A model generated the notes under the pieces. That model saw nothing but the letters and a program-made list of their open reading frames with translations. It was not told the DNA's origin and ran no database searches. The position numbers were made by a program, and so were the translations under genes. Of a stretch of 64,000 nt of DNA, positions 1 through 64,000 are shown one piece after another. The stretch is taken from positions 31,419 to 95,418 of the IMG/VR virus record IMGVR_UViG_3300009151_000043, one strand, 5' to 3'. Within the stretch, counting starts at the first letter, position 1; each line of letters begins with the position of its first letter. The stretch comes from a virus.

Positions 1-550
1 CGAGGTCTTCTGCAGCTTTTACAAAATTCTCAGCAGAGTCTACCCGCACATTGAATGGAAAGTTGTTGATATTCCTTGTGAAGCTTTCAGCGGAAGAAAC
101 TAGGTCTGCTGCAGTTTTAACAGGGTATAGCTGCACAGAAGCCATTCCATCAACATGAAAGTCGACCATGTGCTGCTCTTCGTAATCCGATGCTTGCTTG
201 ATGTTCAAGCTACTATTGTAATCCCGGATATCTTCCGTGATTTCAAAAATATCTGCAGCCTTCTCGATAGCTGATTCAAGTTGACTAGAGTAGCTTTCTC
301 CGTATAGTTTGGAGATATCAGCCTTTTTATTTATAAAGTAGGCATTAGATGTATAAACACGCGCAGGAGTATTAATGGGATATATCATCCGATCAGGATC
401 AGCAAAAGCAGCCTTGGGCAACTTGCGTAATTCGCTAGAGTCGTCCACCTCAGCTGTTTTAACATATTCAGGAAGTTCCACATCCCTGAACATACGGTGC
501 ATTTCCTTGCCTGAATAGTCTGTACTGGCGTCAAAGTTATAAATACTCAT
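1..550 (-). CDS. Hypothetical K-x-A-rich protein, truncated by the window edge (not in ORF track)
   Basis: Manual translation from ATG at 550 (MSIYNFDASTDYSGKEMHRMFRDVELPEYVKTAEVDD...) stays open to position 1. It contains KTA, KQA and KAA motifs like the head proteins. Confidence 0.8.
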   Translation of the reverse strand, partial: MSIYNFDASTDYSGKEMHRMFRDVELPEYVKTAEVDDSSELRKLPKAAFADPDRMIYPINTPARVYTSNAYFINKKADISKLYGESYSSQLESAIEKAADIFEITEDIRDYNSSLNIKQASDYEEQHMVDFHVDGMASVQLYPVKTAADLVSSAESFTRNINNFPFNVRVDSAENFVKAAEDL

Positions 551-566
551 ATTTTTCAATTATACT

Positions 567-1847
567 ATGTTATTAAACAGCTTCAACAGTAAAATCAATC
601 TACCTAGTGTAGTATCCAAACTCGGAGTTAACACTTCTGAATATGACTTTGTGAGGCTGCCTATTTTTGGTTGGTATGCCCGCTCAAAATCAAATGACTT
701 TGTAGGCAACATATTCGACTTCTTCCATATAAACGACTGGCGCAGGCTGTATGGCACAATTTGCAGAGATTTTAGTGACTGCTTTGATTTTAAGCTACCA
801 TACAGTGAGCATGCTGAAAAGAACCTTTTTAAGGATCAAACTAAAATCATGCAATGGCAGTCTGTATGGCTACTCAGTCAGCAAGAAGCTGAGAGTGCAC
901 GGGCCAGGTATCAAGACAAGATTGTGTACTTTACAGATATACTGAATGACGCCGGTATGCCTGAGCTTGTCACTAACGGTTTTGGCTACCTTACCGACAA
1001 GGTACTCAAAAGCTTTCCTAAGCTAGAGTTGGACAATAAATACAAATATAAGAAGACTGTGGTTATTCCCTCGTTCTGCTCACCCAAGCATATCTGCTCA
1101 CTAGAGGTGGCCAGGCTGACAGATATCACTCAAAGAGAGACTGTTTTTCTTAATAGCGAGTATGGCTGGTATGGAAAACAGGGCGTGGAAGTTGTCAGAG
1201 ATATCAGTGAGCTAAAAATAAAGGTAGGCAATACTTGGAACTATAAAAACGATTATTGGAACAAGACCACTATCAAGTTGTCTGAGGCGCTAGGCGCTAG
1301 TCAGCTTATCAAGATATGGAGCGAGTCCCGTAACACGACGTTTTCTGAAAAGATAATGGAAAGTATCATCGGTAAGCAGGGGAATGATGATCTTAAGAAC
1401 CATGTACCTATGCTCAAGTATGCGCAGGTGCAGGAGCTTGAGAAAGTCAGTGGGCAGCCCCTGTTAGAGTACTGGATGAAGAGCCGAGAAGAACAATTCA
1501 ATGTACACGGCAAAACCTACGTCAAAAAAGATAAATCTTATTTCCTGGTTAAAAAGAATGAAGAAGAGCAACTAACCAACTTCACACTAGATATAAAGGA
1601 GATACGTAAAAAAAATGAAGACGAGTTTATTTGGTGCGGAATGATCTACTTTGAAGAGCACGCTGTTCCTTTTGAGATGGAGGACAGATACTTCATGTCC
1701 TGTCACCTGTTTACAAAAGGCATACGTAAAATGTTCCTCAATCTAGGGCTAGGTATCCCGTTCATTAACGAGAAGTATGTAAGGCAGCTTATCACCATGA
1801 TTCAGCTCACCTGCAGCAACATCAAGGTTGTTTCTGACAATAGCTAA
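567..1847 (+). CDS. Hypothetical protein, 426 aa; possibly replication/primase-associated
   Basis: The only long plus-strand ORF not overlapping a minus-strand gene. The C-terminus (YFLVKK..QLTNFTLDIKEI) loosely recalls primase/helicase accessory domains, but no catalytic motif was recognised. Confidence 0.6.
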   Translation: MLLNSFNSKINLPSVVSKLGVNTSEYDFVRLPIFGWYARSKSNDFVGNIFDFFHINDWRRLYGTICRDFSDCFDFKLPYSEHAEKNLFKDQTKIMQWQSVWLLSQQEAESARARYQDKIVYFTDILNDAGMPELVTNGFGYLTDKVLKSFPKLELDNKYKYKKTVVIPSFCSPKHICSLEVARLTDITQRETVFLNSEYGWYGKQGVEVVRDISELKIKVGNTWNYKNDYWNKTTIKLSEALGASQLIKIWSESRNTTFSEKIMESIIGKQGNDDLKNHVPMLKYAQVQELEKVSGQPLLEYWMKSREEQFNVHGKTYVKKDKSYFLVKKNEEEQLTNFTLDIKEIRKKNEDEFIWCGMIYFEEHAVPFEMEDRYFMSCHLFTKGIRKMFLNLGLGIPFINEKYVRQLITMIQLTCSNIKVVSDNS

Positions 1848-1857
1848 AAGAAAGATC

Positions 1858-2170
1858 GCTGGGTAAACCTTCTCGCCGTGCATGCAAACACAGCGAGAAG
1901 GCAACCTTTACCCCAACCCGAAAGGGTCCAGGGTATTTATAGACGCCTGGCCGTCTTAGGGCGCAAATTTCTTTGCACCTCCACCAGTCCTTGCGGACAA
2001 TTTATACCTACGGACAAAGCCACCGCAATTCCAGTTTTGGTTTCTTGTTTACTGTAGGTATAAAAGTAAAAAGTGTTCTCCTTCGTGGTTAGGCGGGCTG
2101 CTGGAGAATACAGCCTATGACACAGGATGCCAACAAACCTGTGCACCAAGACACTCACGACTTGTCTTTT
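1858..2170 (-). ncRNA. Unidentified structured non-coding RNA (~310 nt) downstream of tmRNA
   Basis: Stems at 1868-1880/1889-1901, 1861-1867/1907-1913, 1916-1927, 1928-1932/1946-1950, 1987-1998, 2001-2011/2054-2064, 2096-2100/2111-2115 and 2121-2126/2138-2143. Plus-strand mismatches become G-U pairs on the minus strand. Confidence 0.6.
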
Positions 2171-2197
2171 TCTTTGCAAAAACCAACAAAGAAAGGG

Positions 2198-2633
2198 GGT
2201 GGACCCGAGGGGAGTTGAACCCCTGTCTCTAATACTTTTACAATCAATCACTTACAGCTTATCCGGTTGTTATATATTTCCTTCTACGGTAAACGGAAAA
2301 CCTAGAGAAGAATCAAGTAAGCTTTAACTCTGCCTACTACAGCGAGTGGTCTATATCCCACCATTTTTTACAGGAGCTTGCAGTGTTTTGCAACTGCCCA
2401 GTTACCTGAGTCTGGGGTCCGGTACCTGCGAGCAAAGCTCGCTGCGGTTAGGCAGCGAGTGCTTCAGCGTCTTCAAACTCAAAAGAGTTCAAGATCGCGT
2501 CTGCTTCTGCAACGCTAGGCGCATACATGTTAGTGTTTGCGTTTAGGGTTTGTCCAGATTTTTAACGAGGCCAACCAGACTTCCTCGGCTGAGACTAATT
2601 ACAACTATACTAGATCGAAACCAGTACGGGCCC
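2198..2633 (-). ncRNA. ssrA: tmRNA (transfer-messenger RNA)
   Basis: 5' end GGGCCCGTACTGGTTTCGA pairs with 3' CGGGTCC-A-CC, giving the G3-U70 alanine identity pair. T-arm AGGGG-TTCAACT-CCCCT. Internal tag ORF 2540-2448 encodes ANTNMYAPSVAEADAILNSFEFEDAEALAA*. Confidence 0.95.
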
Positions 2634-2665
2634 GAAAGCTACAGAATAGTATTTCTATTCAAATT

Positions 2666-2695
2666 ATTATACCATTAAAACAGAGGAATATTCAA
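2666..2695 (-). promoter_or_regulatory. sigma70-type promoter of tmRNA
   Basis: TTGAAT-N18-TATAAT with extended -10 TG, about 30 nt upstream of the mature 5' end. Confidence 0.7.
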
Positions 2696-2749
2696 CTAGG
2701 TGCGAAAAACTCCATAGCAAAGAATTATACCAGGAACAGCCAATATAAG

Positions 2750-3445
2750 CTAGGATGAGAAAAACACAGCGTCGTTAGTTGCTGGTGTCTTGCCTACTGT
2801 GTTCGGCTTATTGGGCCACGTCTCTTCCACAGTTGACCTGTTGGGAGAAGTACCAATCTGTGAAACCGACTCAGGGTTAGGTGAAAAGTTGCCATATTCT
2901 ATATTAAAGCATTGGTTCAACACTACATATTTTCTATCAAACCTACCCTTGCCTTCTCCTACGCGCTCTTGAATAAGGACGGTGATATAGTAGGTGCCGG
3001 CAAAGAAAGTGCTTGTAGCTGCTGAGGGAATCCACACCTCATAATAGCCTGCATCTCCAGACATCTTGTATATGCCAGTCTCCAGACGCCCTTCCCACAA
3101 TACTGTAGCTGCCCTGGGGCTGGTCTTTACAAAGACTTTAACTTCGTAATGTGTGGAATCTACAGGAGCACCGTCATGAAACAGAAAAACATCATAAACG
3201 ATATCTTCGCCCTGATAGAACATGTCTGGGTTCGTATTGCTTCCCTGCTCAAAGGGTATTCCTGGGATACCGTCCAAAATAATGGTGTAGGGCTCAGGAG
3301 GACTGTTCTGCTCTTTCCTGGCACGCATTTGAGACGACTGTAATGCTGCAAGATTGTCTATAGCGGCCTTATAGACACTTTGTGAATCTCCCCCAGCATC
3401 CTGGGTAAAAAACTGAGGTATTACATCGTCCTGCATATTATACAC
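2750..3445 (-). CDS. Hypothetical virion/baseplate-associated protein (BppU-N-like beta domain)
   Basis: 231-aa ORF at the end of the tail operon. FYQGEDIVYDVFLFHDGAPVD..YEVKVFVK resembles baseplate upper-protein N-domains. Confidence 0.5.
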   Translation of the reverse strand: MYNMQDDVIPQFFTQDAGGDSQSVYKAAIDNLAALQSSQMRARKEQNSPPEPYTIILDGIPGIPFEQGSNTNPDMFYQGEDIVYDVFLFHDGAPVDSTHYEVKVFVKTSPRAATVLWEGRLETGIYKMSGDAGYYEVWIPSAATSTFFAGTYYITVLIQERVGEGKGRFDRKYVVLNQCFNIEYGNFSPNPESVSQIGTSPNRSTVEETWPNKPNTVGKTPATNDAVFFSS

Positions 3446-3761
3446 AAACTAGAGCCAACCTATTATCTTCTCTTTTATAATAGCACAATTCGTCCAAGTT
3501 TAAAACGCTTTTAATCTTTTTAAACTCTTCGTCTGTAAGTGACGATAAAATATTTTCTGCAGTCTGCTTGTTAGCATCAGGTGTAGTGATATTTTGCTTA
3601 GCCCCACAATTGCATGATTTTTTGGGCGTACTGCTCATAGGTGCGTCCAGTAAGCTTGAAAACTTTGGCAGGCTGGTCGCCAATTCTGGGTTTTGCTTAA
3701 GAAGGATTAGGAACTGATTAACACTAGTCAAAATTAGTTTTTTTTGATTGGGTGGAAGCAT
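3438..3761 (-). CDS. Hypothetical protein with CxCG motif
   Basis: 107-aa ORF, translationally coupled to its neighbours; KKSCNCGAK. Confidence 0.65.
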   Translation of the reverse strand: MLPPNQKKLILTSVNQFLILLKQNPELATSLPKFSSLLDAPMSSTPKKSCNCGAKQNITTPDANKQTAENILSSLTDEEFKKIKSVLNLDELCYYKREDNRLALVCV

Positions 3762-3764
3762 AAC

Positions 3765-4697
3765 TTATACTGTTGGGGTTAAATTAACTGGCGCACACAA
3801 GTCTGTTGATTGGAAGGATAATCCCACAAACAAAGAGTGTGTATTTGCAGACTCTACATAGTTGTCATCGAACGAGGCTAGCGTCTTTCCTGAAGATATA
3901 ACTATATTGGATCCCGCATTCAACTTAAAATTTCCTGAAGCATCTGGAGCTATCCCGTTGATGTACGATACCAATTCGTCACAGTCCAGATATCTGGAGG
4001 GTATGAACGAGGCGGTACAATTCATCTTTAAACCATAAGAAGTACTGATCTCCAAGTCAATAAGTTCATTGTAAATATTTACTCTAAAGTTATATCCCTC
4101 AAGGAAAGTTACATCTCCGCTCAGAACACTCACCATAGGCGCATCCTCCAAAGGGAGCAGCGGCTCTTGCGTTACGTTTTCCTGCTGTTTGCTTATTTTT
4201 TCGGGAGAGGCGCTTACGGTATGTACACCTAGCCAAGCATCACTAAACTGAGTAACAGTGGATGGCTCTACAGGTATATTCAGCGAAACCACTTGATCTT
4301 GCGTGTAGTTGTTTAAGAAGTCTTTGACTCCTTCTCCAAAGACAGCTAGGCAGCCTTGAGAATTACGCACATACGCTGGGTAGCTCGCAGCATCAGCATG
4401 ACTTAGACTGAATATGGCTAGTGTCTGCGTGGCTGTACCGAAGGTGACAGTGACTGTGTTGGTTGAATTGCTCGTGGCTGAGAGTAATTTCACTGGCACA
4501 CTCACCTGTAGGGTGTGTCCGCTAGGGGCTGTTATTTCAGCCATGAGAGGCTCCACGGTCACTAGCTGCAGGTCCAGTAAAAAATTATCTGGTAACGTCC
4601 AGGATGAACCGTAAGCGGTTACAGTCTTGTTTGCGCTATCCAATAAAGGGTAGGCTCGTAGCTCATTCTCGTTAAGCCAGTCTAGTACCTGTTCCAT
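3765..4697 (-). CDS. Baseplate/tail-fibre-associated paralog (N-x4-YP family)
   Basis: N-terminus WLNENELRAYPL; internal INGIAPDASGNFKL motif shared with neighbours. Confidence 0.65.
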   Translation of the reverse strand: MEQVLDWLNENELRAYPLLDSANKTVTAYGSSWTLPDNFLLDLQLVTVEPLMAEITAPSGHTLQVSVPVKLLSATSNSTNTVTVTFGTATQTLAIFSLSHADAASYPAYVRNSQGCLAVFGEGVKDFLNNYTQDQVVSLNIPVEPSTVTQFSDAWLGVHTVSASPEKISKQQENVTQEPLLPLEDAPMVSVLSGDVTFLEGYNFRVNIYNELIDLEISTSYGLKMNCTASFIPSRYLDCDELVSYINGIAPDASGNFKLNAGSNIVISSGKTLASFDDNYVESANTHSLFVGLSFQSTDLCAPVNLTPTV

Positions 4698-4700
4698 AAG

Positions 4701-5438
4701 TTAAGATATAAGTGTTGGTAGCAAAAAGCTTGTGCTTGGTGTACCCGCCACGAGGTCTACATATAGTGACGCCGCGTTACGTGAAGTTATCTTTATCACG
4801 TCGTTTGAGGCTAGATTAATATTATTATTGATAGGTCTCACCAAATTTATCTGCCGCAACCCATTAACTGGAGGACCATCACCACCAGGGGAGCTTGTTG
4901 AGATTGCATGACCATAGACAGCATTAAAGGTCAGTGCGTTTAGTTCTGTGGAAACATTATAGAATATTGCTTTGTCCTCTAGGGTTCTGCTTAATTGTAC
5001 GTCTCCGTAATTTGAGTCTAGTGTGTAGACGGCGTCCTTGGATGGAATGGAGCTCGTGGTGTTGGCTGCAAAGGGAGCATTATAGATTAACTCGCGACCT
5101 ACATAGTTATCCCACAAAATATTAACCCCCGAACCGAAAGTCACAACACCCATATATCGGCTAGCGTCATCATTATAGAGTCTGAGACTACGATACTCGT
5201 CACCAAGCTCGTAGACTTCTTTATAGAGTGTGGCTGGCAGGCTTGCACCATAGTCAAATGTGAGTGTGATGATTATATTGTCAGCGTTAACTTTCACTTT
5301 GTTCAGTACTGGAGTAAACCCGTCAAACTGTACGAACTTGGCATCGACCAGAAAGTCTTGAACGTCTAGATCAAATGCGAATGGATAGCTTGTTAGCCCG
5401 TTTTCATTTTGCCAGCTTAATGGGTTGTATAATGCCAT
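4701..5438 (-). CDS. Baseplate/tail-fibre-associated paralog (N-x4-YP family)
   Basis: N-terminus WQNENGLTSYPF; internal INLVRPINNNINL. Confidence 0.65.
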   Translation of the reverse strand: MALYNPLSWQNENGLTSYPFAFDLDVQDFLVDAKFVQFDGFTPVLNKVKVNADNIIITLTFDYGASLPATLYKEVYELGDEYRSLRLYNDDASRYMGVVTFGSGVNILWDNYVGRELIYNAPFAANTTSSIPSKDAVYTLDSNYGDVQLSRTLEDKAIFYNVSTELNALTFNAVYGHAISTSSPGGDGPPVNGLRQINLVRPINNNINLASNDVIKITSRNAASLYVDLVAGTPSTSFLLPTLIS

Positions 5439-5444
5439 AGTATA

Positions 5445-6764
5445 TTAGGTTACGCTGTAGTACATTATTACTGTCTCCGCCCCTGCCTGCCCTGCCGAGT
5501 TAACTGCCCTTATTTTTATACCGTAGACGCCGCTAGGCACATGCCTGAGGATGATTGGGCTTTTATCTGTCCCTGAGCTTAGAAACGCAGTGAACTCTTC
5601 CCCAGGAGGGCTGATAGCATACTCATAGTCAGTGATAGTGTGCGCACCATCATTCACAGGAGGAACAAAAGAAATGACTAGCTCTCCGGGTGCAGGAGCT
5701 CCGGCGTTTGTCGAAGGTAAAACTGTAGGTACTGAAGGTGCCGTGAGCCGCCAATAAGCATAATACTCACTTTTTACAAATTGCGGCCAGTAATAAAACT
5801 CAGGTTTTTCTGTGGTATTAAAGTTGCCTGATAGTCTTGGAGGTATTGCGTAAGGGTAGCTACTCAACTCCTGGGTGGTTAGAAGCTCAGGTTTGCTATA
5901 GTACAGGTCCTGTGTTCCTGTGGAAGCTACGGTAAACCCTCGAATATCTTGAGGCGGAATCAATTTATGTTTCTGCGTACACAAGCTAGCCAAGGATATC
6001 CCCTCAGTAGCTAGCGCTACCACTCCGGCTTGCCCAGGTATGCCGTAAAACACTACAGGTTTTACCCCCACTAAATATATGTTTGCATCATTTGCGTCAT
6101 GGGCGTCTTCTGCGCTAGATGACGGATATACGCCATTGATATTAGTGATGGTGGGTGTGCTGCAATTACTCAGATACGTGGACTTATCTACCAGGTTTTT
6201 AACTGCAGACGGAGTCAAAGCGTAAAGACGCGTACTACCTATTTGCGTTGTTTTTGCTACATTTGTAAGTATTCCAAAGTTTACTCGCCCTCTCAGCTCG
6301 CTACCTTTCTTGTCACGTATGCTTGTTACGGCAGGATGGGTATAGCAAAATATTGTAGACTCTTCAAACTCTGTACTTTCTTTAGGGAAGTTGAGTACCC
6401 TACTCACTGAACTCAGCGATTCTAGTGTGCCTAGTGTTAGACTGCCTGACACAAAACGTATGAAGGGTGTGAGCTGCAGTGTGCTGTATGCTGTGGCCGC
6501 CTTGGTAGCAAAAATACCAACGACCTGATCATCCTGTTGAGGGTCTGAGGATATAGTAGCTACAGCTATTCTAAGTACTGGAGCACTATAAAATATCTGC
6601 TTTATATACAGTCTGTGTTTTCCTAGCTGCGAGGTTAACGAGCAGTCTACTATCAACTCATCAGAGAGTAAGTATCCGTCGTCAGATAGTGATGCTGCCC
6701 CCTGCTTAAAGGGATACTTCCTAAACTGATTTTTATTTAATCTTTGAAGACTGAGGATACTCAT
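5445..6764 (-). CDS. Baseplate/fibre paralog with C-terminal fibronectin type III domain
   Basis: N-terminus RLNKNQFRKYPF; internal INGVYP; C-terminal FVPPVNDG..ITDYEY...IKIRAVNSAG matches the Fn3 pattern. Confidence 0.7.
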   Translation of the reverse strand: MSILSLQRLNKNQFRKYPFKQGAASLSDDGYLLSDELIVDCSLTSQLGKHRLYIKQIFYSAPVLRIAVATISSDPQQDDQVVGIFATKAATAYSTLQLTPFIRFVSGSLTLGTLESLSSVSRVLNFPKESTEFEESTIFCYTHPAVTSIRDKKGSELRGRVNFGILTNVAKTTQIGSTRLYALTPSAVKNLVDKSTYLSNCSTPTITNINGVYPSSSAEDAHDANDANIYLVGVKPVVFYGIPGQAGVVALATEGISLASLCTQKHKLIPPQDIRGFTVASTGTQDLYYSKPELLTTQELSSYPYAIPPRLSGNFNTTEKPEFYYWPQFVKSEYYAYWRLTAPSVPTVLPSTNAGAPAPGELVISFVPPVNDGAHTITDYEYAISPPGEEFTAFLSSGTDKSPIILRHVPSGVYGIKIRAVNSAGQAGAETVIMYYSVT

Positions 6765-6779
6765 TATATTATTGCGCTA

Positions 6780-9700
6780 CTACACGCTAAAATAGCCTAC
6801 TAAGTTTTGTACACCCATTACAAGCCCTTTTGAAAGGTAGAAATCTGTATAGTATTGTAGAGAGCTGCTCGCAGTTACTCCGTAAACAGTCATAGATGTG
6901 TTGGGTCCCCAAACACTATAGTAGTCGTTGAAATTCTCTGTGTCTGTCTTGTCTACAAAGCTGATAGGGGTGTACTGGTTGAGTGCGGCGCCGTCCCACG
7001 TCCAGAATTTAGGTCTGTCGCCAGGTAAATCAAGTTTGTAGAGCGAAGAGGCCCCGTACAAATAGTCATACTTATCGTATGACATGTCAGGACCAGGTAT
7101 ATTTATGCGCTTCGTGAGCGCTGGTCCCTCGTCACAGGTGGCAACCATTATAAACTCAGGTGACGCCGGATCATTCCATAACCAAATGTACTCGTTACGA
7201 CAACGTATATTGGTTGGGCGGCGCAGCAATTGGACAATACCTACTTTGTTAATATCCGAATTAACGTTGTGTATGGATAGTACGTGGTCGTCATGGTCCG
7301 GGACTGACTGTTTGGTTGGTCCCCAGGAACACCAAGGGTCAAGTGGATACTTATCACAACCACCCAGAACCATTGTGTAATTGGGGTCCATCATGTTCCC
7401 TCTTGAAGCTTGCATATAACTATAACGACCTATCTTATAAGTATAAAGAGGTACGTTATACCTCGCGTACGGACTACTCAGATTAATGCCGCTTGCAATT
7501 GATGAGTGATACGTTAACAATCCGTAAGTGGTAGGCCCTGACAAGTAACCCACGGAGTACGATGTGGCTGTAGCGAGAGCTAGTCTAAGCTCAATACTTA
7601 TGCTTGAATAATTATCGGCATTTGCTATCGGGATGGTATAGCTGTCTACTGCAGTAGCTGTGACAACATACTTTTTAGCGTTGTCTGTAGCATTTCTGTC
7701 CCATTCGGGGCTGCTGGGCGATCTAAACTCATTTCTGTAGTTTTCTATTGCTGGCCACGGTACAAACGACAGGTCAGCTTCAGCTGAAACAGAGTGTGTG
7801 CCTGCTTTATCCCAAAAGTGCAACCTATAATAATACTTGGAGTTATAAGAGTCCCAGTCGGGGCTTTCTTTGAAAAAATTCATGTTGAGCCGGGACAGCT
7901 GGAATTTAATACTTGCTCTGTCATCCCCTAGGCCTAGTGCTCGCACAAATGGCGGTGCAGGTATTGGCGGAGCAAGCAATTTGATGGCGCTAGTCGCAGT
8001 TATGGTTCTTCCAACATATGTAATCTGTCCGTTATATATCTGCCCTCCATACATCGTCCTTATCTCCTTGGATGGAAGAATGCCTGGAGTACGGTGCGCC
8101 TTATAAGATGCTGCGTATACCTCACGGTAAGAACGATTACTTAATACTGTCTCAGGTTGTAATTGCGCTTTGGTGAACACGCCTGTAGATATTTCCCCAA
8201 AAAGATATAGTGTTATATCCTCCCCAGACTCATAAACTCCAGGCAATACGTAATTGTTGAGGTTAGTTGCAACTACCGTTGTAAAACTACCTGCTGGTGC
8301 CTTAGCGTTTACTATTTTTACTTTTGTACCTGCAGGGTCATTCACAGCCAGCCATATAGCGGTATCCTCGTAATATGTAATATGTAAGTTTACAGTGATT
8401 GTCATTTTACACCCTTGCGGATGGTAAATAAACGATGGGCTGCCTGCTGATGTAACACCTGCACTTACGGCAACGATAGTGGCCTCGCAAAGCGGTATTG
8501 CGTTAGGGTTTTTGATATAAGCTGCCTGAGAATTTCCTACTGAGCTGGTCGTGTACACCTTATATATGCTCGGGAACGCATAACCTAGAGTTGAGTCTAC
8601 CTCTAGCCTGTTAGGCTGCAGATAATCGTAATCGCTTCTGTCTGCGTATTTTCTCACAAGGTAAGTCGTGGTTACCGGCGGAGACACGCTATTATCGGTT
8701 TTCGTCGCAGTGTCTATCGAAAAAGTGTAATCCGAATACACGAAGGTATAGCTGTAGCGCAATTCATAAGTATCGGTGTTTAAAAGCGAAGGCACATACG
8801 TGGAGGGTCCGGTGCCCCCAGTTATATAGTTTATTTGTATACTGCAACCGGCGTCAATCGTTAGAGCTCCCTTTGACCCAGGCAAAGAGACATACCCCTC
8901 TATCACATGGCTGTAGTCTTCGCCTTCGCCTATAGCGTAACCTGTCTTACCCACCACTTCTCCCTTTTTCCATACTCCCCATCCAGTATCTTTGGCTCCA
9001 TTGTCGAGGCCTGGAATTATGCTTATGTGTGCGGGGCTATTTGTGAAACTGTCGAACGCCGGATTATTGGTGAATGATAGGCTTGGTGCGCTGGGAGGAA
9101 GAGGTATCCTTACGTTGTTAAATGATGGTGTATGTGTGAAGTCGCCTCCGCTAGCAAGCAAGTCTATTTTATGATTAGTGTGATCAGAAGTAGGCAAATT
9201 AATCACACCAACTAGCTTAAATAACTCTGCTCCTGGAGGATTGGCTCCTACGCTGGCCGGTTTATTTACAGTAGGCAGATTACTGACGAGAGTTATCGAG
9301 CTGTCTTGAGTTAACGGTAAAAATGGTCCGTTATCTATGCTGTAGCTTCTAGATGAAATTTGCGTAATCAGCGCGGCTTCCTCGTTATATGAAAAATATT
9401 TGTAAGAGTAGGCATACACACCAAGCTTGCCAGGTGCGACAGGAATTATACGGTAGCTCTCTATTGCAAGAGAGCGTAGAGCTAAAGGACTCTTTGGTGA
9501 TGCTGCAGACTTGCCTACTGAGTTATAGGCTTGAATACTCACTCCAGCTGTTTTTGAATTATTATATAGCCCGTGGGACCCTGCGTCATCGAAGGGTAAG
9601 ACATATACTGTTTGATTTGGGTCAGTTATATTTACATCGAAACCAGGGAAGTTAATAGTGTACCCGGTAGCTCCCCGTACTTTGCTCCAGGATACAGTTA

Positions 9701-12700
9701 GTATACTTACAAAACTTCCTGGCAAACCGTACCATTTCCACTCATCAAAAACGTTTACTGGTCCTGGGTTACCTGGAGCGTATGTGAGTGTCGGGGCTGT
9801 TGGTTGGGCTGGGATTACTGATAGCATTATGCTTTTAACGCCAGACGATAATGACCCTGTAGTATTTTCTGCAAAAACCTGTATGTCGTAGTTTCCAGAG
9901 TAGAATGGTTCTCCGTTATTGTCTTTTATAACACAGGATAAAGAGGTAACAGGACTACCCTCGTACGAGGACGGTATCATGAATCTGTTCGGGGCGCTGT
10001 CGCTGGGTGTTATGTAGACACCATATGGCTTCGCTATGGTCTGTATAGAGACTGCGCTAGCATGATTTGCGAGACTTTGCGGAGGGCCGCCATTAATTGT
10101 GTAGTAGTGTAGTGCTGGGGTGTTTCCGCCAGCGGAACTAGGAGGAACCAAGCGTAAGACTACCCCTATAAACCCCCATACATTATTCTGCCAGTCAATC
10201 CACCCATCTAGCTGGTACACAGACCCTCTCCACCAGGTGGTGTCAAAAAATTGTGTAGCTAAATTTCCGTAGGGCCTTACTGCATTAGATATTACTGAGC
10301 GCCCTGAAGTGTGGTCAATAAATGGGTACTCGGCTGTGGGGTTACCTGCTGTAGCTAGCTGTACAGTCACCACGTAATCTTCGCTCTCGGATAGCTGTGT
10401 AGAGTTATCATAAACCGGGAAAGCTGGATTGACGCTGTATATAAACGCTCGTGTAGTGATGGGTGCGCCAGAATACGTAGCGTCAGCCACAACAGCGCTC
10501 GGACCAAACCCGTGAGCGTCTCCGTCGTAACTAAATGGGTACTCTGAATTGCTGTATGTGCCAGGGGCGTAGCTAGCGCGATAAACTTTATAATTGATTG
10601 CGAGATTGCCTGCCCCTCCATCACTCCCAGGGCCACTAAGTGTGAGGCATAGTGCGCCATGTCCTGCAGGAGTAGCGCATCTAGCTATTATGGGTACGGT
10701 GGATGGAGGGTTAACTACATATTTAAATTTCCTTAAAGGTAGCCCGTGATCTGGTAATGGTCTGGAATATTTTGGGTCATTGAGATTAAATGCGTATGTC
10801 CAGTCTCCCCAGCCATTTAAGCTATTTTCAGCTCTGCAATAAGTCTGTAGGTTAGAACCTGCAGGGGGTAGCGCTGCCGTGAAATCCAAATATTTATCGT
10901 GTCCTCCTGCCGCAGGAGGTATTACGCTGCTAGCAGGAAAGGTTTGCACATACTCATCAAATGTTTGTGAGGAGTAATTTACCAGCTTGACAGCATAATT
11001 GATTACTGAGGATCCTCCTGAAGAGAGGGCGGTCCCTATAGTTCCAGGTTCAAATGGGATGCGGATGCCGTCACTGCCTACAGAAATCGGTAGTGTTTGT
11101 GCGGATAGTTGCGGCGGAACAGGCTTACTGTTGGCTGTTATGGCTGCGGCGGATGCTGTGGCTGTAGGTCCGGACCCAGAAAGATTGGTAGCTCTGGCTT
11201 TTATGGCGTAGGTTTTCCCTGCCACTAGTGAACCAGAAGCAGGAAATTTAAAGCTTACATGTTTTGCAGTATACTCACCTGCCTGCAAACTTGTAAGGAA
11301 TACGTAGCCCTGCTCAATAAATATGTTATCTTCAGTCAGCCAACCAGTATTAAAATCTTCAAAACTGAATGCTATTGCAGAGTCATCACTAGAGTTGTAG
11401 GTTATATCGACTTGCAGAGCCCCTGGTAGCGGTGTGAGTAAGAGTGTTGGTGCTCCAGGTAGCGGTTCTTTGGGTGTTGCATATAGGGTTGGACCTACTG
11501 AGCTTTGACCATACTTATTGGTCATGTAAACATTCACAGAATAGTTTATGGTGTTATTCCAAAGTGGATCGCTAGTGTAATTGATGTCGAATAACCCATC
11601 AACATGTAAAAGGTCGTCAGGTACTCTTATACGGTTTGCAGCTATGGCTGAAGGTTTCACAGGTCGGGGCCCCCAGTCGTCGACTTCTACATAATAATTA
11701 AGTACAGGAATCAGAGAATCTGTGGGATTTGGAGCTATACACAAATCAAAGTTATGGTCACCTTCCGCGCAGACCCTGTATACTGGAGGCTGAGGTGGTG
11801 CGTGCATCTCTACAGTAATAGCCTTTGGTGTGGCTGGACCATCCCCAGCTGCTGTACTTGCTCTAAATTTAAGCAGAATCACCCCTAGCGGTAACCCGCT
11901 AACGGTGAAGGTCCGCTGTGTGCTTTGGGCCACGTAGGCTCCGCCGTTAATAGACATCTTGTATGTTACTCCCACTCCTGTTGGGTGAGATGCTGGGGGA
12001 GCGACTGTAACAGTTATCGTTCCTGCCCCAGTGACCTCTGCTGTCACACTAGGTAGTGACGTCGGTAGGGTGTCCTGTGCCCTTACCACTAAAGCTAGCG
12101 GCTTCCCTTTACCTTCAGCGCATTCTGCCACAATGTCTATAGGGTAGTCCACAGCTTCAGCTAGGTTGATTAACACAACTGGTGCTGTGGCGGAAATAAT
12201 TCTTGTGTATGTGTCTCCTCCGTTCCTGGTGTAATAATACCCTGTTACTGGCGAACTTCTGGATGTAGCATCGCGGTTAAAAGAAATCGTTACCTTCTTA
12301 ATCCCGCGTAATATAGATATAAGTGATGGGGCACCTGGGAGCTCCTTAGCAGTAAATGTCAGGCTTTCGGAGGCGGGGCTCACAAACCCATACTCGTTCA
12401 CAGCTTTTAGTTGAATTGTGTACTGCTCACCTATAGTGAGCGCGTAAAGATAGGTACCTATTCTGAAATGCATTAATGGGTTACCAGCAAGCAAGGCACC
12501 TATAAAAGTGTTCACATAGTTGATACTCTCTCCTTCGAAGACGCTCGTTATACCTACCACATCGTTGCGTACAGAAACCCAGTCATCAGATATGGGGGGA
12601 TTGTACGGGTTGGTACTGGTCAGTAGCATTTCAAAGTCTATTAAACGTCCTCCTCCGTCGTTCAGAGGTTTATGTAGCTGTATCATTGGTCGGCTACCGT

Positions 12701-15700
12701 TCGGAGCTATCGATACTCCTGGAGCTATGAAGTCTTCCCAATCCCAGTTAGCTAGGTCTGTGGGTGTGATATATGGTGCTGTTGGCGCACCTATCACTTT
12801 GGTGGTTAATTGCGCTGAAGTGGCGGAACGCCCTCCAGGGTTGACTGCCCGTAATACAACACTATATGTGACACCGTTTGTTAAACCGGATAGTGTTAAT
12901 GGGCTAGCTGTGCTATTTATCCTTAGGAATTCTGTGGGTGCGGTTCCGTCTGTGGTGTATGCCCACTCATAATACGTAGGAGCCTCGAGAGCTAACCCTC
13001 CTGGAGGTAACATAAAGTAGGCTTTTAGCGAAGATTCTGCACTCAGTAAGTTAGGCATTACCACATCTCGTGGAGGGCGTATGGTTCTGCAGGTGTAGGG
13101 AGCTGTTGCAAGACCGAATCCGTGGAGGCTGTTCGCTGCCTTCAATCTTACGTTATATAGGGTATCTCCGTTCAGACCTGTCACGGAGATATGCCACCCA
13201 GGAAAACCTGACGCACTCCAATGCAGTCCTGAAGACACGTATACAGGTGTAGCGTCACCTATCGAGACAGCGTATTGTACGTCTGAAATGTTTGTTTCTC
13301 CACTACTTATGCCGTCGCCATCTAGGAATGCGAAGAATATGTCTAATGCCCCTGTATCAGCTACATAATTGTTGCCTCCTGCACCGTCGGGTTGTGCATA
13401 ACCTTGCACATAATTTATTGTTGGTGCTGCAGGAGCGCCTACAGGAGTAGCTGTAGCCACTAGGGACTCGTCACCATCGCTTACAGCTCCTACCGCTTTA
13501 AGCTTTACGGCGTATTTTATACCATTGCTTAGGTTACTGACGACTATAGGGCTAGCTATCGAATTAACTAGCACGTACTCAGCGGACAAAGGGGGCGTGT
13601 CAGTATACGCAGAAAATCTATATATTATATATTTGTATGCCGTGATAGCTGCTGCCGCACTATTTGCTGGCGGTGTGAAATTGATGCTTACACTTTCCGG
13701 TGTGGCCTCTACCGACGTAATGGTTGGTGCGGTTGGTTTAGCTAATAGTCCGCCAGTTACAGCTGATGATGCGAGGCCGGCACCCTTAGAATTAATTGCT
13801 CTAATACGTATCGGATACGCTGTACCTCTAGTTAATCCTGAGGAAATAACTATAGGTGATGCTGTTGATGGTGGGGAAACGTTGGTGTAACTAGCTCCAT
13901 CATTAATGCTGTAAGCATAATTTGTAACAGCATTAATTCCTTCCGTATCGGGAGGTGTGAAATTCACCGCAACAGATGATAACGCTGGGGTAATGCTAGT
14001 TATTGTGGGCTCTTGCGGTACACTCCCATAGCCTACAGATACAGCAGCTGATTCTTGTCCTCTGCCTAGCGCGTTGATAGCTGCCACCCGGACAACATAC
14101 GTGGTTCCATAGGTTAAATTAGATACGACTATGGGTATTGTTGTAGTTGGTGGGTAGAGCGTCACATACGTCGCTCCGTCATCTAAACTAAAAGCGTAAT
14201 TTATTACTGGGCTGCCGTTGTTGTTTTCAGGTGGGGAAAAGTTGAGTGTTAGTGTTGAGACTGTAGGTGTGACTGTCAGTCGCAATGGTGCGCTAGGAGT
14301 TCCTGCAGGTGCGGCAGACACTGAGGCGGAGGGCTCGCTCTCTCCATTCACATTAACAGCTTTGAGTTTTATACTATATGTTACTCCTGAGGCCAAGGGA
14401 GTCACACCGTCAGCTAATGTGGATACATATATAGGAGTGTCTATTTTACCTGCATAAACATAGACTCCATTATTTATAGAATATTTGTAGTTTGTTATGC
14501 TGGACCCTCCGTTATTCGTTGGTGGAATAAAACGAACGATGAGCTTTTCTCTAGCACTATCTACAGAGGTGATTGTGGGCGCGGTAGGTACAGATGCAGG
14601 CGTAGCAAAAACTGCTGAAGATTGCGGGCCCGAACCTACACCATTAACTGCACGTAATCTTACTTTGTATGTGACCCCATTAATTAAATCTGATAAGTCT
14701 GCAGGTGATTGTGTGATGTCAATACCGTCCACGTAGTCTGTTACTGTCTCACTCCATGCGGTGCCGCCATCTACGCTATATTGATAGCCTACTATAGTGT
14801 CTCCTCCGTCGCTAGCTGGTGGTGTGAATGCCACAGTTAACTTCTCACTGTACGGGAGAATGCTGGTTATTTTGGGGGAATCTGGTGCGCTAGAGTATTT
14901 TCCTACAAAATTGACGTCAGTCAAATTTGCTGTATCTGTGGTGAGTATTATATTTTGAGGTGTGAAGGCATATCTCGTAGACGATGGTGTCAGCAGCACA
15001 GAGCTGTGTTGATAGACAAATATAGAATAAAAGCCAAAAATGTCTGTCGTAGCTGTGTGTCCTTTACCATCAGTCAGCACTATGTCTGCCAGCGGAGCAT
15101 TGTCTGTGTCCGCTATTGTACCACTAGCTAGCACTAAGGGTCCTTCTGTCTTAAAGTTTGCGGCAGCTACGGAAGCATTGGATATAACTACTGCTTTAAA
15201 CCTCGGGGTTATACTATAACCTGCCTTATGGGCGACAAGGTTGTATACCCCTTTTCCGAAGCCGTTAAAAATAAAGTTGCCCTGATCATCTGTCGTGGTC
15301 TTGTATATGCTTCCATTCACGTCGATAGTTACACCTGCGGTAGGGAAGCCTGTTGCCTGGTCGGTTATTTGTCCTGCCAAGGAATACACGTTTTCCAATA
15401 CTTGAACTATAATGGTTAGCGTGTCATAACCGTGATGCAGCGTCGTTGCGACGATTTTTACAGTATATGTTCCTAGCGTTGTACCTGTCCCACTAAGCAC
15501 GTTATCAACTAAAGATAATCCTGCTGGTAAAGCCGTAGCGGAAAAACTGATGGTGTCTCCAGCCTCCACGTCACACACGACAATTGCGAGAGAGCTGCTG
15601 GCTGTAGTGAGAAACGAGGTTGTGCTATTGATTTCTGGGGACAATATACTGACAGGTACAGCTACAACGCAATTAACCGGAGAAGATACACCTACAGTAT

Positions 15701-18700
15701 TAACAGCAGTTAGTGTGACTGCGTAATTTTTTGCTAAACTTTCCGCAGGTACCGTACCTATTATCTCTCCTGTTGCTGTAATAGATAACCCGTCTGGCAA
15801 CCCTTCTGCGTTAAAGTCAGCCGGTGAGTTTAACGCAGCTACCTTAAACAAAGGAGTATCTTGGGTGTAAACTCTGTCCTTCACCAGATACAGTACTCTG
15901 GAATCATTTATGTTGTTTATGGTTGGTACTCCTGGGCGGTACGCAACTAGAGATATTGCTTTAGAGTCACTTCCTGCAGGGTTTGTCGCAGTTATAACTA
16001 CAGGGTAGCTGCGTAGGTTTACTCCGAAAGGCAGCAATACGCCTCCGTACAATTTTCCAGAATATAGGTCGAGAGTAATCCCGGGTGGTAGGCCAGCAGC
16101 ATTGTAGCTGTTTCTGGAAAAGTCTGTTAATCCTGGGGCATAATTATCTGTGTCTCCGTAACCTTGTGAGGCTACAACCGTTAGGCTAGGTTCTGCAAGG
16201 GTGGATGCTTCTGACGAGTTGATGTTTAACTCTAACCCGTCTGTCGGATAACTTATAGCTGGAGCAAAATACGCTGTGTAATTTAACGTAAAGTTCAAAA
16301 CAGCAGACTCGCCATAGCTATTGATGGCGCGGATACCTAGACTAACCAGCATGTCTGCTGTTTCAGTTATCTTACCTGTTATTTGTCCTGTGGCTGGAGA
16401 AAAAGTTAGCCCTCTAGGCAGAGTACCAGTTAGAGCGTACCCTCGTATCGGAGGATTTGTGGTCAGTAAGGAGTACAGTGCGTATTGCTCAGAAAAAGTT
16501 GTGAAGTTATCCACACCAAATAAATTATCTTCGGGAGGGGAGATGAAAGATATTTCAGGAGCATCCTCCGAGGCCACGACTAGATTAATAGTTTGTGGAT
16601 TAGTCGCGTTTCCTGCTGGGTTTGTGGCACCAAAGATTAACTGCAGTGTTTGTCCTGCAGAAAAATTCTCTAACGAACCGTAAAGCTGTCCAGTTTTCTC
16701 GTCAAAATGCAGCCCATTAGGTAACCCTCCTGCAACCTCTATGCTATAAGTAAAAGAACTAGCGTCTTCTGGGAAGTCACTGGACAAGCTATTCATGTTT
16801 GTTGCAACCACATCTAGAATAGGATTATCCTGGGTGTAGGTCGCATTACTAACCACCTGTAGCGGAGAACCTAGAGTATACTTTGAACCTAGCGGAGACG
16901 TGATGACAGGTTTCGCTACATAGTCTAGCGTCAGTTGCGCTACGGCGCCAGGTATTGTTCCTCCCTGGCTACACACATACATAGAGTAGCGTTTGCTTGT
17001 GTCAGGATAAACTCCAAAGGCACTTGCAGTGAAGCTGATGTCGTGCGCTGTGTAGTTCGGTGTGAAAACCAACCAGCTTGGTATGTCTCCCTGTAGCTGT
17101 GTCGAGGTTATTTGAGAGTCTAACGTTACAGTTTGACTAAAAGCTGCTCCCAGTGTCTCTGTCTGTCTAAATATTAATCCTGAAGCTATGACGGTGCCGG
17201 GGCATTCTGCTGCATCTATATTAAGCAGGTTAAACACATCCCCTATCTGTGTGCTTACCTCTCCCTCAACCAGCAATACAGAAATGTCTACACTCCCTCC
17301 TTTTTCTCCACAACCTATATAATACACACTTTCAATAAAAGCGTACTCTCTGCAGCCGAGGTGTACTAGTGGAGAGTCTACTTCAGTTATTCCTGAAGTC
17401 TTCCTTATCTTGTAGTGCCCCTGATGCGTTAATTTTGTGGGCGAAAACAACGCACGTATATCTACCGTTTGCGGAGAGGGATTAAATATAGCTATGACAA
17501 CAGAAAGGTAAGTAACATACTTGCCCAGAGAGTTGTACGACTCGGAAGTGGTGTACTTTACTTTAAAGTATGGCTGGGTATATGCTGCCGCATCCAGATT
17601 ATAGCCTGAAGCTGCGCAATTCATGTTACTGATTACGCCGGTATCCTCTACCTTAAACCAGAGTGTTCCTTCACTAGCTGTAGGCGGAATATCCAGCCTT
17701 ACACGGTTATCATCAAAAACCTCCAGTATGGTATAGCTTCTTATTGTAAGGGGATCGTAGTATATCTTAAGCGTGCGCCCTTCATGATAATACTTGGTGA
17801 ATGTGCTTCCACAAACTATGTATCCAGCTGCCGCAGGATCACTGCAGCGAATAAATGGATTTTTTTCCTGGTTGTGTGTTTCTTCGCAAAAAGCAAGGAC
17901 ATTGAATACTGATGGGTCTTGCTCGTCAGGCTCGCCTCTACCTCTGGTCTCAACGCCGCGTGTAGCGATACTACTTAATTCCTTAACACCATCAGTCACC
18001 CTATTTAAATAATGAGCAAAAGCGTTCATGCTCTCTGGAGGGCATTTTGGGCTGCAAAAATTTTCTATAAATAACGTGTTACCTACGAGCACAGGAGCGT
18101 CAAGCAGAGGAACTGTAGGATCTGTTGCCTGGTGCGTCAGAACATCGAAGAGAGGCTTGTCTACTCTGTTGGTGCTGAACGAGCGGTACTTGTAAAGATA
18201 CCCGCTAGTAATGTTACTGCCGTAGACGGTTGCGTCGTTTGATGTGAGCGTATTGAGTGCATAGCAGCCTGAGGTCTTTAAAAAAAGCGCTCCACTAGTG
18301 TTTGGTGTTACAGTGGCTACACTATAGACATCTGTGATTTTATCTCCTGGCTTGTAACATGGGTCGTAAAGCCCTGCACCTATCCCTGGAAAAACATCTA
18401 ATATCCCGGCCTGTGTGTTAGTTTGATAAAAATCAGTATTGTGGTTAGTTTTAACCGAAGGTACTTCTGGGAAAGAATAATCTTTAATCACAGAGAGCTC
18501 TGGAGAATAGGCCTGGAAAATAAGATGGTCTATCCTTGGCGAAGACATGACGATCGCTGCGGAAGCTAGCTCAGCTTCTCCTGCTATGTATGTCTGTGTG
18601 AAAGGGGGTTTGCTTACTAGTCCTGGGCCAAAAACTATTTTAACACTGAAAAACGGGGTAGAGACTCCGGCAAAGCTTTTAGCGAGGTTATTGCGGTGAT

Positions 18701-18968
18701 CTACTAGCTCAGATGCAGCTATGTTTACAGGAATAAAAATTACATCACCTGTCTCAAAATTATTGAACCAGACGTTAAGCTCTCCCTGACCAGTTTTCTC
18801 TATCTTTGATATGTATACGCTGCGTATCTCCGGAGTGATAGATACAAACAGAATATCATAAAACCAATCGTCCTGAATAGGGTTGGGATTATTGGAGTAT
18901 ATAGCCTTCCACGTTTTAAACGGATACGCGGTCAGACTATTCTGCGTTAAATACTCCAAAGCTAACAT
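6780..18968 (-). CDS. Giant tail fibre/adhesin (4062 aa) with putative-Ig (He_PIG-like), carboxypeptidase-regulatory-like and many Fn3 repeats
   Basis: N-terminus YLTQNSLTAYPF. Repeated LPxGL(T/S)F/I...TG.I.G units. Two GxIxD..G.P.AG/D(V/I) units. Multiple F(T/S)PP..NGGS.ITNY.YS...L..G..Y.(V/I).(L/V)(R/K)A(V/I)N..G Fn3 units. Located in the tail operon. Confidence 0.85.
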   Translation of the reverse strand: MLALEYLTQNSLTAYPFKTWKAIYSNNPNPIQDDWFYDILFVSITPEIRSVYISKIEKTGQGELNVWFNNFETGDVIFIPVNIAASELVDHRNNLAKSFAGVSTPFFSVKIVFGPGLVSKPPFTQTYIAGEAELASAAIVMSSPRIDHLIFQAYSPELSVIKDYSFPEVPSVKTNHNTDFYQTNTQAGILDVFPGIGAGLYDPCYKPGDKITDVYSVATVTPNTSGALFLKTSGCYALNTLTSNDATVYGSNITSGYLYKYRSFSTNRVDKPLFDVLTHQATDPTVPLLDAPVLVGNTLFIENFCSPKCPPESMNAFAHYLNRVTDGVKELSSIATRGVETRGRGEPDEQDPSVFNVLAFCEETHNQEKNPFIRCSDPAAAGYIVCGSTFTKYYHEGRTLKIYYDPLTIRSYTILEVFDDNRVRLDIPPTASEGTLWFKVEDTGVISNMNCAASGYNLDAAAYTQPYFKVKYTTSESYNSLGKYVTYLSVVIAIFNPSPQTVDIRALFSPTKLTHQGHYKIRKTSGITEVDSPLVHLGCREYAFIESVYYIGCGEKGGSVDISVLLVEGEVSTQIGDVFNLLNIDAAECPGTVIASGLIFRQTETLGAAFSQTVTLDSQITSTQLQGDIPSWLVFTPNYTAHDISFTASAFGVYPDTSKRYSMYVCSQGGTIPGAVAQLTLDYVAKPVITSPLGSKYTLGSPLQVVSNATYTQDNPILDVVATNMNSLSSDFPEDASSFTYSIEVAGGLPNGLHFDEKTGQLYGSLENFSAGQTLQLIFGATNPAGNATNPQTINLVVASEDAPEISFISPPEDNLFGVDNFTTFSEQYALYSLLTTNPPIRGYALTGTLPRGLTFSPATGQITGKITETADMLVSLGIRAINSYGESAVLNFTLNYTAYFAPAISYPTDGLELNINSSEASTLAEPSLTVVASQGYGDTDNYAPGLTDFSRNSYNAAGLPPGITLDLYSGKLYGGVLLPFGVNLRSYPVVITATNPAGSDSKAISLVAYRPGVPTINNINDSRVLYLVKDRVYTQDTPLFKVAALNSPADFNAEGLPDGLSITATGEIIGTVPAESLAKNYAVTLTAVNTVGVSSPVNCVVAVPVSILSPEINSTTSFLTTASSSLAIVVCDVEAGDTISFSATALPAGLSLVDNVLSGTGTTLGTYTVKIVATTLHHGYDTLTIIVQVLENVYSLAGQITDQATGFPTAGVTIDVNGSIYKTTTDDQGNFIFNGFGKGVYNLVAHKAGYSITPRFKAVVISNASVAAANFKTEGPLVLASGTIADTDNAPLADIVLTDGKGHTATTDIFGFYSIFVYQHSSVLLTPSSTRYAFTPQNIILTTDTANLTDVNFVGKYSSAPDSPKITSILPYSEKLTVAFTPPASDGGDTIVGYQYSVDGGTAWSETVTDYVDGIDITQSPADLSDLINGVTYKVRLRAVNGVGSGPQSSAVFATPASVPTAPTITSVDSAREKLIVRFIPPTNNGGSSITNYKYSINNGVYVYAGKIDTPIYVSTLADGVTPLASGVTYSIKLKAVNVNGESEPSASVSAAPAGTPSAPLRLTVTPTVSTLTLNFSPPENNNGSPVINYAFSLDDGATYVTLYPPTTTIPIVVSNLTYGTTYVVRVAAINALGRGQESAAVSVGYGSVPQEPTITSITPALSSVAVNFTPPDTEGINAVTNYAYSINDGASYTNVSPPSTASPIVISSGLTRGTAYPIRIRAINSKGAGLASSAVTGGLLAKPTAPTITSVEATPESVSINFTPPANSAAAAITAYKYIIYRFSAYTDTPPLSAEYVLVNSIASPIVVSNLSNGIKYAVKLKAVGAVSDGDESLVATATPVGAPAAPTINYVQGYAQPDGAGGNNYVADTGALDIFFAFLDGDGISSGETNISDVQYAVSIGDATPVYVSSGLHWSASGFPGWHISVTGLNGDTLYNVRLKAANSLHGFGLATAPYTCRTIRPPRDVVMPNLLSAESSLKAYFMLPPGGLALEAPTYYEWAYTTDGTAPTEFLRINSTASPLTLSGLTNGVTYSVVLRAVNPGGRSATSAQLTTKVIGAPTAPYITPTDLANWDWEDFIAPGVSIAPNGSRPMIQLHKPLNDGGGRLIDFEMLLTSTNPYNPPISDDWVSVRNDVVGITSVFEGESINYVNTFIGALLAGNPLMHFRIGTYLYALTIGEQYTIQLKAVNEYGFVSPASESLTFTAKELPGAPSLISILRGIKKVTISFNRDATSRSSPVTGYYYTRNGGDTYTRIISATAPVVLINLAEAVDYPIDIVAECAEGKGKPLALVVRAQDTLPTSLPSVTAEVTGAGTITVTVAPPASHPTGVGVTYKMSINGGAYVAQSTQRTFTVSGLPLGVILLKFRASTAAGDGPATPKAITVEMHAPPQPPVYRVCAEGDHNFDLCIAPNPTDSLIPVLNYYVEVDDWGPRPVKPSAIAANRIRVPDDLLHVDGLFDINYTSDPLWNNTINYSVNVYMTNKYGQSSVGPTLYATPKEPLPGAPTLLLTPLPGALQVDITYNSSDDSAIAFSFEDFNTGWLTEDNIFIEQGYVFLTSLQAGEYTAKHVSFKFPASGSLVAGKTYAIKARATNLSGSGPTATASAAAITANSKPVPPQLSAQTLPISVGSDGIRIPFEPGTIGTALSSGGSSVINYAVKLVNYSSQTFDEYVQTFPASSVIPPAAGGHDKYLDFTAALPPAGSNLQTYCRAENSLNGWGDWTYAFNLNDPKYSRPLPDHGLPLRKFKYVVNPPSTVPIIARCATPAGHGALCLTLSGPGSDGGAGNLAINYKVYRASYAPGTYSNSEYPFSYDGDAHGFGPSAVVADATYSGAPITTRAFIYSVNPAFPVYDNSTQLSESEDYVVTVQLATAGNPTAEYPFIDHTSGRSVISNAVRPYGNLATQFFDTTWWRGSVYQLDGWIDWQNNVWGFIGVVLRLVPPSSAGGNTPALHYYTINGGPPQSLANHASAVSIQTIAKPYGVYITPSDSAPNRFMIPSSYEGSPVTSLSCVIKDNNGEPFYSGNYDIQVFAENTTGSLSSGVKSIMLSVIPAQPTAPTLTYAPGNPGPVNVFDEWKWYGLPGSFVSILTVSWSKVRGATGYTINFPGFDVNITDPNQTVYVLPFDDAGSHGLYNNSKTAGVSIQAYNSVGKSAASPKSPLALRSLAIESYRIIPVAPGKLGVYAYSYKYFSYNEEAALITQISSRSYSIDNGPFLPLTQDSSITLVSNLPTVNKPASVGANPPGAELFKLVGVINLPTSDHTNHKIDLLASGGDFTHTPSFNNVRIPLPPSAPSLSFTNNPAFDSFTNSPAHISIIPGLDNGAKDTGWGVWKKGEVVGKTGYAIGEGEDYSHVIEGYVSLPGSKGALTIDAGCSIQINYITGGTGPSTYVPSLLNTDTYELRYSYTFVYSDYTFSIDTATKTDNSVSPPVTTTYLVRKYADRSDYDYLQPNRLEVDSTLGYAFPSIYKVYTTSSVGNSQAAYIKNPNAIPLCEATIVAVSAGVTSAGSPSFIYHPQGCKMTITVNLHITYYEDTAIWLAVNDPAGTKVKIVNAKAPAGSFTTVVATNLNNYVLPGVYESGEDITLYLFGEISTGVFTKAQLQPETVLSNRSYREVYAASYKAHRTPGILPSKEIRTMYGGQIYNGQITYVGRTITATSAIKLLAPPIPAPPFVRALGLGDDRASIKFQLSRLNMNFFKESPDWDSYNSKYYYRLHFWDKAGTHSVSAEADLSFVPWPAIENYRNEFRSPSSPEWDRNATDNAKKYVVTATAVDSYTIPIANADNYSSISIELRLALATATSYSVGYLSGPTTYGLLTYHSSIASGINLSSPYARYNVPLYTYKIGRYSYMQASRGNMMDPNYTMVLGGCDKYPLDPWCSWGPTKQSVPDHDDHVLSIHNVNSDINKVGIVQLLRRPTNIRCRNEYIWLWNDPASPEFIMVATCDEGPALTKRINIPGPDMSYDKYDYLYGASSLYKLDLPGDRPKFWTWDGAALNQYTPISFVDKTDTENFNDYYSVWGPNTSMTVYGVTASSSLQYYTDFYLSKGLVMGVQNLVGYFSV

Positions 18969-18986
18969 ATTGACCTATTGTAGCAA

Positions 18987-19874
18987 CTACGCAGGGCATG
19001 CGCAATTGGAGTTTATTGTAGATAAATAATTATTTAGCTGGCTGTTGACACTGTTATAATTATCTTTTAAATTTAAAAAGTTATTTTCTAGTGAGGTTAA
19101 TCGCGCTGTCAGGGCCTCCAAGTCGTTGCATCCAGAACAGGGGGTACAGCATGTGTCTTCTAAATTCAATGTGTAGGCTTCTGTACTTGATACCTGCAAA
19201 CAACTGATGCCTAGCAAGCCTATGTCTCCAGACGCTGGGTCTGGAACAACACCATTGATACTCTTGACGCAATTCGTCACTGCACAAATTTTGCTTAAGC
19301 CTAGGTTATCTCCAGCATCAAATAAGACATTATCCCCAGCGTAAGAAAATCTTAAGTTGTTCCTGGAGGTGAGTCGCACATTCCCTGATAGTGTACGTAT
19401 ACCGTGAGCTGAGTCCTCGAAAGCTATACGATCTATTCCTTGCAGCCCTGGAACTATGGTCCTAGGCTCGAATTCTGTGGCTGCCAGATTAAACTGAAAT
19501 GTTCCTGCAGGCTGATAGGCTAGATCTTGGAATTTGCCTATGGTGATTTTACCGTTTGTTCCGGTGTAGTTATCTGTAACACTCAAATAATAGTCTGAGT
19601 CCTCAATATGGTCTGCTTGGGTTATCTCAAAAGTACCTACAGTAACACCGTGGGTATCACTAATCTCTATAGTTAGAGATGTAATCTTATTAAAGATTTT
19701 AGATATAAAAAACCTATCTGTTACGTTTGAGGATGCGCATAGGGTGAAGTCTACTATGAATGTGTCAGGTATACTGAAGTTATTGTCGGTGCTTGTGACA
19801 CTGGCTCCCTCTCTGATCGGATATCTCCGGAGAGCATTCAAAGACAACCAATCTAGACTATCTATCCATGGCAT
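18987..19874 (-). CDS. Baseplate/fibre paralog with Cys cluster and C-terminal coiled coil
   Basis: N-terminus WLSLNALRRYPI; INGVVPDPASGDIGL; CCTPCSGC followed by heptad-like LEALTARLTSLENNF. Confidence 0.65.
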   Translation of the reverse strand: MPWIDSLDWLSLNALRRYPIREGASVTSTDNNFSIPDTFIVDFTLCASSNVTDRFFISKIFNKITSLTIEISDTHGVTVGTFEITQADHIEDSDYYLSVTDNYTGTNGKITIGKFQDLAYQPAGTFQFNLAATEFEPRTIVPGLQGIDRIAFEDSAHGIRTLSGNVRLTSRNNLRFSYAGDNVLFDAGDNLGLSKICAVTNCVKSINGVVPDPASGDIGLLGISCLQVSSTEAYTLNLEDTCCTPCSGCNDLEALTARLTSLENNFLNLKDNYNSVNSQLNNYLSTINSNCACPA

Positions 19875-19886
19875 ATATTTATAGCG

Positions 19887-22289
19887 TTATGTTGTCATTT
19901 CCCAATAGGTGGCCAATAAGCCTATATTTCCAGCATAGCTATTATTCAGGTTGGCTGTACCTACGCGCAGTATTTTAAAATTAACAACGCAGTCTGCACT
20001 TATAAACTCTGCAGGTATTGATAGCATTGGGTGAGTTAATTTTATAGCTGTGTACCCAGCGTATGTTGCCCCGGAGGGTTGTAGCGCAAATTCTACAGGG
20101 TTAACTGCCGGGGTACGTTTTGTTAAATCAACCAGGTTATAATTCGTAGGCAGCTCCCCGTTAACGGCAGATACTGCAGAGTATTGAAATTGGAATGCTA
20201 CATTTCTTCGCGCTGTTGCATTATCCAAGGAACTGTCACCAAATAAATGAAATACTATATTCATCTTTTTGTTGTTCGCGTAACCTCTAGGTAAAACAAT
20301 TTTACCTATGATCCCGTAAGGGGTCGCTGAAGGTGCAGGCAGCTTAATGAATGACGTTAATTCTCTAAACTCTAGTCTGGCGTTGATAGGCTCGATCGAG
20401 TCTAGCTGACCTGTTAGTCCCTGAGACAAGTAACCGATTTCCCATACTCCAGGGTTGTCCTGCTGCTCAGTTGCAGAAATGCCTCCTACCCCCAGAACTT
20501 TCGCAACCACAGGAGTGACCACGGCTTTAAATGCACCATCAGGCTTAGAATAGGTTAGCGCAGCTATGGCCCTGTTAGCTGTATATGTTGAGGTGAGCTC
20601 TGCAGGATACTCAAAAGGTATAGCTGTGTAGCCAGACGCAATGAACTGCGGATCAACATCTACAAAGACATCTCCAGTATGTCCTGGCGTGTAGGTGGAC
20701 CCATCTATGTTATAAAATTTTATAAAGTTTGCTGCTCGGTTACTCTGCAGGTTAAGTGCAGACAATGAGCTCACTAACTGCGTCCTTAACGCTGGATTGA
20801 ATTTTGCAAAAGAGGCGAATATACGCTTACGACTCCCAGCTGTCGTGGTGGGTTTGATTGTTGTTCTCCAGGAGTCCAATGCTGCGGGAGAAGCGGGGTC
20901 GTGAGGATAGTCTGGTGACCAGGGCTGTTCTCCGTCAGCGTCCGCGTGCCACCATAAGCCATACTCATTGAGTGAGTAGGTACCGGTACCGTCGTAAACG
21001 TCATTGTATCTAACTAGCGCACCATTGAGATACAGCTGAATGAAGTTTGCCGGCACTGGAGGCAGGTATTTCCTTAGCTCATTAGCTTCATCAAGCTCAA
21101 AATTTACTCGACGAGCCGCTGCTCCAGGGACAGGTACAAGAGTATAGTCTAGTCCTGTGTCCTCCACCAAGATAGATGGGTTTGGAATATTATAATAAAA
21201 TACTGCTCCTGCGGGTGCGGCTACACCTGCGTCAGCAGCCTGTATCCACCCTAGTCTTACAGTATGGTTGTAAACACTCAATGTCGCGGTGTCTCCTATG
21301 GAAAACGATGTGGACCCTGTAAGGTCCAGCTTGACTAGATTGTCGTCAGCAAGATCTAGATTCAGTATATTTCCAGAAGATAACGGGACAGCTGTTCTCA
21401 GGCTAAACGCGCTTGCGGCAGACTGTACTGAAAATCTTACATCAGCTAATGTGCCTCCCGTAGTGACTGTAGCTGTGTATGTGTCTTTATCTATTCTGAC
21501 GCGAGAATCTGTAGCCGGATGACCAACGTACCTGGTGGTGATGTTAGAGGCTGTTACAGTTTGCGAAGAAGAGACGGGGCTAGCGTCTCCAGCCAGGTAC
21601 TTTTGAGACGATATTGTCCAAGTACCGTCAGATAACCTAGGGTAGCCTGCCACACGATCAAGAATATGATAGCGGTAATTTATAAAAAACTGCGAGAATT
21701 CATCTACGTTAGTGTGTAGCAAAAATTGTCTCTTACTTATAGCGTACCCAACATAAACAGGTATTCCTGAAGGGTCTTTGGTAATCTTTCCAGGAGACTT
21801 ATTTGAGAGATAGTACGGACCTACCTCAAAAGTCTCGGCTTGGTTTGCTGAGTTTTTTTGTAGCAGCCCTCGGATCGGGTCGTCTATGTTTACTGACAGC
21901 TCGCATAAGCCTTCAGTATACACGTCTGCTGTCATGGTCTGCGTATATATTCTTTTCAACAACCCGAACGTGTAGTTTGAGTTGTTTGGTGTGAACATCG
22001 AAGATGTGGTGCTGGATGAAAACCCTGTGACACCTCTTGCCAGCCCCACGCCATCTGTGTCGCTTTTAAAATACACCAGATTTAATTCATCACTAACAAG
22101 CGCCTCTTTTGGATGTATGGGCTGGTTGAAGCTGGTCAGGACAGATTTGCCTAAGAGCTCTTCAAATTTCTCATATAGATGCTGCTCACGTTGAGTCAGC
22201 TGCTCGATAGGTACATTAACGGTAGCCTGCTCAACAGTTTCACCATCTCTTATTTTTCTAACCGTAGGTAGCCAAGGAGTGATACTCAT
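19887..22289 (-). CDS. Tail/baseplate structural protein (800 aa) with an inserted sheath-like domain
   Basis: N-terminal GETVEQATVNVPIEQLTQREQHL resembles fibre-attachment motifs. DTYTATVTTGGTLADV is shared with the sheath. Confidence 0.6.
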   Translation of the reverse strand: MSITPWLPTVRKIRDGETVEQATVNVPIEQLTQREQHLYEKFEELLGKSVLTSFNQPIHPKEALVSDELNLVYFKSDTDGVGLARGVTGFSSSTTSSMFTPNNSNYTFGLLKRIYTQTMTADVYTEGLCELSVNIDDPIRGLLQKNSANQAETFEVGPYYLSNKSPGKITKDPSGIPVYVGYAISKRQFLLHTNVDEFSQFFINYRYHILDRVAGYPRLSDGTWTISSQKYLAGDASPVSSSQTVTASNITTRYVGHPATDSRVRIDKDTYTATVTTGGTLADVRFSVQSAASAFSLRTAVPLSSGNILNLDLADDNLVKLDLTGSTSFSIGDTATLSVYNHTVRLGWIQAADAGVAAPAGAVFYYNIPNPSILVEDTGLDYTLVPVPGAAARRVNFELDEANELRKYLPPVPANFIQLYLNGALVRYNDVYDGTGTYSLNEYGLWWHADADGEQPWSPDYPHDPASPAALDSWRTTIKPTTTAGSRKRIFASFAKFNPALRTQLVSSLSALNLQSNRAANFIKFYNIDGSTYTPGHTGDVFVDVDPQFIASGYTAIPFEYPAELTSTYTANRAIAALTYSKPDGAFKAVVTPVVAKVLGVGGISATEQQDNPGVWEIGYLSQGLTGQLDSIEPINARLEFRELTSFIKLPAPSATPYGIIGKIVLPRGYANNKKMNIVFHLFGDSSLDNATARRNVAFQFQYSAVSAVNGELPTNYNLVDLTKRTPAVNPVEFALQPSGATYAGYTAIKLTHPMLSIPAEFISADCVVNFKILRVGTANLNNSYAGNIGLLATYWEMTT

Positions 22290-22293
22290 AACA

Positions 22294-22878
22294 TTATGCG
22301 GATGGCACTAAAATTCTAACTCCCCAAGTAATGGTGAAATTATAGTTCGAGTTATACAACACAGGATTAAAGTTAGTTCTAGAAAACACCGTGTCTTTGC
22401 CTGGGTTGGCTAAGTCCGGCACTGAGACCAGCGCTACCTCGTAGATTTGGCTGCTCTCATTGAAATCTGCTCCTCCTGCTTTGGTGGCTGTGGTGACCAT
22501 TGTGGAAAAAAGCACCGTGTTCTCGCTGTTCTCGTAGCCTGCAGAATACAGATAGTTGGGATTAAAGGTTAGAGGTTCTCTCAAATAACCAAAGTCCCCG
22601 ACGTAATTAATGAATGGCGAGCTGTAGTCTATGTCTATGCTAGGTTTTTGAAAATCTCCTGGCGCATTACAATAACCTATATACATTCCCCAGATTTTAG
22701 CTAGTGGGTCGCCTCCCAAGGCTCTGGCGATTATATTTGCTCCTCCTTTGAGGATCATGTTGGGTTTATCTACAAGCAACGTACTTTCTCCCGAAATCGA
22801 GTCTGTCTTCCATACTTTAATGAAGCCTGATAGTGCCTTGTCTGTTGCTAAAGTTTCTAATGTAGCCATAGAGTACAT
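22294..22878 (-). CDS. Putative baseplate/tail-fibre attachment protein
   Basis: 194 aa. NMILKGGANIIARALGG, YEVALV and FSRTNF..ITWGV patterns are typical of myovirus baseplate genes. Confidence 0.55.
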   Translation of the reverse strand: MYSMATLETLATDKALSGFIKVWKTDSISGESTLLVDKPNMILKGGANIIARALGGDPLAKIWGMYIGYCNAPGDFQKPSIDIDYSSPFINYVGDFGYLREPLTFNPNYLYSAGYENSENTVLFSTMVTTATKAGGADFNESSQIYEVALVSVPDLANPGKDTVFSRTNFNPVLYNSNYNFTITWGVRILVPSA

Positions 22879-22893
22879 TATATTGATTTTTGA

Positions 22894-24759
22894 TTAAAAG
22901 TCTATTAATAAGATACTCGGAACCTCTCTGGTGGTGGGCCTCCTGTACACGTCTTCGCCAGGAGATAATACGCTCTCCGGTATCTCGGTACGCATGACTC
23001 CGCATTTAATACCTGGAGAGGAGTCTTTACCTGAGGAGTTGTTGGCAGAGAGCTCCGCGAGGTTACCAGCTACATGCAGAGGAGCTTTTGTACTAGTGTC
23101 TCCTTCGGTCAATTCTTTATATGGTCCTACAGATATGCAAAATATTCTGTTTCTGTAGTCCTTATAATATTCAGGGTCACTAACAACATCTCCAGGGCGT
23201 GCTCCAGTAGCTGGAGATGATCCGTCACAGCTAAACGCTAGCGGGTAATAACCAGGGATCGTTAAGCTGTTATTCAAGTTATCTAGACTATCAATAGCTA
23301 GTTTGAAATTAACGTACACAAGCACATACACATGAGGAGGCAAATACTTGTCTAGTGTCGGGAAAACTTCCAAAAAGGTAAGCATTTGCTCCTCACTCGT
23401 GAAAGACATCTTCAACAACAAAGTGTTGTTTTTTAAGAAATTGCTAAGTATGAAGTTCAGTGGGTTTACTGGAGCCCTAGAGCTTGCATCTTTTAAAAGC
23501 CCTAAAGCATATAACAGTTTATCCTTTGTAGTATTCTCTTTATTGATGTATGCGTGAAACGCGTCCACATCTTCTCGTCTACCTGTAACAGGGAAGGTTA
23601 TGGTTCTTTTCAAGCTGCCTGCAGAACCTGTGATATCACATGTCACAAAAGTGTCGGTATTTTCAAAGAATAATTGTGCTTTAATCTCTGCATTAAATAC
23701 ATAAGAAGCAAACGCCAGCTTGCGAGTCTCTATCTTGCTTAGCCACCACACAGGGTCAATCACACTATCAATAAGAAGAACGTCGTTGGTTAATATGTCT
23801 CCGGCTTGCAGCACAGCGTTCACCTGTACAAAATCAGCAATTTCTTGAGCTAGGTTTATCCTGTATACATTTTTATCTGTAATCACATATTTAAACCGGG
23901 TGTCCTCGTAGATGTCTTCGACCGTCTCAGTAACTCCCAAGATAGTTGGACATCCTGCCAATACAGCGAAAATCTTGTTTAGTGCAGAAATCGTGGGACC
24001 CTCTACATAAAGGTTCATTAAAGAAATTAAGATATCTTTATATGCTTGCGACGAATCCATCTTTACATCAAGCAGTGTGCCGAAGTTCGTATATAACGCG
24101 TCCTCGTCCAGCTCGGCATTATACAACCACAAAATTACAAACTCGTCCTCTACCAATGCACCATTGTCGTCTTTGAAAAAAGATGGAGCACCTTCTGAAG
24201 TAATGATCTTGGTTCGCGCAAGTGACGGATCGTTGAAGATATCTTTGTTAAAGAATAGTACGTTATTTTTGAGAATAACATCAACACCACTAATCAGCAT
24301 TACCTGGGGAGCAATAATTCTGTCAGCGATCACATTAAATTTCTTAACTTTATTGGTTAGAGAAAAGCTGTAGACTGTGGAACCATCCGTATGTTTAGCC
24401 TCACCAAATCGAAATAATTGTCCTCCGTAAAACAAGTCGGTTACGGGCTGACTACCAAAGACTGCTCCATCCTTCTCAAAAACAAAAGGAGCCTTGTTAT
24501 ATTCTGACTTTTTAATCACCAAAGGAAGCCACTTTTCCTTGTGCAGTACACCTATATCTTTAATAGAGTATTTTTGAATATTCTCTACCAGATTATAGTA
24601 CGCTTGTATGGCTTCCTCGGCCATACCGGTAGTGTATCCCTTCAGCTCGTTTTTGCTTGTGAATAGCTGAGTCCAAAACGAACCTAGTGAGCGGTAAAGA
24701 TATTGACCATCAGTGATATCCTCTGCCGGGAATTTAGCTGACAGGAAATCGATATTCAT
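22894..24759 (-). CDS. Putative baseplate wedge protein (gpI/gp7-like position)
   Basis: 621 aa, directly downstream of the baseplate J-like gene; LYVEGPTISAL motif. Confidence 0.55.
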   Translation of the reverse strand: MNIDFLSAKFPAEDITDGQYLYRSLGSFWTQLFTSKNELKGYTTGMAEEAIQAYYNLVENIQKYSIKDIGVLHKEKWLPLVIKKSEYNKAPFVFEKDGAVFGSQPVTDLFYGGQLFRFGEAKHTDGSTVYSFSLTNKVKKFNVIADRIIAPQVMLISGVDVILKNNVLFFNKDIFNDPSLARTKIITSEGAPSFFKDDNGALVEDEFVILWLYNAELDEDALYTNFGTLLDVKMDSSQAYKDILISLMNLYVEGPTISALNKIFAVLAGCPTILGVTETVEDIYEDTRFKYVITDKNVYRINLAQEIADFVQVNAVLQAGDILTNDVLLIDSVIDPVWWLSKIETRKLAFASYVFNAEIKAQLFFENTDTFVTCDITGSAGSLKRTITFPVTGRREDVDAFHAYINKENTTKDKLLYALGLLKDASSRAPVNPLNFILSNFLKNNTLLLKMSFTSEEQMLTFLEVFPTLDKYLPPHVYVLVYVNFKLAIDSLDNLNNSLTIPGYYPLAFSCDGSSPATGARPGDVVSDPEYYKDYRNRIFCISVGPYKELTEGDTSTKAPLHVAGNLAELSANNSSGKDSSPGIKCGVMRTEIPESVLSPGEDVYRRPTTREVPSILLIDF

Positions 24760-24761
24760 AA

Positions 24762-26366
24762 TTAAGCGATACTCAAAGCTATGTTGTCGATAGGCTGCAC
24801 CACGCCAGCTTCAAACCTATAATAATCTATGAAATAGAGCGTTGTTTTCTTGGTCACCCCTTTAGCTAGATTCTCAGGTATAGTTAACACAGCTGAGTCA
24901 GCTAGTGGGATTATTGTTCCATCGGAACAGAAAACATTACCACTCATCTTTATTGGTAGGTCTACGCGCTTGATGTCATAGTTATGACATATATCGATTA
25001 TCGACGAAGCCTGCAATTCCTCGCCAAAAGGTATGGAATTCACATAAGAGAATATGTCTTTTTTAAGCTTCTGCAAGTTAAGCGAAGTGTAAGTGTCGCT
25101 TGTTCTTTTTTTGATTAAATTGATTTCTAAAGAAACAAAACAAGGTACCACGGCTTTGACCAAATAGTCTGCGCAAGCTAATCTCTGACTGTCCAGCAGC
25201 AGCATGTCCTGCATCTCGAGAATATTCGGCTGCACAACAAGCTGCAGCACAAAGTCCATTTTATCTAGTGAGTTGTTGGTGTATTTAAACCTTAGTCTAG
25301 CTGTTTGGTATTTTGTGAAACGTGCTTCGTCGTCGTTGTTCAGCTCGTTATGCCTCTGAAATGGGTAGTATCCAGTGCCGTAATGTGTGTCTACCACCAC
25401 CAGGGTACCTGTTAAATCTGCCTCCGTGGTTAGAGGTATTATAGACTTCACGTAATAGAAGCCTGGCGCGTCATCATTGGCTATATCTAGCTCCCACAAG
25501 CCATCAGCTACTCGCTTACCTGTCTTGGTTATTGTTACTGTCTCTGGTCCTAGACTGCTACGCACATAAACATCCGCCTTCCCAAAAGTCGATATGCCTA
25601 GGGCGTTTTGCTTAGCCCTTGTCAGCTCTGGGTCATTCGCACCACAAATGGATAGCGTTTTAAACCCTGAGAATGTACTGCTGAACTGTTTAAATATTCC
25701 TGCCTCTGACTCAAAGCGTGAGTTACCTAGGTTGTTTTTTATTTTAGCTACTAGCTGCTTATCATTTTCTTTAGCTGCTCCAGATGAAAAATTACCGTAC
25801 GCTTCAATAGATACCAGGTTAGTTATGAAAAACTTTGGTGGAAGTGTGAATCTAGTGCCTGAAGCAACCTGATATTCTGGGCCCTCTGCGGAAGCTTCCA
25901 CATCGAGTAAAAAATAATAGCCTGCAGTATCTGCGTACATCTGCTTCTCAGTAGTTACTCTGGAGGGGTTCATACTGAATCTGATGTTTGCAGGGATCGT
26001 ATATGTTAGGTTCAGTAAAGGCTGCACAAACTGATAGCCTTTCCTGAACAAATAGTCATCCGCAGCAGACACAGTTACTTTCAGCTTTCCTCGTACTTTT
26101 ACTCCTGAGCTTCTTTCAGTGTTGTAGTTTGAAGCAATCAGATCCATTAGCGGCGAATATGTGGTCTCTGCGGAGTCAGTGATTTGCTTTATTGTACTGC
26201 CCTGGTTTAAGGTCTGTATTGTATTGTACTGCTCGTTCTGGATAGCTGCAGCCAACTTGATCAGAAGCTCGCTGATAACTGACCCTGGACCAGTCTCAAT
26301 ATCTGTGTAGTTCTGGGCTATAAAAGCGGTTAATCTCTCTGCGGTATTGTAGGTTGTTTCAGCCAT
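24762..26366 (-). CDS. Baseplate J-like wedge protein
   Basis: GPGSVISELLIK, VEASAEGPEYQV, FSSGAAKENDKQL and GKADVYV match gpJ/gp6-family motifs. Confidence 0.8.
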   Translation of the reverse strand: MAETTYNTAERLTAFIAQNYTDIETGPGSVISELLIKLAAAIQNEQYNTIQTLNQGSTIKQITDSAETTYSPLMDLIASNYNTERSSGVKVRGKLKVTVSAADDYLFRKGYQFVQPLLNLTYTIPANIRFSMNPSRVTTEKQMYADTAGYYFLLDVEASAEGPEYQVASGTRFTLPPKFFITNLVSIEAYGNFSSGAAKENDKQLVAKIKNNLGNSRFESEAGIFKQFSSTFSGFKTLSICGANDPELTRAKQNALGISTFGKADVYVRSSLGPETVTITKTGKRVADGLWELDIANDDAPGFYYVKSIIPLTTEADLTGTLVVVDTHYGTGYYPFQRHNELNNDDEARFTKYQTARLRFKYTNNSLDKMDFVLQLVVQPNILEMQDMLLLDSQRLACADYLVKAVVPCFVSLEINLIKKRTSDTYTSLNLQKLKKDIFSYVNSIPFGEELQASSIIDICHNYDIKRVDLPIKMSGNVFCSDGTIIPLADSAVLTIPENLAKGVTKKTTLYFIDYYRFEAGVVQPIDNIALSIA

Positions 26367-26369
26367 AAA

Positions 26370-26849
26370 TTATTTAGGTAATGGAACCAAGAAGTCTAGA
26401 ACACTTTCAGCTTCTGTTTTAATACTTACACTAAAACTTACTGCTCCCCCTTGCAAAACAATATCTATCAGGTCTGCAGAAACAATTCTCTCGTCGGGAG
26501 GAGTAACTGCGACTCTTTGTGCTTTTTTAAATTCAACAACTACATCAAAGCTAGCCAAACGAAAAAGTTGCGCTGCAGCCAGCTTGTCGGTCGGTGAGAC
26601 TCCTGTTTGTAAGCTGAAAAGCAAGGAAGTCCCGAAGTCGCTGTAGAAGGGTTGCGACCCTATGTTGGTCATCAGCATAATCGCGTAGCGCTGCACTAGC
26701 TTTTGTACACCTGAACAAAATCGTGGGCGCGCCCCAAAAGAAACATCCACGTTCTGCGGTCCTTCGAGCGTAGCGTCAGGATATTGGAATATACTGATAT
26801 CTTTCTGGCGTCCCGAATAATCTGTGGAGGCTGTGTTAGCTATACCCAT
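26370..26849 (-). CDS. Baseplate wedge / sheath initiator, gp25/gpW-like
   Basis: SGVQKLVQRYAIMLMTNIGSQPFYSDFGTSL; located upstream of gpJ. Confidence 0.8.
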   Translation of the reverse strand: MGIANTASTDYSGRQKDISIFQYPDATLEGPQNVDVSFGARPRFCSGVQKLVQRYAIMLMTNIGSQPFYSDFGTSLLFSLQTGVSPTDKLAAAQLFRLASFDVVVEFKKAQRVAVTPPDERIVSADLIDIVLQGGAVSFSVSIKTEAESVLDFLVPLPK

Positions 26850-26852
26850 AGG

Positions 26853-27275
26853 TTAATCTAGATTGCTTTTGAATGTTGAGAAAAGCCCTAGGCCTGTACC
26901 TACCGAGGCGGAATTACGCGAGCCTTTCTGGATGAGATCATCTCTGTAAAAATGCATCCTTCCCTTGTAGCGTTGCACAAAGCATTTATTAAAACTATAC
27001 AGAGCAGATATCTCTACCTTCAGGGCACTGACTCCTTTTCTGCTTTTGGGTGACGTATTTTTATATCTCTCAACGTACTCACTGTTAAGCTCTCCCCTGT
27101 CGGTAACTGCTCGTAGATCTTTGAGTTTAAATGTTCCGGTGTACTCTATACCTTGCGTGAACCATACACGCCCAGGTCTATCATTGGATAACCTCGCATA
27201 AGGAATATACGACGTTAGCCATCCAGATATGGATCCTAACAAATCTGATAATTTTTTAAAAGGAGGCTTTGCCAT
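26853..27275 (-). CDS. Hypothetical basic protein
   Basis: 140-aa ORF whose ATG abuts the sigma gene's TAG. Confidence 0.65.
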   Translation of the reverse strand: MAKPPFKKLSDLLGSISGWLTSYIPYARLSNDRPGRVWFTQGIEYTGTFKLKDLRAVTDRGELNSEYVERYKNTSPKSRKGVSALKVEISALYSFNKCFVQRYKGRMHFYRDDLIQKGSRNSASVGTGLGLFSTFKSNLD

Positions 27276-27908
27276 CTATTTCCATCCTTTGGCTAGTGTT
27301 GTGTTCATTAGCTTTATTCTATTATTTAATGTGCTATTAGACAAATTCAATTTACTAGCAATTTCAGCATTACCTAATATCTTTTTACCGCCAAACCCTG
27401 TTTTGTGTTCAAAGATAAGTTTATCTTTGTCCGAAAGATCATGATATACAAAATGTACCCACTCGTCATTCGTACTATCGAATAGCGCCGGGGACTCGAA
27501 CAAAGAAGACATGCCTGTACTTATTTTTTTGCTGTTAAGCATATTGTTTGTAGCTTTCAGACTAAATCCTGAGTGATGAGCTATTTCTTCAACTGTAGGA
27601 GATCTTCCTAGGGTGTGCTCAAGATCTTTTTCCACTTTCTGTATTTTGTTTATACCAAACTGTGTGTTTTCAGGTATGCGTACAACGCCGCCATATTGCG
27701 TAGACATTCTGGATAATTTTTTAAGGCTATTTACCAGGTGTGTGCTGAACTTATATCCAGAGCCGGCGTCGTAGGTTCTTGCTGCCTCTCGAGCCAACCT
27801 ATAGGCCTCTATCTGTACAGAGATCAACGGAAGATTTGTCGCGTGACGCGCAGCCTCCAGCTCGATCAGCTTTTTATTATCTTTAATGAGTTTCTCGATG
27901 TCGTTCAT
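27276..27908 (-). CDS. RNA polymerase sigma factor, sigma-70 family (FliA/SigB-like architecture)
   Basis: Region 2 YDAGSGYKFSTH, linker VVRIPE, region 3 LGRSPTVEEIA, region 4 LSDKDKLIF...EIASKLNLS. Confidence 0.85.
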   Translation of the reverse strand: MNDIEKLIKDNKKLIELEAARHATNLPLISVQIEAYRLAREAARTYDAGSGYKFSTHLVNSLKKLSRMSTQYGGVVRIPENTQFGINKIQKVEKDLEHTLGRSPTVEEIAHHSGFSLKATNNMLNSKKISTGMSSLFESPALFDSTNDEWVHFVYHDLSDKDKLIFEHKTGFGGKKILGNAEIASKLNLSNSTLNNRIKLMNTTLAKGWK

Positions 27909-27914
27909 ATGTTG

Positions 27915-29516
27915 TTATGAGCAATCGTTTACAAATGCGCTGGCTACCTTCGCGTCTGTTCCTCCGTCTGCTCCTAAAAATTTATCTCCCTCCACACCTG
28001 AGGGACCGCTACTTATTCTTCCTGAAGTATAAGTTATTGTGGTCATAGCTTGGCCTGAAGACGGGGCAACAAGGTCCACTTTATGTGTTACTGATGTAAC
28101 AAAAAAAGAAATACATACTCCTGTCTCTGTGTACAAAACGCCTCCCACCCCAGGAGCCCAGTTAGGGTTAAAATCAGTTGTTAATGATCCTTGTCTATCG
28201 AAGTATTTAAATTGATGATACTTGCACTCAGCGTAACTATTTGCCACCTCTTTCAACGTGCTCTTATAGGCATTGCGCGCGGTATCTGCAGCTTCCTTGT
28301 GCCCTTGTGAGGCCTTTTTAGCGGCGTCTCCCAACGACTCTTTCTCGCTATACATGGATTCGCTTTCTTTATCATACTTGTCTGACCCTTCAGGAGAGTC
28401 AGAGGCGCTAGCGCCGAACGGGTTGACGCCCATCCATGGGTGTATGTTGAGGACTAGCACTCCTGAGGCGTTAGTTTGTTCAGCTGAATAGCATCCTATC
28501 ACCGAGGTATCAAAAGTTTCATCTCCCAGATTCCCTCCTCCTCCTTCTCCTCCATCGGAGCATACAACCACATGTCCCAAGTCTTTAAACCCTCCATCAT
28601 TGTATGAATAACTTACAATGTCTATAGGTTTTGCTATATTGACCTCTGAGGCTTGAGGTTTAAACACAGAGTTGGCTGGCACTACCCAAGCTTTTGAATT
28701 TCCAAAAAGCATAGAGCACCCTATGGAACTCAGGAACTGCATGTAGTTTTCTAAAAGCCCTGGAGGACCGTGTTTAAATACATATTCCATCCCTGTCAAC
28801 ACATCCTCACTTTCCGCTGTGAGGTTCGCTAATGCTCCTTTAGTCACTGAAGAGAGATCCAAGTTTTCAAAAATATCTCTAGCTATACCTAAGTTTTTTT
28901 TATAGGGACCACTCGAGTATACATTTTCAAAAGGAAAGGCTCCGTCCACACAAGTCTCGTCCTGGAGGTATTCGCGCCAACCGCCTTCTTGTTTTTTCAA
29001 AATTACTTTCATTAATTCTGTATAGAATTCCACAGGGTTGAGTTCTGTGGCTACCTCTTGCTCAAGGTTTGTCCAGGCTTCTACTTTTGCGTCCTCGCCC
29101 TGGGCAGAGGTTACTGTGTCATAATTAGACGGCTTAAATATGTTTATACTTCCTGGATACAGCCCAGGCGTGAGGGTTGTCAGCTCTAACGCAGCTTGCG
29201 CCTTATTTTTGATTACAGCCTGATAGGATACGTTACCTGCGACGTTTGAAATGGACATGCCGTCCAGCAGCCCTGTGAAGTGTACCTTTCGTGTTACCTT
29301 TTCACCATTAATAGCTATCTTTACACTAATACTGACACTGGCTTCGCTGCGTTTACTTCCTTCTATATCTCCAAAACTTGCTTTTTTACTGATCTTCTCT
29401 CCGTTTCCTGGGCACAGATCCACATAAGCGGTAGGTATGCTTCCCGCCTGATGAACAATCGTAGCACCTATTGGTGTACCTGGAACACCCTGGGCTTCTA
29501 TTGATACATCTCCCAT
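27915..29516 (-). CDS. Putative baseplate hub protein (gp27/gpD-like)
   Basis: 533 aa downstream of the tape measure gene. C-terminal RQGSLTTDFNP..PG..FFVTSVTHKV fits hub proteins. Confidence 0.6.
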   Translation of the reverse strand: MGDVSIEAQGVPGTPIGATIVHQAGSIPTAYVDLCPGNGEKISKKASFGDIEGSKRSEASVSISVKIAINGEKVTRKVHFTGLLDGMSISNVAGNVSYQAVIKNKAQAALELTTLTPGLYPGSINIFKPSNYDTVTSAQGEDAKVEAWTNLEQEVATELNPVEFYTELMKVILKKQEGGWREYLQDETCVDGAFPFENVYSSGPYKKNLGIARDIFENLDLSSVTKGALANLTAESEDVLTGMEYVFKHGPPGLLENYMQFLSSIGCSMLFGNSKAWVVPANSVFKPQASEVNIAKPIDIVSYSYNDGGFKDLGHVVVCSDGGEGGGGNLGDETFDTSVIGCYSAEQTNASGVLVLNIHPWMGVNPFGASASDSPEGSDKYDKESESMYSEKESLGDAAKKASQGHKEAADTARNAYKSTLKEVANSYAECKYHQFKYFDRQGSLTTDFNPNWAPGVGGVLYTETGVCISFFVTSVTHKVDLVAPSSGQAMTTITYTSGRISSGPSGVEGDKFLGADGGTDAKVASAFVNDCS

Positions 29517-30448
29517 ACAATATTCACCCTTTCTACGTAAGCATGCAAAAGTCCAGCCAACTTATGTATAGTGTTATAATGCATATGCCAGAGGTGCTCG
29601 TAGGACAAGTTGCACTCATCCTGGTGGTAATGAAGCATATCTTCAACAATTGCGTAGCGGGACTCTAATTCTTTAACTTTAGCAAAAGTATCCAATATAA
29701 AAGGAGCCTCAACATTAAAAGTCCATAACTTACCTGCGGTATTTGTCAACTGACTCATATCGCCCTCTATAAAAAAATACAAGCCTAGATCGCCTATAGC
29801 TATCTTAGTTGAAGACTTCCCAGAAGGTGCGGTGGTTATGGGTATAACGTTACTCTTGTACTCTTTTGAGGCTTGCCCTGCAGGCCTATAATACAATCCT
29901 TGAGTCACGTTCTTAACTGTTACCGCAGAAGAGCTACCCATCTGTGCTATCAAGAAAAAATTGCTACTGTCGAGCATTTCTTCGTAAGACTTCATTTCCC
30001 CATATACGTACAATCGGAAGCCTGGATCAGAACTATAGACTGAAGTAATTCTAGAGAACTTAAAATAATCCTGCAGGCTGTCCAACTCGTAGGTAATTCT
30101 ACTATCATACTTTTTAATGTCTTCAGCTCTATCTGTAGACGCTACGAGCCGCAAGTAGCAATATAACAGAAACTCTTTATAGAAAGCTGAAGTATTTGGC
30201 GGAAACAGCAAATCATAAAATTTTTGCAGCTCTTGAGGTAGCGCTATTTGAGAAAAATCTTTATTTATCAGCGGACTGAGCCCTCTTGCCTTGGTGTAAC
30301 TAGTGCTATATGTGCCAGACCAAAACAAGTCACTGTCTTGTGTTGCTAGTATCTCGCCAAATGTATCTCCGATAACGTCTTTGCCTCGCACATAATCCAT
30401 CTCCCAGAGATTCAAATTACCAAGCAGAGATGCAAAATGATTTAACAT
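29498..30448 (-). CDS. Hypothetical tail-region protein
   Basis: 316-aa ORF in the operon. Confidence 0.65.
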   Translation of the reverse strand: MLNHFASLLGNLNLWEMDYVRGKDVIGDTFGEILATQDSDLFWSGTYSTSYTKARGLSPLINKDFSQIALPQELQKFYDLLFPPNTSAFYKEFLLYCYLRLVASTDRAEDIKKYDSRITYELDSLQDYFKFSRITSVYSSDPGFRLYVYGEMKSYEEMLDSSNFFLIAQMGSSSAVTVKNVTQGLYYRPAGQASKEYKSNVIPITTAPSGKSSTKIAIGDLGLYFFIEGDMSQLTNTAGKLWTFNVEAPFILDTFAKVKELESRYAIVEDMLHYHQDECNLSYEHLWHMHYNTIHKLAGLLHAYVERVNIVWEMYQ

Positions 30449-30471
30449 AAAATAATTTAACTCTGTGTTGT

Positions 30472-30909
30472 TTAGCCGTTATGGATCACGGCAAATGTGA
30501 ATGTAAAATGTCCCATAATATCCATCTCACTAACTATACTCAGCTGAGCACTGGTAATCACAGCTCTAACTGTGGCGCCACCCACACTTATTTTTGTAGC
30601 CTTCCCTACAAGCCCCTTATAAACACCACCGAATTTTCCTGCACCGGGCATATCTCCACGACTTGAGCAGTACGCTGTTCCCTGTACTTGTACCGAACCT
30701 ATTGCCTGCCCGAAATGGATAAATTTCGTGGCGTCATCAAACGTAAGAAAAAACTGCATAGTCTCCCCCATTTGAACACTGACGCTGTCGTAGATGGTGA
30801 TGCCTTGAACCATAGAGTCTATACCGCTAATACTAACCAGCCCAGAGCCACCTCCGGTACCGTTTTGGAATATGTCTTTTCCTCCTGATGTGATTAATGC
30901 TGCACCCAT
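30472..30909 (-). CDS. Tail-tube-like / tube initiator protein
   Basis: 145 aa, beta-rich; QFFLTFDDATKFIHFGQAIGSVQVQG; directly after the tape measure gene. Confidence 0.55.
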   Translation of the reverse strand: MGAALITSGGKDIFQNGTGGGSGLVSISGIDSMVQGITIYDSVSVQMGETMQFFLTFDDATKFIHFGQAIGSVQVQGTAYCSSRGDMPGAGKFGGVYKGLVGKATKISVGGATVRAVITSAQLSIVSEMDIMGHFTFTFAVIHNG

Positions 30910-30918
30910 AATATATTT

Positions 30919-33900
30919 TTAATTTAATGCGGTAGCTAAGTCGCTTAAAGCTCGTGTTAATGCTCCTGTGTTTAATGCCTGAATCAGACCCTCAAAAAGT
31001 TTGGATATATCTCCACCACCGCCACTAGTCAGAAGACCTGTGCTCCCTCCGGAGGATACGGACTGCCCTTTGGCTGCAGCCTTTTCTTTGTCGCTGTTGA
31101 TATAGTCTTTCGTTCTGCTCATTTCCTTGTCCAGCCTGCTGAACTTCTCTGATTTCGCTTTTGAGTCCATGCCTTCAAAACGACTGAAATAGTTATTTTC
31201 TTTGTTTTTAGACGGGTCCGCGCGGTCTTTCATCATCTGCTTAACGCCGCCTTTATCTTTATAGAAGTCTAGAGCTTCTTTTATAGTTTCTCCTCCTGAC
31301 TGCTTGGCATGAGTCTGCAGCCGCTTGTCTAACCCAACCATTCTTTTTTCTTCCAGCGCTGAACGCTTGGCTTCTATGTTCGAGGTTGCTTGCGCTTGTA
31401 CCGTGCTTGCCGCCTGCGAGCGTACGGTACCTTCCTTGGCCAGAGCCCAGGATTTTTCATCTGCCATGGCTCCGGTGCTTTCGTTTAGTTCAAGCCCTTC
31501 CATCTCTTCTTTTTCGTCAGCTTTCAAATCTTTAGTATCTCTCAAGGTCTCTAGTCTTTGTCTAGCCTCTAACGCTGTTCCTCCTTTGATCTTGGCTGCT
31601 TTGCGCGCTTTCTCATACTGTTCATCGGTAAGTCCCTTTTTAGATAAAGTGGCTAGGGTCTTTGTTGCTGCAGCCTTGTCTCCCTCTGAGGCTGAGTCGC
31701 TCTTGAGTGTCTCTTCTGCGCTCGTTCGACGATCAGCTATGATCTTATTCATCTCCTTACCCATACCTTTTTCCATGAGCTTTTTGTCACCATGTTCTGT
31801 GCCGCTAAGCTCAGCTATCTTGCCCCCTGCCTCTCTCGCGTCCTGCATAGCTTTCTTGCTCTCGGTAGACATTTTGTCGTCTGTCGAGAAGACCTTTGCG
31901 AGATTCTCGGCAGCCCCTTCTACCCCTTTACCAGACGCTATCGCGCTAGTCATCTGTGTAATTAAAGGAGAATTCGCGGAGTCAAATTCTTTTGCTGTTA
32001 CGGCCTCGTCTTTAGCTTGTTCCTGTACGGTGGTTTTAAACTCATTTTTTTCCGCCTCGGTTTTGCCGGACATGAGCAAATGGTTTTGAATCATCCTCCT
32101 CGACTGTCTATACTCTTGCTGCTGCCGTGGTGTGCGGAGCTTTGTCATAATTTCTCTTTTTTCAAAGTCAGCATAGCTTTCTCCCTTTGCTTCAGACTCT
32201 TTATACTTTTTAGTCAATGCCTCGTCACTAAGTCCCTTAACCCTTCTGTTATGTGCGAAGAAACTTTTAACTACTGAGTTCTCTGCCGCCTCACCAGTTG
32301 TTGAGCTGGCTATATCCTCATCTTCAAACCCCTCTTGCTGCAGCATCTTGTTGTTTCCTATGTTCAAGACTTCCATAGCTGTCTTGCCTCCCATCAATTT
32401 ACCTATCTCCGAGGCTCCGCCAGTACTAAATTCGTGGGCAGTCATTCCTTGAGCAAACCTTTTTTTAATACCTTCATAACCCTCTGTTCCTTTAGATGCA
32501 GCTAATATTGCTGACTGGAAGCCGCCCATACCTGTCTGCGCGAAATTTAGAGATTCTTTGACGTGCTCTGCTGCCAGCCCTTGCGCGCCTCCTGCAGCTC
32601 TATAATCCGCATCACTCATATTTGCACTCATTGTAGACGCCTTGCCTATAGCGTTCAGAGATAGCTCAGCTATACTGCCTGAGTTCATTCTTTGTAGCTG
32701 CGGGTTGCTTTTGGCTAGATCTTTTCCTGACTCCATCAACCCTGTGATTGTCTCATTGCTTACCCCAGCCACCCTAGCGGTGGCATTCATCCTACGCAGT
32801 CTGCTTTCCATTTTACTAACCTTGATAGTGTCTCCTGGATTCCCCAGGTTTTCGTCTTCCTTAGTAAGATCTACTGCACCGGCTCCAGCCACATTACTCA
32901 TCTGCTTTACTAGCTCGTCTGTAGAACGATTTCCAAAAACTGCTCTGGCTGCGCTTAAAGAACCCCCAGCCTTCTCTGTAAACTTACCAAGCTCATCTCC
33001 GTAATCTTTACCACGTTGATCTCCCAGCATTCTTAGCTTACTTGCTGTAGAAAAGCCTTTCTCGATTTCTTCGAGCTTAAAGCCTCGTGTGTTAGCAAAA
33101 TTGACACCATTATATTTAAACCCTGCTTTCTCTGCTGCCTGACTTTCTTGACCTTTCTTGTCCAGGTAATCGTCTTGGGCTTGGTGTGCGACGTACGTCT
33201 TGGCCTTTTCGATATTCAGATTTCCTTTTTTATCGATCATTCCTCTTTCTTTAAGCACTTTGTTGGCTTCCCCCATATCTACTTTTTCTGGAGAGGATAC
33301 TTCTTTACCTAAAAAGTCTGTGCTATGTGCATGTATAAGCTTCTTTATGGCTGACTCGTTCTTATTTTTCTGCACGTCTTTTTCATCATCTCCCTCTCTT
33401 GAGGCTGCAAGATCGTCAAGGCTCTCGTTGATATTTACCGCCTGCTTCTTTCTTTCATAGCTTCTGGAGGCCAATTGTCTACGACTAGACTGTCCACCTT
33501 CTTCCTCACCCTCGTTGGGGAGTTGTCCTTCTTTGACCATACCTGGCAGATTCTTGACCTTCTCATAGTCTATGGTCCCTGCGTTGTTTTTATACTTATC
33601 TATTTGCTGCCCGGACATACCTAGGGTTTTAAGCTTCTCCTCCAATGCGTCACTATTTTTCTGTAGGTTGGGATTGTCTGCTTTGTCTCTGTTCCCTAGA
33701 TAACGCTCTACCTTCGCCATATCTACTTCCCCCCGCGTCTTCACACCACCAATATCATTGGCTGTTGCGCCATACTTTTTCATCTCCTGCTCAAAAGATT
33801 TATTGGCTTCTTTCTTTTCTTCAGGAGAAGCGGAAAGTAATTTTTGGGCTTTTTCAGTTATTGCCTCTGTGCGTGAGCCTGCCCGCTCAGCTACAGCCTT

Positions 33901-35514
33901 ATCTAGCTTTTTTTTATCATACGTGTCTTCAAATGCATCGAGGTGCCTTATGTCTGCTTCTGAGCCATAGAGATCTTTATACTTCTCGTTGAGCTCGCCT
34001 CTGGCTTTTCTTTTCTCGTTCCAGGAAGCGGCTCCTCCCAATTTGACAAACGAATCTTGCAGTGCGGCGTTTTTTTCTTCTCGAAATTTATGAATTTTTT
34101 CTGCGTCATAGGAACCGTCCCCTTTATCTGAAAGGAACTCGTTCATATCTTTTCCTGCACGCTTAACAGCTCCTTCAAACCGCTGTTTATCCTCCGGACG
34201 GAGGGTGCGCTCCCCGTTAAGCTCTCTGGCTGCGGTCTCGCTTCCGGACTTTAATAATTCGCTGATATCTTCAACTCTGCGTGGGTCTATTTGACCCTTC
34301 TTTATTCTGATAGAATTATCCTTGTCGTCCAACAAGTCACCAAGCCCTTGGCTACGTAAAGTTTTTTCAAATTGCTGCGTGGCTGTCTTTTTTTCAGCAT
34401 CTGAAATTGCCTGCTGTGTCTGTTTAAATTCTGTGTTAAGTTGTTCTTTTGCGGCGGCTTTCCCGCTGAGTTTGTCTACACTCTGCTGTAGGTCATCTGC
34501 CAGCTGCGTAGAGGCATCCTGCGACTCTACCGAAGGATCTACCTGGCCATTCTTTCTATACTCAGTAAGAATATGGTTCAGCTTAGTCTGACTTATCACA
34601 CCTCCAGCTCCCCTGGATTGCTCTATCTGGTCTTTTGTAGCAATTCTGAAAGCTTTGAGCTGCTTTTCAAATCGCTCATTTAACGCTTTTTGTGTTTCCC
34701 GGTCGCTCTGTTGCAAAACGTTGTCATAGTTCTTTTGCATCTGGGTCGCCTGCTTGTCCTTTATACTGTCTTGTTTTTTACTGTCAGTACTATCTGTAAC
34801 ATCAAACTTCGATATTTTGCTTTCAAGCCTCGAGCGCGCCTCGGTGGTCAAATCTCCCTTCTTGGCTCCCCCCTCCACATCCTTCTGCACAAAGTCTCGC
34901 TCAGCTAACTTTTCGCCTGTGAGGTCCGCCAGATACTTAGCGCCAGTGCGCCCTTCGTTTAGTTTACCCTTTAAAAACTTTTGAGTCCCACTGCGTATTT
35001 CTTCTCTACCTCCTCCAGGGCCCTCATATTGCTGCGTTGTATAAAACTTTTGAGCCATTTTCTGCATGGCTCCTTCCGTTTCCTCAGATGATATGTTTGA
35101 CGTTCTTCCGAAGGCTCCTGTAGCGTCCCTGCCTGCCATGCTGGCGTACATGTGCATCGACGCAGCCATTGGGTTGCCTCCTAGTACAGGAGATACCATT
35201 TTCGCTATAGCGCTGTCAGGTGAGCCGGCTAGTGCTCCTGCAAGCTGGCCCTGTTGTCGAGTGGCTCCCAGAGCACTCATCAGTGGACTATCTGCAAAAG
35301 AAGAGTTCTTAAGCTCCATGAAGTGTGCAGACCTCTCTCTTTGCAAAAAGGCGTCATGCATCGACTGCCCGTTCTGGGGCTGAGGCATATAATTATGCCC
35401 AGAAGCCATCACACCCATCAAATTTAGCAATGGGTTACCGTAATTTCGCCCCATGTGCGAATAGGACGAAAAGGTAGAGTTCGCGCCAAAAGGTATTACG
35501 TCATCTTCAGCCAT
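30919..35514 (-). CDS. Tail tape measure protein
   Basis: 1531 aa, K/E/A/G-rich and helical, directly downstream of the frameshift-linked chaperone pair. Confidence 0.8.
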   Translation of the reverse strand: MAEDDVIPFGANSTFSSYSHMGRNYGNPLLNLMGVMASGHNYMPQPQNGQSMHDAFLQRERSAHFMELKNSSFADSPLMSALGATRQQGQLAGALAGSPDSAIAKMVSPVLGGNPMAASMHMYASMAGRDATGAFGRTSNISSEETEGAMQKMAQKFYTTQQYEGPGGGREEIRSGTQKFLKGKLNEGRTGAKYLADLTGEKLAERDFVQKDVEGGAKKGDLTTEARSRLESKISKFDVTDSTDSKKQDSIKDKQATQMQKNYDNVLQQSDRETQKALNERFEKQLKAFRIATKDQIEQSRGAGGVISQTKLNHILTEYRKNGQVDPSVESQDASTQLADDLQQSVDKLSGKAAAKEQLNTEFKQTQQAISDAEKKTATQQFEKTLRSQGLGDLLDDKDNSIRIKKGQIDPRRVEDISELLKSGSETAARELNGERTLRPEDKQRFEGAVKRAGKDMNEFLSDKGDGSYDAEKIHKFREEKNAALQDSFVKLGGAASWNEKRKARGELNEKYKDLYGSEADIRHLDAFEDTYDKKKLDKAVAERAGSRTEAITEKAQKLLSASPEEKKEANKSFEQEMKKYGATANDIGGVKTRGEVDMAKVERYLGNRDKADNPNLQKNSDALEEKLKTLGMSGQQIDKYKNNAGTIDYEKVKNLPGMVKEGQLPNEGEEEGGQSSRRQLASRSYERKKQAVNINESLDDLAASREGDDEKDVQKNKNESAIKKLIHAHSTDFLGKEVSSPEKVDMGEANKVLKERGMIDKKGNLNIEKAKTYVAHQAQDDYLDKKGQESQAAEKAGFKYNGVNFANTRGFKLEEIEKGFSTASKLRMLGDQRGKDYGDELGKFTEKAGGSLSAARAVFGNRSTDELVKQMSNVAGAGAVDLTKEDENLGNPGDTIKVSKMESRLRRMNATARVAGVSNETITGLMESGKDLAKSNPQLQRMNSGSIAELSLNAIGKASTMSANMSDADYRAAGGAQGLAAEHVKESLNFAQTGMGGFQSAILAASKGTEGYEGIKKRFAQGMTAHEFSTGGASEIGKLMGGKTAMEVLNIGNNKMLQQEGFEDEDIASSTTGEAAENSVVKSFFAHNRRVKGLSDEALTKKYKESEAKGESYADFEKREIMTKLRTPRQQQEYRQSRRMIQNHLLMSGKTEAEKNEFKTTVQEQAKDEAVTAKEFDSANSPLITQMTSAIASGKGVEGAAENLAKVFSTDDKMSTESKKAMQDAREAGGKIAELSGTEHGDKKLMEKGMGKEMNKIIADRRTSAEETLKSDSASEGDKAAATKTLATLSKKGLTDEQYEKARKAAKIKGGTALEARQRLETLRDTKDLKADEKEEMEGLELNESTGAMADEKSWALAKEGTVRSQAASTVQAQATSNIEAKRSALEEKRMVGLDKRLQTHAKQSGGETIKEALDFYKDKGGVKQMMKDRADPSKNKENNYFSRFEGMDSKAKSEKFSRLDKEMSRTKDYINSDKEKAAAKGQSVSSGGSTGLLTSGGGGDISKLFEGLIQALNTGALTRALSDLATALN

Positions 35515-35516
35515 GG

Positions 35517-35960
35517 CTATTTTTCTTTATCTTTACTTGCAACTGCATCTGTGGAGTTTTTAGCTTCAGCTAAATATCCTTTAAGTCTGGCAATGTCTTC
35601 AGCTGTGAAATCTTTAGGGTCTTTTAAATCTGGGCTATCTCTTAGAGATGGTTGCTTATTTTTCTTCCGTTCCTCAATTTTATCTCTCTGCGATGCAGAA
35701 GGCAATTTGAATTCAATTAATAAGTTCAGCATATCGAAAAGCGCGTCGATCATGTCTTCGCTTTTTTTAGCTGCCCCTGCGGTAAGGGTAGTTTCTACCG
35801 ACAATTTAGCCGTCAGCAGTTCAGCGAGTCGTTGCTCTACGATGTAGTCCAACACCATCTCTTCTCGTAAACGAGAAGTGTCTGTAAGGTAATTGAATGA
35901 TAGCCAGCCGCGCAGATAGCCTTCAGTAAGACATTTTACGCGCTGGCTTTCCAAAAATTT
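35517..35960 (-). CDS. Tail assembly chaperone 'T' segment, probably expressed as a G-T fusion by -1 frameshift
   Basis: The ORF opens in the -1 frame at slippery A-AAT-TTT (35960-35954) and has only a TTG start. Confidence 0.75.
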   Translation of the reverse strand, partial: KFLESQRVKCLTEGYLRGWLSFNYLTDTSRLREEMVLDYIVEQRLAELLTAKLSVETTLTAGAAKKSEDMIDALFDMLNLLIEFKLPSASQRDKIEERKKNKQPSLRDSPDLKDPKDFTAEDIARLKGYLAEAKNSTDAVASKDKEK

Positions 35961-36496
35961 GGTGTCTGTACCTCGGATGCTAGCCTAACGACCTTTGTTT
36001 CAAACTTAGCAAAGGCATCCAAATATGCAGATAATTTTGGTGTAGCCCAATCAAACACTGGGAGGGATTTAGCCAGTACATATGTGTCTTTTGGATGACT
36101 AGGAGTGAATGTGTCTCTGGTTAATGCGGAGAACGGCTCACCATTAACAGCTATCAACGACACAGCCATACGGTAAGCAGATAATGTTACTAAATAAGCA
36201 TCATTATCTGCAGCGATACCATTCTTTCTATCTAAGCCGATCTGGTTCACCACGTCAGTGTTCTCTTTAACAAGCATCGATCTGAACGTGATGTTTAGCT
36301 GTCCGTCAAACAGCGGAACAGTTTCTTCATAAGGCTTGTCTGACAATATGCTTTTATAAAAGCGCTCTTTGTCTTCGCTAGATAAGGCGGGAGGTTTTGG
36401 GGTCTCTCTGTTCATCTCGATAGACGGGCTGAACAACGCTTCTGCCTCTTCTGTTACGATTGTTTCCTGTTCTTCGTCTTGCATAATTAGATCCAT
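35936..36496 (-). CDS. Tail assembly chaperone 'G'
   Basis: 186 aa upstream of the tape measure gene; ends ...TPNFWKASA over the slippery heptamer. Confidence 0.75.
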   Translation of the reverse strand: MDLIMQDEEQETIVTEEAEALFSPSIEMNRETPKPPALSSEDKERFYKSILSDKPYEETVPLFDGQLNITFRSMLVKENTDVVNQIGLDRKNGIAADNDAYLVTLSAYRMAVSLIAVNGEPFSALTRDTFTPSHPKDTYVLAKSLPVFDWATPKLSAYLDAFAKFETKVVRLASEVQTPNFWKASA

Positions 36497-38919
36497 TGTA
36501 TTGTGTACTTATTGAGTGATTCTAGCTTGAGTTTGCCTGGCTTTTTAGCTGAGTCTGCTTTATTGGACAAGTCTTTACCCAAACCATTTTTTTCTAGATT
36601 AGCAGGCTCTTCGACAGAATAATAGAAATATTCAAATAAATCTTTTCCTGGATATGGGTACGTATCGTTTACAGGCATCTCTTCCCACGGCTGCAGGCTG
36701 TACACTTCAGATAAAAGGTCATCTTGTTGTGCTAATGTGGCAGGGAATGCGTCCTCGAGTGGGATCTTTCGTAGACTTGGGTCCGTAGAATACGGAATCC
36801 CATACTTGTCAGTAGCTAGAAACTTGAACTGTAGCTTGTCAAAAGACTGTTCGTCTTTAAACGTGGTCTTATCAAGTACGTCTTTACGAGACTCTTTGGC
36901 TTCCTGTAACCATTTTGTCATCTCAGATACTTCAATAGCTCCCTGCAATATATCTACAAATGGACTATCCTTACTATAGCCTAACGCCAAGTTTTGATCT
37001 TTTTGTCCAAGAGCTGTATAGTTTGCTCCGGCCAGCATGCATCCTGAATCCGAAAGGACGGATACACTGCCTGAGGAATATATGTTTGCTGAGCCGTCTG
37101 AATACACCTGTAGCGCTTGCTTACCATAAATCGTGGCTGTGGTATTTGCTACAACATCTACTGTACCTATGGACTGCAGTAAGAGCTGAGATTTTGCGTA
37201 AAGCAGAATGTCTTTCTCTGCATAGCTGTATATCCCTAGCTTACTTTTAAGTACGATACCTCCTACATATTCAACAGCTTCTTTTTGAGGCTCTGGAATA
37301 CCTGCTGTATCTACCTCTCCCTTTGCCTCAAAGATTAAACCTCCGGTGTCACTATAAAAATATTGAGATTTGGAGGACTTCATCCTTACTCCTTCTTCTG
37401 AAGAAGAAAAGTCTATGCTCTTTTTACAGGCCATGTTTATGTGGCCTCCGGCCTTAACAATGTTGTTTCTTAAAGGCTGGGCAATCAGGTCTTTTGCTGG
37501 CTGAATATATACGTTTCCACCTTCCATTATGATTGCTGAATTCCAGGCATCACGGATAGTTATTCCGCCGTTGGGCATAAGATATATGCCTGCTGTGCGT
37601 AGAGAGTACTGTGATTGATTTAGCGGGGTTTCCGCATCTACTGTACCTACATTCTTTAGGTTAGTCTCATCATCTAGTTTATCGTTAACATAAAAGTCTT
37701 TTTCATGTGACTTGAAATTTTGGTAATTCAGTTTTTCATTAACATAAGCTACGTAATCACGTATTTGCAATCCGTACAAAAGGGGGTTGTCCTTGTATCG
37801 GAGGGCATTATTATTAAACTCGAACCCTTCCTTAAACTTATAGTCCAATTTTCTAGCGTCGTCTCCTCCGGGGTCATCTGGAGCAGCTTTACGTAAAGGT
37901 ACACGAATCCAGTTTGTCTTCTCGATGAATATTTCCTTTACGCTTCTTACATGAATACCTCCGTCAGTACCTAGGTGAACGTCAGCTAACCCTAGGTCAG
38001 GGTTTGTTATTTCTGTTTCTGGGTCATTAACTCGTAGTTCTGTTGGGTCTGGGCGCACCAAAAACATGTGTACGAAGTCCCCCACACTCCCCAGAAAAAC
38101 CTTAAAGCGCTCCACAGCCTTGACTCGCTCATCTACTTTGTCAGGGAATTCGTAGAAATCTTTGGAGTCATCGACTTTGTGTTCCTGGCCTTCTTCAAAT
38201 ATTTTCTTGTCTTTACCCTCTCCAGCTACTGCCGCTACACCATACGATTCTGATGGTTTGTGGGTGGCTCCAAACTCAGCCATGATCCTTCTACCGTCGT
38301 GGTAAATATTATATTCCCCTAGTACCGTGTAGTGTTGATAGTTATGGCTAATGATTCTAACCAAATCGTCGAGCAAGAAGCATTGAATCTGCGCAAGCTC
38401 AGACGCTTTGAGGTTGGCCATCTCCTGGTACAAACCTAGCAAAACACCAAACTCATTACTCATCACATATTCACCATCCACAACATCCCCTGGGCGTCTG
38501 TTGTCGTATAAAGAGGGAGTATTATTCTGGTGTCCTACTCTATTGGCTCCGTCCGCTAGTGCATTACCGGCCCCAAGCATAGCCCTGGCAGGTAATGACT
38601 CAAGTCTGTGGGTGGCTCGAGGCAGTGCCCCTATCACGTAACAATCGGATGCGGTGGAGGACACACATAATACTCTGACCCCTGGCTGCAATAGGCAAGA
38701 GTCTGAAAAGCCTAGAAATGCAGATATAGTAGACCCTACTACAATGCCTTGTTGCATATAACCAAGACCGCCTCCGCTAGTTATGCCGTAGTTCTCTCTC
38801 TGGATAGTCACAGTCCTAGATCCTGACGTAGATGTAATCACCACCCCTGTAAATATCTTAGAGTTCTGCTGCGCAGTTAAAGTTCGTGCGTGTGCTGTTG
38901 TTTTGTGTGGGTCGTCCAT
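36487..38919 (-). CDS. Putative baseplate central spike (gp5/VgrG-like)
   Basis: N-terminal OB-fold-like segment (QPGVRVLCV...YVIGAL) and C-terminal short beta-strand repeats typical of a beta-helix. Confidence 0.6.
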   Translation of the reverse strand: MDDPHKTTAHARTLTAQQNSKIFTGVVITSTSGSRTVTIQRENYGITSGGGLGYMQQGIVVGSTISAFLGFSDSCLLQPGVRVLCVSSTASDCYVIGALPRATHRLESLPARAMLGAGNALADGANRVGHQNNTPSLYDNRRPGDVVDGEYVMSNEFGVLLGLYQEMANLKASELAQIQCFLLDDLVRIISHNYQHYTVLGEYNIYHDGRRIMAEFGATHKPSESYGVAAVAGEGKDKKIFEEGQEHKVDDSKDFYEFPDKVDERVKAVERFKVFLGSVGDFVHMFLVRPDPTELRVNDPETEITNPDLGLADVHLGTDGGIHVRSVKEIFIEKTNWIRVPLRKAAPDDPGGDDARKLDYKFKEGFEFNNNALRYKDNPLLYGLQIRDYVAYVNEKLNYQNFKSHEKDFYVNDKLDDETNLKNVGTVDAETPLNQSQYSLRTAGIYLMPNGGITIRDAWNSAIIMEGGNVYIQPAKDLIAQPLRNNIVKAGGHINMACKKSIDFSSSEEGVRMKSSKSQYFYSDTGGLIFEAKGEVDTAGIPEPQKEAVEYVGGIVLKSKLGIYSYAEKDILLYAKSQLLLQSIGTVDVVANTTATIYGKQALQVYSDGSANIYSSGSVSVLSDSGCMLAGANYTALGQKDQNLALGYSKDSPFVDILQGAIEVSEMTKWLQEAKESRKDVLDKTTFKDEQSFDKLQFKFLATDKYGIPYSTDPSLRKIPLEDAFPATLAQQDDLLSEVYSLQPWEEMPVNDTYPYPGKDLFEYFYYSVEEPANLEKNGLGKDLSNKADSAKKPGKLKLESLNKYTIQWI

Positions 38920-38935
38920 GTGTAATTTAAAAACG

Positions 38936-38974
38936 AAAAGGCCTTAGTCTTAAGTTACAAGACTAAGGCCTTTT
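38936..38974. terminator. Intrinsic terminator after the tail tube gene
   Basis: Perfect 16-bp inverted repeat AAAAGGCCTTAGTCTT-N7-AAGACTAAGGCCTTTT; T-rich tail on the minus strand. Confidence 0.8.
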
Positions 38975-38978
38975 ATCA

Positions 38979-39000
38979 AGGGTTATTTTAAAATAACCCT
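38979..39000. repeat. Perfect 22-bp palindrome
   Basis: AGGGTTATTTTAAAATAACCCT is its own reverse complement. Confidence 0.85.
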
Positions 39001-39019
39001 GAATTTAAATACTTAACTA

Positions 39020-39412
39020 TTAACCACAAGTAATGCAGTCTAGCACAATATTGTCTACAATTGTGAGCCCTTCGACCTCTGCAACCACAGAATATTGCGC
39101 TCCTACGCAGCCTTCGCAACTTATGCTAACTCCGCCTTCAAAGCTGGCCCGCGAAGGACTGTCGTAACCAGGCATGGTGACGGAGCCTCCGTTCGTAACC
39201 ATACGTTGAATAGTGGCTTGGCCTCCTGGCTGGCAGGCCCATAAAAGAGTTCCTGCCCCACCTATCACTTTTCTTCTATTTACTTGCTGCTGATAAGTGA
39301 TGTTAGAGTTTATAGCTGTGCCGCTCATGCCTCCAACACTGACGTTGGCTTTGTGTGCAAGAACTGGCGTTATTGCCCCTGTATCTCCCCAGCCGTATAA
39401 TGATCCTGACAT
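39020..39412 (-). CDS. Tail tube protein
   Basis: 130 aa downstream of the sheath, with its own promoter and terminator. NITYQQQVNRRKVIG...GQATIQRMV tube-like pattern. Confidence 0.65.
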   Translation of the reverse strand: MSGSLYGWGDTGAITPVLAHKANVSVGGMSGTAINSNITYQQQVNRRKVIGGAGTLLWACQPGGQATIQRMVTNGGSVTMPGYDSPSRASFEGGVSISCEGCVGAQYSVVAEVEGLTIVDNIVLDCITCG

Positions 39413-39458
39413 ATATTTTATCTCTTTCTATTATTTATTGTTTTACTGTTTACTAATT

Positions 39459-39487
39459 AGTATATCTTAAAATCTTGAATCTTTCAA
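39459..39487 (-). promoter_or_regulatory. sigma70-type promoter of the tube gene, overlapped by an inverted repeat
   Basis: TTGAAA-N17-TATACT; inverted repeat AATCTTGAA-TCT-TTCAAGATT at 39471-39491. Confidence 0.7.
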
Positions 39488-39489
39488 GA

Positions 39490-39699
39490 TTATTTGTCAG
39501 CAAGCAAACCTAGCGCTCTTGCCATATCATCAAAATTTGGATCTTCGCCTTTGGTATACCTTACCCAGCCTTGCCCATCTCCGATTATGCGATAGATAAC
39601 ATTGGGCCTATCGTCATCGGAAGTTATCAGTAATCCTGTAGCCTTGTCTGTGTTTAACAATATAGGCTCTCTAAAATCCCCTGTAACTATGATCTTCAT
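39490..39699 (-). CDS. Hypothetical protein, 69 aa
   Basis: ATG overlaps the upstream TAA. Confidence 0.6.
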   Translation of the reverse strand: MKIIVTGDFREPILLNTDKATGLLITSDDDRPNVIYRIIGDGQGWVRYTKGEDPNFDDMARALGLLADK

Positions 39700-39938
39700 T
39701 ATAATTTAATCTGTTGAAAATGGCTGTCTACTTCGTGCTGTTTAAGTAGATCACTCAATTGATCTAGCTCTTCAGGATTTTCAGGATTTTCATTCTGTGC
39801 GGCTTCTTCTGGCAGCTTTTTAAACATTTCTTGTGTGCCTGGATAGTCTGACGCTCTTTTCAGAGTATGGGCTGCCTCTTCTGGAGACAACCCATACTCT
39901 TCAGCGTATTTTAAAAACCCCGCTTCGAAAGAAGTCAT
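39699..39938 (-). CDS. Small protein carrying the shared GFxKxAxEYGLS module
   Basis: MTSFEAGFLKYAEEYGLSPEEAAHTLKRAS. The ATG at 39938, just after the sheath stop, is preferred over the track's start at 39956. Confidence 0.7.
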   Translation of the reverse strand: MTSFEAGFLKYAEEYGLSPEEAAHTLKRASDYPGTQEMFKKLPEEAAQNENPENPEELDQLSDLLKQHEVDSHFQQIKL

Positions 39939-39942
39939 GCGA

Positions 39943-42900
39943 CTAATCTCCCACAACCAATTTTAAGCTGATGTAGTTCATTGGGTACGGTACATGCAGA
40001 CGTACTTCGCAATCAATTCTATCTTTGTAGGTGGCGTTTTGCTCTAGTTTAATGATGTCGGTTTGTGGATCAAAGCTAACCAATTGGTTACCTGCTCTCG
40101 TTGTGCGGGTACCTGTGGCTCGGAAGTAAAGCTCACTCACTACAGCATTTCTCACTGCGAAAACCGCTGCAGGGTTGATGTTCCATTTTCCTATGAAAGG
40201 TGTTAAAACATTCTTTAGAGCATAGCTGATATTGTCTACGTTCGTCGTGATGGAATCTTCCGAGGTGTTTAAGTTGCTTGTGTCTGTGGTGAGTTGATGT
40301 CTGACATAAGGCGTAGCACCAATCACTTCTTGGGTGATTATCCAGATGCCTTGCTCTGCCATAGTGTTCAAGTCGTCCTGAGAAAACTCAATAACTACCT
40401 TAGATAGGTCGTCAGCCCCCAAATACTGGGTATTAGTCAACCCCTGATGAGGCACAACTCCCCCACGCAAACCTGCAAGACCTGCGGCAGCAAAATATCC
40501 CTGCTTGACCACACCGTCGTACTTGAATGTGTCTGGGAATACGCAGCGCACGCGGCGGTTATTAAACTCCCCACCGATAAAGGCGATGTTCGTGGCGCTC
40601 AGACTTAGTATAGTTTCTGATAACTTGCACCTTCACCGCAGAGTTAATTGGACTAGCCAACGCTCTTGTTATAGTTAACGTTGTGTTGGACTTCACAGTG
40701 TCCACGATATATTCATCATAAATTAACTTACCTGTTGGATCTATCCTGAAGTTAAGCCTGATGCTGTCTGTAGGTCTGACACCGTCTTCAACAAACTTAG
40801 CTCCTACAACAGTCACCAGCTTGTATTGAGTATTGGACACCGATGTGTCGTCAGTGATTGTGGCGGTGTACGGTGTCTCTCCGTCTTCTTTAAGGTCATA
40901 CAGGACCTTAGTCTTTTTATCTTCGACAGAAAGCCAGGCAATTCTCCAGCGTCCTACTTCAGGAGTACTGTAGGCGTTAACATGAGATACGACAGCGTCC
41001 TGGATGGCTCTGTCGAAAGTCATAGGTACAAAGCTATACACCTTATCGCTTTTTTCCGAAATCTTAATTGCTTCAACATAGCCTGGAAGGTCGTTAGAGG
41101 CTACTGCCAAGAAATAGACAATCTGATTGTTACTATTCAGTACAGCGTCGTATACCCCTTGAGCCAAAGGATTATCAGGGTGTACGACACCTAGTTTGGA
41201 TTGTACACTAGCTAAATCTCTAACAGAGTCGATAGTCACCACATTACTGGTCAGCAGATCTCTGTGCTCAACAAATACTTTTGCAGCCAAGATTGGAAGT
41301 CTGGCGGGTTCACCCAGAACAGTCAGCTTTGGATTAAAAGTTGTCCAGTTAGCGTTGATAGATATGTACGTGTCTTCCTGGTCCCAGTTATTGTCTTCTT
41401 CACCGTTGATGTCACGGATCTGCGCTATCTCTATGCTGCGTTGATGAAGGGATAATGTAGCTACTTTGTTCGTAGATGCTGGGGTGAGCATTGCGTCCGG
41501 CAAAGCGTCAGCAAGCTGCACAATTCTGGCTGCTCCGTGTCTGGGGGCCAATACAGGCACAAAATAAACATCACCAACGATAAGCCCACCATTATTTGAG
41601 GCATCGTCAAATTCACCTGTAACTCCAAAGCGCCCGATAGGGAAAGAGCTTTCAATTCTAGGGAGCACGACAGAAGGTACATCGATATCTGAGGCTGTAA
41701 TTTTAAGTCTGGCGCAGGTAGCAGCATTGCTTCCGTTATAGAAAGCTCCGCCACGCTCTACGACAATCTTGTATGTCATGTCGATGGGTCCGATATAGTC
41801 GCCACCACCAACAATTTCAACAGGGGAAACATCAGCAAAGACAGTTAAAGAATACTGTGCGGTAGCTACAAAGTTTGTAGAGCTTTTGAAGTTGAGTCTG
41901 ACATTGTTACCGTTATTGGTGTCCAGCGTCAGGTAATACTCAGAGCCTACGTGGGTAAGTGCAACATTATTAACTGGGGTGAACGCATGGTTCAAAGACT
42001 CAACCCTAAATAACACATCAGCTAATGTGCCTCCAGTAGTGACTGTGGCTCTGTAGGTATCATTAAAGATAGTTTTGTTGTTGTAGCCTACGTAGGCAGT
42101 AGTTGCGTTAATAACCGTGACCACGTTACCTGGAGGGCTAAGTAAGGTCGACACGGCACCATTGAGTACCTCTGTGGATGCTTGCGCGTTGTTGATGTCT
42201 CCGTAAGTTCCTGCGATTCTGAAAGAATAATGGTCCCCACCTAAGTCAGGCAAGATCTGGTCAAGCAAAAGTACTTTTTCGGAAACCAAGCCGACGATTT
42301 TACGTACAATTCCTTCGCTCGTTGTGAGATAATTTCCTACAACATCGGCTGCCGAGAACACACTAGTGTCTGTGGCTGTAAACGTGTTCGATGCGTCGTT
42401 ACCTTGCCCTGTACCGAAGTAATCTCCTGAGCCTGTAAGATCTAATTGAGGAGCCACCTGAGAAGCCAGGCTCATGTCTTCAATGTGGGTCAACGTATGG
42501 ACTGCGGTAACACGCGAGCGTGCAACATTGTTCAAGTCATCTGTAACAGTAATGATGTCTCCGATAGAGACGTCACGATCACCAAAACAAGAGGAACGGT
42601 CGTGCCCATTAGCTGTCTTTAGATACACTTCAGTAAATTGTAATTGATTGCTGTGATACTGCCCTGAAGGACCAGGGACGAGCTCTACACTAGCGTCTGA
42701 TTCAATAGAGCTGCCCAGAGCTTCAAGAGGGAAGTACTGCGCTTCGACAGACTCAGCAAAAACTTTAGTATAGCTTTGATCTACATGCGCACCAGGGAGA
42801 ACATTAGGAATATCATAACGTGTACCTATTACGGTAGAGTTGTTCATGACGATCTCGCTACCTACCGGGTCATAATTATTAGCCTCAGGGAGGGCCACAC

Positions 42901-43060
42901 CATCAAGTGTTCCAATAATTGTGGATGCCTTTTCTCCGGCCACTGAATATCTATGTAGGTCAAAATTTGGACCTATGATGAATGCGGGTAGAGGAAACTC
43001 TCCGTAAACAGGCAGCTGAAGGAACTCTTGTTGAATTAGGACGCGTGGTGTAATGTACAT
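39943..43060 (-). CDS. Tail sheath protein, frameshifted near 40595 (track ORFs 40562-43060 and 39943-40551)
   Basis: N-terminus MYITPRVLIQQEF with AGGAG RBS. The C-terminal piece has sheath motifs (GYFAAAGLAGLRGG..PHQGLTN, VRHQLTT, VPYPMNYI). The frames join as ..KSER|ATNIAFIGGEFNNRRVRCVFP. Confidence 0.85.
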
Positions 43061-43098
43061 ATTTTTTTCTCCTGTATAGTTTATTTATACTTTAGTTA

Positions 43099-43127
43099 AG
43101 TCTATTTAATTTTTGGCTAGCGAGCAA
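43099..43127 (-). promoter_or_regulatory. sigma70-type promoter of the sheath gene
   Basis: TTGCTC-N17-TAGACT. Confidence 0.55.
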
Positions 43128-43146
43128 TCTTTTTTTTAACTATTGT

Positions 43147-43818
43147 TTATTTGCAAACATCTCCCTCGGTCGAGGTAGACAGCATGAATGTTTTAAGCTT
43201 TAAGTCGTCTCCTATGAGGTACCAGTTCATGTCGAAATGCGTAAGCAATGTAATGTTTATAACAAAGTGGTCTTTACTCTCCAAGTATAGCTGAGGCGGA
43301 CTCACGTTAGCAACTTGAATTCTTCGAAAATTAAAATCATTTGTTAGTGTTTCTAAATGCCTCAAGAAGAATTTGAACACGTACTCAGCTAGCTGTTCTA
43401 CAAAACCCACATTAGTGGCTACAATTGCAATAATTATAGGAAGCTCTATAATGGCTGACTTGGTCTTCGTTGACTCTGCAGGGTTCTGGGCAAGCAGCTG
43501 ATTCCAGATAGGGTATTTAAATGATGACTCTCCTCTAGAAATATAGACCCCTGGTCTTTTCTGGATGATAGCGTCTTTGTAGCTATAGGCTATCTCTAAA
43601 CCTATCCCTGACTTGAGTGGATCCTCGTCGTATCTTTGAGAAAACATATAGCCTTCTTCTTGAGGCGAGTTCACCAGCATGTAGTTTTTTAAAGCTTCGT
43701 AGCAGATGTTTTGTACTGTCCATGGAGTTAACACAGGTACACGCTCGTCTCGCTCATTCAGCTCTCTGATATAAGGATCGACTCTTGGGTTTGGACAAAT
43801 TTCGGTATCGTCAGCCAT
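43147..43818 (-). CDS. Putative tail terminator/completion protein
   Basis: 223 aa between the neck and sheath genes; QKRPGVYISRG. Confidence 0.55.
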   Translation of the reverse strand: MADDTEICPNPRVDPYIRELNERDERVPVLTPWTVQNICYEALKNYMLVNSPQEEGYMFSQRYDEDPLKSGIGLEIAYSYKDAIIQKRPGVYISRGESSFKYPIWNQLLAQNPAESTKTKSAIIELPIIIAIVATNVGFVEQLAEYVFKFFLRHLETLTNDFNFRRIQVANVSPPQLYLESKDHFVINITLLTHFDMNWYLIGDDLKLKTFMLSTSTEGDVCK

Positions 43819-43833
43819 GGTGTATGTTTTGAG

Positions 43834-44673
43834 CTACGCCTTAAAATCAAACGTCGCTGGAATGGGTATAGAATATATTGTGTCGCTGATAGGTATCACG
43901 TTCATAGACAACTTCTGTAGTATAATTATACTGGTACCTGGAAACTGCTTTGTGTTTTTAGCTGAGACACTATATCTGACACCTTCTTGGGCGTCACAAA
44001 TAATATCTCTGACTTCAGTAATAGGGTAACCAGGCATTCTTATATTTGCACTATATTTTTCTTTTACACCTATGCCGCTGGGGTCAAGCTGCTTGTCTTG
44101 GTCAGTAGATTCTACTATAAAAGTACAAGGTACCGGTGGAAAATAGCCTTCGTCCACTCCGACGCCATAGTCTTCTAGCTTCGTATCTGCTATAGGTACA
44201 CCTGATACAGGATCTATATTCTTATGTGCTACCCTGTTGCCTCCTATAGTTCCTCCATAAGACTTTCTGCGCAAGAGCCAGGCAGATGCTCCTCCGTATC
44301 TACATAACAGTATTTCTTTACGTATTACCTCAGCAGCCATAGCGTAGCGCTGTCTTTCTTGTCGGCTAGTACCAAAAAGTACAGGATAAGAATTATAGCG
44401 CTTACCATCTGCCGCAGTAAGACAGACCCTGTAAGCGTAGTTTGGTTCCCAAGACTGCTTGGCTCGCGTATCATCTACAGCGAAAAATACTTCACCAAGA
44501 TTTTTTTTAGTAGCTATCAACTCATTAAAAGCGTCGTTCTCGGCAATCTCTAATGAAAAGTTATAAGGGCGGACAGCCTTAAAAAAAGGATCCAGCTGCC
44601 ACTGCACAACATGTCCTCTTTCCCAATCAGGGATTACAGAGATGTGCTTAAAAACTCTATTGGCTACAGCCAT
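43834..44673 (-). CDS. Putative head closure/neck protein
   Basis: 279 aa; gene order; GVGVDEGYFPP..YPITEVRDII pattern. Confidence 0.5.
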   Translation of the reverse strand: MAVANRVFKHISVIPDWERGHVVQWQLDPFFKAVRPYNFSLEIAENDAFNELIATKKNLGEVFFAVDDTRAKQSWEPNYAYRVCLTAADGKRYNSYPVLFGTSRQERQRYAMAAEVIRKEILLCRYGGASAWLLRRKSYGGTIGGNRVAHKNIDPVSGVPIADTKLEDYGVGVDEGYFPPVPCTFIVESTDQDKQLDPSGIGVKEKYSANIRMPGYPITEVRDIICDAQEGVRYSVSAKNTKQFPGTSIIILQKLSMNVIPISDTIYSIPIPATFDFKA

Positions 44674-44675
44674 GC

Positions 44676-44885
44676 TTATTTACCTCCGCGCAATATTTCA
44701 GCAACTACCTTGAAGTCTTTTGCAACTTCAGCAAAACCACCATTTAAAATACTGTTTATAGACTTTTTAACCTTATGCTTCAATATTTTCGCACGTATTC
44801 TAGCCTTGAAAGATGGGCTTTGCAGTGCGGTATCTGCGGCCTGGTAAGCTTGCTTTCCTGCATTAAATAGTTTCTCCGGCATCAT
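44676..44885 (-). CDS. Hypothetical basic protein, 69 aa
   Basis: Fills the operon with abutting start and stop. Confidence 0.55.
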   Translation of the reverse strand: MMPEKLFNAGKQAYQAADTALQSPSFKARIRAKILKHKVKKSINSILNGGFAEVAKDFKVVAEILRGGK

Positions 44886-45332
44886 TTAGAACCTCCTTCT
44901 ATAGATATATTCTGAGTGTTTGACTCCATATATTTGGGCGATGTTATGGTTCATCTTTATCTGTTGTCCTAGCTCTTTAAAGTCTTGCTGTAAGGCCTGC
45001 GATAGCGACATGAATATCTGCGCCTTATCTTTATCGTTAATCTGTACGCCGTCTGCCGCATAAGAGAGTGAGTTGGCTGCCTCATTTATCGATCCTGACC
45101 GTAAAAGGTATGCAGCTGTACCCAGCAGCAAAAGCGATCTATAAGGAAACGACTCTATAGAATGCATGATCCCTGTAGGAGGGTTCATTAGGTTATAATA
45201 GTCTACCGTATTAATCATCGCCTGCTCTATCATCTCAGGGGTAAATCTAACTCCCAACAACAATGGATTAAGCTCCTGCCTGTCTTGCAGGAAGAGCCGT
45301 ACTTCTTCTGCTGTAAGAATAGGGGTAGCCAT
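44886..45332 (-). CDS. Putative head-tail adaptor protein
   Basis: 148 aa, helical, after the MCP; LTAEEVRLFLQD..FTPEMIEQAM..LSYAADGVQIND. Confidence 0.6.
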   Translation of the reverse strand: MATPILTAEEVRLFLQDRQELNPLLLGVRFTPEMIEQAMINTVDYYNLMNPPTGIMHSIESFPYRSLLLLGTAAYLLRSGSINEAANSLSYAADGVQINDKDKAQIFMSLSQALQQDFKELGQQIKMNHNIAQIYGVKHSEYIYRRRF

Positions 45333-45334
45333 AA

Positions 45335-45625
45335 TTAACCTTTTGGTGGTGTTGGAGACAGATCTAGCGCTTTAGCTTTTAATGGTGCACCTGTAGGCGC
45401 TCCAGAGCTAGGGTTCGTTATTCCTGGTGACATGGTATTGTTCGACATGGGTGTCGCGTTTATCCTGGCCATGTTGTTGCCTGAGCTTACTTCCGCTGTC
45501 TGTAAATGGTCTGCTGTTTCTGCTGCGGTCGTTCCGCCTCCTCCTCCCCCAGGTGGAGGTGTAATCTGCATCGATGCTTTTTCCATATACCTAGTAAAGT
45601 CCACCAAGATATTTTCTTCTTTCAT
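45335..45625 (-). CDS. Low-complexity P/G/T protein, possibly leaderless
   Basis: 96 aa, FTRYMEKAS then PPPGGGGGG. The ATG lies 6 nt downstream of a TATAAT. Confidence 0.6.
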   Translation of the reverse strand: MKEENILVDFTRYMEKASMQITPPPGGGGGGTTAAETADHLQTAEVSSGNNMARINATPMSNNTMSPGITNPSSGAPTGAPLKAKALDLSPTPPKG

Positions 45626-45631
45626 AGCTTA

Positions 45632-45660
45632 ATTATACATTTAACCCGCCTAGTTATCAA
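45632..45660 (-). promoter_or_regulatory. sigma70-type promoter of the neck operon
   Basis: TTGATA-N17-TATAAT. Confidence 0.75.
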
Positions 45661-45676
45661 GAGGGATATCGACAAC

Positions 45677-45703
45677 AAAAAGGGGGCCCGCAGGCCCCCT
45701 TTT
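45677..45703 (-). terminator. Intrinsic terminator after the major capsid gene
   Basis: GGGGGCC-TGCG-GGCCCCC followed by TTTTT on the minus strand. Confidence 0.85.
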
Positions 45704-45727
45704 ATAGTGTCTTTTACTTTTCTTGCA

Positions 45728-46687
45728 TTAAGCGTTGAAGTCGATCTTCACAACACCCTTCACGTTGCCGATGGCAAGCGAGAGGTTCATGTACTGGAAG
45801 TACTCGAGGAAGTAGGCTTCGTTCTTCATGAACACTGTGAGAGGCTGCAATCTGTAGTACTTGCCGAAGAACTCTTCGGAGGAGAACAGATAGATCACAC
45901 CGTCAGGGACGAGATCGCGCTTGATGGTGTAGATCGGTTTCACGCCCAAGAGAGTCTTGGAAGGAAGTCCATTGACCCACATTTCCTGCGCCATGTCGCC
46001 GCCGACTTCAGAACGACTCATTTTAACGAAGTCATCTGCAGTAACGTTGTTCATCAGCATAACACCCTTTGTTTCTCCGCCGTCTGGCTGAGAAGGACCG
46101 AAAGGTACCCTGAGACGCTTGATGACCTTGAAGGCTTCAGCGACGTTCTCACGAGTGATACCACCACTGATAGTAACATTCTGAGGAAGTCCGAGACCGT
46201 TAAGTGCATTAGCTGTGTTAACTGTGCCGATAACACTGTTAACGCGGGTCATGAAACGTGTATCGATTTCTGTGGCGATGTCCTTTGTGGACAACTCAAG
46301 CATGATCGCACGGATATCATAATCGTAGCTTCTGAGCTGGTCGATGTCCTTGTTGAACTTCGGGCTCGTGATACGTGTGAAGTAGGAAGGATACCGTGTA
46401 CCAGAGAACTGGAACATGTCAGGCACTACACCCAAAGGAATAGTGACGGCAGGAGCAGTATCAGGCTCACGATCGTTCCACTTAACAAGAAGCTCAGGAT
46501 TCTCAGACTTGTCGAGATCATCATTGCTGATGTCGATAGGTGTGATAATCTTTTCTGTGAAGCTTTCTTCACGAAGCTTGTTACGTGTGAAGGACTGTGC
46601 ACTCACAGCTGCTTTCTTTTCTTCACCAGCTTTAACCATTTCAACGAACGTATCGTTGAACACTCTTTGATTAGCGATTTTTTCCAT
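45728..46687 (-). CDS. Major capsid protein (HK97-fold-like)
   Basis: 319 aa with strong C-ending codon bias, followed by a terminator and downstream of the protease and cement genes. FTRITSPKFNKDI..L, DIATEIDTRF and VPDGVIYLF patterns. Confidence 0.8.
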   Translation of the reverse strand: MEKIANQRVFNDTFVEMVKAGEEKKAAVSAQSFTRNKLREESFTEKIITPIDISNDDLDKSENPELLVKWNDREPDTAPAVTIPLGVVPDMFQFSGTRYPSYFTRITSPKFNKDIDQLRSYDYDIRAIMLELSTKDIATEIDTRFMTRVNSVIGTVNTANALNGLGLPQNVTISGGITRENVAEAFKVIKRLRVPFGPSQPDGGETKGVMLMNNVTADDFVKMSRSEVGGDMAQEMWVNGLPSKTLLGVKPIYTIKRDLVPDGVIYLFSSEEFFGKYYRLQPLTVFMKNEAYFLEYFQYMNLSLAIGNVKGVVKIDFNA

Positions 46688-46704
46688 ATATTATGTATCT
46701 AGGT

Positions 46705-47187
46705 TTAGCTGTACAATTTAACTCCGAGCACGGTGATAACACCCTGCACTTTATAACCATTGATCACCTGGGTGACGCCTGGGATTGAGCGGCTGCCTTC
46801 AACCTGGCCGATGACTCTGTCAGATCCTCCAGCTGCCTTAACATTACCTGTACCGGCTTCTGCTGTAAGCAAGTCTCCGAGGCTGTAGCTGGAGGCGTCT
46901 CCAACGAACTTATCGGTTTCGATGACGGATGCGCCATCCAAAGCATACACGCCGATGACTCCAGATTCAATCACGTCACCAGCTGTCTGGCTGTTGATTG
47001 CAAACCCGAGAAGTTCATCTTTAGCTGTAGCTACGCTAGAGCCCTTTTTGACTTCTGTGACTGCACCGTTTGGTTCCAAGCGAACAATCATCCCTGCTTC
47101 GATATTTGCGCCGCTCTCGTTGTTTGGCACCCCAACATAGTTGATTTGGTGCAAACTAAGAGCAGGTCCTTTTTTGAAATTAATCAT
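46705..47187 (-). CDS. Capsid cement/decoration protein
   Basis: 160 aa directly upstream of the MCP, with AGGAG RBS. IEAGMIV..LLGFA..YSLGDLLT..VIGQV is a beta-tulip-like pattern. Confidence 0.65.
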   Translation of the reverse strand: MINFKKGPALSLHQINYVGVPNNESGANIEAGMIVRLEPNGAVTEVKKGSSVATAKDELLGFAINSQTAGDVIESGVIGVYALDGASVIETDKFVGDASSYSLGDLLTAEAGTGNVKAAGGSDRVIGQVEGSRSIPGVTQVINGYKVQGVITVLGVKLYS

Positions 47188-47345
47188 TTTAGTTTTCTCC
47201 TATTTGTTTTGTTTGTTGATTTGTTTTTGAGGTTTTCCTCAGTTTGCTTCAAACCCCGAATTCCGATCAAGGAGAGTTCAGAAATTGTCTGCTGAAAGTT
47301 AATATAGTTATTTTCTTAGAAAATAACTATTTAGTCAATATTATT

Positions 47346-47822
47346 TTAATCGAATAGACTTGGAGTCTCCACGTCCTTCAAATGCTTTTTATGTATCTCA
47401 TCCATGAACGCCTTTTGCTGTTTACCTCCCCCATGAATCATTTTGGCTAAAGCTGCCACCGGAGCGAGTCCGGGCACCATTTCCGCAGCCGAGAGACCTA
47501 CCCCCATGTCACCTGCTGTACCACCAGTATACCTTCTTACTGCCCTAGTTGCTGCCTCGGTCAATGGGCCACCAACAAAAGGGTTCGCTATGTAATGCCC
47601 GAGATGATGTTTGCGATTATAGACAAGACCTTTCAGCTTTTCATCTGCAGCATATCTTGAGGCTGTGTTATCTGCGTCCCATGGACCTATATGCTCTTCC
47701 TCTTTATCCTTATGTTTATCTTTTGCAAATTTTCCTAAAAGCTCTAGAGCCTCCTGTTGGGATACTCCGTATTCACTAGCTCTCTTAACGAATCCAGTGA
47801 TGTATGCTTGTTGTGTGTTCAT
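47346..47822 (-). CDS. Putative internal head protein with N-terminal shared module
   Basis: AYITGFVKRASEYGVSQQEALELLGKFA followed by an unrelated cargo region. Confidence 0.7.
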   Translation of the reverse strand: MNTQQAYITGFVKRASEYGVSQQEALELLGKFAKDKHKDKEEEHIGPWDADNTASRYAADEKLKGLVYNRKHHLGHYIANPFVGGPLTEAATRAVRRYTGGTAGDMGVGLSAAEMVPGLAPVAALAKMIHGGGKQQKAFMDEIHKKHLKDVETPSLFD

Positions 47823-47825
47823 AGA

Positions 47826-48266
47826 TTACTCCTCCTGTTGGGTTAAGCGTTCTTTTAATAATTTTCTTTCAGCCATTTGCTTGGTCAACATATCTACGGG
47901 GGTACCTACACCAGCGCCGACAGCTCCCCCTATAGCTCCGCCTTTCAAGGCTGAAGCTAGCACACTAGCGTTGCCTGAATACGGATTAACTTTACGTGTT
48001 ATCCCGTTCAATAATGAGGCGAGCGCCGCTGCACCTAAGCCCCCTGTAATGGCTCCTGCTCCTGCTCCTGTGTATTTACCTATGTTGCGTGCCAGGTGGG
48101 CGGGAGCTCCTTCTTCGCTCACAGCATCCCCGAGTTCGTCAGTACCAGAATAACCAAAATGAGATGATGCAGACTTAAGTAGCGCAACGGCCTCTTGTTC
48201 GGTGAGGCTGTACATACCGGCTCTTTTTATAAATCCGGCAATAAAACTATCGTCAATATTAGGCAT
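47826..48266 (-). CDS. Putative internal head protein: shared module plus glycine-zipper helices
   Basis: SFIAGFIKRAGMYSLTEQEAVALLKSAS; GAGAGAITGGLG and GGAIGGAVGAGVG. Confidence 0.7.
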   Translation of the reverse strand: MPNIDDSFIAGFIKRAGMYSLTEQEAVALLKSASSHFGYSGTDELGDAVSEEGAPAHLARNIGKYTGAGAGAITGGLGAAALASLLNGITRKVNPYSGNASVLASALKGGAIGGAVGAGVGTPVDMLTKQMAERKLLKERLTQQEE

Positions 48267-48269
48267 AAA

Positions 48270-48662
48270 TTAATCGTCTAGTAGGTTATAACCATTGTCG
48301 TAACCGAAAGCTCTCCTCAGTACAGGATCATCTGACTGCCCAGAGGCCTTTACAGTTGCAGACTTGCCCATATAGGCTACGTCAGCTGCGTTACAAACTC
48401 GCTCAACCACCTTAGCCAGATATTTTGGATCTTCTTTGGCTCTTTTAACGAAAAGAGCTCTTTCATCCTCATCATTAATAAAATCTGAGCTATACATCGC
48501 GTCTGCGGCTTTTTTAATTGCTTGGTCTAGCTCAGTGTTTTTCCTAACCGTTTCTGCTCCCTCTTTAACCTGCAGCGTATGTACTTGCTGTTTAAGCTCT
48601 GCAATCTCTGACAAGGCCACCTTAACAAAGGCTTCAACTTTATGTAGTGCTTGTTTGGTCAT
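48270..48662 (-). CDS. Putative scaffold/core protein (coiled coil)
   Basis: 130 aa; KQA, KVA, KAA, KRA and KSA motifs. Confidence 0.65.
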   Translation of the reverse strand: MTKQALHKVEAFVKVALSEIAELKQQVHTLQVKEGAETVRKNTELDQAIKKAADAMYSSDFINDEDERALFVKRAKEDPKYLAKVVERVCNAADVAYMGKSATVKASGQSDDPVLRRAFGYDNGYNLLDD

Positions 48663-48795
48663 TTTTCACCTTTTCTAGAGTTATAAGACTGTCAATATAC
48701 TCAATGACTTTAGACTTATCTTCTTGGCTTAGATGTTGAAGAGCCTGCAGAGCCTGCTCTTCAACTAAGCTTTTCTTCGCAGAAGTGGCAGCCAT
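48640..48795 (-). CDS. Small 51-aa ORF (below track cut-off)
   Basis: Manual translation MAATSAKKSLVEEQALQALQHLSQEDKSKVIEYIDSLITLEKVKNDQTSTT*; fills the gap in the operon. Confidence 0.55.
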   Translation of the reverse strand: MAATSAKKSLVEEQALQALQHLSQEDKSKVIEYIDSLITLEKVKNDQTSTT

Positions 48796-48812
48796 CGTTA
48801 TTGTGGCCTGAA

Positions 48813-49727
48813 CTACTTGCTTTCGCCAGTAACCACTTCAGCCTTAAGTCTGTTTAAAACAGTGTCTGCGACAGATGCGGCTAATTTTTCTTGTGTTGCG
48901 AATGCATGTTGCTCGGCTTCTGCCTGCTTAAAGAAAGCCTCATACTCAGCTAATTTAGCGGAAAGCTGCTGGTTTTCAGCAAGCGCTTCCTCCAAGGCGG
49001 CCTGCTTGAGCAATTCGTCAAAATAAGTCGCACCTGCTGTCTCAGCTTCAACAGCTTGCTGCGCTGCTTGTTTTTCTTGCTGCTGGTTATTTTCTAGTTC
49101 TTCAGCAGCTTGAGCAATGAGTACATCAAAATCTCTACGACCTGCTTCTTTCAGCATCTCCAGTTCATCTACAGCAGGAGCTTCGCTAGCGGCCTTCAAC
49201 AGGGCGGCACAGAACTGGCGACCCAACTCGTAAGAGGCTACCTTGGCGGCAAGCTCTTCAACTTCAGCTGCCTTCTTGGCGCTAGCTAAAGGTTTAGAGT
49301 CATCTGTCGATGCTTTCTGGCTATAGTTCTGCTTGTTGTTCTCAGGCTTCACGGCATTCTTGTCGGTCTTTTCCTGGCCATCGCCAACGCTTTCAGATTT
49401 AACAGCGCCTGGCTTGCCGGTGGCGGAGTCCTGAGCTTCAGCTTGTTTACGTAGAATATCTAGAATTTCTGCTCCAAGATTTTCTGCCGTCTTTGTTTTG
49501 GCGAGAGGTTCGGAAGAGTCTTCAGAAGGTTTCTGGGAGTAGCTCTGAGGAACATTTTCAGGACCTACAGAATTCTTATTATAGCCTTCGTGCTCGTCCC
49601 CGACACTAACAGACTTGACGTCTCCTCCGGGTGCTCCGGAGATGTTCTTCTGTGCTTCTTCTGCCTGTTTTTTCACCATTGAATGAAGTTGATTGAGGAC
49701 CTCTGCGTGTTTAGTTAATTTAGCCAT
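48813..49727 (-). CDS. Putative prohead scaffold/core protein with internal duplication
   Basis: 304 aa with AGGAG RBS and its own promoter, an acidic coiled-coil C-terminus, at least 12 K-x-A motifs and two ~65-aa repeats. Confidence 0.7.
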   Translation of the reverse strand: MAKLTKHAEVLNQLHSMVKKQAEEAQKNISGAPGGDVKSVSVGDEHEGYNKNSVGPENVPQSYSQKPSEDSSEPLAKTKTAENLGAEILDILRKQAEAQDSATGKPGAVKSESVGDGQEKTDKNAVKPENNKQNYSQKASTDDSKPLASAKKAAEVEELAAKVASYELGRQFCAALLKAASEAPAVDELEMLKEAGRRDFDVLIAQAAEELENNQQQEKQAAQQAVEAETAGATYFDELLKQAALEEALAENQQLSAKLAEYEAFFKQAEAEQHAFATQEKLAASVADTVLNRLKAEVVTGESK

Positions 49728-49750
49728 GTTATTTACTCCTAATTTTTTAA

Positions 49751-49779
49751 AGTTTACTTTGTGTTTTCTGTTTTGTAAA
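49751..49779 (-). promoter_or_regulatory. sigma70-type promoter
   Basis: TTTACA-N17-TAAACT. Confidence 0.55.
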
Positions 49780-49790
49780 TACTTTTATTG

Positions 49791-50528
49791 TTATCTAGAA
49801 TTAAAAGCTTTTGACAAAAAGGTTTGGGTTTGAGCTGGGGAAAGTCCGTAAGCTTGCGCCTGTTTATACACACCTTCAAAATAAGCGTCTTCAGCGGCCT
49901 TAGGCTTAAGGTTGGTGCGGGTGTTCTTGTTGTAGTTGGCTTTCTTGACGGAGGATTGCTTGTTGATAGCTGAAATGGTTTGCGTCAAAGCATTATCATA
50001 CAGGTCAACAGCCTGCTTTACACTCGCTCCTTGCTGTAAGGCGTTGCTGATAAAACCTTCAATGTAACCTGCAGATTTAAGCATGCGGAATGCAGCCATT
50101 TTTTCCGGAGGTAAAGAGGCAGCTGCTTCTGGGGATGCTTCTGGTGAACTACCTAAGTGTCCTTGTATGGCTTGCGCCAAAGCTGCGACGTCTTCTCCTC
50201 CACCTGCCGCCTCTCCCGGATGCTGCATGTTTGAGGAAAGCTCTGTAGCCAATTCTTCCAGTTCTTGTGGGGAAAGCTGGGAAAGAAGGTGCTCGATATC
50301 TCCGCCTCCTTCTCCACCACCCATACCCATACCCATACCCATACCTATTGGTGCGGATTCGTTATGGCCTTCGGCTCCTTCTCCACCACCCATAGCGTGC
50401 TCTAGCATTTCTGCCTGAGGGGCTTCACTTTGTTCATGCGCTGCTTCTGCGGGGTTACCTGGTTCTTCAGCAGCTCTTTTAGACTGTAAGAAATTTGCGA
50501 TTAGGGATTTTGCGTAAGGATGTGACAT
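49791..50528 (-). CDS. Putative head core protein with low-complexity acidic middle and two C-terminal copies of the shared module
   Basis: GYIEGFISNALQQGASVKQAVDL and AYFEGVYKQAQAYGLSPAQTQTFLSKA; GMGMGMGMG tract. Confidence 0.7.
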   Translation of the reverse strand: MSHPYAKSLIANFLQSKRAAEEPGNPAEAAHEQSEAPQAEMLEHAMGGGEGAEGHNESAPIGMGMGMGMGGGEGGGDIEHLLSQLSPQELEELATELSSNMQHPGEAAGGGEDVAALAQAIQGHLGSSPEASPEAAASLPPEKMAAFRMLKSAGYIEGFISNALQQGASVKQAVDLYDNALTQTISAINKQSSVKKANYNKNTRTNLKPKAAEDAYFEGVYKQAQAYGLSPAQTQTFLSKAFNSR

Positions 50529-50551
50529 ATAGTTACTGGTTTATTTTTTAA

Positions 50552-50580
50552 ATGTTAACTGAATTTCTGTAGTGTTCCAA
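50552..50580 (-). promoter_or_regulatory. sigma70-type promoter
   Basis: TTGGAA-N17-TAACAT. Confidence 0.5.
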
Positions 50581-50587
50581 TCTTTTT

Positions 50588-52036
50588 TTATCTATTTTGT
50601 ACTAGTGCGTTAAATATCGTATCTTCGTCTAGTTTATTCTGGCTGGCCATATAGCGAAGAGCTGCCAATTTATACGCAGCATATTCTTTTGCTAAAGTCT
50701 TTACGGCTGATTCTTTAGACATCTCTTTGTCTTCTTCTTTATGCTTTAATTTGGCTATAGGCATTTTCTTAACGATCGTGATGCGCATTATTCTACCATG
50801 TGCGGGCTGGTCAAAAAGCGAATGATTTTCAAAAAGATTCTTCACCATATTCATGATACCTTTGGGCATTATATCAGAATGTGACGGCTCATACTTCTCC
50901 TCATTTAATACATCATCGCCATCTTCTTCAAGCTCAGAAAACATAGAGGGAAGATGTTTTTTTACTTTGCTAAACATCTCGCCTGCCCCTCCCTCCATGC
51001 CTTTAGCTCCGAAAAGATATTTAATAAAGTCTTTAGGAGAAAACACAATACCTTTATCTGCTAGCGCTTTAAGCAGTTTGGCTGGCTCAAAACCTCTAAG
51101 CTCTTCCATGGCACTAGCAGAGATATCGTCTCCGTGGTTTAACTTACCTTTCTGCTCTGCGAGATACTTATCTTTAGAGTCTTTGGGTCCTCCTTCGATA
51201 ACCCCATCAATATGCTTTTCCAGGGCTGCCAGCTTTTTAACCAAAGACCTTTTTTCTGCGGCGTACTTGGATATCTGCAAAAAACTGTCATCGTCAGGAG
51301 CCACAAAACCAGGATAAAGCTCTCTGTAATCTGAAGCTGTTTTAACGTAGCTGCTATCTGAAGCCAGTTTAAGACTCATGCCTATGCGGTCGGCGGGTCT
51401 TCCAACAATAGATAACTCAAACCACTTAGGGTCGATATTGTCCATACTGCACATCTCTCCTCGCTTGTTAATCTCTCCTAGCTTGGAAGGGATGTGTTTG
51501 CAGCGATGGTTATCCGTTTTGGCTTCATGACCGCACCAAGTGCATTTGTCGTAGGCTACTTTAGCTGCCATACTAACATTGATCTGCTTTCCTTCTGCCA
51601 GCTTTTGAAGCTCTTCGGCGCACTTATCGTTATCCATTCCGATAACAAGCTCGATACGCTTCATCTTATCGTTATAGGAAGCTGCTTTGATATTGCCGTA
51701 TTTAGGGTCTTCAGGCTTGTTCTTGTGGTGCCTATTTAAAGCTCTACCATCATAAGAACCATCTTTCCGTTTGCTTCCAGACTTAACGAAAGTTTTGTAA
51801 TGCTGCTTACAGGCAGCTTCTTTAAAAATATCACCATTTCTGTTAGCTCCTGTACCCTCATAAGCCCCCAGAGCAATAACTAGTACGTCTGTCTGTCCGG
51901 CGGTCTTCTCTGCTCTAAGCTCTGAGTTATCTGCACCTGCTTTGGTGAGGGTATTACTGTTATGAATCAACTGTACAGGCTCTATGTCCCAGTTCCAGTC
52001 GTTCGTATCGCTAAATTTAATTAAACCTTTGTACAT
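50588..52036 (-). CDS. Prohead (capsid maturation) protease with zinc-finger insert
   Basis: NRNGDIF, RHH (candidate catalytic His), VSMAA (candidate catalytic Ser), CTWCG..C.H and FELSIV..PAD fit the HK97/herpes-fold prohead protease pattern. Confidence 0.8.
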   Translation of the reverse strand: MYKGLIKFSDTNDWNWDIEPVQLIHNSNTLTKAGADNSELRAEKTAGQTDVLVIALGAYEGTGANRNGDIFKEAACKQHYKTFVKSGSKRKDGSYDGRALNRHHKNKPEDPKYGNIKAASYNDKMKRIELVIGMDNDKCAEELQKLAEGKQINVSMAAKVAYDKCTWCGHEAKTDNHRCKHIPSKLGEINKRGEMCSMDNIDPKWFELSIVGRPADRIGMSLKLASDSSYVKTASDYRELYPGFVAPDDDSFLQISKYAAEKRSLVKKLAALEKHIDGVIEGGPKDSKDKYLAEQKGKLNHGDDISASAMEELRGFEPAKLLKALADKGIVFSPKDFIKYLFGAKGMEGGAGEMFSKVKKHLPSMFSELEEDGDDVLNEEKYEPSHSDIMPKGIMNMVKNLFENHSLFDQPAHGRIMRITIVKKMPIAKLKHKEEDKEMSKESAVKTLAKEYAAYKLAALRYMASQNKLDEDTIFNALVQNR

Positions 52037-52038
52037 AA

Positions 52039-54303
52039 TTACTGTATTTTATCGGCACGGTCAAACTCTCCACGAGACTTGAGTAGTGTCTTTTTCCAAT
52101 CTTTAATTTTGCCTGAAGAATTACTTTGATTCTGTATGGCTTTCAGCAAATGATAAAGCCCTGCTCCTCCTGCAGCTATGCCGGCTCCAGCCAATAAGGG
52201 AGTTCTATGCCTTACTAAGTTTTTAAGAATACTTGACTCTTGGTGCTTCTTATCTTGCAGCCTCCTAAGCGATGTGTCTACGAACGCTGCGCCTTTTGGA
52301 TCTTTTGCTAGGCTAAAATCTCCTCCTCTGCGATATTCATGCATAACGTCTTTGACCAACTCGCTATCAAAGTGCGGGTTGGCTCCAGTCAAATTATGTT
52401 TTTCAAATAAATCAGCTACAGCTTGGTCCTTACTTGGGGCGAAATGTTCGCTGATAAAATCTCCAATTCTCCCTTTCCCTCGTAAAGAATGTAGCCCTTC
52501 GCCTATATATTCCTTTAGTCCTCCTTTGCTGTGCGCCCTCTGTAACGACTCATGCACATCAGCATAAGAGGCTAAACTACTTGCGGCTGGAGAATTTTTA
52601 GCAGTATTAATGACACCCTGCATAGCGTCCTTATTTCCGAGCGCTTTAGCTTGCCTGTACTGAGCTAAAAAAGATTTGGGGTGACCTGCCTCTGTTTTAT
52701 TTAATCTATCCAGGATAGCTAAACGCTTCTCTGGGTCGGTTTGCAAATCTCCAAAAACGCGAGAAACATCGGGGCGCATTTTACCCTTTTGAGGCTCTAG
52801 CAAAACAGAAGAATTGGATGCATCCGCTTTAGGATTTCCTTCGCGAGCCATGCTTGCCGGCTCTGTTTTATTCATATTGCTCCACTGACTATACAAATTT
52901 TTAAGTACGCCCCCACCTGCCACAGCTGCACCTATAGGTAAAGAATGTTTGGCTAGGTCTGTAGCTACTGCCTGTACTGGATGCTCGTCATAGAAAGTTT
53001 CTCCGGTGTTCTGCTTGAGTCCTGTGGCATATTGCATCCCTACGAGACCTTTACGTACCTGTTCTTTTAATGCCGCTATTCTAGCTACATCTGCTTTATT
53101 GTGCGCTTCTGGAGAAATAGAAGGATGTATAGCTGCATATAAATCAGAATCTTTACCAGCTTCCGGATTTGCCAGGGCTTGACTAAATTGCGTATTTGCT
53201 GTTTTCATTTGAGTATTTTGTGGTTGTGCTGCGGCTGCCGCAGGTATAGTATTATTCTGTGTAGGAGCTGGACTGGGCTTCGTTCCTGTAGGTTTGCCTT
53301 GAGCGGATAATTGCTGGGTTTGCCATTCTGGCTTAACCATTGGCGGGCTTGCGCCGAACCAGCCACCTACACGGTCGTTAATAGACATAAGCTTGGGATC
53401 TAGAGGTACCAATCCGTTATGTTTGGGTAAGTTGCCTCCTGCCTGAGGGGCTTGTGTTGCTGTTGATTGTCGGGGGGGCTCCATGAATTTACTGGGCTGC
53501 GTGTTCAGATTCTTCCAGACATCTACTCCCTGATTTGCTATATCTATGCCGGTACTGACAAGCGGACCTACAGGAGGAAGAAAATTAGCTCCCGCTGAAA
53601 CTAGACTCATCGCTCCTTGAGCCTTGTTTAATAACCCAGGTTCTTTAAATTTATTCATGCCGTAATTAATATCCATGGCTGAAGCTACCCCAGGAAGTAT
53701 GTGAGAACCTACTGCTTTTCCGACCATTCTTGCAGCGGTGTTACCTAGTGCTCCTCTTACTCCTTTAGTTATTGCTGGCTGGAGAGCTGGACCGGCTTTA
53801 GCTGCTAAATAACCTGCTCCGCCTGCTCCGCTGTACAGGGCAGCATTACCTAGATGTGCGCCTCTATTCTCTGGGTCTCGCCAGGCGCTAACTAATTCAG
53901 GGGCTGCAGCTAGAGCTGATCCGCCTACGACCCCTGCTTTCGCTACACTACCTAAGGCTCCAGCCATGTTCGGTAGAGTGTTTCTGGGGTTTGTAGCTTT
54001 CCAGGAATTTTTTAATTGTTCGAAGTTTGTCCCTGTCACGCCTGGTTTACGCCCTCCTAAATAGCTAGCGGCTCCTAATCCTGCATTCAATCCTGCCATA
54101 CCTAGCTCAGGATGCCATTCACCAGTTTGAGGGCCTTCACCCAGAGCAGCTGCGTCTTCTGGACTTACTTTATTTGTAATATCGTTAGCTGCGCCAGCGA
54201 TGCCTCTACCCAAATTTAATTTATGCTGCAAACTAGGAAGGTGCATGGGTGCCCCTATTGCGGTTTTTTCTAAGGGACGGAACAATTTACTATAAAGATA
54301 CAT
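52039..54303 (-). CDS. Large G/A-rich putative internal (ejection) protein with hydrophobic glycine-zipper segments
   Basis: 754 aa; LEKTA near the N-terminus and MKTA in the middle; several GxxxG hydrophobic helices. Confidence 0.65.
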   Translation of the reverse strand: MYLYSKLFRPLEKTAIGAPMHLPSLQHKLNLGRGIAGAANDITNKVSPEDAAALGEGPQTGEWHPELGMAGLNAGLGAASYLGGRKPGVTGTNFEQLKNSWKATNPRNTLPNMAGALGSVAKAGVVGGSALAAAPELVSAWRDPENRGAHLGNAALYSGAGGAGYLAAKAGPALQPAITKGVRGALGNTAARMVGKAVGSHILPGVASAMDINYGMNKFKEPGLLNKAQGAMSLVSAGANFLPPVGPLVSTGIDIANQGVDVWKNLNTQPSKFMEPPRQSTATQAPQAGGNLPKHNGLVPLDPKLMSINDRVGGWFGASPPMVKPEWQTQQLSAQGKPTGTKPSPAPTQNNTIPAAAAAQPQNTQMKTANTQFSQALANPEAGKDSDLYAAIHPSISPEAHNKADVARIAALKEQVRKGLVGMQYATGLKQNTGETFYDEHPVQAVATDLAKHSLPIGAAVAGGGVLKNLYSQWSNMNKTEPASMAREGNPKADASNSSVLLEPQKGKMRPDVSRVFGDLQTDPEKRLAILDRLNKTEAGHPKSFLAQYRQAKALGNKDAMQGVINTAKNSPAASSLASYADVHESLQRAHSKGGLKEYIGEGLHSLRGKGRIGDFISEHFAPSKDQAVADLFEKHNLTGANPHFDSELVKDVMHEYRRGGDFSLAKDPKGAAFVDTSLRRLQDKKHQESSILKNLVRHRTPLLAGAGIAAGGAGLYHLLKAIQNQSNSSGKIKDWKKTLLKSRGEFDRADKIQ

Positions 54304-54323
54304 AGCGATATGTTATATGCCTA

Positions 54324-54749
54324 CTAGTCAATGCGTTGGCCGTGGGGAGAAACCGACATAAGCGCAGACTGTTGTGGGTCAGGTCCTTCAAGACCACGAG
54401 CTATAGGGTCATAAATAGGTCTGGCTAGTGCGTCTCCAAGCATAAATGTGCCAGTATTAGCTGCCATACCCTTTAGACTGAAGGGGTCTTTCATGGCGTC
54501 GACTAAGCCTTTTGTGTGTTTGACTATAGGTGCAGGAATGGCTTTCCCTTTAAATGGCCCCCGCATTATACGCCTACCTGCAGCCAATCTTTCTAAACCT
54601 TTATTAACTCCCCAGTTACTAAGTACGGGTGCGGCAATTCTAATGAGTGTAGGCAGAAAGGCCTCTTTGGTCATACCTAACTCATCAGCCCGTTTAAAAA
54701 TACCGTCAACGAACGCCTGCTCTAGGTTTGGGTCTTCACTATATAGCAT
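54324..54749 (-). CDS. Putative internal head protein with N-terminal shared module
   Basis: AFVDGIFKRADELGMTKEAF followed by amphipathic cargo. Confidence 0.7.
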   Translation of the reverse strand: MLYSEDPNLEQAFVDGIFKRADELGMTKEAFLPTLIRIAAPVLSNWGVNKGLERLAAGRRIMRGPFKGKAIPAPIVKHTKGLVDAMKDPFSLKGMAANTGTFMLGDALARPIYDPIARGLEGPDPQQSALMSVSPHGQRID

Positions 54750-54752
54750 AAA

Positions 54753-55142
54753 TTAATAGATGTTATAAATTTCTTCTCCTGTAAAGGTATCTGCGTTAGC
54801 TCTCAAGGCTGAAAAAGCTTCACTATATAACGCCTTAAACTGAGTTAAAAAGGCATTAGCTTTCAATTCAGTGTAATCCTCGAAGTCAGGAGACTTAGCG
54901 TCAAATTCCTGTGTGTATGGTAAGTCTGTACGCACCCTTAAAAACTTGTCGGGTAGTGTATAGGTATAGGTATCACTTTGCCCGACTGTGATAGTGTATA
55001 TTCCTCCTATATTAATCTCAGGTTCTCCAAACTTCTGAATAAGTGCCTTATCGCTTTCAGGTAGCGAAGAGGCATCTAGGTAGAATGTAATTTTCCAGAT
55101 GTCATTCTCTATGTATTTTTTAATTTTAAGTGCAGTAGCCAT
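54753..55142 (-). CDS. Hypothetical protein, 129 aa
   Basis: Tightly packed ORF. Confidence 0.65.
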   Translation of the reverse strand: MATALKIKKYIENDIWKITFYLDASSLPESDKALIQKFGEPEINIGGIYTITVGQSDTYTYTLPDKFLRVRTDLPYTQEFDAKSPDFEDYTELKANAFLTQFKALYSEAFSALRANADTFTGEEIYNIY

Positions 55143-55147
55143 AGGTA

Positions 55148-56641
55148 TTAAAATCTAAAGTTGTTAGTTTCTCCTTTATTGAATTCGTGCGTCATTACTC
55201 GATGTTTCAACATTCCTGTGTCCAGCTTAGTCATCATGTCTGCGTCAAATTTACTCAATGCTTGTGTAGCTAGCATTGCTCGCAACTCGGCGCGTACAAC
55301 TTCTTTTTGTTTTGATACTTCCGGAGAAAGTCTCAAGATTTGCTCGTAGGCTCTAACCACCTTGGCTTTATTAGCTTTCGATATGATCGGATCCGTGATC
55401 ATCAACTCCTGCAAAAGCAGCTTACGCTCCATGTTCTCTAGAGTTAGATTAGGTTTTTTAGGGGCAGCCTTAAACCCGTGGGAAAAAGCTTCTGATATAG
55501 GATGCTGTATCAAATCCTCAAAAACAGAGCCGAAGCCGAAGGCTTCTTTATCCATAGCTTCTTTCAGTACAGGATCTTTGTCATACTTCTCTGCTACAGA
55601 ATACTCAGGATCTTTTACTTTTTTTTTAATCTCTGCCAATACAGGATCCATAGCTTGATCATCTGCGTCTTCTTCGTCGGGCTTATCTGCAGCTTTTTTA
55701 TATGAAGACACGCGGTCGAGTACACAATTACAGCCTTTTTTAGGTCTACCTACAGTACAGCCACATTCAGGACATTTAGCATCGTGCCAGTGTTTGCCTA
55801 GTTCACCTTTCGCCTCCTTGAGGTAGCCTGCCTCAAAGGCACGAAAGTCATTAACCTCTTCAGCTTTTTTAGCTGTCTCGATATATTCCTCCGCAGCTTT
55901 CATTAAATTATCAAACAAAGAGGCTTCTTTGCATGTTTCAAACATCATATAGCCTGCGTCATGCACACCTCTTTCTTCTTTAGGTGCAGCCGTCTTATGC
56001 AGCAGCTCTAGGTATGGCAATGAAGCCTCGCCATGTTTTGCGAACACCTGGGACTCGAACTCTTCAAAAGCCGTGCGATAAGCAGCTTCTTTTTTAAATT
56101 CATCTGCAAGAGCAGAGAACTGGTAATTAAGGTCGAGCTCCGCAGCCACTTTTTCAACTTCAGCCAGTTCGGCATCTTTTTCGAGTTTCTTGATATAGTT
56201 GGAAGACTTGCTGTATACGGTGTCGAAAGTCGTGTCGTACTTGTCGTGAGCTTCCTTGGCTCCGGCGATCTCAAGGAAAGCCTGCTTATATGTAGGGTTA
56301 CTGAGCATCCTGTTGTAGTTGAAAACTACATCGGTACTCTCGTCGCCGGGGAAGTGCTCTGAGATATACTCAGAGGCTGTTTTTTCAGCTACAGTAAATA
56401 CGTCTTGAATTACCTTAGGAATATCTGCGATCTCAAATTCTGTAGAACGATCGGAAGCTGTTTTAAAATGTTTATAATGTAGTGCAACATTGAGAGCTTC
56501 TCCTGTACGTTGAATATAGTTGGGGTTTAGATCCAAATCGTTAGCTACCTTATGCAACGCAGCTGTTGGAGACATACCTTCGTTGACCTTTTGCACGGCA
56601 TCGCTCAGTGCAGTTTTGATGAGAATGTTGGGCTCTTCCAT
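55148..56641 (-). CDS. Putative head core protein, K-x-A-rich
   Basis: 497 aa, helical, with at least 14 K-x-A motifs and a small CPECGC..GCNC cluster. Confidence 0.7.
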   Translation of the reverse strand: MEEPNILIKTALSDAVQKVNEGMSPTAALHKVANDLDLNPNYIQRTGEALNVALHYKHFKTASDRSTEFEIADIPKVIQDVFTVAEKTASEYISEHFPGDESTDVVFNYNRMLSNPTYKQAFLEIAGAKEAHDKYDTTFDTVYSKSSNYIKKLEKDAELAEVEKVAAELDLNYQFSALADEFKKEAAYRTAFEEFESQVFAKHGEASLPYLELLHKTAAPKEERGVHDAGYMMFETCKEASLFDNLMKAAEEYIETAKKAEEVNDFRAFEAGYLKEAKGELGKHWHDAKCPECGCTVGRPKKGCNCVLDRVSSYKKAADKPDEEDADDQAMDPVLAEIKKKVKDPEYSVAEKYDKDPVLKEAMDKEAFGFGSVFEDLIQHPISEAFSHGFKAAPKKPNLTLENMERKLLLQELMITDPIISKANKAKVVRAYEQILRLSPEVSKQKEVVRAELRAMLATQALSKFDADMMTKLDTGMLKHRVMTHEFNKGETNNFRF

Positions 56642-56654
56642 ATAATTATCTACA

Positions 56655-56683
56655 TTTATAGCATGGTTTCTAGATTAGATCAA
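56655..56683 (-). promoter_or_regulatory. sigma70-type promoter
   Basis: TTGATC-N17-TATAAA with TG extension. Confidence 0.45.
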
Positions 56684-57772
56684 TTCCGTAATTAGCTTAT
56701 ATTCTGGCAGGACGTTTTCTTTAAGGGCTAGCTGAGAGATCATTTCAATAGCCATAATGTCTTCATCCTGGATGCCTGTGTTATAATCGGTGCGTTCATT
56801 TACAATCCTATTTGTACTAGCGTCTAGATTTCTGACCTTGGCTCTGAAGTAGCTGATCTCTTCTTTCTTTATAAAGAACGAAGCTAGATTATTTATGACC
56901 GAATTGTATGCTAGAGCATCCTTCTTGTCTTCTATAGAGAAGTACAGTGAAGTCACATTATCCAGCATCGAGTCTGCCAGATAACCGTTTAGTTTATCTT
57001 TCTCCCCCTCTGTTAAACTAGAAGGATCTGCTTCTGCTTTTAGGCCTAGTTCCCCTAAGGAGCCGATTATTTTAAAATACCTGCGGTCAACATCACTAAT
57101 AATATTGTTATCAGCCAGCTGGGTAAAATAAGCTGCTCTAGCTACAACGTCTGTAGGGGCGTTTGTGAAATCGAAAAACAATTCTCTTAACGCTCTTATC
57201 TGAGAGGGAAGTAGTTTGTGTCTATGCGCAATTACAGCGTCAGATAGTCCTGCAAATATTGAGTAGCCTATGACGCAAAAATTTCTCGAGTGTTCCGTTG
57301 AGTTTCTGTACTTTACAGCAAAGTCATAAGCTTTCGAATATTTGATCTTTATGACGTGGTATAGGAAGTTTCTAAGTGGTAGGTCTGCTATAAGTGAAAT
57401 GTATTTCCCACTCCAGACCTCGACCTTCTCTTCTTTGTAAGACGGGACAAATACCTTTTTATCGCCAGCCTGCCGTAACTTCTTGTTGAACAGCTTGAGT
57501 AAAAGGTCCTTCTGAGTCAACGTCAACCTGGCTAAAGCCTTTTTAAAGAAGCTGGTGAACGAAAATTGTATAGCGGCTCCTTCTGTGATCTCCTCATGGT
57601 CCATCATGTAGCGTACAAGCGCAGAGGAACCGTCCTTTAATTTTCTGCGACAGTAAGCTAAATTGGCTCTCTGAGGCTCCAGATAAACAAGATACCGCCA
57701 ATTTGGAAAATTATAGAATGAGCCTACTTGGTTAAGCCTTATCGCTGATAATTGGCGTTTGTGTGTTTTCAT
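56675..57772 (-). CDS. Hypothetical protein, 365 aa (basic N-half, acidic C-half)
   Basis: Long ORF overlapping the upstream gene by 41 nt; no motif recognised. Confidence 0.7.
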   Translation of the reverse strand: MKTHKRQLSAIRLNQVGSFYNFPNWRYLVYLEPQRANLAYCRRKLKDGSSALVRYMMDHEEITEGAAIQFSFTSFFKKALARLTLTQKDLLLKLFNKKLRQAGDKKVFVPSYKEEKVEVWSGKYISLIADLPLRNFLYHVIKIKYSKAYDFAVKYRNSTEHSRNFCVIGYSIFAGLSDAVIAHRHKLLPSQIRALRELFFDFTNAPTDVVARAAYFTQLADNNIISDVDRRYFKIIGSLGELGLKAEADPSSLTEGEKDKLNGYLADSMLDNVTSLYFSIEDKKDALAYNSVINNLASFFIKKEEISYFRAKVRNLDASTNRIVNERTDYNTGIQDEDIMAIEMISQLALKENVLPEYKLITELI

Positions 57773-58715
57773 CTAATTTTTTAGTGAAGGCTCCGGAGAC
57801 TAAACCTAACCCAGCTCCCCACTTGGCGGCGTTACTAGCATCTCTGCTTACTTCTTGCCGCAGCATTGGAGCGATTCCTTCTGTAATAGGTCTCCTGGTT
57901 AATATATTTTTTGCTCCGTAGCCTAAAGCTTTTACTGCTGCCGGTAGGAATGCCCCTGACACACCTGAGGCTAAGCCTAGTCCAGCCCCAAGAGCAGAGT
58001 TTGTCAGTATTTGCGCCTTTCTTGATTGTGGTGGAGATCTGTCTAGGTCTTGATTCTTAAGTACGCTTAGCATGCCTGCAGCCGGTAAACTGGTCAGCTG
58101 TGGCTGTTCCTCCATAACTTTTTGAGCATCCTCTAAAGATTTGTCTGAAACTCGGTAGCCTCTAGATACAAGAGGAACTAGTGCCCCGTGAGCTGCCCCT
58201 AGCCCAGCTCCCAGTAGTCCTTCGTGGAGGGTTTCTTTCGCTGCCTCTCTAGCTAGCCCAGGAGTTTTAATCATGTTCCTGATTGCCTCCACAGGAGCTA
58301 TGGGAGATTGCCATTTGGATCCGCCTGCTGGCAGCTTTTTCATCGGGCTTCTGGCCCCGAGTAATTTAAATAATCCAGCTATACCTAAGCTAGGTAAAAA
58401 AGCAGCCAACCCTAAGTCTTTTGCTCCGGAGAGTACTTTTTTACCCAAGCCTGACTTTTCGTCTCTTGTCGCTTTTATACGTGCGACGGCTTGAGCTATT
58501 TGATGCCTACGTTCTACAGGATCTTTAGATATGATTACTTGTGAGGGTAGAACATCTTTTATTATAGGGGTAACTGCTCTCGCTGGTCCGGGGAGATCTT
58601 CCAATATGTCTGTCAGTCCATACTTTTTGGGTTGCGCCATGAACATATGCTCACGCAACAGATGTATAGCTGCCAACCTATTAGCATAAGAGTTATTTTG
58701 ATCTTCGGGAAGCAT
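57732..58715 (-). CDS. Glycine-zipper membrane-active protein (putative ejection protein)
   Basis: Repeated GAGLG helices (GLLGAGLGAAHG, ALGAGLGLASG, WGAGLGLVSG). Confidence 0.65.
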   Translation of the reverse strand: MLPEDQNNSYANRLAAIHLLREHMFMAQPKKYGLTDILEDLPGPARAVTPIIKDVLPSQVIISKDPVERRHQIAQAVARIKATRDEKSGLGKKVLSGAKDLGLAAFLPSLGIAGLFKLLGARSPMKKLPAGGSKWQSPIAPVEAIRNMIKTPGLAREAAKETLHEGLLGAGLGAAHGALVPLVSRGYRVSDKSLEDAQKVMEEQPQLTSLPAAGMLSVLKNQDLDRSPPQSRKAQILTNSALGAGLGLASGVSGAFLPAAVKALGYGAKNILTRRPITEGIAPMLRQEVSRDASNAAKWGAGLGLVSGAFTKKLDENTQTPIISDKA

Positions 58716-58726
58716 AAAGATCTCCC

Positions 58727-60979
58727 TTAAATCTCCATGCCGTCTTCTTTAGTCATGTTGATAGAAAGTTCTGGAGACTTACGTTTGAGGAAGATAACTA
58801 GATCTCCCATATTCTTGAATACGCTCGTAACCAACTCCACAAGCTCTGGCAAATCGCCACGACCATACATTTCTTTAAACTTGTCTGTCTCCCAATGGAG
58901 CAGGAATATAATTCTGCCTAACCTATCCATCGACTCCACAATAGATGGTAAGTATTCAGAGATCTTATCGCCAACACTCACATACTTGGCTAGTGCGCCT
59001 ATCATATGTGTATCAAAGATTTCTTTCTGCCCGTTTTGGGCTAGCTGCACAGCTTGTGTGACATACTGAGGATCAACTCCTTTAATTTCAGGCATTGTAC
59101 CCAAGTCTTGTCTGGTTGGGTTACCTGTGTAGCTGTCCATAGTAGGTAAACTATTTTCCTGCCCAACACCTACAGTAGTCTGCTGCCCAAACTCATTTGT
59201 GTACGGCTGCTCTTCAAAAGGCTGAGGGTAGATGTCTCCTGTGTAGGCTAGCTTAACGTGACCTTTCTTGGAGAAGCCTGGTACAAGACTATCGATAAGA
59301 TCTGACCCTACCTTCTCATCAAGCCCCAAATCCGTAACCATCGCTATTTTGGCTTTAATAGGGTCTTCGTATTTCTTTTTGGCTCCGTTGATGTCTACGA
59401 AATACTCGCTACCGTTCGTATGTACAGTCATAGGGAACACGTTCTTGTCCCTAAGCATACCGTGCAACGTGCCTGGGTATCCTGGCTCTCCACGCACAAG
59501 CTTTTCTTTTTCTTCCTCGGCCTCGCGCTTACGCTTGTCCTGATCCTCTTTATCCTGTTTGGATAATGAACTATCTGGGTACATAGGCATAGTGTGCCTT
59601 GCGTGGTCGGCTGGGGTAATCTTCAACAGCTTGTATCCAGCTGGAACATACAGCATCTTATCTTTGTATTCAAAACGATCACCCTGTTTCTTTGTCATCA
59701 CCAGCATTATTTCCTGCATCTTTTTAGGGTGATCGTAATAGTTGCCTCTGGGGAGATCATGTACGCTGCCGGGTTTATCCCATTTGCCTCCTTTGTCTCC
59801 TCGATCGCACCAGTTGGCTTCGCTGTACGGCTCTACAGAAATTCTTCTGATCCCTGAAGCGTCTTTGAAGTTAGCGTTGATGCGGAATGGTTGAGTGGCT
59901 TTTAAATTTTCATTAATCAGAATATAGGTATTCGTGTAGCCTGGTTTACCTTCTGCAGCATCCACCATCATCTTATGGATGACTGAGTAGTCGTTTACTT
60001 TGATCTGGTCTTTGATGAAGACTCCTTTGTGATCTTTGATGTACGTCGTGCCCTCCTTTGAGTCTAGATCGACTACTAGTGTGTCATCTGTAGCAAAGTC
60101 CTGCTGCAGCTGCTTTGGGCGAACAATAAGTAGACCGTAGCGTAAACCACCCATTTTGGTCACATAAGAGTAAAAACCAGATTCACTAGGGTTGGTGAAC
60201 TTCTTAAGATAGTCCACAGCGCCAAAAGTAGATTTTTGGTTAGGCTCACGATCGTCTACAATCACATAACCCTGAGTAAGCAGTGTTTCTTTATCGGACT
60301 GTGTGAGCTTTTTAACCTCGTCTTTGTCGCTAGGTTTTACGACTTTAACAAGCTCGATCTTCTTTGCAGCTGTGTCAGACTTACGGTACTTGTCCCCGTC
60401 TTCCAAGGCAATGGCTTTGGCCACCTTCTCTAGAGTGTAAAAGCGTAACAAAGACTCACAGAACTCCGCATCTTTCTCAATAAGCTCGCTAAAGGCTTTC
60501 TTTGTAGCGTTGTCTGAGTCTTCCACATAGTCCAATACAGAAGCAATGGCGTATCTGCCTGTACGGGGAGGAACACTCATCTGCCTATAATCGCCTTGGG
60601 TGGCGTCCCGCATGATGTCTGTTCTACTTTCTTTAGAGTTTTCTCCCAGGCCCAACAATTCATCTTTAATAAACATGTCAGCAAAATCCTCGTTTAAAGG
60701 ATAGAATTGCTCATTGTTCTTACTATACAAAAGATCAAGGGTTTTAACCTTACCATTAATAAAAAATGCCGGAACAAACAAGATTTGGCCGTTCTTGGAC
60801 CTAAATCCGAAAACCCCTAGAGCCTTGGTATTGTCTTCGTTCTTTTTAACGATTTCAAAACCTACAAGGAAAGGAATCAAATTTTTAAGCGTATCTTGCA
60901 GTTTTTGATAGGCCAACTGAAAGAACGCGCCCTCAATTTGGTCGTCAGCGGCTATTTTTGGTAAAGTTGTATTGCGCAT
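58727..60979 (-). CDS. Hypothetical 750-aa virion/head-associated protein
   Basis: Long ORF with its own promoter; LPKIAA at the N-terminus, plus EKVA and VKLA. Confidence 0.7.
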   Translation of the reverse strand: MRNTTLPKIAADDQIEGAFFQLAYQKLQDTLKNLIPFLVGFEIVKKNEDNTKALGVFGFRSKNGQILFVPAFFINGKVKTLDLLYSKNNEQFYPLNEDFADMFIKDELLGLGENSKESRTDIMRDATQGDYRQMSVPPRTGRYAIASVLDYVEDSDNATKKAFSELIEKDAEFCESLLRFYTLEKVAKAIALEDGDKYRKSDTAAKKIELVKVVKPSDKDEVKKLTQSDKETLLTQGYVIVDDREPNQKSTFGAVDYLKKFTNPSESGFYSYVTKMGGLRYGLLIVRPKQLQQDFATDDTLVVDLDSKEGTTYIKDHKGVFIKDQIKVNDYSVIHKMMVDAAEGKPGYTNTYILINENLKATQPFRINANFKDASGIRRISVEPYSEANWCDRGDKGGKWDKPGSVHDLPRGNYYDHPKKMQEIMLVMTKKQGDRFEYKDKMLYVPAGYKLLKITPADHARHTMPMYPDSSLSKQDKEDQDKRKREAEEEKEKLVRGEPGYPGTLHGMLRDKNVFPMTVHTNGSEYFVDINGAKKKYEDPIKAKIAMVTDLGLDEKVGSDLIDSLVPGFSKKGHVKLAYTGDIYPQPFEEQPYTNEFGQQTTVGVGQENSLPTMDSYTGNPTRQDLGTMPEIKGVDPQYVTQAVQLAQNGQKEIFDTHMIGALAKYVSVGDKISEYLPSIVESMDRLGRIIFLLHWETDKFKEMYGRGDLPELVELVTSVFKNMGDLVIFLKRKSPELSINMTKEDGMEI

Positions 60980-61003
60980 AGTAAATTCTCTGAGATTTAA
61001 TCC

Positions 61004-61032
61004 ATTTTATTGATTTTTTCCTTGTATATCAA
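61004..61032 (-). promoter_or_regulatory. sigma70-type promoter
   Basis: TTGATA-N17-TAAAAT. Confidence 0.65.
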
Positions 61033-61046
61033 GAACCATCTCTACT

Positions 61047-62897
61047 TTAATCCTTCAGACCAAACCCTACACCATAAGCAAGTCCAGGTATCGGACTAGG
61101 TCCTTTGGTGTCTGATGTGGAGCCTTTGTTAACCATATTAACAAACCGTTTAGCCAGGTTAGTACTGTTGAGTACATGCATCCAGTCGGTGTGGTGTTCA
61201 GGGATGTCCACAAGACGTACCATCGCCGGTTCAAAATGTGGGTGCTCATCATGCACTAGCGCAGCCTCTATATCGTGCTCTTTCAGCTCATCAATTACGG
61301 CTGAGGTAATTTTTGTACCTATAGTGTAATGTAATTCTGGTTTTTCTAGATATTTTCCATACGCCAAGTCTAGTCTCAAGTGTTTCGCATCACTTCTGGG
61401 GACATAGTCTTTCTCTATAGCTGAGTAGGATACTACCTGATCTGGTGAGTAGTCCCCTATGCCGTTAGGGTCTGTGATACGTACATGGTCAATAGCTGCC
61501 TTAGCTATCAACTCGAAATTTCTACGGTTTACAGGAAGACTACTGTCATCAAAGGCTTTTTTCATCGCCTGCATATAATACCTCCGACCTTCACCGATCC
61601 CTTTAAGATGTACAACTTCTCTAGGGTCTATTAACCCTGAGCTTAGTACCTGCCCCTGCTCTACGCGCTGCCCTAGTTTAACTTTAGGTTCCTGATCTAT
61701 ACCTACGTAGTGTTCTATATTATTAACAGATATAAAATGCCCTCCTGCTGCAGCAGGGTCTAGCTTTGTGATTATTCCGTCTTCTTGCGCTAGCGGAGCT
61801 TTACCAATAAACGTTTTAGGTACGTTAGCTAGCTGATTGATTAGTTTGAACCCTTGCTGTCCTCCTAGGCTAGTCGCTGCTCCTCCAGAGTGTCTGGCCT
61901 TCATCGCACTTTCTGTAAGTGGTTCAGCCACTGCAGTGCCTGCCACCAACCCAACATAACTATCCATGGCGGCCATACCCTTTTCGCGTCTACCTACACA
62001 CATCTGACAGAGCCCGCCTGAATGATGTTTTTTGTTGGACTGACAAGTCATGGGTGAGCGAATAACGATATTCTTTACCCCCTTATGCTCCAGATCATTT
62101 AGCATCTTGGAAGAGATCTCATTATTCCTGTTATACCCAGAAACAGCCTTAGCCAAATAAGCTCCTACAGATTCTCGATCTTTTACAGGCATACTGATAC
62201 CGTTGGCTGTGTCACAATCTGCCTCTACTATCTGCAGAGGCATCAATGCTCGGGCAAACTGCTTCGAGCCATATCCTCCCTGCGCCACAGATATTTTTTT
62301 AAGTACTTCGCCAGAGCGTGTACCAAAAGATGTGGTTAAATACTCTGGGAGCGTCAACCCTTCAGCATAGGAGCTTTTAATCGGTATATCCATCTTCGGC
62401 TTACCGTCCGCATCGACCACAATTCCTTGGGTAGTTATCGTACCTCTATACTGCGAGGGAGACCCTCGAGAACCTGCCAAAATAATTTTGGCTAAAGATT
62501 TATTTTCTTTTAACCCGATAGCGAGAATATCTTTTTCAATATTCTGCATCATGTCGTTATAATGCTCGAAAATCTTATTGTCCTTTACACTCTTGGATTC
62601 TTTGCCGGCTTCTACAGCGTCTTTAAATGCTTCAAACTTATTCCACAGTTTATCTTTGTCTATAGGTGACACTAGATCCTTCAATGTTAAAGAGGTGCCC
62701 TGCCGTGTAGCCACTTCAAAACCCAGTTTTGTAAGATCAGAAACTATTTTAGCGTACTCGCCAGGGGCTTTATCGGCCAGCTCGGCAAAGAGTTTAGCTA
62801 TACCCTTTTTGTCTAAAAGTGTATTGTCTACAAGATGATGAAATTGAGTAGGTATAAAAAACTTTAACATTACCTGCCCAACGGTAGTGGTAGCCAT
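61047..62897 (-). CDS. rpoC: DNA-directed RNA polymerase beta' subunit, C-terminal half (split, RpoC2-like)
   Basis: TTVGQ, AGSRGS..Q, bridge helix PIKSSYAEGLTLPEY...GGY, zinc site DC..RSPMTC..CQMCVG, trigger loop AEPLTESAMKARHSGG. No NADFDGD motif. Confidence 0.9.
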   Translation of the reverse strand: MATTTVGQVMLKFFIPTQFHHLVDNTLLDKKGIAKLFAELADKAPGEYAKIVSDLTKLGFEVATRQGTSLTLKDLVSPIDKDKLWNKFEAFKDAVEAGKESKSVKDNKIFEHYNDMMQNIEKDILAIGLKENKSLAKIILAGSRGSPSQYRGTITTQGIVVDADGKPKMDIPIKSSYAEGLTLPEYLTTSFGTRSGEVLKKISVAQGGYGSKQFARALMPLQIVEADCDTANGISMPVKDRESVGAYLAKAVSGYNRNNEISSKMLNDLEHKGVKNIVIRSPMTCQSNKKHHSGGLCQMCVGRREKGMAAMDSYVGLVAGTAVAEPLTESAMKARHSGGAATSLGGQQGFKLINQLANVPKTFIGKAPLAQEDGIITKLDPAAAGGHFISVNNIEHYVGIDQEPKVKLGQRVEQGQVLSSGLIDPREVVHLKGIGEGRRYYMQAMKKAFDDSSLPVNRRNFELIAKAAIDHVRITDPNGIGDYSPDQVVSYSAIEKDYVPRSDAKHLRLDLAYGKYLEKPELHYTIGTKITSAVIDELKEHDIEAALVHDEHPHFEPAMVRLVDIPEHHTDWMHVLNSTNLAKRFVNMVNKGSTSDTKGPSPIPGLAYGVGFGLKD

Positions 62898-62899
62898 TA

Positions 62900-63304
62900 T
62901 TAAGCTTGTTTAAGTTTTTTACGGAGTAGATCAAAAAGAGAAGCATGCTTCTGGTTATTAGGATTGTCTCCAAAAGCTTGGGTGGTAGCCATGTCCACGT
63001 TATTGTGCTGCTGATCCTCAGGGACATTCACCTCTTCCTTCTCTTTCTGTAATTGATTTAGCACATCCAGCTCTTTGAAAGCTGGAGACATTAAATTACC
63101 TTCAAGATTCTCAGAAGACTGCTGGTCAGGGGTACTCATCGTGATCTCGTTGTCGTCGAGATCTTCTTCCTCACCGTTGTTGACTGTACCTGTGTCTTTT
63201 AGATCGTTAGCTAACTTATCTTTGATAAAGCAGGCTGCGTCATAGCTTGGGTCCCCTTTCTCAAAGGAGCCCAAATATGCTGCCAGCTTTGTGAAGTCGA
63301 TCAT
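62900..63304 (-). CDS. Acidic hypothetical protein with K-x-A motifs at both termini
   Basis: MIDFTKLAA...QKHASLFDLLRKKLKQA. Confidence 0.7.
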   Translation of the reverse strand: MIDFTKLAAYLGSFEKGDPSYDAACFIKDKLANDLKDTGTVNNGEEEDLDDNEITMSTPDQQSSENLEGNLMSPAFKELDVLNQLQKEKEEVNVPEDQQHNNVDMATTQAFGDNPNNQKHASLFDLLRKKLKQA

Positions 63305-63307
63305 AGT

Positions 63308-64000
63308 CTAGTTAGCTGTTCCCATCGGTGCGCCGTAGATTCCGCCTGTATCCATCATACCTGCGCTTTGCTGCGATTGCTGGGATTCCTGTGCCTGTTG
63401 TTGCTGGTCAGATTCAGCCTTTTGGCGTGTCTGATCCATCTTCTGTTTATGTGTGTCAGCCAACTGCTTAACTTTAAGTAGAGATGCTGTGGCTTGACCT
63501 TTTCCTACAAGGTCCAGCAGCTCGCGCACACTCAAATTAACTTTGACATTATCTAGCTCGTTCTTAGCTTCAATGGCTGAAGACTCCGCCTGCTCCGCGT
63601 CTTGTTGTGTTTCTTCAGGATGAGAAAGCTGCGATGGTCCGCTTGCTTGAGGAGGCATTCCTCCCTGCATTGCTGCAAGCATGTCTTCCTCAGATGCCTG
63701 GGCTTCCATTCCTGGTTGCTGTTGTGCTCCGGCCATCATTTCCTGCACCAGTCCTTGCAGGTGTTTCTCTCTTTCTTCAGGAGGCATGCTTTGCAGCTGC
63801 TGAATAAGCGGCGCGATATGCTGCTGTGCTTCGGGAGGCATTTTTTCAAAAGCTGCCATGATCTCTTGCATTAGCTCTGAGGGTTGCTCTTGTCCTTGAG
63901 CTGGTGGCTGCCCTTGTGCGGCAGGATCTCCCTGAGGAGGTTGCTGAGCTGCCTGCTGTTGAGCTGCAGGATCTCCTTGGGGAGGTTGTCCTTGGGGAGG
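63308..64000 (-). CDS. Q/P/A-rich low-complexity protein, N-terminus outside the window
   Basis: The frame stays open upstream of the track ATG (63871) to the window end: PPQGQPPQGDPAAQQQAAQQPPQGDPAAQG... Confidence 0.75.
   Translation of the reverse strand, partial: PPQGQPPQGDPAAQQQAAQQPPQGDPAAQGQPPAQGQEQPSELMQEIMAAFEKMPPEAQQHIAPLIQQLQSMPPEEREKHLQGLVQEMMAGAQQQPGMEAQASEEDMLAAMQGGMPPQASGPSQLSHPEETQQDAEQAESSAIEAKNELDNVKVNLSVRELLDLVGKGQATASLLKVKQLADTHKQKMDQTRQKAESDQQQQAQESQQSQQSAGMMDTGGIYGAPMGTAN

Follow-up and report, generated by a model that had tools for sequence, protein, structure and literature searches.

The intergenic gap that adjoins the 3′ end of a phage tmRNA, encoded on the minus strand of a 64,000-nt stretch of viral DNA (hereafter the window), consists of separate folded RNA modules strung together in a chain. 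One of these, unit 1 (2074-2171), is a member of a new RNA family that lies outside Rfam 15, even if it does not yet constitute a new kind of system. In unit 1, which represents a widespread, single-copy phage family, a single 3′ strand staples two hairpin loops (the pairing with the first loop being putative), and a second module, unit 2 (1926-1986), is a small pseudoknot common to a few relatives. The explanation that we favour, at a probability of roughly 45%, is that the gap would be the 3′ part of the tmRNA transcription unit, equipped with variable folded modules that define or protect RNA ends. The initial annotation had proposed a possibly new class of phage noncoding RNA; this stands for unit 1 as a new family, but not for the whole stretch as a single RNA.

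The window derives from an IMG/VR record of 95 kb with an estimated completeness of 49%; complete relatives of this phage measure 190-204 kb. The tmRNA (2197-2633, minus strand) is covered over its full length by the Rfam model RF00023 with 118.2 bits, and was not detected by ARAGORN. Its 3′ end reads UCCACCC, meaning that the last A of CCA is not encoded. Contigs from two lake metatranscriptome runs contain exact pieces of this tmRNA (2414-2605); they span the tmRNA alone and, being assembled contigs, have no bearing on whether the gap is transcribed. From the other side, a 426-aa ORF without a known family (567-1847, plus strand) converges on the tmRNA, leaving a gap of 349 nt between the two (1848-2196). 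Searches of the proteins adjoining the gap against Pfam and PHROGs returned nothing informative, and blastn of 1800-2700 against GenBank phages gave no match. A sigma-70-like promoter sequence (2666-2695, minus strand) made up of TTGAAT, 18 nt and TG-TATAAT (10 of 12 matches, extended −10) is located ~33 nt ahead of where the tmRNA begins at its 5′ end and is the top-scoring site within 1700-2900. To judge from its sequence, it is the likely start of a transcript covering both the tmRNA and the gap. The co-transcription with the tmRNA that had been suggested earlier is thus probable, given that the only strong promoter-like site lies upstream of the tmRNA and that a large hairpin closes the gap; the release by tmRNA 3′ processing that it also proposed is plausible.

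Read in the 3′ direction from the tmRNA, the chain runs from an A-U hairpin through unit 1, a long hairpin, a GNRA hairpin and unit 2 to a terminator-like hairpin, all on the minus strand. The first of these, P0 (2170-2194), is a predicted A-U-rich hairpin that lies in the tmRNA trailer with its CCUUUC... word and leads via an A-run into unit 1; a like hairpin and A-run precede unit 1 in five other loci (L004, L007, L137, L139 and L142). Between units 1 and 2 lies a lineage-specific long hairpin with a structured interior (2001-2064), for which no homologue was found among all loci compared and whose 11-bp helix (2001-2011/2054-2064) is indeed perfect, as first described. The GUCC-GCAA-GGAC hairpin with its GNRA loop, likewise on the minus strand as reported and located at 1987-1998, directly precedes unit 2, and its position is occupied by other hairpins in the relatives compared (L013, L010, L007 and L180). 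At the far end, the previously listed 13-bp stem and the GGGTAAA/TTTACCC pairing turned out to be one large hairpin (1861-1913, −34.7 kcal/mol), preceded by the trailer word CCUUUCGGGUUGG. Its predicted fold makes it a probable terminator where the 426-aa gene and the tmRNA unit converge. A U-rich run begins 6 nt past the stem, and a simple terminator scan made no call here; every relative has a different GC-rich hairpin closing the gap at this position.

The gap folds better than shuffled sequence on the minus strand (z = −5.0, −133 kcal/mol), and the plus strand also beats its shuffles (z = −4.8, −116.8 kcal/mol), with the minus fold lying 16 kcal/mol below the plus fold. Most of this energy signal comes from the terminator-like hairpin, as the z-scores of the individual parts on the minus strand are −6.2 for the end hairpin, −2.9 for the unit 2 region, −2.56 for the middle hairpin and −0.74 for unit 1. 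Unit 1, the best conserved part, thus has the weakest nested-fold signal, and energy alone therefore points to the wrong part of the gap. The minus-strand sense that the initial annotation had read from G-U pairs is borne out by the homologues of unit 1, in which a U-G pair closes H1 in 22 and H3 in 17 of 26 copies. All of the pairings in that annotation were located in the sequence after re-deriving their coordinates, and its description of a noncoding, minus-strand structured RNA with a genuine pseudoknot is correct. So is its statement that the RNA resembles neither RNase P, SRP, 6S nor group I cores: in a scan against Rfam 15, no family reached its cut-off in the gap, and the sole weak match was to Pistol (19.9 bits against a cut-off of 34.5 bits).

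Unit 1 spans ~95 nt and forms a double-pseudoknot motif, its second pseudoknot being putative (see below). In the window, the stem of its first hairpin, H1 (2147-2152/2164-2169), carries the invariant 11-nt loop AAGUCGUGAGU (2153-2163); across the family, H1 has a 5-6-bp stem with a U-G closing pair and the same loop. H2 (2120-2144) is a variable hairpin, the length of which is unrestricted among the family members. H3 (2096-2101/2110-2115, loop 2102-2109) has a 5-6-bp stem and a loop of ~8 nt throughout the family and is followed by a spacer of 0-4 nt, the invariant strand CUAACCACGA (2083-2092 in the window), one nucleotide and then a tail of 5-6 nt that pairs with the H3 loop (GGAGAA at 2076-2081 in the window). 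Two of the stems that had been listed separately belong to this unit, CACAGG/CCUGUG as hairpin H2 and GGCUG/CAGCC as hairpin H3.

Homologues were collected by scanning viral, metagenome and genome collections for two anchor words, AAGUCGUGAG and CUAACCACGA, which are common to the window, L004 and L007. A covariance model of unit 1, termed R1, separates the members (45-76 bits) from chance pattern matches (at most 29 bits), and the window copy, in which all helices are present, has the top score of all members (75.7 bits). A further R1 match within the window (25415-25525) reached 14.2 bits and was taken as chance. In the alignment of 26 copies, 84.9% of cells are paired, and the covariation score of 0.475 compares with a shuffle mean of 0.178, none of 500 shuffles reaching the observed value; when the pairing partners were slid by 1-3 columns, the score was 0.151 at most. 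H1, H3 and the tail pseudoknot all covary strongly, with changes on both sides at five of six, six of six and five of five pairs, respectively, and at least 17 different versions of the tail helices were counted by eye. The last of these results confirms the pseudoknot between UUCUCC (2103-2108) and GGAGAA that the initial annotation had suspected. Its long-range closing pairing (2146-2152/1953-1959), on the other hand, is unsupported, because it would need the H1 3′ strand, which covaries with 2164-2169.

Within the H1 loop, UCGUG is complementary to CACGA of the invariant strand. These segments can pair, and would then form a second pseudoknot stacked on that of the tail, but this pairing is unproven because its letters never vary, leaving no covariation to be seen in the 26 copies. 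Besides the canonical words, a relaxed R/Y scan recovered a single variant, an A-to-G change that leaves a U-G pair in place. Part of the invariance of loop and strand is imposed by the search, since the scans demanded both words and the R/Y scan probes just four positions. In the papers searched, which do not extend to a published list of 10,006 candidate RNAs from viruses (PMC10690425), we found no mention of the conserved 10- and 11-letter words in an RNA context.

Across unrelated phages, unit 1 keeps 21 invariant letters, which implies a sequence-specific partner or a catalytic core. It is conceivable, although doubtful, that unit 1 is a new class of small catalytic or factor-recruiting RNA built around a AAGUCGUGAGU loop stapled to CUAACCACGA. 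If catalytic, unit 1 would add a ribozyme class that cuts or marks the transcripts of unrelated phages once per genome. The stricter version of this idea, in which unit 1 would be a self-cleaving ribozyme of a new class, with the invariant loop and strand as its catalytic core, and would cut the polycistronic transcript at its own position or next to it, is rather unlikely. By analogy with known ribozymes, it draws on covarying helices surrounding 21 invariant nucleotides, on the presence of two pseudoknots (one of them putative) and on the small size of unit 1, its scatter among unrelated phages and its intergenic location adjoining tRNAs, a location shared by the minimal HDV-like ‘theta’ ribozymes, which adjoin phage tRNAs (PMC10879173). 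In addition, three earlier gaps of the operon that carries unit 1 in L141 contain type II hammerheads whose CUGAUGA/GAAAC cores are intact (scores of 33-36 bits; cut-off, 37), unit 1 itself lying in a later gap, and the relative L015 has a true Pistol beside a GOLLD RNA. Against self-cleavage, unit 1 matches no Rfam ribozyme family, it offers no candidate cleavage site that could be named, there is one unit 1 per genome, and known ribozymes co-occur with it in just one of ~20 contigs.

The carriers of unit 1 are unrelated to each other and include jumbo phages with a tmRNA. Each of the six carrier phage records that were searched whole has one copy, and three complete relatives of the window phage have none. 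Unit 1 occurs without unit 2 in L004 and in ~20 unrelated contigs. Among 185,579 prokaryote genomes, the single true unit 1 was found in a Rubritalea MAG, and none of 119 diverse phage tmRNA/tRNA loci retrieved by a tmRNA T-arm scan has the conserved words of unit 1 downstream.

This distribution would also suit a stand-alone RNA, trans-acting or a decoy, whose invariant loop and strand would bind a conserved factor of the host or the phage and for which the slot behind the tmRNA is merely a convenient place of expression. Such an RNA would account for single copies in six of six records searched, for 21 letters that stay constant despite unrelated neighbouring genes and for the near-absence from prokaryote genomes. 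The first seven letters of the H1 loop, AAGUCGU, are moreover the same as 16S rRNA positions 1492-1498. This identity is, however, within chance; the loop and the strand are complementary to each other and may simply pair; and the promoter scan of the window did not find a promoter of its own for unit 1. We regard a stand-alone RNA as unlikely.

Wherever it occurs, unit 1 is co-directional with its neighbouring genes. Most copies follow a stop codon at a distance of 5-70 nt, or else a tRNA or tmRNA at 25-126 nt. On the downstream side, there is an ORF after 17-200 nt, a tRNA after ~7 nt (L160 and L164), a canonical terminator (L153) or unit 2. In small-phage carriers, unit 1 sits between genes that look like those of terminase subunits, as it does in L143 and L145, and in another group of carriers it comes after genes resembling a ligase and a polynucleotide kinase, all of these being named from N-terminal sequence only. 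The short distance of 17-30 nt to a following ORF in four loci (L137, L139, L142 and L176) is what might be expected of a riboswitch or another cis-regulator of the downstream gene. The downstream partners vary too much for this reading, which we consider highly improbable: they comprise different kinds of ORF, tRNAs, a terminator and another RNA module, and no gene comes next in the window.

Unit 2 overlaps the weak Pistol match (1911-1956). In the window, it starts with UGGUGGA (1980-1986), followed by hairpin A with a GAAA loop (1960-1979), hairpin B with CCAGG in its loop (1941-1956), the A-rich linker UAUAAAUAC (1933-1940) and CCUGG (1928-1932), which pairs with the loop of hairpin B as an H-type pseudoknot and is succeeded by AC. 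There are six copies (window, L013, L010, L014, L007 and L180) in three designs, the last pattern scan having added L180 only; a loose pattern applied to viral contigs gave chance matches and a duplicate of L010. The copies share UGGUGGA (UGGCG in L014), a covarying hairpin A, which has the GAAA loop in four of them, and a helix of CCAGG with CCUGG behind which an A stands. In the knotted design of the window, L013, L010 and L014, the pseudoknot is 100% paired in four of four copies, including a compensatory CCGAG/CUCGG in L014. The helix of L007 and L180 is not knotted; here, CCAGG/CCUGG is nested around a small hairpin. What is kept in unit 2 seems to be a stacked helix of ~10 bp with GG-A at its end. 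We also considered whether UGGUGGA might pair, in the manner of a T-box, with UCCACCA at the end of the tmRNA, and rejected this: L014 carries UGGCG instead, yet the end of its tmRNA is the same.

After unit 2 comes a C(C)UUUUC...GGUG-like word that is also present after tmRNAs devoid of modules and after the tRNA-Met of L010. This shared trailer word suggests either a precise insertion of cassettes at the 3′ terminus of the tmRNA or a common processing signal. The locus could be followed in fifteen relatives gathered via the 426-aa protein (69-77% identity) and, in addition, in L180, which came from the pattern scans. In these relatives, the tmRNA lies between 72 and 856 nt from the gene of the 426-aa protein. 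The simplest loci (L002, L008/9 and L011/12) have the tmRNA followed by a trailer of 72-83 nt and a hairpin, with nothing more. Elsewhere, the slot is filled by unit 2 (L013 and L014), by unit 2 with a tRNA-Met 9 nt further on (L010) or by tRNA-Met, unit 1 and unit 2, in that order (L007 and L180), and in L006 and L016 it holds a tRNA-Met(CAU) whose anticodon loop is split by a group I intron (68.7 bits) with an adjoining HNH ORF. Four loci lack the tmRNA (L003, L004, L005 and L015), L004 among them having unit 1 alone after a small ORF. In the DNA contig of yet another relative, 450 other letters take the place of 513 nt of the window. The tmRNA slot is hence a site where phages swap RNA cargo, be it a tRNA, an intron-split tRNA or pseudoknot modules.

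These comparisons bear on two further readings. The first treats all 310-350 nt as one large ornate noncoding RNA that works as a unit in the manner of GOLLD or ROOL, akin to the single ~310-nt class closed by a multiloop of the initial annotation. The entire gap does have a z-score of about −5, all of its parts lie within one probable transcript, units 1 and 2 have the same order in the window, L007 and L180, and the relative L015 possesses a GOLLD. Yet the units are apart in most loci (unit 2 lacks unit 1 in L013, L010 and L014), the spacer between them, 87 nt long in the window, is an unrelated sequence of ~35 nt in L007 and L180, the middle hairpin is without a homologue, the closing helix conflicts with the covarying H1, and unit 1 is missing from complete relatives. 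The single-RNA class was therefore given up, and a large RNA acting as a unit is quite unlikely.

The second reading denies any RNA function and sees in the gap either the decayed remnant of a tRNA-Met/group I intron cassette or a DNA site such as pac/cos or att. An intron-split tRNA-Met does fill the slot in L006 and L016, and unit 1 lies between the terminase-like genes of L143 and L145. Neither blastn nor Rfam, however, revealed similarity to the L016 cassette; moreover, debris would not covary across unrelated phages, the G-U pairs render the structure strand-specific and its orientation always follows transcription. We give this reading next to no credence.

The reading of the gap as the 3′ part of the tmRNA transcription unit takes its mechanism from the ends of the modules. 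Transcription would proceed from the promoter upstream of the tmRNA to the final hairpin. Unit 1, unit 2, the tmRNA and the tRNA-Met of the relatives all have a helix at their end, and behind it an A and then a trailer rich in U. For unit 1, an A comes first after the tail pseudoknot in 14 of 24 copies, and from +2 to +8 the most frequent letter is U (18 of 24 at +3); the U-rich trailer is absent in L153, L144 and L146. In bacterial tRNA 3′ maturation, RNase E or RNase Z cuts at sites with this arrangement of helix, A and U-rich trailer. The trailers could accordingly reflect host processing of the tRNA type (RNase E or RNase Z, then exonucleases), or else partial termination at U-tracts. In either case, a compact pseudoknot would fix and shield the newly made RNA end, and the modules would serve as cis-acting RNA punctuation and stability elements. 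If modules of this kind do define RNA ends, this would explain how phage RNAs mature from long transcripts.

The same U-rich runs could alternatively mean that the units act on transcription itself, as a pseudoknot-type terminator or attenuator at a U-tract or as a put-like antiterminator. In most copies, the last-forming helix abuts the A and U-rich run, and the units are sited between co-directional genes or shortly before a canonical terminator. Several copies, however, have no U-tract, and efficient termination in L160 and L164 would silence the tRNA located ~7 nt downstream. As for antitermination, put RNAs are placed close to promoters and unit 1 is not promoter-proximal. Taken together, an action on transcription is very unlikely.

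There is also a counterpoint to the favoured reading of RNA-end modules: 21 invariant nucleotides exceed the needs of a nuclease barrier. In addition, a punctuation device would be expected in many gaps, and for this reason the single-copy, sporadic occurrence of unit 1 is more in keeping with a regulatory site or an RNA gene of its own. Both this distribution and the 21 letters that do not vary pull towards a dedicated function over punctuation.

With respect to known systems, several candidates were compared with the units and rejected. In the HDV-like and theta ribozymes, a nested double pseudoknot is formed in the order P1-P2-P3-P1′-P4-P2′, with the P3 hairpin between P2 and P1′; on inspection of both units, the pseudoknot strand lies inside a hairpin loop, there is no P3/L3, and Rfam gave no match at E ≤ 10. 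The CUGANGA/GAAA core of the hammerhead is absent from units 1 and 2, which have no Rfam match to it. For the group I intron (RF00028) with its P3-P8 core, no match at E ≤ 10 was obtained in 1750-2260, and blastn found no similarity to the L016 intron. ARAGORN and Rfam detected no tRNA or tmRNA (clan CL00001) in 1848-2196. GOLLD and large ornate RNAs have no Rfam match, and the parts of the gap are separate in other phages. Also dropped were a permuted pistol, a twister CCGCCUAAC word, a P4-like pairing of RNase P and a tag-like mini-ORF ending in UAA.

Among the ribozymes, the closest likeness of unit 2 is to Pistol (RF02679), in which a hairpin loop likewise pairs with a downstream strand past an AUAAAUA-like linker. 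The letters CG.C..GGCG..UAUAAAUAC of unit 2 agree with the Pistol consensus, and the P1 hairpin of Pistol, with its pseudoknot-forming loop and the A-rich linker behind it, has its equivalent in hairpin B, UAUAAAUAC and CCUGG; the score of this match (E = 0.25) nevertheless stays below the cut-off. The P2 and P3 helices and the G-U cleavage site of Pistol are lacking in unit 2, the Rfam alignment deletes these positions, and the P2 5′ strand could not be accommodated, as the linker and the pseudoknot strand are just one nucleotide apart. Unit 2 as a pistol ribozyme was rejected on these grounds. For unit 1, the type II hammerheads and theta ribozymes offer a parallel in being small, scattered, intergenic, co-directional and close to tRNAs, and in having covarying helices around invariant letters. 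Their cores and topologies, however, are not found in unit 1 by Rfam or inspection, and unit 1 is single-copy per genome.

A different kind of likeness is that to RNAs that mimic or accompany tRNAs. Plant viruses possess tRNA-like structures in which a pseudoknot mimics the acceptor arm, and tRNA minihelices belong here as well. In a similar fashion, a 3′ strand paired with a hairpin loop would build a stacked helix of ~10 bp in unit 2 and of ~12 bp in unit 1, with an unpaired A following the helix and then a trailer like that after the tmRNA or tRNA-Met; unlike the viral structures, the units are without a tRNA-like body, and most copies lack an encoded CCA. Finally, bacteriophage T4 encodes species 1 and species 2 RNAs, which are orphan stable RNAs in its tRNA cluster. 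The units have no sequence or model similarity to these RNAs or to GOLLD and ROOL, the latter two being far larger than the modular units, but they share with all four that they are phage-encoded structured RNAs located together with tRNA or tmRNA genes.

The tmRNA of the window (2197-2633, minus strand) scores 118 bits with the Rfam model, and ARAGORN made no call for it. Its 3′ terminus reads ACCC rather than ACCA, and the encoded CCA is also missing from the tmRNAs of two relatives, L002 and L013. Pieces of the window tmRNA (2414-2605) have exact matches in contigs from two lake metatranscriptome runs.

In the relatives, the tmRNA end is followed at a distance of 4-8 nt by a GGUG(G)-like word with complementarity to the CCACC of the acceptor 3′ strand. 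Such words occur in the window at 2180-2196 and 1911-1925 and in the trailers of L002, L008, L011 and L013. The UGGUGGA that opens unit 2, the small pseudoknot module of the same gap, shows full complementarity to UCCACCA. The trailer and unit 2 words may engage in anti-acceptor pairing within the precursor, with the relative L014 as an exception.

The relatives also carry other RNAs. Six nucleotides 3′ of the tmRNA, L016 (5880-6150, minus strand) and L006 encode a tRNA-Met(CAU) with a group I intron (68.7 bits) inserted into its anticodon loop after CUCAUAA; on the opposite strand of L016, an ORF with an HNH motif spans 5371-5925. L015 harbours a GOLLD RNA, whose 150 bits are exactly the Rfam cut-off, and a Pistol ribozyme (40.9 bits; together 8517-9001, minus strand), the position of which, 11 nt downstream of the GOLLD RNA, suggests that it trims the 3′ end of the latter. 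L002 has a hit to the abiF RNA motif (2868-2905, minus strand; 42.4 bits, cut-off 37), and some 470 nt devoid of a credible ORF between unit 2 and a convergent gene in L007 (5270-5738, minus strand) may hold further RNA elements.

Unit 1, the double-pseudoknot motif, has surroundings of its own in other phages. In L141, it stands at the end of an operon, followed by a canonical terminator; consecutive gaps of this operon are occupied by three type II hammerheads (1232-1300, 2164-2230 and 3141-3209, plus strand), all of which retain an intact core, albeit with scores of 33-36 bits, slightly below the Rfam cut-off of 37. In L137, L139, L140 and L142, unit 1 lies downstream of genes that, as judged from their N-termini, resemble those for a metallophosphoesterase, an ATP-dependent ligase and a P-loop polynucleotide kinase, a set that could constitute an RNA-repair cassette; in L137 and L140, a tRNA-Arg(UCU) is located between these genes and unit 1. 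By an identity that, at seven letters, can be due to chance, the invariant loop of unit 1 opens with AAGUCGU (window 2153-2159), the sequence of the universally conserved positions 1492-1498 of 16S rRNA, which is also contained in the primer 1492R complement.

Follow-up and report, generated by a model that had tools for sequence, protein, structure and literature searches.

A short module shared by otherwise unrelated proteins of uncultured jumbo phages, a candidate capsid-docking domain

We describe a protein module of about 30 residues, found in an uncultured phage and its relatives, which is an undescribed family. The family, its architecture, the genomic positions of its genes, the exchangeable tails of their products and purifying selection on the module are established here. 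Our main reading, to which we give a probability of about 50%, is that the module, in the manner of T4, is a domain that targets or docks proteins of the prohead core and internal proteins to the capsid, in a clade of phages that are uncultured and have genomes of about 200 kb; capsid presence, the binding partner and any clipping are what we infer.

The first-pass annotation of the window, i.e. the whole 64,000-nucleotide stretch analyzed here, had reported six copies of the module in five genes, and all were found at those genes (Table 1). With a seventh clear copy outside the window, six genes of the contig carry the module: five have a copy from residues 6-12 onward and one, encoding the hub, has two copies in its C-terminal half (the strings reported earlier correspond to residues 154-176 and 215-241). 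A profile scan of the whole contig revealed none beyond these seven; CheckV puts the completeness of this genome at 49%. The module string first reported for the 141-aa protein covers its residues 12-31. The module gene that follows the sheath gene is, from an upstream TTG start, an 85-aa ORF (39699-39956, minus strand) with the module at residues 9-36; the true start is likely the ATG at 39938, which shortens the product to 79 aa.

Table 1 Module genes and neighbouring head genes. Positions are those of the window except for the last line, which gives genome positions.
Feature	Position	Strand	Remarks
79-aa protein	39699..39938	-	module 39849-39932, then acidic tail (pI 4.3); directly follows tail sheath gene
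Major capsid protein (MCP), 319 aa	45728..46687	-	27% identity over 97% of length to annotated Arash MCP
p160, conserved, 160 aa	46705..47187	-	between cargo slot and MCP; other slot border; synteny in 12 loci
158-aa cargo protein	47346..47822	-	module 47724-47807 (residues 6-33); tail with conserved NPFVGGPLTE motif
146-aa cargo protein	47826..48266	-	module 48165-48248 (residues 7-34); tail of Gly/Ala-rich zipper-like segments
p130, conserved, 130 aa	48270..48662	-	borders variable cargo slot; L-F-V-K-R-A resembles first helix of module
Scaffold-like protein, 304 aa, acidic, helical	48813..49727	-	five hydrophobic-hydrophobic-K-x-[AS] motifs
Acidic hub protein, 245 aa	49791..50528	-	modules 49974-50069 and 49806-49886
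Probable prohead (head maturation) protease, 482 aa	50588..52036	-	domain at about residues 1-227, then C-terminal extension
141-aa protein	54324..54749	-	weakest module copy 54630-54716 (residues 12-40); basic tail (pI 10.2)
246-aa gene, seventh clear copy	genome 30161-30901	-	residues 6-36; just beyond window

The similarity might arise by chance or from composition, the copies being short amphipathic helices with much A, E, K and L. The copies were scored in two ways. Leave-one-out HMMs, built from the remaining copies and searched against all six-frame pieces of the 95-kb contig, recovered the omitted copy with E values of 1e-7 (85 aa), 3e-9 (158 aa) and 5e-7 (146 aa); the two weakest copies were marginal (0.012 for the 245-aa and 0.12 for the 141-aa protein), which is the one point in favour of chance. 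A profile of 246 database domains, from which the two identical own proteins were left out and near-identical relatives kept, gave 16.7-83 bits for the window copies (16.7 for the 141-aa protein) against best scores of 3.1-11.0 bits in 20 residue-shuffled genomes. An alignment indistinguishable from shuffled controls had been named beforehand as refuting the proposal, and the real copies stand clearly above the shuffles. In addition, 501 metagenome protein clusters match the module profile at E <=1e-3 among 1.84 billion sequences, some module positions are invariant, there is a strong bias to start at residue 4 and synteny is conserved. Chance similarity was thus tested and rejected, and we leave it practically no probability.

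The first-pass annotation had also stated that many small variable carriers, in an HMM scan of the genome and its relatives, would support its model, and it knew of no description of the motif. Both points were borne out. Besides the 501 clusters, two complete relatives (198 and 204 kb) have 8 and 11 module genes at fixed positions, plus an array. No module match was obtained for the five window proteins in Pfam-A and PHROGs v4, the only Pfam hits of the 146-aa protein being weak and of glycine-zipper type, or in the PDB by sequence or by fold; a fold search of the PDB with the hub model returned nothing below E 1. A Pfam search on 149 family members gave only scattered DUFs, with no Pfam family in more than 3 of them. 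In the literature the motif strings occur in no paper in a comparable context (there was one irrelevant match), and nothing relevant was found on DUF3008, DUF6321 and DUF5661. No confirmed case of the leader emerged from a scan of 185,579 genomes of bacteria and archaea, and tblastn with the hub and the 158-aa protein found no match in GenBank phages. One locus (L003) was considered as an unrelated phage; its flanks match array loci of the jumbo relatives, so this fragment probably belongs to that broad clade as well.

The consensus of the module, over about 30 residues, is Q-A-Y-I-E/N-G-F-V-K-R-A-S-E-Y-G-(L/F/Y)-S-x-x-E-A-I-E-L-L-K-x-A. By structure prediction it is a self-contained acidic helix-turn-helix hairpin (pI about 5), both hub modules being modelled by AlphaFold as helix-loop-helix with a pLDDT of about 90; at a pTM of 0.42, the hub model does not predict with confidence how the modules would pack against each other. 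It had been proposed that in four proteins the N-terminal module ends in K-x-A right before the cargo. Conservation indeed drops off sharply beyond L-L-K-x-A, in which the K is kept by 66 and the A or S by 65 of the 69 single-copy N-terminal proteins; the 141-aa copy departs from this rule and ends in R-I-A. Paralogous modules are 53-66% identical at the protein level with only 57-72% identity at synonymous third positions. These diverged synonymous sites indicate constraint at the protein level and rule out recent gene conversion as the cause of leader conservation.

Two classes of module proteins can be distinguished. The first comprises small proteins in which the module occupies residues 4-34 and unrelated, mostly basic tails come behind it; besides the hub, about ten genes per genome carry one copy at the extreme N-terminus in this way. 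The second is the hub, a conserved acidic protein that has two or three modules and whose gene always lies between those of the probable prohead protease and the scaffold-like protein. Of 157 family proteins, 104 have a module that begins no later than residue 12; 69 are single-copy N-terminal proteins and about 45 belong to the hub family. The 69 proteins with their unrelated tails bear out the earlier view of a portable module. That it is strictly a leader did not stand: it is internal and repeated in the hub and lies C-terminal to a DUF3008 domain in some proteins, and is thus not simply a cleavable leader. Hub-family relatives begin with a clear module and share an invariant K-S-A-x-Y-I-E-G-F, with K151, S152, A153 and Y155 invariant in an alignment of 43 members.

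A block that extends from the probable portal gene to the MCP gene, and includes the genes of the protease and the scaffold-like protein, contains four of the six module genes. The order p129, module gene, p754, protease, hub, scaffold-like gene, p130, zero to two module genes, p160 and MCP recurs in 12 related loci, and the hub keeps its place between protease and scaffold-like gene in all 12. The protease assignment is probable and comes from sequence comparison, namely one PHROG match (phrog_18299 'head maturation protease', E 9e-9) and the NRNGD, HH and VSMAAK motifs, which are invariant. Homologs are found in Salmonella phage Arash (gp222), Vibrio phage D69 and Bacillus phage G. The protein has no sequence match in the PDB, and the AlphaFold model of its N-domain, with 11 close orthologs as input, has a pLDDT of 32. 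Position and composition suggest that the 304-aa protein is a scaffold.

Several proteins of this block share a motif with the module. The scaffold-like protein has 5 hydrophobic-hydrophobic-K-x-[AS] motifs against 0.36 expected, 4 of them kept in 11/11 orthologs, and 15 K-x-A against 5.3 expected. Both motifs exceed the composition-shuffled expectation in the scaffold-like protein, the hub, p130, p497 and the protease, which has S-Y-V-K-T-A-S at the boundary between domain and extension, and orthologs keep the hydrophobic-hydrophobic-K-x-[AS] motifs. There is no such excess of the two motifs in MCP, sheath, probable portal or p754. The annotation had supposed, by analogy with T4 and its gp21, that the leader is clipped; neither the T4-type [LI]-x-E nor the phiKZ-type [AGS]-x-E is enriched in any head protein. 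Hydrophobic-hydrophobic-K-x-A, including the L-L-K-x-A module end, is a candidate cleavage site, a specificity that to our knowledge has not been described for prohead proteases. The excess of K-x-A could also simply reflect Ala/Lys-rich amphipathic helices.

The tails of the first class are mostly small, basic and of low complexity (pI above 8 in 58 of 68) and are not recognizable effectors. The proposal that the module delivers injected effectors has little support. Some proteins have a DUF6321, DUF3008, DUF5661 or R2K ATP-grasp domain behind the module. In the slot between p130 and p160, which holds zero to two module genes with unrelated tail classes, seven genes from six phages represent at least 4-5 unrelated tail classes. 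The 158-aa protein has full-length relatives (P0002-P0005) and others that resemble it in the module only (P0006-P0008), and in two relatives its orthologs are located elsewhere, in the array locus. At the position of the 141-aa gene a module gene scores in 5 related loci; orthology of the 141-aa protein to Arash gp221 was considered and is not supported. In one locus (L007) the module gene after the sheath gene is one that appears in another locus (L004). The arrays of the relatives contain 3-8 module genes interspersed with HNH endonuclease genes.

Not all of these positions are near head genes. One module gene has the tail sheath gene on one side and tail genes on the other, and among the 11 related loci that extend to this point, 10 have a module gene directly after the sheath gene. 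The arrays of the relatives adjoin a holin-like gene (phrog_2359) before and collagen-like tail-fibre genes after, not head genes. These positions speak against a capsid reading. They would suit a general docking or oligomerization domain for a non-capsid complex, such as one that assembles the tail, baseplate or fibres, or a late complex at the membrane, with the location in the head cluster being incidental; the Gly/Ala zipper-like segments of some tails fit this as well, and internal repeated copies suit a docking domain better than a leader. However, the gene of the sole invariant multi-module protein is always flanked by those of the probable prohead protease and the scaffold-like protein, the motif shared with the module is in excess in scaffold-type proteins but in neither the sheath nor other tail proteins, and none of 68 tails has a membrane-span-like segment. 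Proximity to a holin does not discriminate, since T4 ipII and ipIII also adjoin a lysis gene, e. We consider a non-capsid complex to be a serious alternative, albeit an unlikely one.

The module contains two nearly invariant lysines (69/69 and 66/69), as might be expected if it were not a capsid address but a tag, for example a RiPP-like leader, by which a phage enzyme or chaperone recognizes many substrates in order to modify, process or escort them. Yet no enzyme gene is consistently beside the module genes: the conserved neighbours of the arrays are HNH endonucleases, the holin-like gene and small proteins without assigned function, and among proteases, only the probable prohead protease is encoded close by throughout. 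A papain-like peptidase (Peptidase_C1) was considered as a dedicated partner and rejected, as it is found beside some arrays and is absent from both complete genomes with 8 and 11 module genes. An enzyme tag is therefore improbable.

The closest parallel to the capsid-docking reading is phage T4, whose internal proteins have only a capsid-targeting sequence (CTS) in common, by which they bind to the scaffolding core and which gp21 removes (PMC3012670, PMC7411985). The CTS is described on IPI, IPII, IPIII and Alt of T4 and T-even phages, with polymorphic ip loci (Mullaney and Black 1996; Repoila et al. 1994; both cited in these two papers). As in T4, a conserved N-terminal element is found on otherwise unrelated, mostly small basic proteins, the genes behind the element differ among related phages, and the gene of a probable prohead protease, by its match to the 'head maturation protease' PHROG, is beside scaffold-type genes. 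In contrast to the CTS, a peptide of about 10 residues that ends in L/I-x-E, the module has about 30 residues, is predicted to fold as a hairpin, ends in L-L-K-x-A and occurs also internally, two or three times in the hub. T4 IPII and IPIII begin with M-K-T-Y-Q-E-F-I-A-E, loosely like the M-N-T-Q-Q-A-Y-I-E-G of module proteins (4/10 identities by eye), and module profiles gave no significant match to IPI, IPII or IPIII.

In SPN3US and phiKZ, propeptides of 110-130 residues, in paralogous families, are cut from ejection and head proteins by gp245 or gp175 at A/S/G-x-E; N-terminal regions have been proposed to target the prohead and the C-terminal extension of the protease to target the core (PMC7411985, PMC10052503). 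Our phage is similar in being of jumbo myovirus type and in having a probable protease with a C-terminal extension, and SPN3US and phiKZ have many internal head proteins. It differs in that a single module of about 30 aa is found on unrelated tails and A-x-E is not enriched, and no sequence relationship of the module to SPN3US/phiKZ propeptides was found. Encapsulin cargo-loading peptides are C-terminal and unstructured and bind the shell protein directly, with neither protease nor scaffold. They resemble the module as short portable tags, with which encapsulins load diverse cargo into an HK97-fold shell; unlike them, the module is mostly N-terminal and a predicted hairpin, and there is no sequence relation.

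The nearest cultured relatives by MCP and protease are Arash and Vibrio phage D69. A module profile run on their whole genomes revealed no canonical module and no N-terminally tagged gene. Directly after the prohead protease gene, both encode an acidic protein (Arash gp223, D69 VPHD69_0271) ending in three repeats that resemble the second helix of the module, G-x-x-F-x-E-A-V-E-L-V-K-E-A-S, and are degenerate relative to it. Alignment with hhalign gave E 0.013 for gp223 and E 0.0055 for the D69 counterpart, with low probability, so the homology is marginal. In purified Arash particles gp223 was detected with 9 unique peptides and 283 spectra, in a proteome of 116 proteins that includes metabolic enzymes and is thus permissive (PMC10585845). 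By this resemblance gp223 may provide a weak link between the module family and the virion.

If the module is indeed a capsid-docking domain, the hairpins would co-assemble with the hub or a scaffold-type core, which have hydrophobic-hydrophobic-K-x-A helices like those of the module, and formation of the shell would thereby trap the tails inside. The head protease would then degrade the core, and the basic tails would remain with the DNA as internal or ejected proteins, like those of T4. A fuller version, which we offer tentatively and think quite unlikely to hold as a whole, is a clade-wide system in which the folded hairpin of about 30 residues docks some ten exchangeable, mostly basic proteins per genome on a three-hairpin acidic hub by like-with-like helix pairing, the protease trims at hydrophobic-hydrophobic-K-x-A, and cargo is reshuffled between the head slot and the HNH-rich array.

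Should the capsid-docking reading be true, a conserved address on swappable internal proteins would not be a T-even peculiarity. Jumbo phages of an unrelated clade, abundant and uncultured, would use it too, in a version with a structured domain and a dedicated multi-site hub, whether it arose there or diverged so far as to be unrecognizable. The module would then be a handle on which proteins jumbo phages bring into the cell and would suggest a possible new cleavage code of a prohead protease; as a tag of 30 residues, it could be used in attempts to load foreign proteins into large capsids. For annotation, several hundred "hypothetical" protein clusters of viral metagenomes would become likely head-associated.

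The first-pass annotation had described six copies of a shared module of about 28 residues in five genes of the window, and all six peptide strings were located in these genes. The window is the final 64 kb of a single viral contig of 95,418 bp (49% complete by CheckV), and the genes of the flagged region lie on its minus strand. An HMM built from the six copies and searched against all six-frame pieces of the contig recovered all of them and found a seventh at residues 6-36 of the product of a 246-aa gene just ahead of the window; profile scans detected no additional copy in the contig. Leave-one-out profiles retrieved the omitted gene with E-values of 3e-9 (158-aa gene), 1e-7 (85-aa), 5e-7 (146-aa), 0.012 (245-aa) and 0.12 (141-aa). 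With a profile of 246 domains taken from database proteins, the window copies scored 16.7-83 bits versus a best score of 3.1-11.0 bits per shuffled genome (20 genomes). A seven-copy profile matched 501 cluster representatives at E <= 1e-3 and 42 at E <= 1e-10 among 1.84 billion proteins; the scan of the genome and its relatives proposed at first pass has thus yielded both a seventh copy and these 501 clusters. Chance similarity is excluded by the leave-one-out, shuffle and database tests.

Pfam and PHROGs gave no match for the module proteins of the window, and no single Pfam family matched more than three of 149 family members. The PDB held no match to the module by sequence or by fold, and the motif strings were absent from the literature in a comparable context. 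Judged by these comparisons, the module is covered by no curated family. No leader was confirmed in 185,579 bacterial and archaeal species genomes, and the canonical module is absent from Salmonella phage Arash and Vibrio phage D69, the nearest cultured phages. The contigs that bear the module all seem to be fragments of phage genomes some 190-200 kb in size. Among the relatives, two genomes are complete (198 and 204 kb); they encode 9 and 12 copies, spread over 8 and 11 genes.

In 104 of 157 family proteins the module begins no later than residue 12, and 69 of the 157 (49-284 aa long) have one N-terminal copy only. In the logo of these 69, Q-A-Y-I through G-F-V-K-R-A, E-Y-G and E-A-I-E-L-L-K-x-A are almost invariant; in the closing L-L-K-x-A the lysine is kept in 66 proteins and A or S in 65. 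Conservation ends past this point, where no residue exceeds about 20% and proline and alanine are commonest. The description of an N-terminal module ending in K-x-A did not extend to the 245-aa protein, which has both its copies in the C-terminal half, and its K-x-A part failed for the 141-aa copy, which ends in R-I-A. Judged by sequence, the two helices resemble a duplicated unit (I-E-(G)-F-V-K-R-A-S and I-E-L-L-K-Q-A-A). The tails behind the N-terminal module are mutually unrelated, with a median length of 94 aa and a high content of P, A, G, S and T; 58 of 68 are basic (pI above 8), in contrast to an acidic pI of about 5 for the module alone, and none of the 68 contains a membrane-span-like segment. 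A few carry known, uncharacterised domains (DUF6321, DUF3008, DUF5661 and a weak R2K ATP-grasp match), the module being internal in the DUF3008 proteins. Paralogous modules in one genome share 53-66% protein identity, and synonymous third positions of their identical residues are only 57-72% identical. It is therefore constraint at the protein level that maintains the module, and recent gene conversion as the cause of its sameness is ruled out.

Twelve related loci share a common order: probable portal, p497, p129, a module gene of the 141-aa type, p754, protease, the 245-aa acidic "hub" gene, the scaffold-like 304-aa gene, p130, zero to two module genes, p160 and the major capsid protein (MCP) gene (p-numbers name further proteins encoded in this cluster). 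Further along come the sheath gene and a module gene of the 85-aa type. Six of the loci have no gene in the p130-p160 slot, five have a single one and the window phage has two; the seven tails of this slot fall into at least four to five unrelated classes. The 750-aa ORF is named probable portal on position alone. The putative protease has homologs in Arash, D69 and Bacillus phage G. Conserved in all relatives, p754 is encoded in the interval that separates the protease gene from the 141-aa module gene, has many Gly/Ala zipper-like segments and a hydrophobic Gly/Ala stretch at its C-terminal end, and gave no family match. The sheath gene is broken into 832-aa and 202-aa ORFs in different frames with an 11-nt overlap, and is one ORF of about 1050 aa in relatives; the split is a frameshift, genuine or an assembly error. 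In a 190-kb relative (L009) the protease has 852 aa, with an insertion of about 370 aa following A-Y-D-K that begins C-F-V-A-G-T-L-V and contains two LAGLIDADG-like motifs; the insertion is therefore a probable intein with a homing endonuclease, lodged in the putative head protease. An 871-aa ORF is present in a relative at greater distance (L031).

Coordinates and motif counts of the features (window positions unless marked; counts observed/residue-shuffled expectation)
Feature	Position	Strand	Hydrophobic-hydrophobic-K-x-[AS]	K-x-A	Remark
246-aa module protein	genome 30161-30901	-	2/0.14		outside window
354-aa protein	genome 30913-31977 (window 2-559 + upstream)	-	5/0.52		adjoins seventh module gene
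231-aa protein	2750-3445	-	3/0.17		distant from head cluster
1531-aa protein	30919-35514				
Tail sheath	40562-43060 + 39943-40551	-			two ORFs
MCP	45728-46687	-			Arash annotated MCP, 27% identity over 97% of length
Scaffold-like, 304 aa	48813-49727	-	5/0.36	15/5.3	
Hub, 245 aa	49791-50528	-	2/0.16	7/2.0	
Putative head maturation protease	50588-52036	-			PHROG 18299, E 9e-9, residues 64-227
p754	52039-54303	-			
Probable portal, 750 aa	58727-60979				weak match to Arash structural protein gp218
p130			3/0.19	6/1.9	
p497			4/0.8	19/6.3	
141-aa module protein			2/0.12	2/0.9	
Protease with insertion	L009:7354-9909	+			
871-aa ORF	L031:9935-12547				
Peptidase_C1	L003:5729-6754				E 9e-14
DUF1501, full-length	L003:8101-9507				E 2e-131

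Relatives also carry a separate array of three to eight module genes in succession (L020-L029, for example L020:7242-12377), with two HNH endonuclease gene families represented in its interior, a holin-like gene (phrog_2359) upstream and, downstream, a gene homologous to the N-terminal part of the window's 1531-aa protein as well as collagen-like tail-fibre genes. Going by where relatives have it, the array of the window phage would fall outside the contig, past its end. Orthologs of the 158-aa protein lie in the array in two relatives, versus the head slot in the window phage. That arrays adjoin holin-like and fibre genes, and that one module gene directly follows the sheath gene, would suit a docking domain for a late complex other than the capsid core; T4 ipII and ipIII, however, likewise adjoin lysis gene e, and we consider this reading rather unlikely. 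The array of one relative (L003) encodes a papain-family cysteine peptidase and a DUF1501 protein, both uncommon in phages. A role of the module as a tag for a modifying enzyme is improbable, as no enzyme gene is constantly partnered with module genes and the papain-like peptidase found near some arrays is absent from the two complete genomes.

The hub family, with about 45 representatives, forms a second class of module proteins. Its members have an N-terminal module (degenerate in the window phage), an acidic low-complexity stretch, a conserved L-L-S-Q-L-S-P-E-E-L-E-Q-L-A helix, an invariant K-S-A-x-Y-I-E-G-F module, a linker and a K-T-A-A-Y-Y-E-G-V module. An AlphaFold model of a homolog identical at 244/245 residues showed both modules as helix-loop-helix (pLDDT about 90); its pTM was 0.42, so the overall arrangement is not confident. 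Many orthologs in the family alignment have an EF-hand-like loop (Q-H-K-L-D-V-N-x-D-G-K-I-D-x-x-D-L) between modules 2 and 3 and a Gly/Ala-rich C-terminal extension; the hub of the window phage has neither.

The motif hydrophobic-hydrophobic-K-x-[AS], present twice per module (F-V-K-R-A and L-L-K-x-A), also exceeds its shuffled expectation in several other proteins, as does plain K-x-A (table); neither is in excess in MCP, p160, p754, the probable portal, the sheath or a 4062-aa protein. In the scaffold-like protein, p130 and the p497 N-terminus, 10-11 orthologs keep the hydrophobic-hydrophobic-K-x-[AS] sites, and one site lies where the protease domain meets the C-terminal extension. Neither [AGS]-x-E (the phiKZ/SPN3US motif) nor [LI]-x-E (the T4 motif) was enriched in any protein counted. 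The 354-aa and 231-aa proteins have no known function, the former giving a weak DUF6582 match only. The sharing of the motif would fit either a cleavage code or a common helix type for co-assembly of its carriers, neither of which is proved.

Arash and D69 have, in the gene after the protease, three C-terminal repeats resembling the module's second helix (hhalign E 0.013 and 0.0055, low probability). The Arash protein, gp223, was detected in purified particles, the only link of the module to a real virion, in a proteome that is permissive because its 116 listed proteins include ribonucleotide reductases.

By analogy, the closest known system is the capsid-targeting sequence of T-even phages, whose internal proteins are alike only in a short N-terminal peptide; this peptide attaches to the scaffolding core and is cut off by gp21, and the genes behind it vary among phages (PMC3012670; PMC7411985). 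As in that system, the module is an N-terminal element common to many proteins, small basic tails follow it at polymorphic loci, and a putative protease gene and scaffold-type genes lie alongside. T4 IPII and IPIII start M-K-T-Y-Q-E-F-I-A-E, which loosely resembles M-N-T-Q-Q-A-Y-I-E-G of module proteins, although profiles do not connect the two. Unlike the T4 tag, the module is a predicted folded hairpin of about 30 residues, ends in K-x-A instead of x-x-E, and is also internal and repeated in the conserved hub; for the module proteins, packaging and clipping are candidate steps only. Clipping of the module, proposed at first pass, is less likely than not. Because of these likenesses and differences, we read the module as a candidate docking domain for the capsid core, with a probability of about one half.

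Follow-up and report, generated by a model that had tools for sequence, protein, structure and literature searches.

A Lys-x-Ala motif as candidate cleavage signal of the prohead protease in a large uncultured freshwater phage and its relatives

The head proteins of a large uncultured freshwater phage carry the tripeptide Lys-x-Ala (K-x-A) far more often than expected. The phage's own prohead serine protease probably recognizes a longer signature, hydrophobic-x-Lys-x-Ala with Ser, Ala or Glu next, and would cut after the Ala. The code is likely to represent a new specificity for a known kind of enzyme. The window analysed is a 64,000-nucleotide stretch of the phage genome, to which all positions refer, and all features described here lie on its minus strand. 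A sequence-only reading had proposed the motif as K-x-A(A/S/E), of which the K-x-A part stands while the full signature proved longer, and had quoted the peptides MEKIAN, MTKQAL, MAKLTKHAE, LIKTAL, LPKIAA, FTKLAA and LEKTAI, all of which are present in the genes to which it assigned them. Its suggestion that K-x-A is a candidate protease specificity gains support from the fold of the protease, the sites at its domain borders, the spread of the motif through the family, its avoidance in certain head proteins and a T4 control, from which we infer cleavage.

Expected counts for each protein were obtained from within-protein shuffles. Eight proteins together contain 83 K-x-A where about 28 would be expected (z 10.9), and z remains at 10.6–11.4 when shuffling is confined to blocks of 10 or 20 residues. 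When every gapped residue pair was scanned without bias, the head set gave K.A as its leading pair (103 vs 58, z 6.6), with the two Glu motifs [LI].E and [SAG].E both outside the top ranks, and the same scan of the tail set gave nothing comparable to K.A. The comparison of head with tail proteins that the earlier reading had recommended thus gave enrichment over composition in the head proteins, and none of the tail proteins is enriched relative to its own shuffles. As that reading had remarked, the motif often lies close to the N-terminus: 10 of 22 head-module proteins have one that starts no later than residue 15, compared with 4 of 65 others (Fisher p 9e-5). The extended forms K.A[SAEDGN] and [LIVMF].K.A reach z 14.6 and 11.2, respectively. 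Tested in the same proteins, A.K, R.A, K.G, K.S, KA and K..A showed no enrichment, nor did K.V, E.A or Q.A. At the nucleotide level, the coding frame has 83 AAR-NNN-GCN and the two other frames have 8 and 7, and the synonymous codons for K-x-A are used proportionally. Because only the coding frame shows the excess and A-x-K, R-x-A, KA and K-x-x-A are flat, the excess is a protein-level signal. As a control, the same scan of T4 gp67, gp68, gp21 and gp22 recovered I.E (z 4.3) and L.E (z 3.8), and the count of the known code in T4 gp22 (16 vs 5.7) equals in magnitude that of K-x-A in the 304-aa protein described below.

The protease gene sits amid scaffold-like genes, 4 kb upstream of the major capsid protein gene, in a head-morphogenesis module, and Salmonella phage Arash and Vibrio phage D69 have identical gene order around the protease. 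The acidic (pI 4.8), helical scaffold-like protein of 304 aa (48813..49727), with MAKLTKHAE at its N-terminus, contains 15 K-x-A (5.3 expected, z 5.0), and the 497-aa head-module protein (55148..56641), which includes LIKTAL, contains 19 (6.2 expected, z 5.7), somewhat above the minimum of 12 and 14 copies counted originally. Cutting of the 304-aa protein at every motif is predicted to yield fragments of 8–59 residues plus a 1-residue piece from two overlapping sites; nine of the sites are retained in at least 11 of 13 orthologues, all 13 of which have 12–22 K-x-A vs 4–8 expected. Orthologues of the 497-aa protein have 11–18 vs 3.5–5.5 expected. The partial gene at the window start, also flagged at the outset, is the 3' part (2..559) of a gene that extends past that edge and lies apart from the head cluster; its 354-aa acidic product (pI 4.6) has 14 K-x-A vs 2.2 expected (z 8.7), followed by E, S, D or A. 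Self-comparison of the 304-aa and 354-aa proteins found no internal repeats.

Among the smaller proteins, that of 130 aa (48270..48662), starting M-T-K-Q-A (MTKQAL), has 6 K-x-A vs 1.9 expected, and its orthologues have 5–9 vs about 2. The 245-aa protein (49791..50528) has 7 vs 2.1 expected, and an internal copy of a G-Y-I-E-G-F module starts immediately after its K151-S-A, a site that 12 of 12 orthologues retain and that reads K-T-A then A-Y-Y-E-G in them. Two small proteins of 158 and 146 aa (47346..48266) carry an N-terminal module (A/F)(Y/F)(I/V)-x-G-F-x-K-R-A, a third copy of which was located at 54324..54749 by a six-frame pattern search, and the module-bearing N-termini are paralogous (E 1e-5 and 2e-4). 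The 134-aa acidic protein (62900..63304) has 4 vs 0.9 expected (z 3.5), with F-T-K-L-A-A at residues 4–9. The 750-aa head protein (58727..60979), with L-P-K-I-A-A at its N-terminus, has 7 vs 3.9 expected (about 2-fold; 5–11 vs about 4.5 in orthologues), and conservation in it is 0.92 for motif K and A, compared with 0.67 for other K and 0.63 for other A.

The major capsid protein (319 aa, 45728..46687) matches Arash gp226 ('major capsid protein') over its full length with 28% identity (E 9e-34). It contains three K-x-A in total, none beyond the first 27 residues, and the candidate sites K3-I-A5 and K24-K-A26 (residues 22–28, 46604..46624) are each kept in 13 of 13 orthologues. The sequence-only reading had picked out MEKIA, which holds as a site but is not the sole one, since the site kept out to Arash is K24-K-A26, aligned there to K27-E-A29. 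Two basic head proteins avoid the motif. The 754-aa protein (52039..54303, pI 9.7) has an N-terminal L-E-K-T-A (LEKTAI) site and is otherwise poor in K-x-A, with 4 vs 7.7 expected (0–6 vs 3–8 in orthologues), and the Ala-rich 327-aa protein (57732..58715) has none vs 3.3 expected, its orthologues (n=12, 23–40% identity) containing 2 in all vs about 35 expected. Combined, the two proteins have 4 vs 11.1 expected (P 0.0075).

The prohead protease (482 aa, 50588..52036) comprises an N-terminal leader, a catalytic domain, a K-x-A-rich linker and a helical C-terminal part. It matches PHROG 18299 'head maturation protease' at E 9e-9; a Pfam search up to E 0.01, in which Peptidase_S77, S78 and S21 were sought, and a search of PDB sequences gave no match, and similarity to gp21 is undetectable at the sequence level. 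The structure model has a pLDDT of 81.6, rising above 90 over residues 44–222. VIA-align of the model gave T4 gp21 at Z 11.2 (rmsd 2.8, 129 residues; model residues 44..213 on gp21 residues 23..172), the VZV protease at Z 9.5 and the HCMV protease at Z 7.2, with the best unrelated match at Z 5.3, and the Foldseek list is headed by the EBV, PrV, KSHV and HCMV proteases. As judged from the model, the protein has the fold of T4 gp21 and herpesvirus assemblin (MEROPS clan SH). The catalytic domain spans residues 47–222 (51371..51898) and contains the predicted catalytic residues His104 (51725..51727) and Ser155 (51572..51574), both invariant in 111 of 111 family members (30–57% identity), as well as an invariant Cys cluster.

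On the leader side, the site A-E-K44-T-A46 followed by G47 (51896..51913) adjoins the first strand of the domain, and K-x-A is found there in 11 of 14 orthologues. A second leader site, around K32 (residues 29–36, 51932..51949), lies in a disordered segment of low model confidence; across the wide family K32 is kept in 111 of 111 members and A34 in 107 of 111 with a variable middle residue, and in the subclade of the window phage the site reads K-A-G, not K-x-A. The protease has 11 K-x-A vs 5.5 expected, four of them at residues 223–270, where the earlier reading had noticed LKLAS, VKTAS, SKYAA and KKLAA just after the catalytic domain. These four, K223-L-A and K232-T-A, each followed by S, and K257-Y-A and K268-L-A, each followed by A, occupy a post-domain linker (residues 223–271, 51224..51370) that is the predicted release region. 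The pLDDT is low over linker residues 227–247, the K223 and K257 sites are each kept in 14 of 14 orthologues, and the family consensus at the domain end is L-x-K-(V/A)-A-S. By alignment, candidate K-x-A sites flank the catalytic domain at both borders family-wide. Conserved K-x-A also occur within the folded core, at K117, K138 and K159, so that not every K-x-A can be a site; core instances such as K117-A-A119 are probably structural and uncut, and the original proposal of cutting after K-x-A is supported overall with this restriction.

Positional conservation in orthologues, another comparison recommended earlier, places the motif residues above others of their kind: 0.775 for motif K vs 0.622 for other K (p 6e-5) and 0.741 for motif A vs 0.524 for other A (p 3e-6), and the middle residue (0.576) does not differ significantly from the background (0.616). 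These alignments indicate that purifying selection acts on the K and A of the motif only. The excess is present in every orthologue over a range of protease identity from 79% to 44%, with the counts in orthologues not being phylogenetically independent, and also in unalignable head proteins of Arash and D69 (protease identity 28–29%). In these two phages the logo is sharper, with L/M at P5, E at P4, then K, x, A and S, and of the 71 sites 29 have Ser after the Ala, which is a 5-fold excess at what would be the position after the cut. Some Arash and D69 proteins are built of repeated units with two K-x-A per unit. The enrichment recurs in Bacillus phage G, and in 150 diverse representatives of the protease family K.A totals 1597 vs 549 expected (ratio 2.91), with z >2 in 86%, while the Glu codes are flat ([LI].E ratio 1.15, [SAG].E ratio 0.95).

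T4 gp21 (PDB 5jbl) has the same fold and the same order of His and Ser (H85/S140 vs H104/S155 here), with a spacing of 55 residues compared with 51. Both proteases are encoded in the head module. In each system a P3-x-P1 tripeptide saturates the scaffold, and the respective motif closes short N-terminal leaders, here predicted ones and in T4 the capsid-targeting sequence. The T4 sites in gp22, gp67, gp68, gp21, gp23, gp24 and the internal proteins are (L/I)-x-Glu, however, whereas those here are Lys-x-Ala, and gp21 has 212 aa whereas the present enzyme has 482, with a long C-terminal part and an invariant Cys cluster in its domain. The T4, phiKZ and SPN3US proteases cut after x-x-Glu, as mapped by semi-tryptic mass spectrometry for the latter two, and phiKZ gp175 and SPN3US gp245 act on many head proteins and cleave themselves at the C-terminus, with additional sites lying inside propeptides (PMC5694885). 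The phages encoding these two enzymes are likewise large and possess virion RNA polymerase subunits, but the cleavage sites are (S/A/G)-x-Glu and A-x-Glu, respectively, whereas here [SAG].E is at expectation and K-x-A sites are predicted. The P3-x-P1 layout is common to the known codes of this protease clan. Herpesvirus assemblin (UL26/UL80, MEROPS S21), which shares the fold, cleaves after x-x-Ala before Ser, with the consensus (V/L/I)-x-A then S. In the phage motif P3 is Lys rather than aliphatic, the hydrophobic preference is at P5, Ala or Glu is predicted to be accepted at P1' as well, and many sites are predicted per substrate, compared with one or two in herpesviruses. In herpesviruses the protease precedes a scaffold-like part to which it is fused, and a release site lies where the domain ends (PMC4498786). 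A similar arrangement may hold for the phage enzyme, whose domain runs to residue 222 and is succeeded first by a low-confidence linker containing four K-x-A and then by a helical C-terminal part.

K-x-A could instead be a docking or assembly motif, for example one by which core proteins contact the shell, the portal or the C-terminal part of the protease. Its conservation, its restriction to the head module and its occurrence across the family are compatible with such a role without any hydrolysis, and the 28-aa module bearing K-R-A resembles a folded or binding element. We consider docking unlikely, as one would not expect from it 15–19 copies per protein at irregular spacings of 8–59 residues, placement in disordered segments at both protease-domain borders, an extreme N-terminal position in 10 proteins or purging from other head proteins, and the statistics parallel those of the proven T4 cleavage code. 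It is likewise improbable that the motif directs proteolysis at another bond, after or upstream of the Lys, or by another protease of host or phage. Sequence does not reveal the scissile position, many proteases cut at Lys, and the K is the most invariant position; yet R.A is flat in these Lys-rich phages, so the requirement is not merely for a basic residue, the Ala at +2 is conserved as strongly as the Lys, the S/A/E bias after the Ala fits a P1' position, and in the 245-aa orthologues K-T-A abuts the start of a module with which stand-alone proteins begin. The motif also co-occurs with this protease family in the 150 representatives.

It seems very improbable that amino-acid composition, the periodicity of helices, internal repeats or some signal in the DNA could account for the excess. 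The enriched proteins are indeed K- and A-rich and predicted to be helical, and the repeated units of some Arash and D69 proteins hold two K-x-A each, but this reading was rejected on the persistence of the signal under block shuffling. The patterns KA, K..A and A.K of equal composition are flat, no enriched window protein shows off-diagonal self-matches, the signal is limited to the coding frame with proportional codon use, and the helical T4 core proteins lack a K.A excess. It is just as hard to credit that K-x-A marks a Lys modified or cross-linked during head maturation. The Lys is invariant in a fixed short context, and covalent Lys chemistry occurs in other capsids, such as the isopeptide bonds of HK97, but copies of the motif accumulate in leaders and scaffold-like proteins, not in the body of the mature shell protein, no modifying enzyme was identified, and avoidance in retained proteins suits destruction better.

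For cleavage by the prohead protease, we infer the cutting itself, the bond cut and the order of events, whereas the statistics, conservation, fold, site placement and family-wide spread of the motif are observed. Analogy with the related enzymes and the small or acidic residue after the Ala suggest the scissile bond. The protease and the acidic scaffold-like proteins (304, 497, 354, 130 and 245 aa) would be assembled into the prohead core, after which the protease would release its own catalytic domain through the border K-x-A, after A46 and after A225 and later sites. The core proteins would next be cut at intervals of roughly 20 residues, giving peptides of a size that can exit the shell. 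The capsid protein (after A26, possibly A5 too) and the 134-, 750- and 754-aa proteins would lose short leaders. The motif would have been purged where chains need to stay intact in the head, namely in the 327-aa protein and in the main part of the 754-aa one. We found no paper describing a Lys-x-Ala rule for a head protease; the Arash virion proteome paper gives coverage values only, many of 80–100%, without a peptide list or a semi-specific search, and the phage G multi-omics paper contains no cleavage mapping.

At 50% identity the protease family falls into no fewer than 2,395 clusters, with Arash, Vibrio D69 and megaphage G among the phages represented. On balance, we favour the view that this family, which is very large and comes mostly from uncultured tailed phages, uses a second cleavage language, with Lys at P3 and Ala at P1, nearer to that of herpesvirus assemblin than to that of T4, and that this language shapes whole head proteomes, with core proteins saturated and retained internal proteins purged. 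If this is true, the mature virion proteome, the propeptides and the cargo would be predictable from sequence for thousands of uncultured phages.

The motif Lys-x-Ala (K-x-A) occurs in the head proteins of this virus well above expectation. All of the peptides quoted in the sequence-only reading (MEKIAN, LPKIAA and the others) were found in the sequences, and within-protein shuffles bore out its claims of at least 12 copies in the 304-aa protein (15 observed, 5.3 expected), at least 14 in the 497-aa protein (19 and 6.2) and a K-x-A-rich partial gene at the window start (2..559, minus strand; 354-aa protein, 14 and 2.2). The same shuffles gave 7 copies against 2.1 expected for the 245-aa protein, 6 against 1.9 for the 130-aa protein, 4 against 0.9 for the 134-aa protein and 11 against 5.5 for the 482-aa protease (50588..52036, minus strand). 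A comparison with tail proteins, which that reading had proposed, showed the head proteins to be enriched, whereas the tail proteins had no K-x-A excess over shuffles. When all 400 residue pairs were scanned without bias at gaps of 0–3, K.A ranked highest in the head set (103 versus 58, z 6.6), with K..E and K...D next, and the tail set contained no pair comparable to it. As a positive control, the same scan of T4 gp67, gp68, gp21 and gp22 returned I.E (z 4.3) and L.E (z 3.8) as top pairs, I/L-x-E being the established T4 gp21 code; gp22 scored 16 versus 5.7, and K.A was not in excess in these proteins. Outside the window, a 683-aa replication-arm protein encoded 16–18 kb before its start (G000:C1 13188–15239, minus strand) has 12 copies versus 5.0 (z 3.3) and is possibly a further packaged or processed product of a gene away from the head module.

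That the excess is a compositional artefact is firmly excluded. With eight proteins pooled, K.A was found 83 times versus 28 (z 10.9), and local composition was rejected as the cause by shuffling within 10- or 20-residue blocks, which preserves it and left z at 10.6–11.4. Under block shuffles KA, A.K and K..A were at expectation, and the pooled test showed no enrichment of R.A, K.G, K.S, K.V, E.A or Q.A. A DNA-level motif was likewise rejected, since the coding frame contains 83 copies of AAR-NNN-GCN and the other two frames 8 and 7, and the Lys and Ala codons of the motif are used in proportion to overall Lys and Ala codon usage. Internal repeats were sought in the enriched proteins and found in none, which rejects them as the source.

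The window (bases 31419–95418) belongs to a 95.4-kb linear IMG/VR virus record estimated to be about half complete; within it the minus strand carries all structural genes, and ARAGORN detected neither tRNA nor tmRNA over positions 1–64000. The tail module encodes an ORF of 4062 aa, one of five successive tail/baseplate-region genes (3765–19874, minus strand) that share a similar N-terminus of about 20 aa, L-x-x-N-x-L-x-x-Y-P-(F/L/I). The head module encodes, as a separate protein, the C-terminal half of RNA polymerase beta' (61047..62897, minus strand), whose homologue in Salmonella phage Arash, gp216, is among the most abundant proteins of the Arash virion proteome, which fits a packaged polymerase. 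The same head module is present on related uncultured contigs of about 75–205 kb, along which protease identity falls from 79% to 44%. By protease, the closest cultured phages are Vibrio phages D69, D148 and D181 and Salmonella phage Arash (28–29% identity), with Bacillus phage G, Rhodococcus phage Finch and two Gordonia phages farther away; no cultured phage was matched by the head region in megablast.

Conservation of the motif in orthologues, a check suggested with the original claim, was measured in alignments of seven orthogroups of 13–15 sequences each. The motif Lys was conserved at 0.775 versus 0.622 for other Lys of the same proteins (p 6e-5) and the motif Ala at 0.741 versus 0.524 for other Ala (p 3e-6), and the middle residue was no more conserved than background (0.576 versus 0.616). 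Judged by these alignments, selection can be taken to act on the K-x-A motif. All orthologues of the protease and of the 130-, 304- and 497-aa proteins keep a 2–4-fold excess, and enrichment (z 3.5–5.1) is also seen in Arash and D69 head-module proteins that are unalignable with those of the window. In phage G, K.A is the top gap-1 pair and the protease gp19 has 8 copies versus 2.4. Across 150 representatives of the protease family K.A was enriched 2.9-fold, with z >2 in 86%, and the Glu motifs of T4 and phiKZ were flat. The head module of the high-GC actinophage Finch (L023), which encodes a related protease, is enriched in R.A rather than K.A (36 versus 21, z 3.9); this suggests that Arg can stand in for Lys in GC-rich genomes at the position three residues before the proposed cut (P3). 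Two basic head proteins have few copies: twelve orthologues of the 327-aa protein (23–40% identity) contain 2 K-x-A in total versus about 35 expected, members of the 754-aa orthogroup have 0–6 versus 3–8 expected, and the two window proteins together have 4 versus 11.1 (P 0.0075).

The 482-aa protein has a PHROG match (18299, "head maturation protease") and none among Pfam models. When the protease profile and the major capsid protein (MCP) were searched against PDB sequences, only chance matches came back. A profile-free exhaustive search collected 2,395 cluster representatives of the protease at E up to 1e-3. A domain model of the protease, whose catalytic domain spans residues 47–222, was built on 111 of these representatives; it had a pLDDT of 81.6, above 90 across residues 44–222, and supersedes a full-length model (pLDDT 61) with weak gp21 matches. 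The best structural match of the domain model was T4 gp21 (Z 11.2, rmsd 2.8 over 129 residues), followed by the VZV (Z 9.5) and HCMV (Z 7.2) proteases, with the first unrelated chain at 5.3; the top Foldseek entries were herpesvirus proteases and gp21, with weak E-values. His104 and Ser155 are invariant (111/111), and their order and spacing resemble those of His85 and Ser140 in T4 gp21. Cys165, Cys168 and Cys179 are also invariant in the 111 members (C-x-x-C ... C-x-H, residues 165–181; 51494–51544, minus strand), and from this pattern the cluster looks like a small metal-binding insert in a gp21-type domain. In four protease homologues of 760–1268 aa (P0124, P0125, P0130 and P0138), the catalytic domain is interrupted by one or two inteins that carry LAGLIDADG homing endonucleases; the insertion points lie around query residues 60 and 158, the second of them adjoining the catalytic Ser155. 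Inteins typically sit in essential catalytic cores.

K-x-A sites flank this domain. In the wide family Lys32 (111/111) and Ala34 (107/111) are conserved around a free residue 33, in a leader modeled with low confidence immediately N-terminal of the domain, and the domain ends in the consensus L-x-K-(V/A)-A-S. The window protease has K-A-G at the position of the family leader site and carries a second site, K44-T-A46, which adjoins the first strand of the domain. The copies noted earlier just past the catalytic domain are present, K223-L-A225 followed by Ser being found in 14/14 orthologues, with three further K-x-A in the disordered linker that follows. This placement is the layout of self-releasing proteases of the gp21/assemblin clan, in which SPN3US gp245 cleaves its own C-terminus (PMC5694885) and the protease and scaffold parts of herpesvirus UL26 are separated by a release site (PMC4498786).

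Among the candidate substrates, the 319-aa protein is the MCP (full-length 28% identity to Arash gp226, E 9e-34). K24-K-A26 of this protein and K27-E-A29 of Arash gp226 fall at exactly the same alignment position, and because this is the conserved capsid site a 26-residue propeptide is predicted; the MEKIA site singled out previously is present as quoted but conserved among closer relatives only. The N-terminal placement of K-x-A was upheld more generally, with a copy starting within the first 15 residues in 10/22 head-module proteins versus 4/65 others (p 9e-5). As happens to T4 gp22, the acidic 304-, 354- and 497-aa proteins are predicted to be cut to pieces; these would be about 8–60 residues long, except that the C-terminal piece of the 497-aa protein would have 104. 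A module of about 28 aa, (A/F)(Y/F)(I/V)-x-G-F-x-(K/E)-R-A-x-x-x-G-x-x-x-x-E-A, forms the N-terminus of three small proteins, encoded at 47346–48266 and 54324–54749 (minus strand); a further copy (50049–50084, minus strand) lies within the 245-aa protein, where a K-x-A comes shortly before it. This module may be a cargo-loading tag. In orthologues of the 245-aa protein, K-T-A is followed directly by the module start, A-Y-Y-E-G-V-x-E-R-A; a leader cut at the internal K-R-A, as in a T4 CTS, is weakened by their having E-R-A there and K-T-A ahead of the module.

When the sites are aligned, P5 is hydrophobic and P4 frequently Glu; Lys, a residue of any kind and Ala come next, followed by Ser/Ala/Glu and then often Asp/Glu (K.A[SAEDGN] z 14.6; [LIVMF].K.A z 11.2). 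The logo from Arash and D69 is sharper, with L/M/I at P5 in 54/71, Glu at P4 in 27/71 and Ser after Ala in 29/71. The most economical reading, and in our judgment a probable one, makes hydrophobic-x-Lys-x-Ala the signal at which this family of proteases cleaves, with Ala as the last residue before the cut. The proposal that the protease cuts after K-x-A is supported by all computational tests available, and from these we infer cleavage. The motif could instead be a docking site, mark a lysine modification, or direct a cut at another scissile bond or by another protease; of the four rivals considered, only the compositional artefact is firmly excluded. The bond after Ala is favored because a P3-x-P1 layout is common to the T4, phiKZ/SPN3US and herpesvirus codes, because a small or acidic residue comes next, and because K-T-A in the 245-aa orthologues directly precedes a module that begins stand-alone small proteins. 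The Arash virion proteome (paper and supplement) gives coverage values, much at 80–100%, and no peptide-level data, and the phage G multi-omics paper contains no mapping of cleavage or protein ends.

The prohead proteases of T4, phiKZ, 201phi2-1 and SPN3US, which have the gp21/assemblin fold, all cleave after Glu (PMC5694885). Unlike these Glu-specific enzymes, the code proposed here would be Ala-specific and Lys-directed. Herpesvirus cleavage sites have Ala at P1. Our full-text literature search found no paper describing a Lys-x-Ala cleavage rule, and on the sequence evidence Lys-x-Ala is quite likely a new specificity of a known kind of protease. Phages already in culture, namely Arash (Salmonella), D69 (Vibrio) and phage G, allow the code to be tested immediately. 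If true, the code would let propeptides, scaffold proteins and packaged cargo be annotated by rule from sequence alone in a large group of 120–500-kb phages whose head proteins are otherwise unannotated, and would account for the avoidance of the motif in retained internal proteins. It would also mean that specificity is plastic in the ancient gp21/assemblin protease clan and that some phage enzymes have retained or regained a herpesvirus-like Ala at P1.
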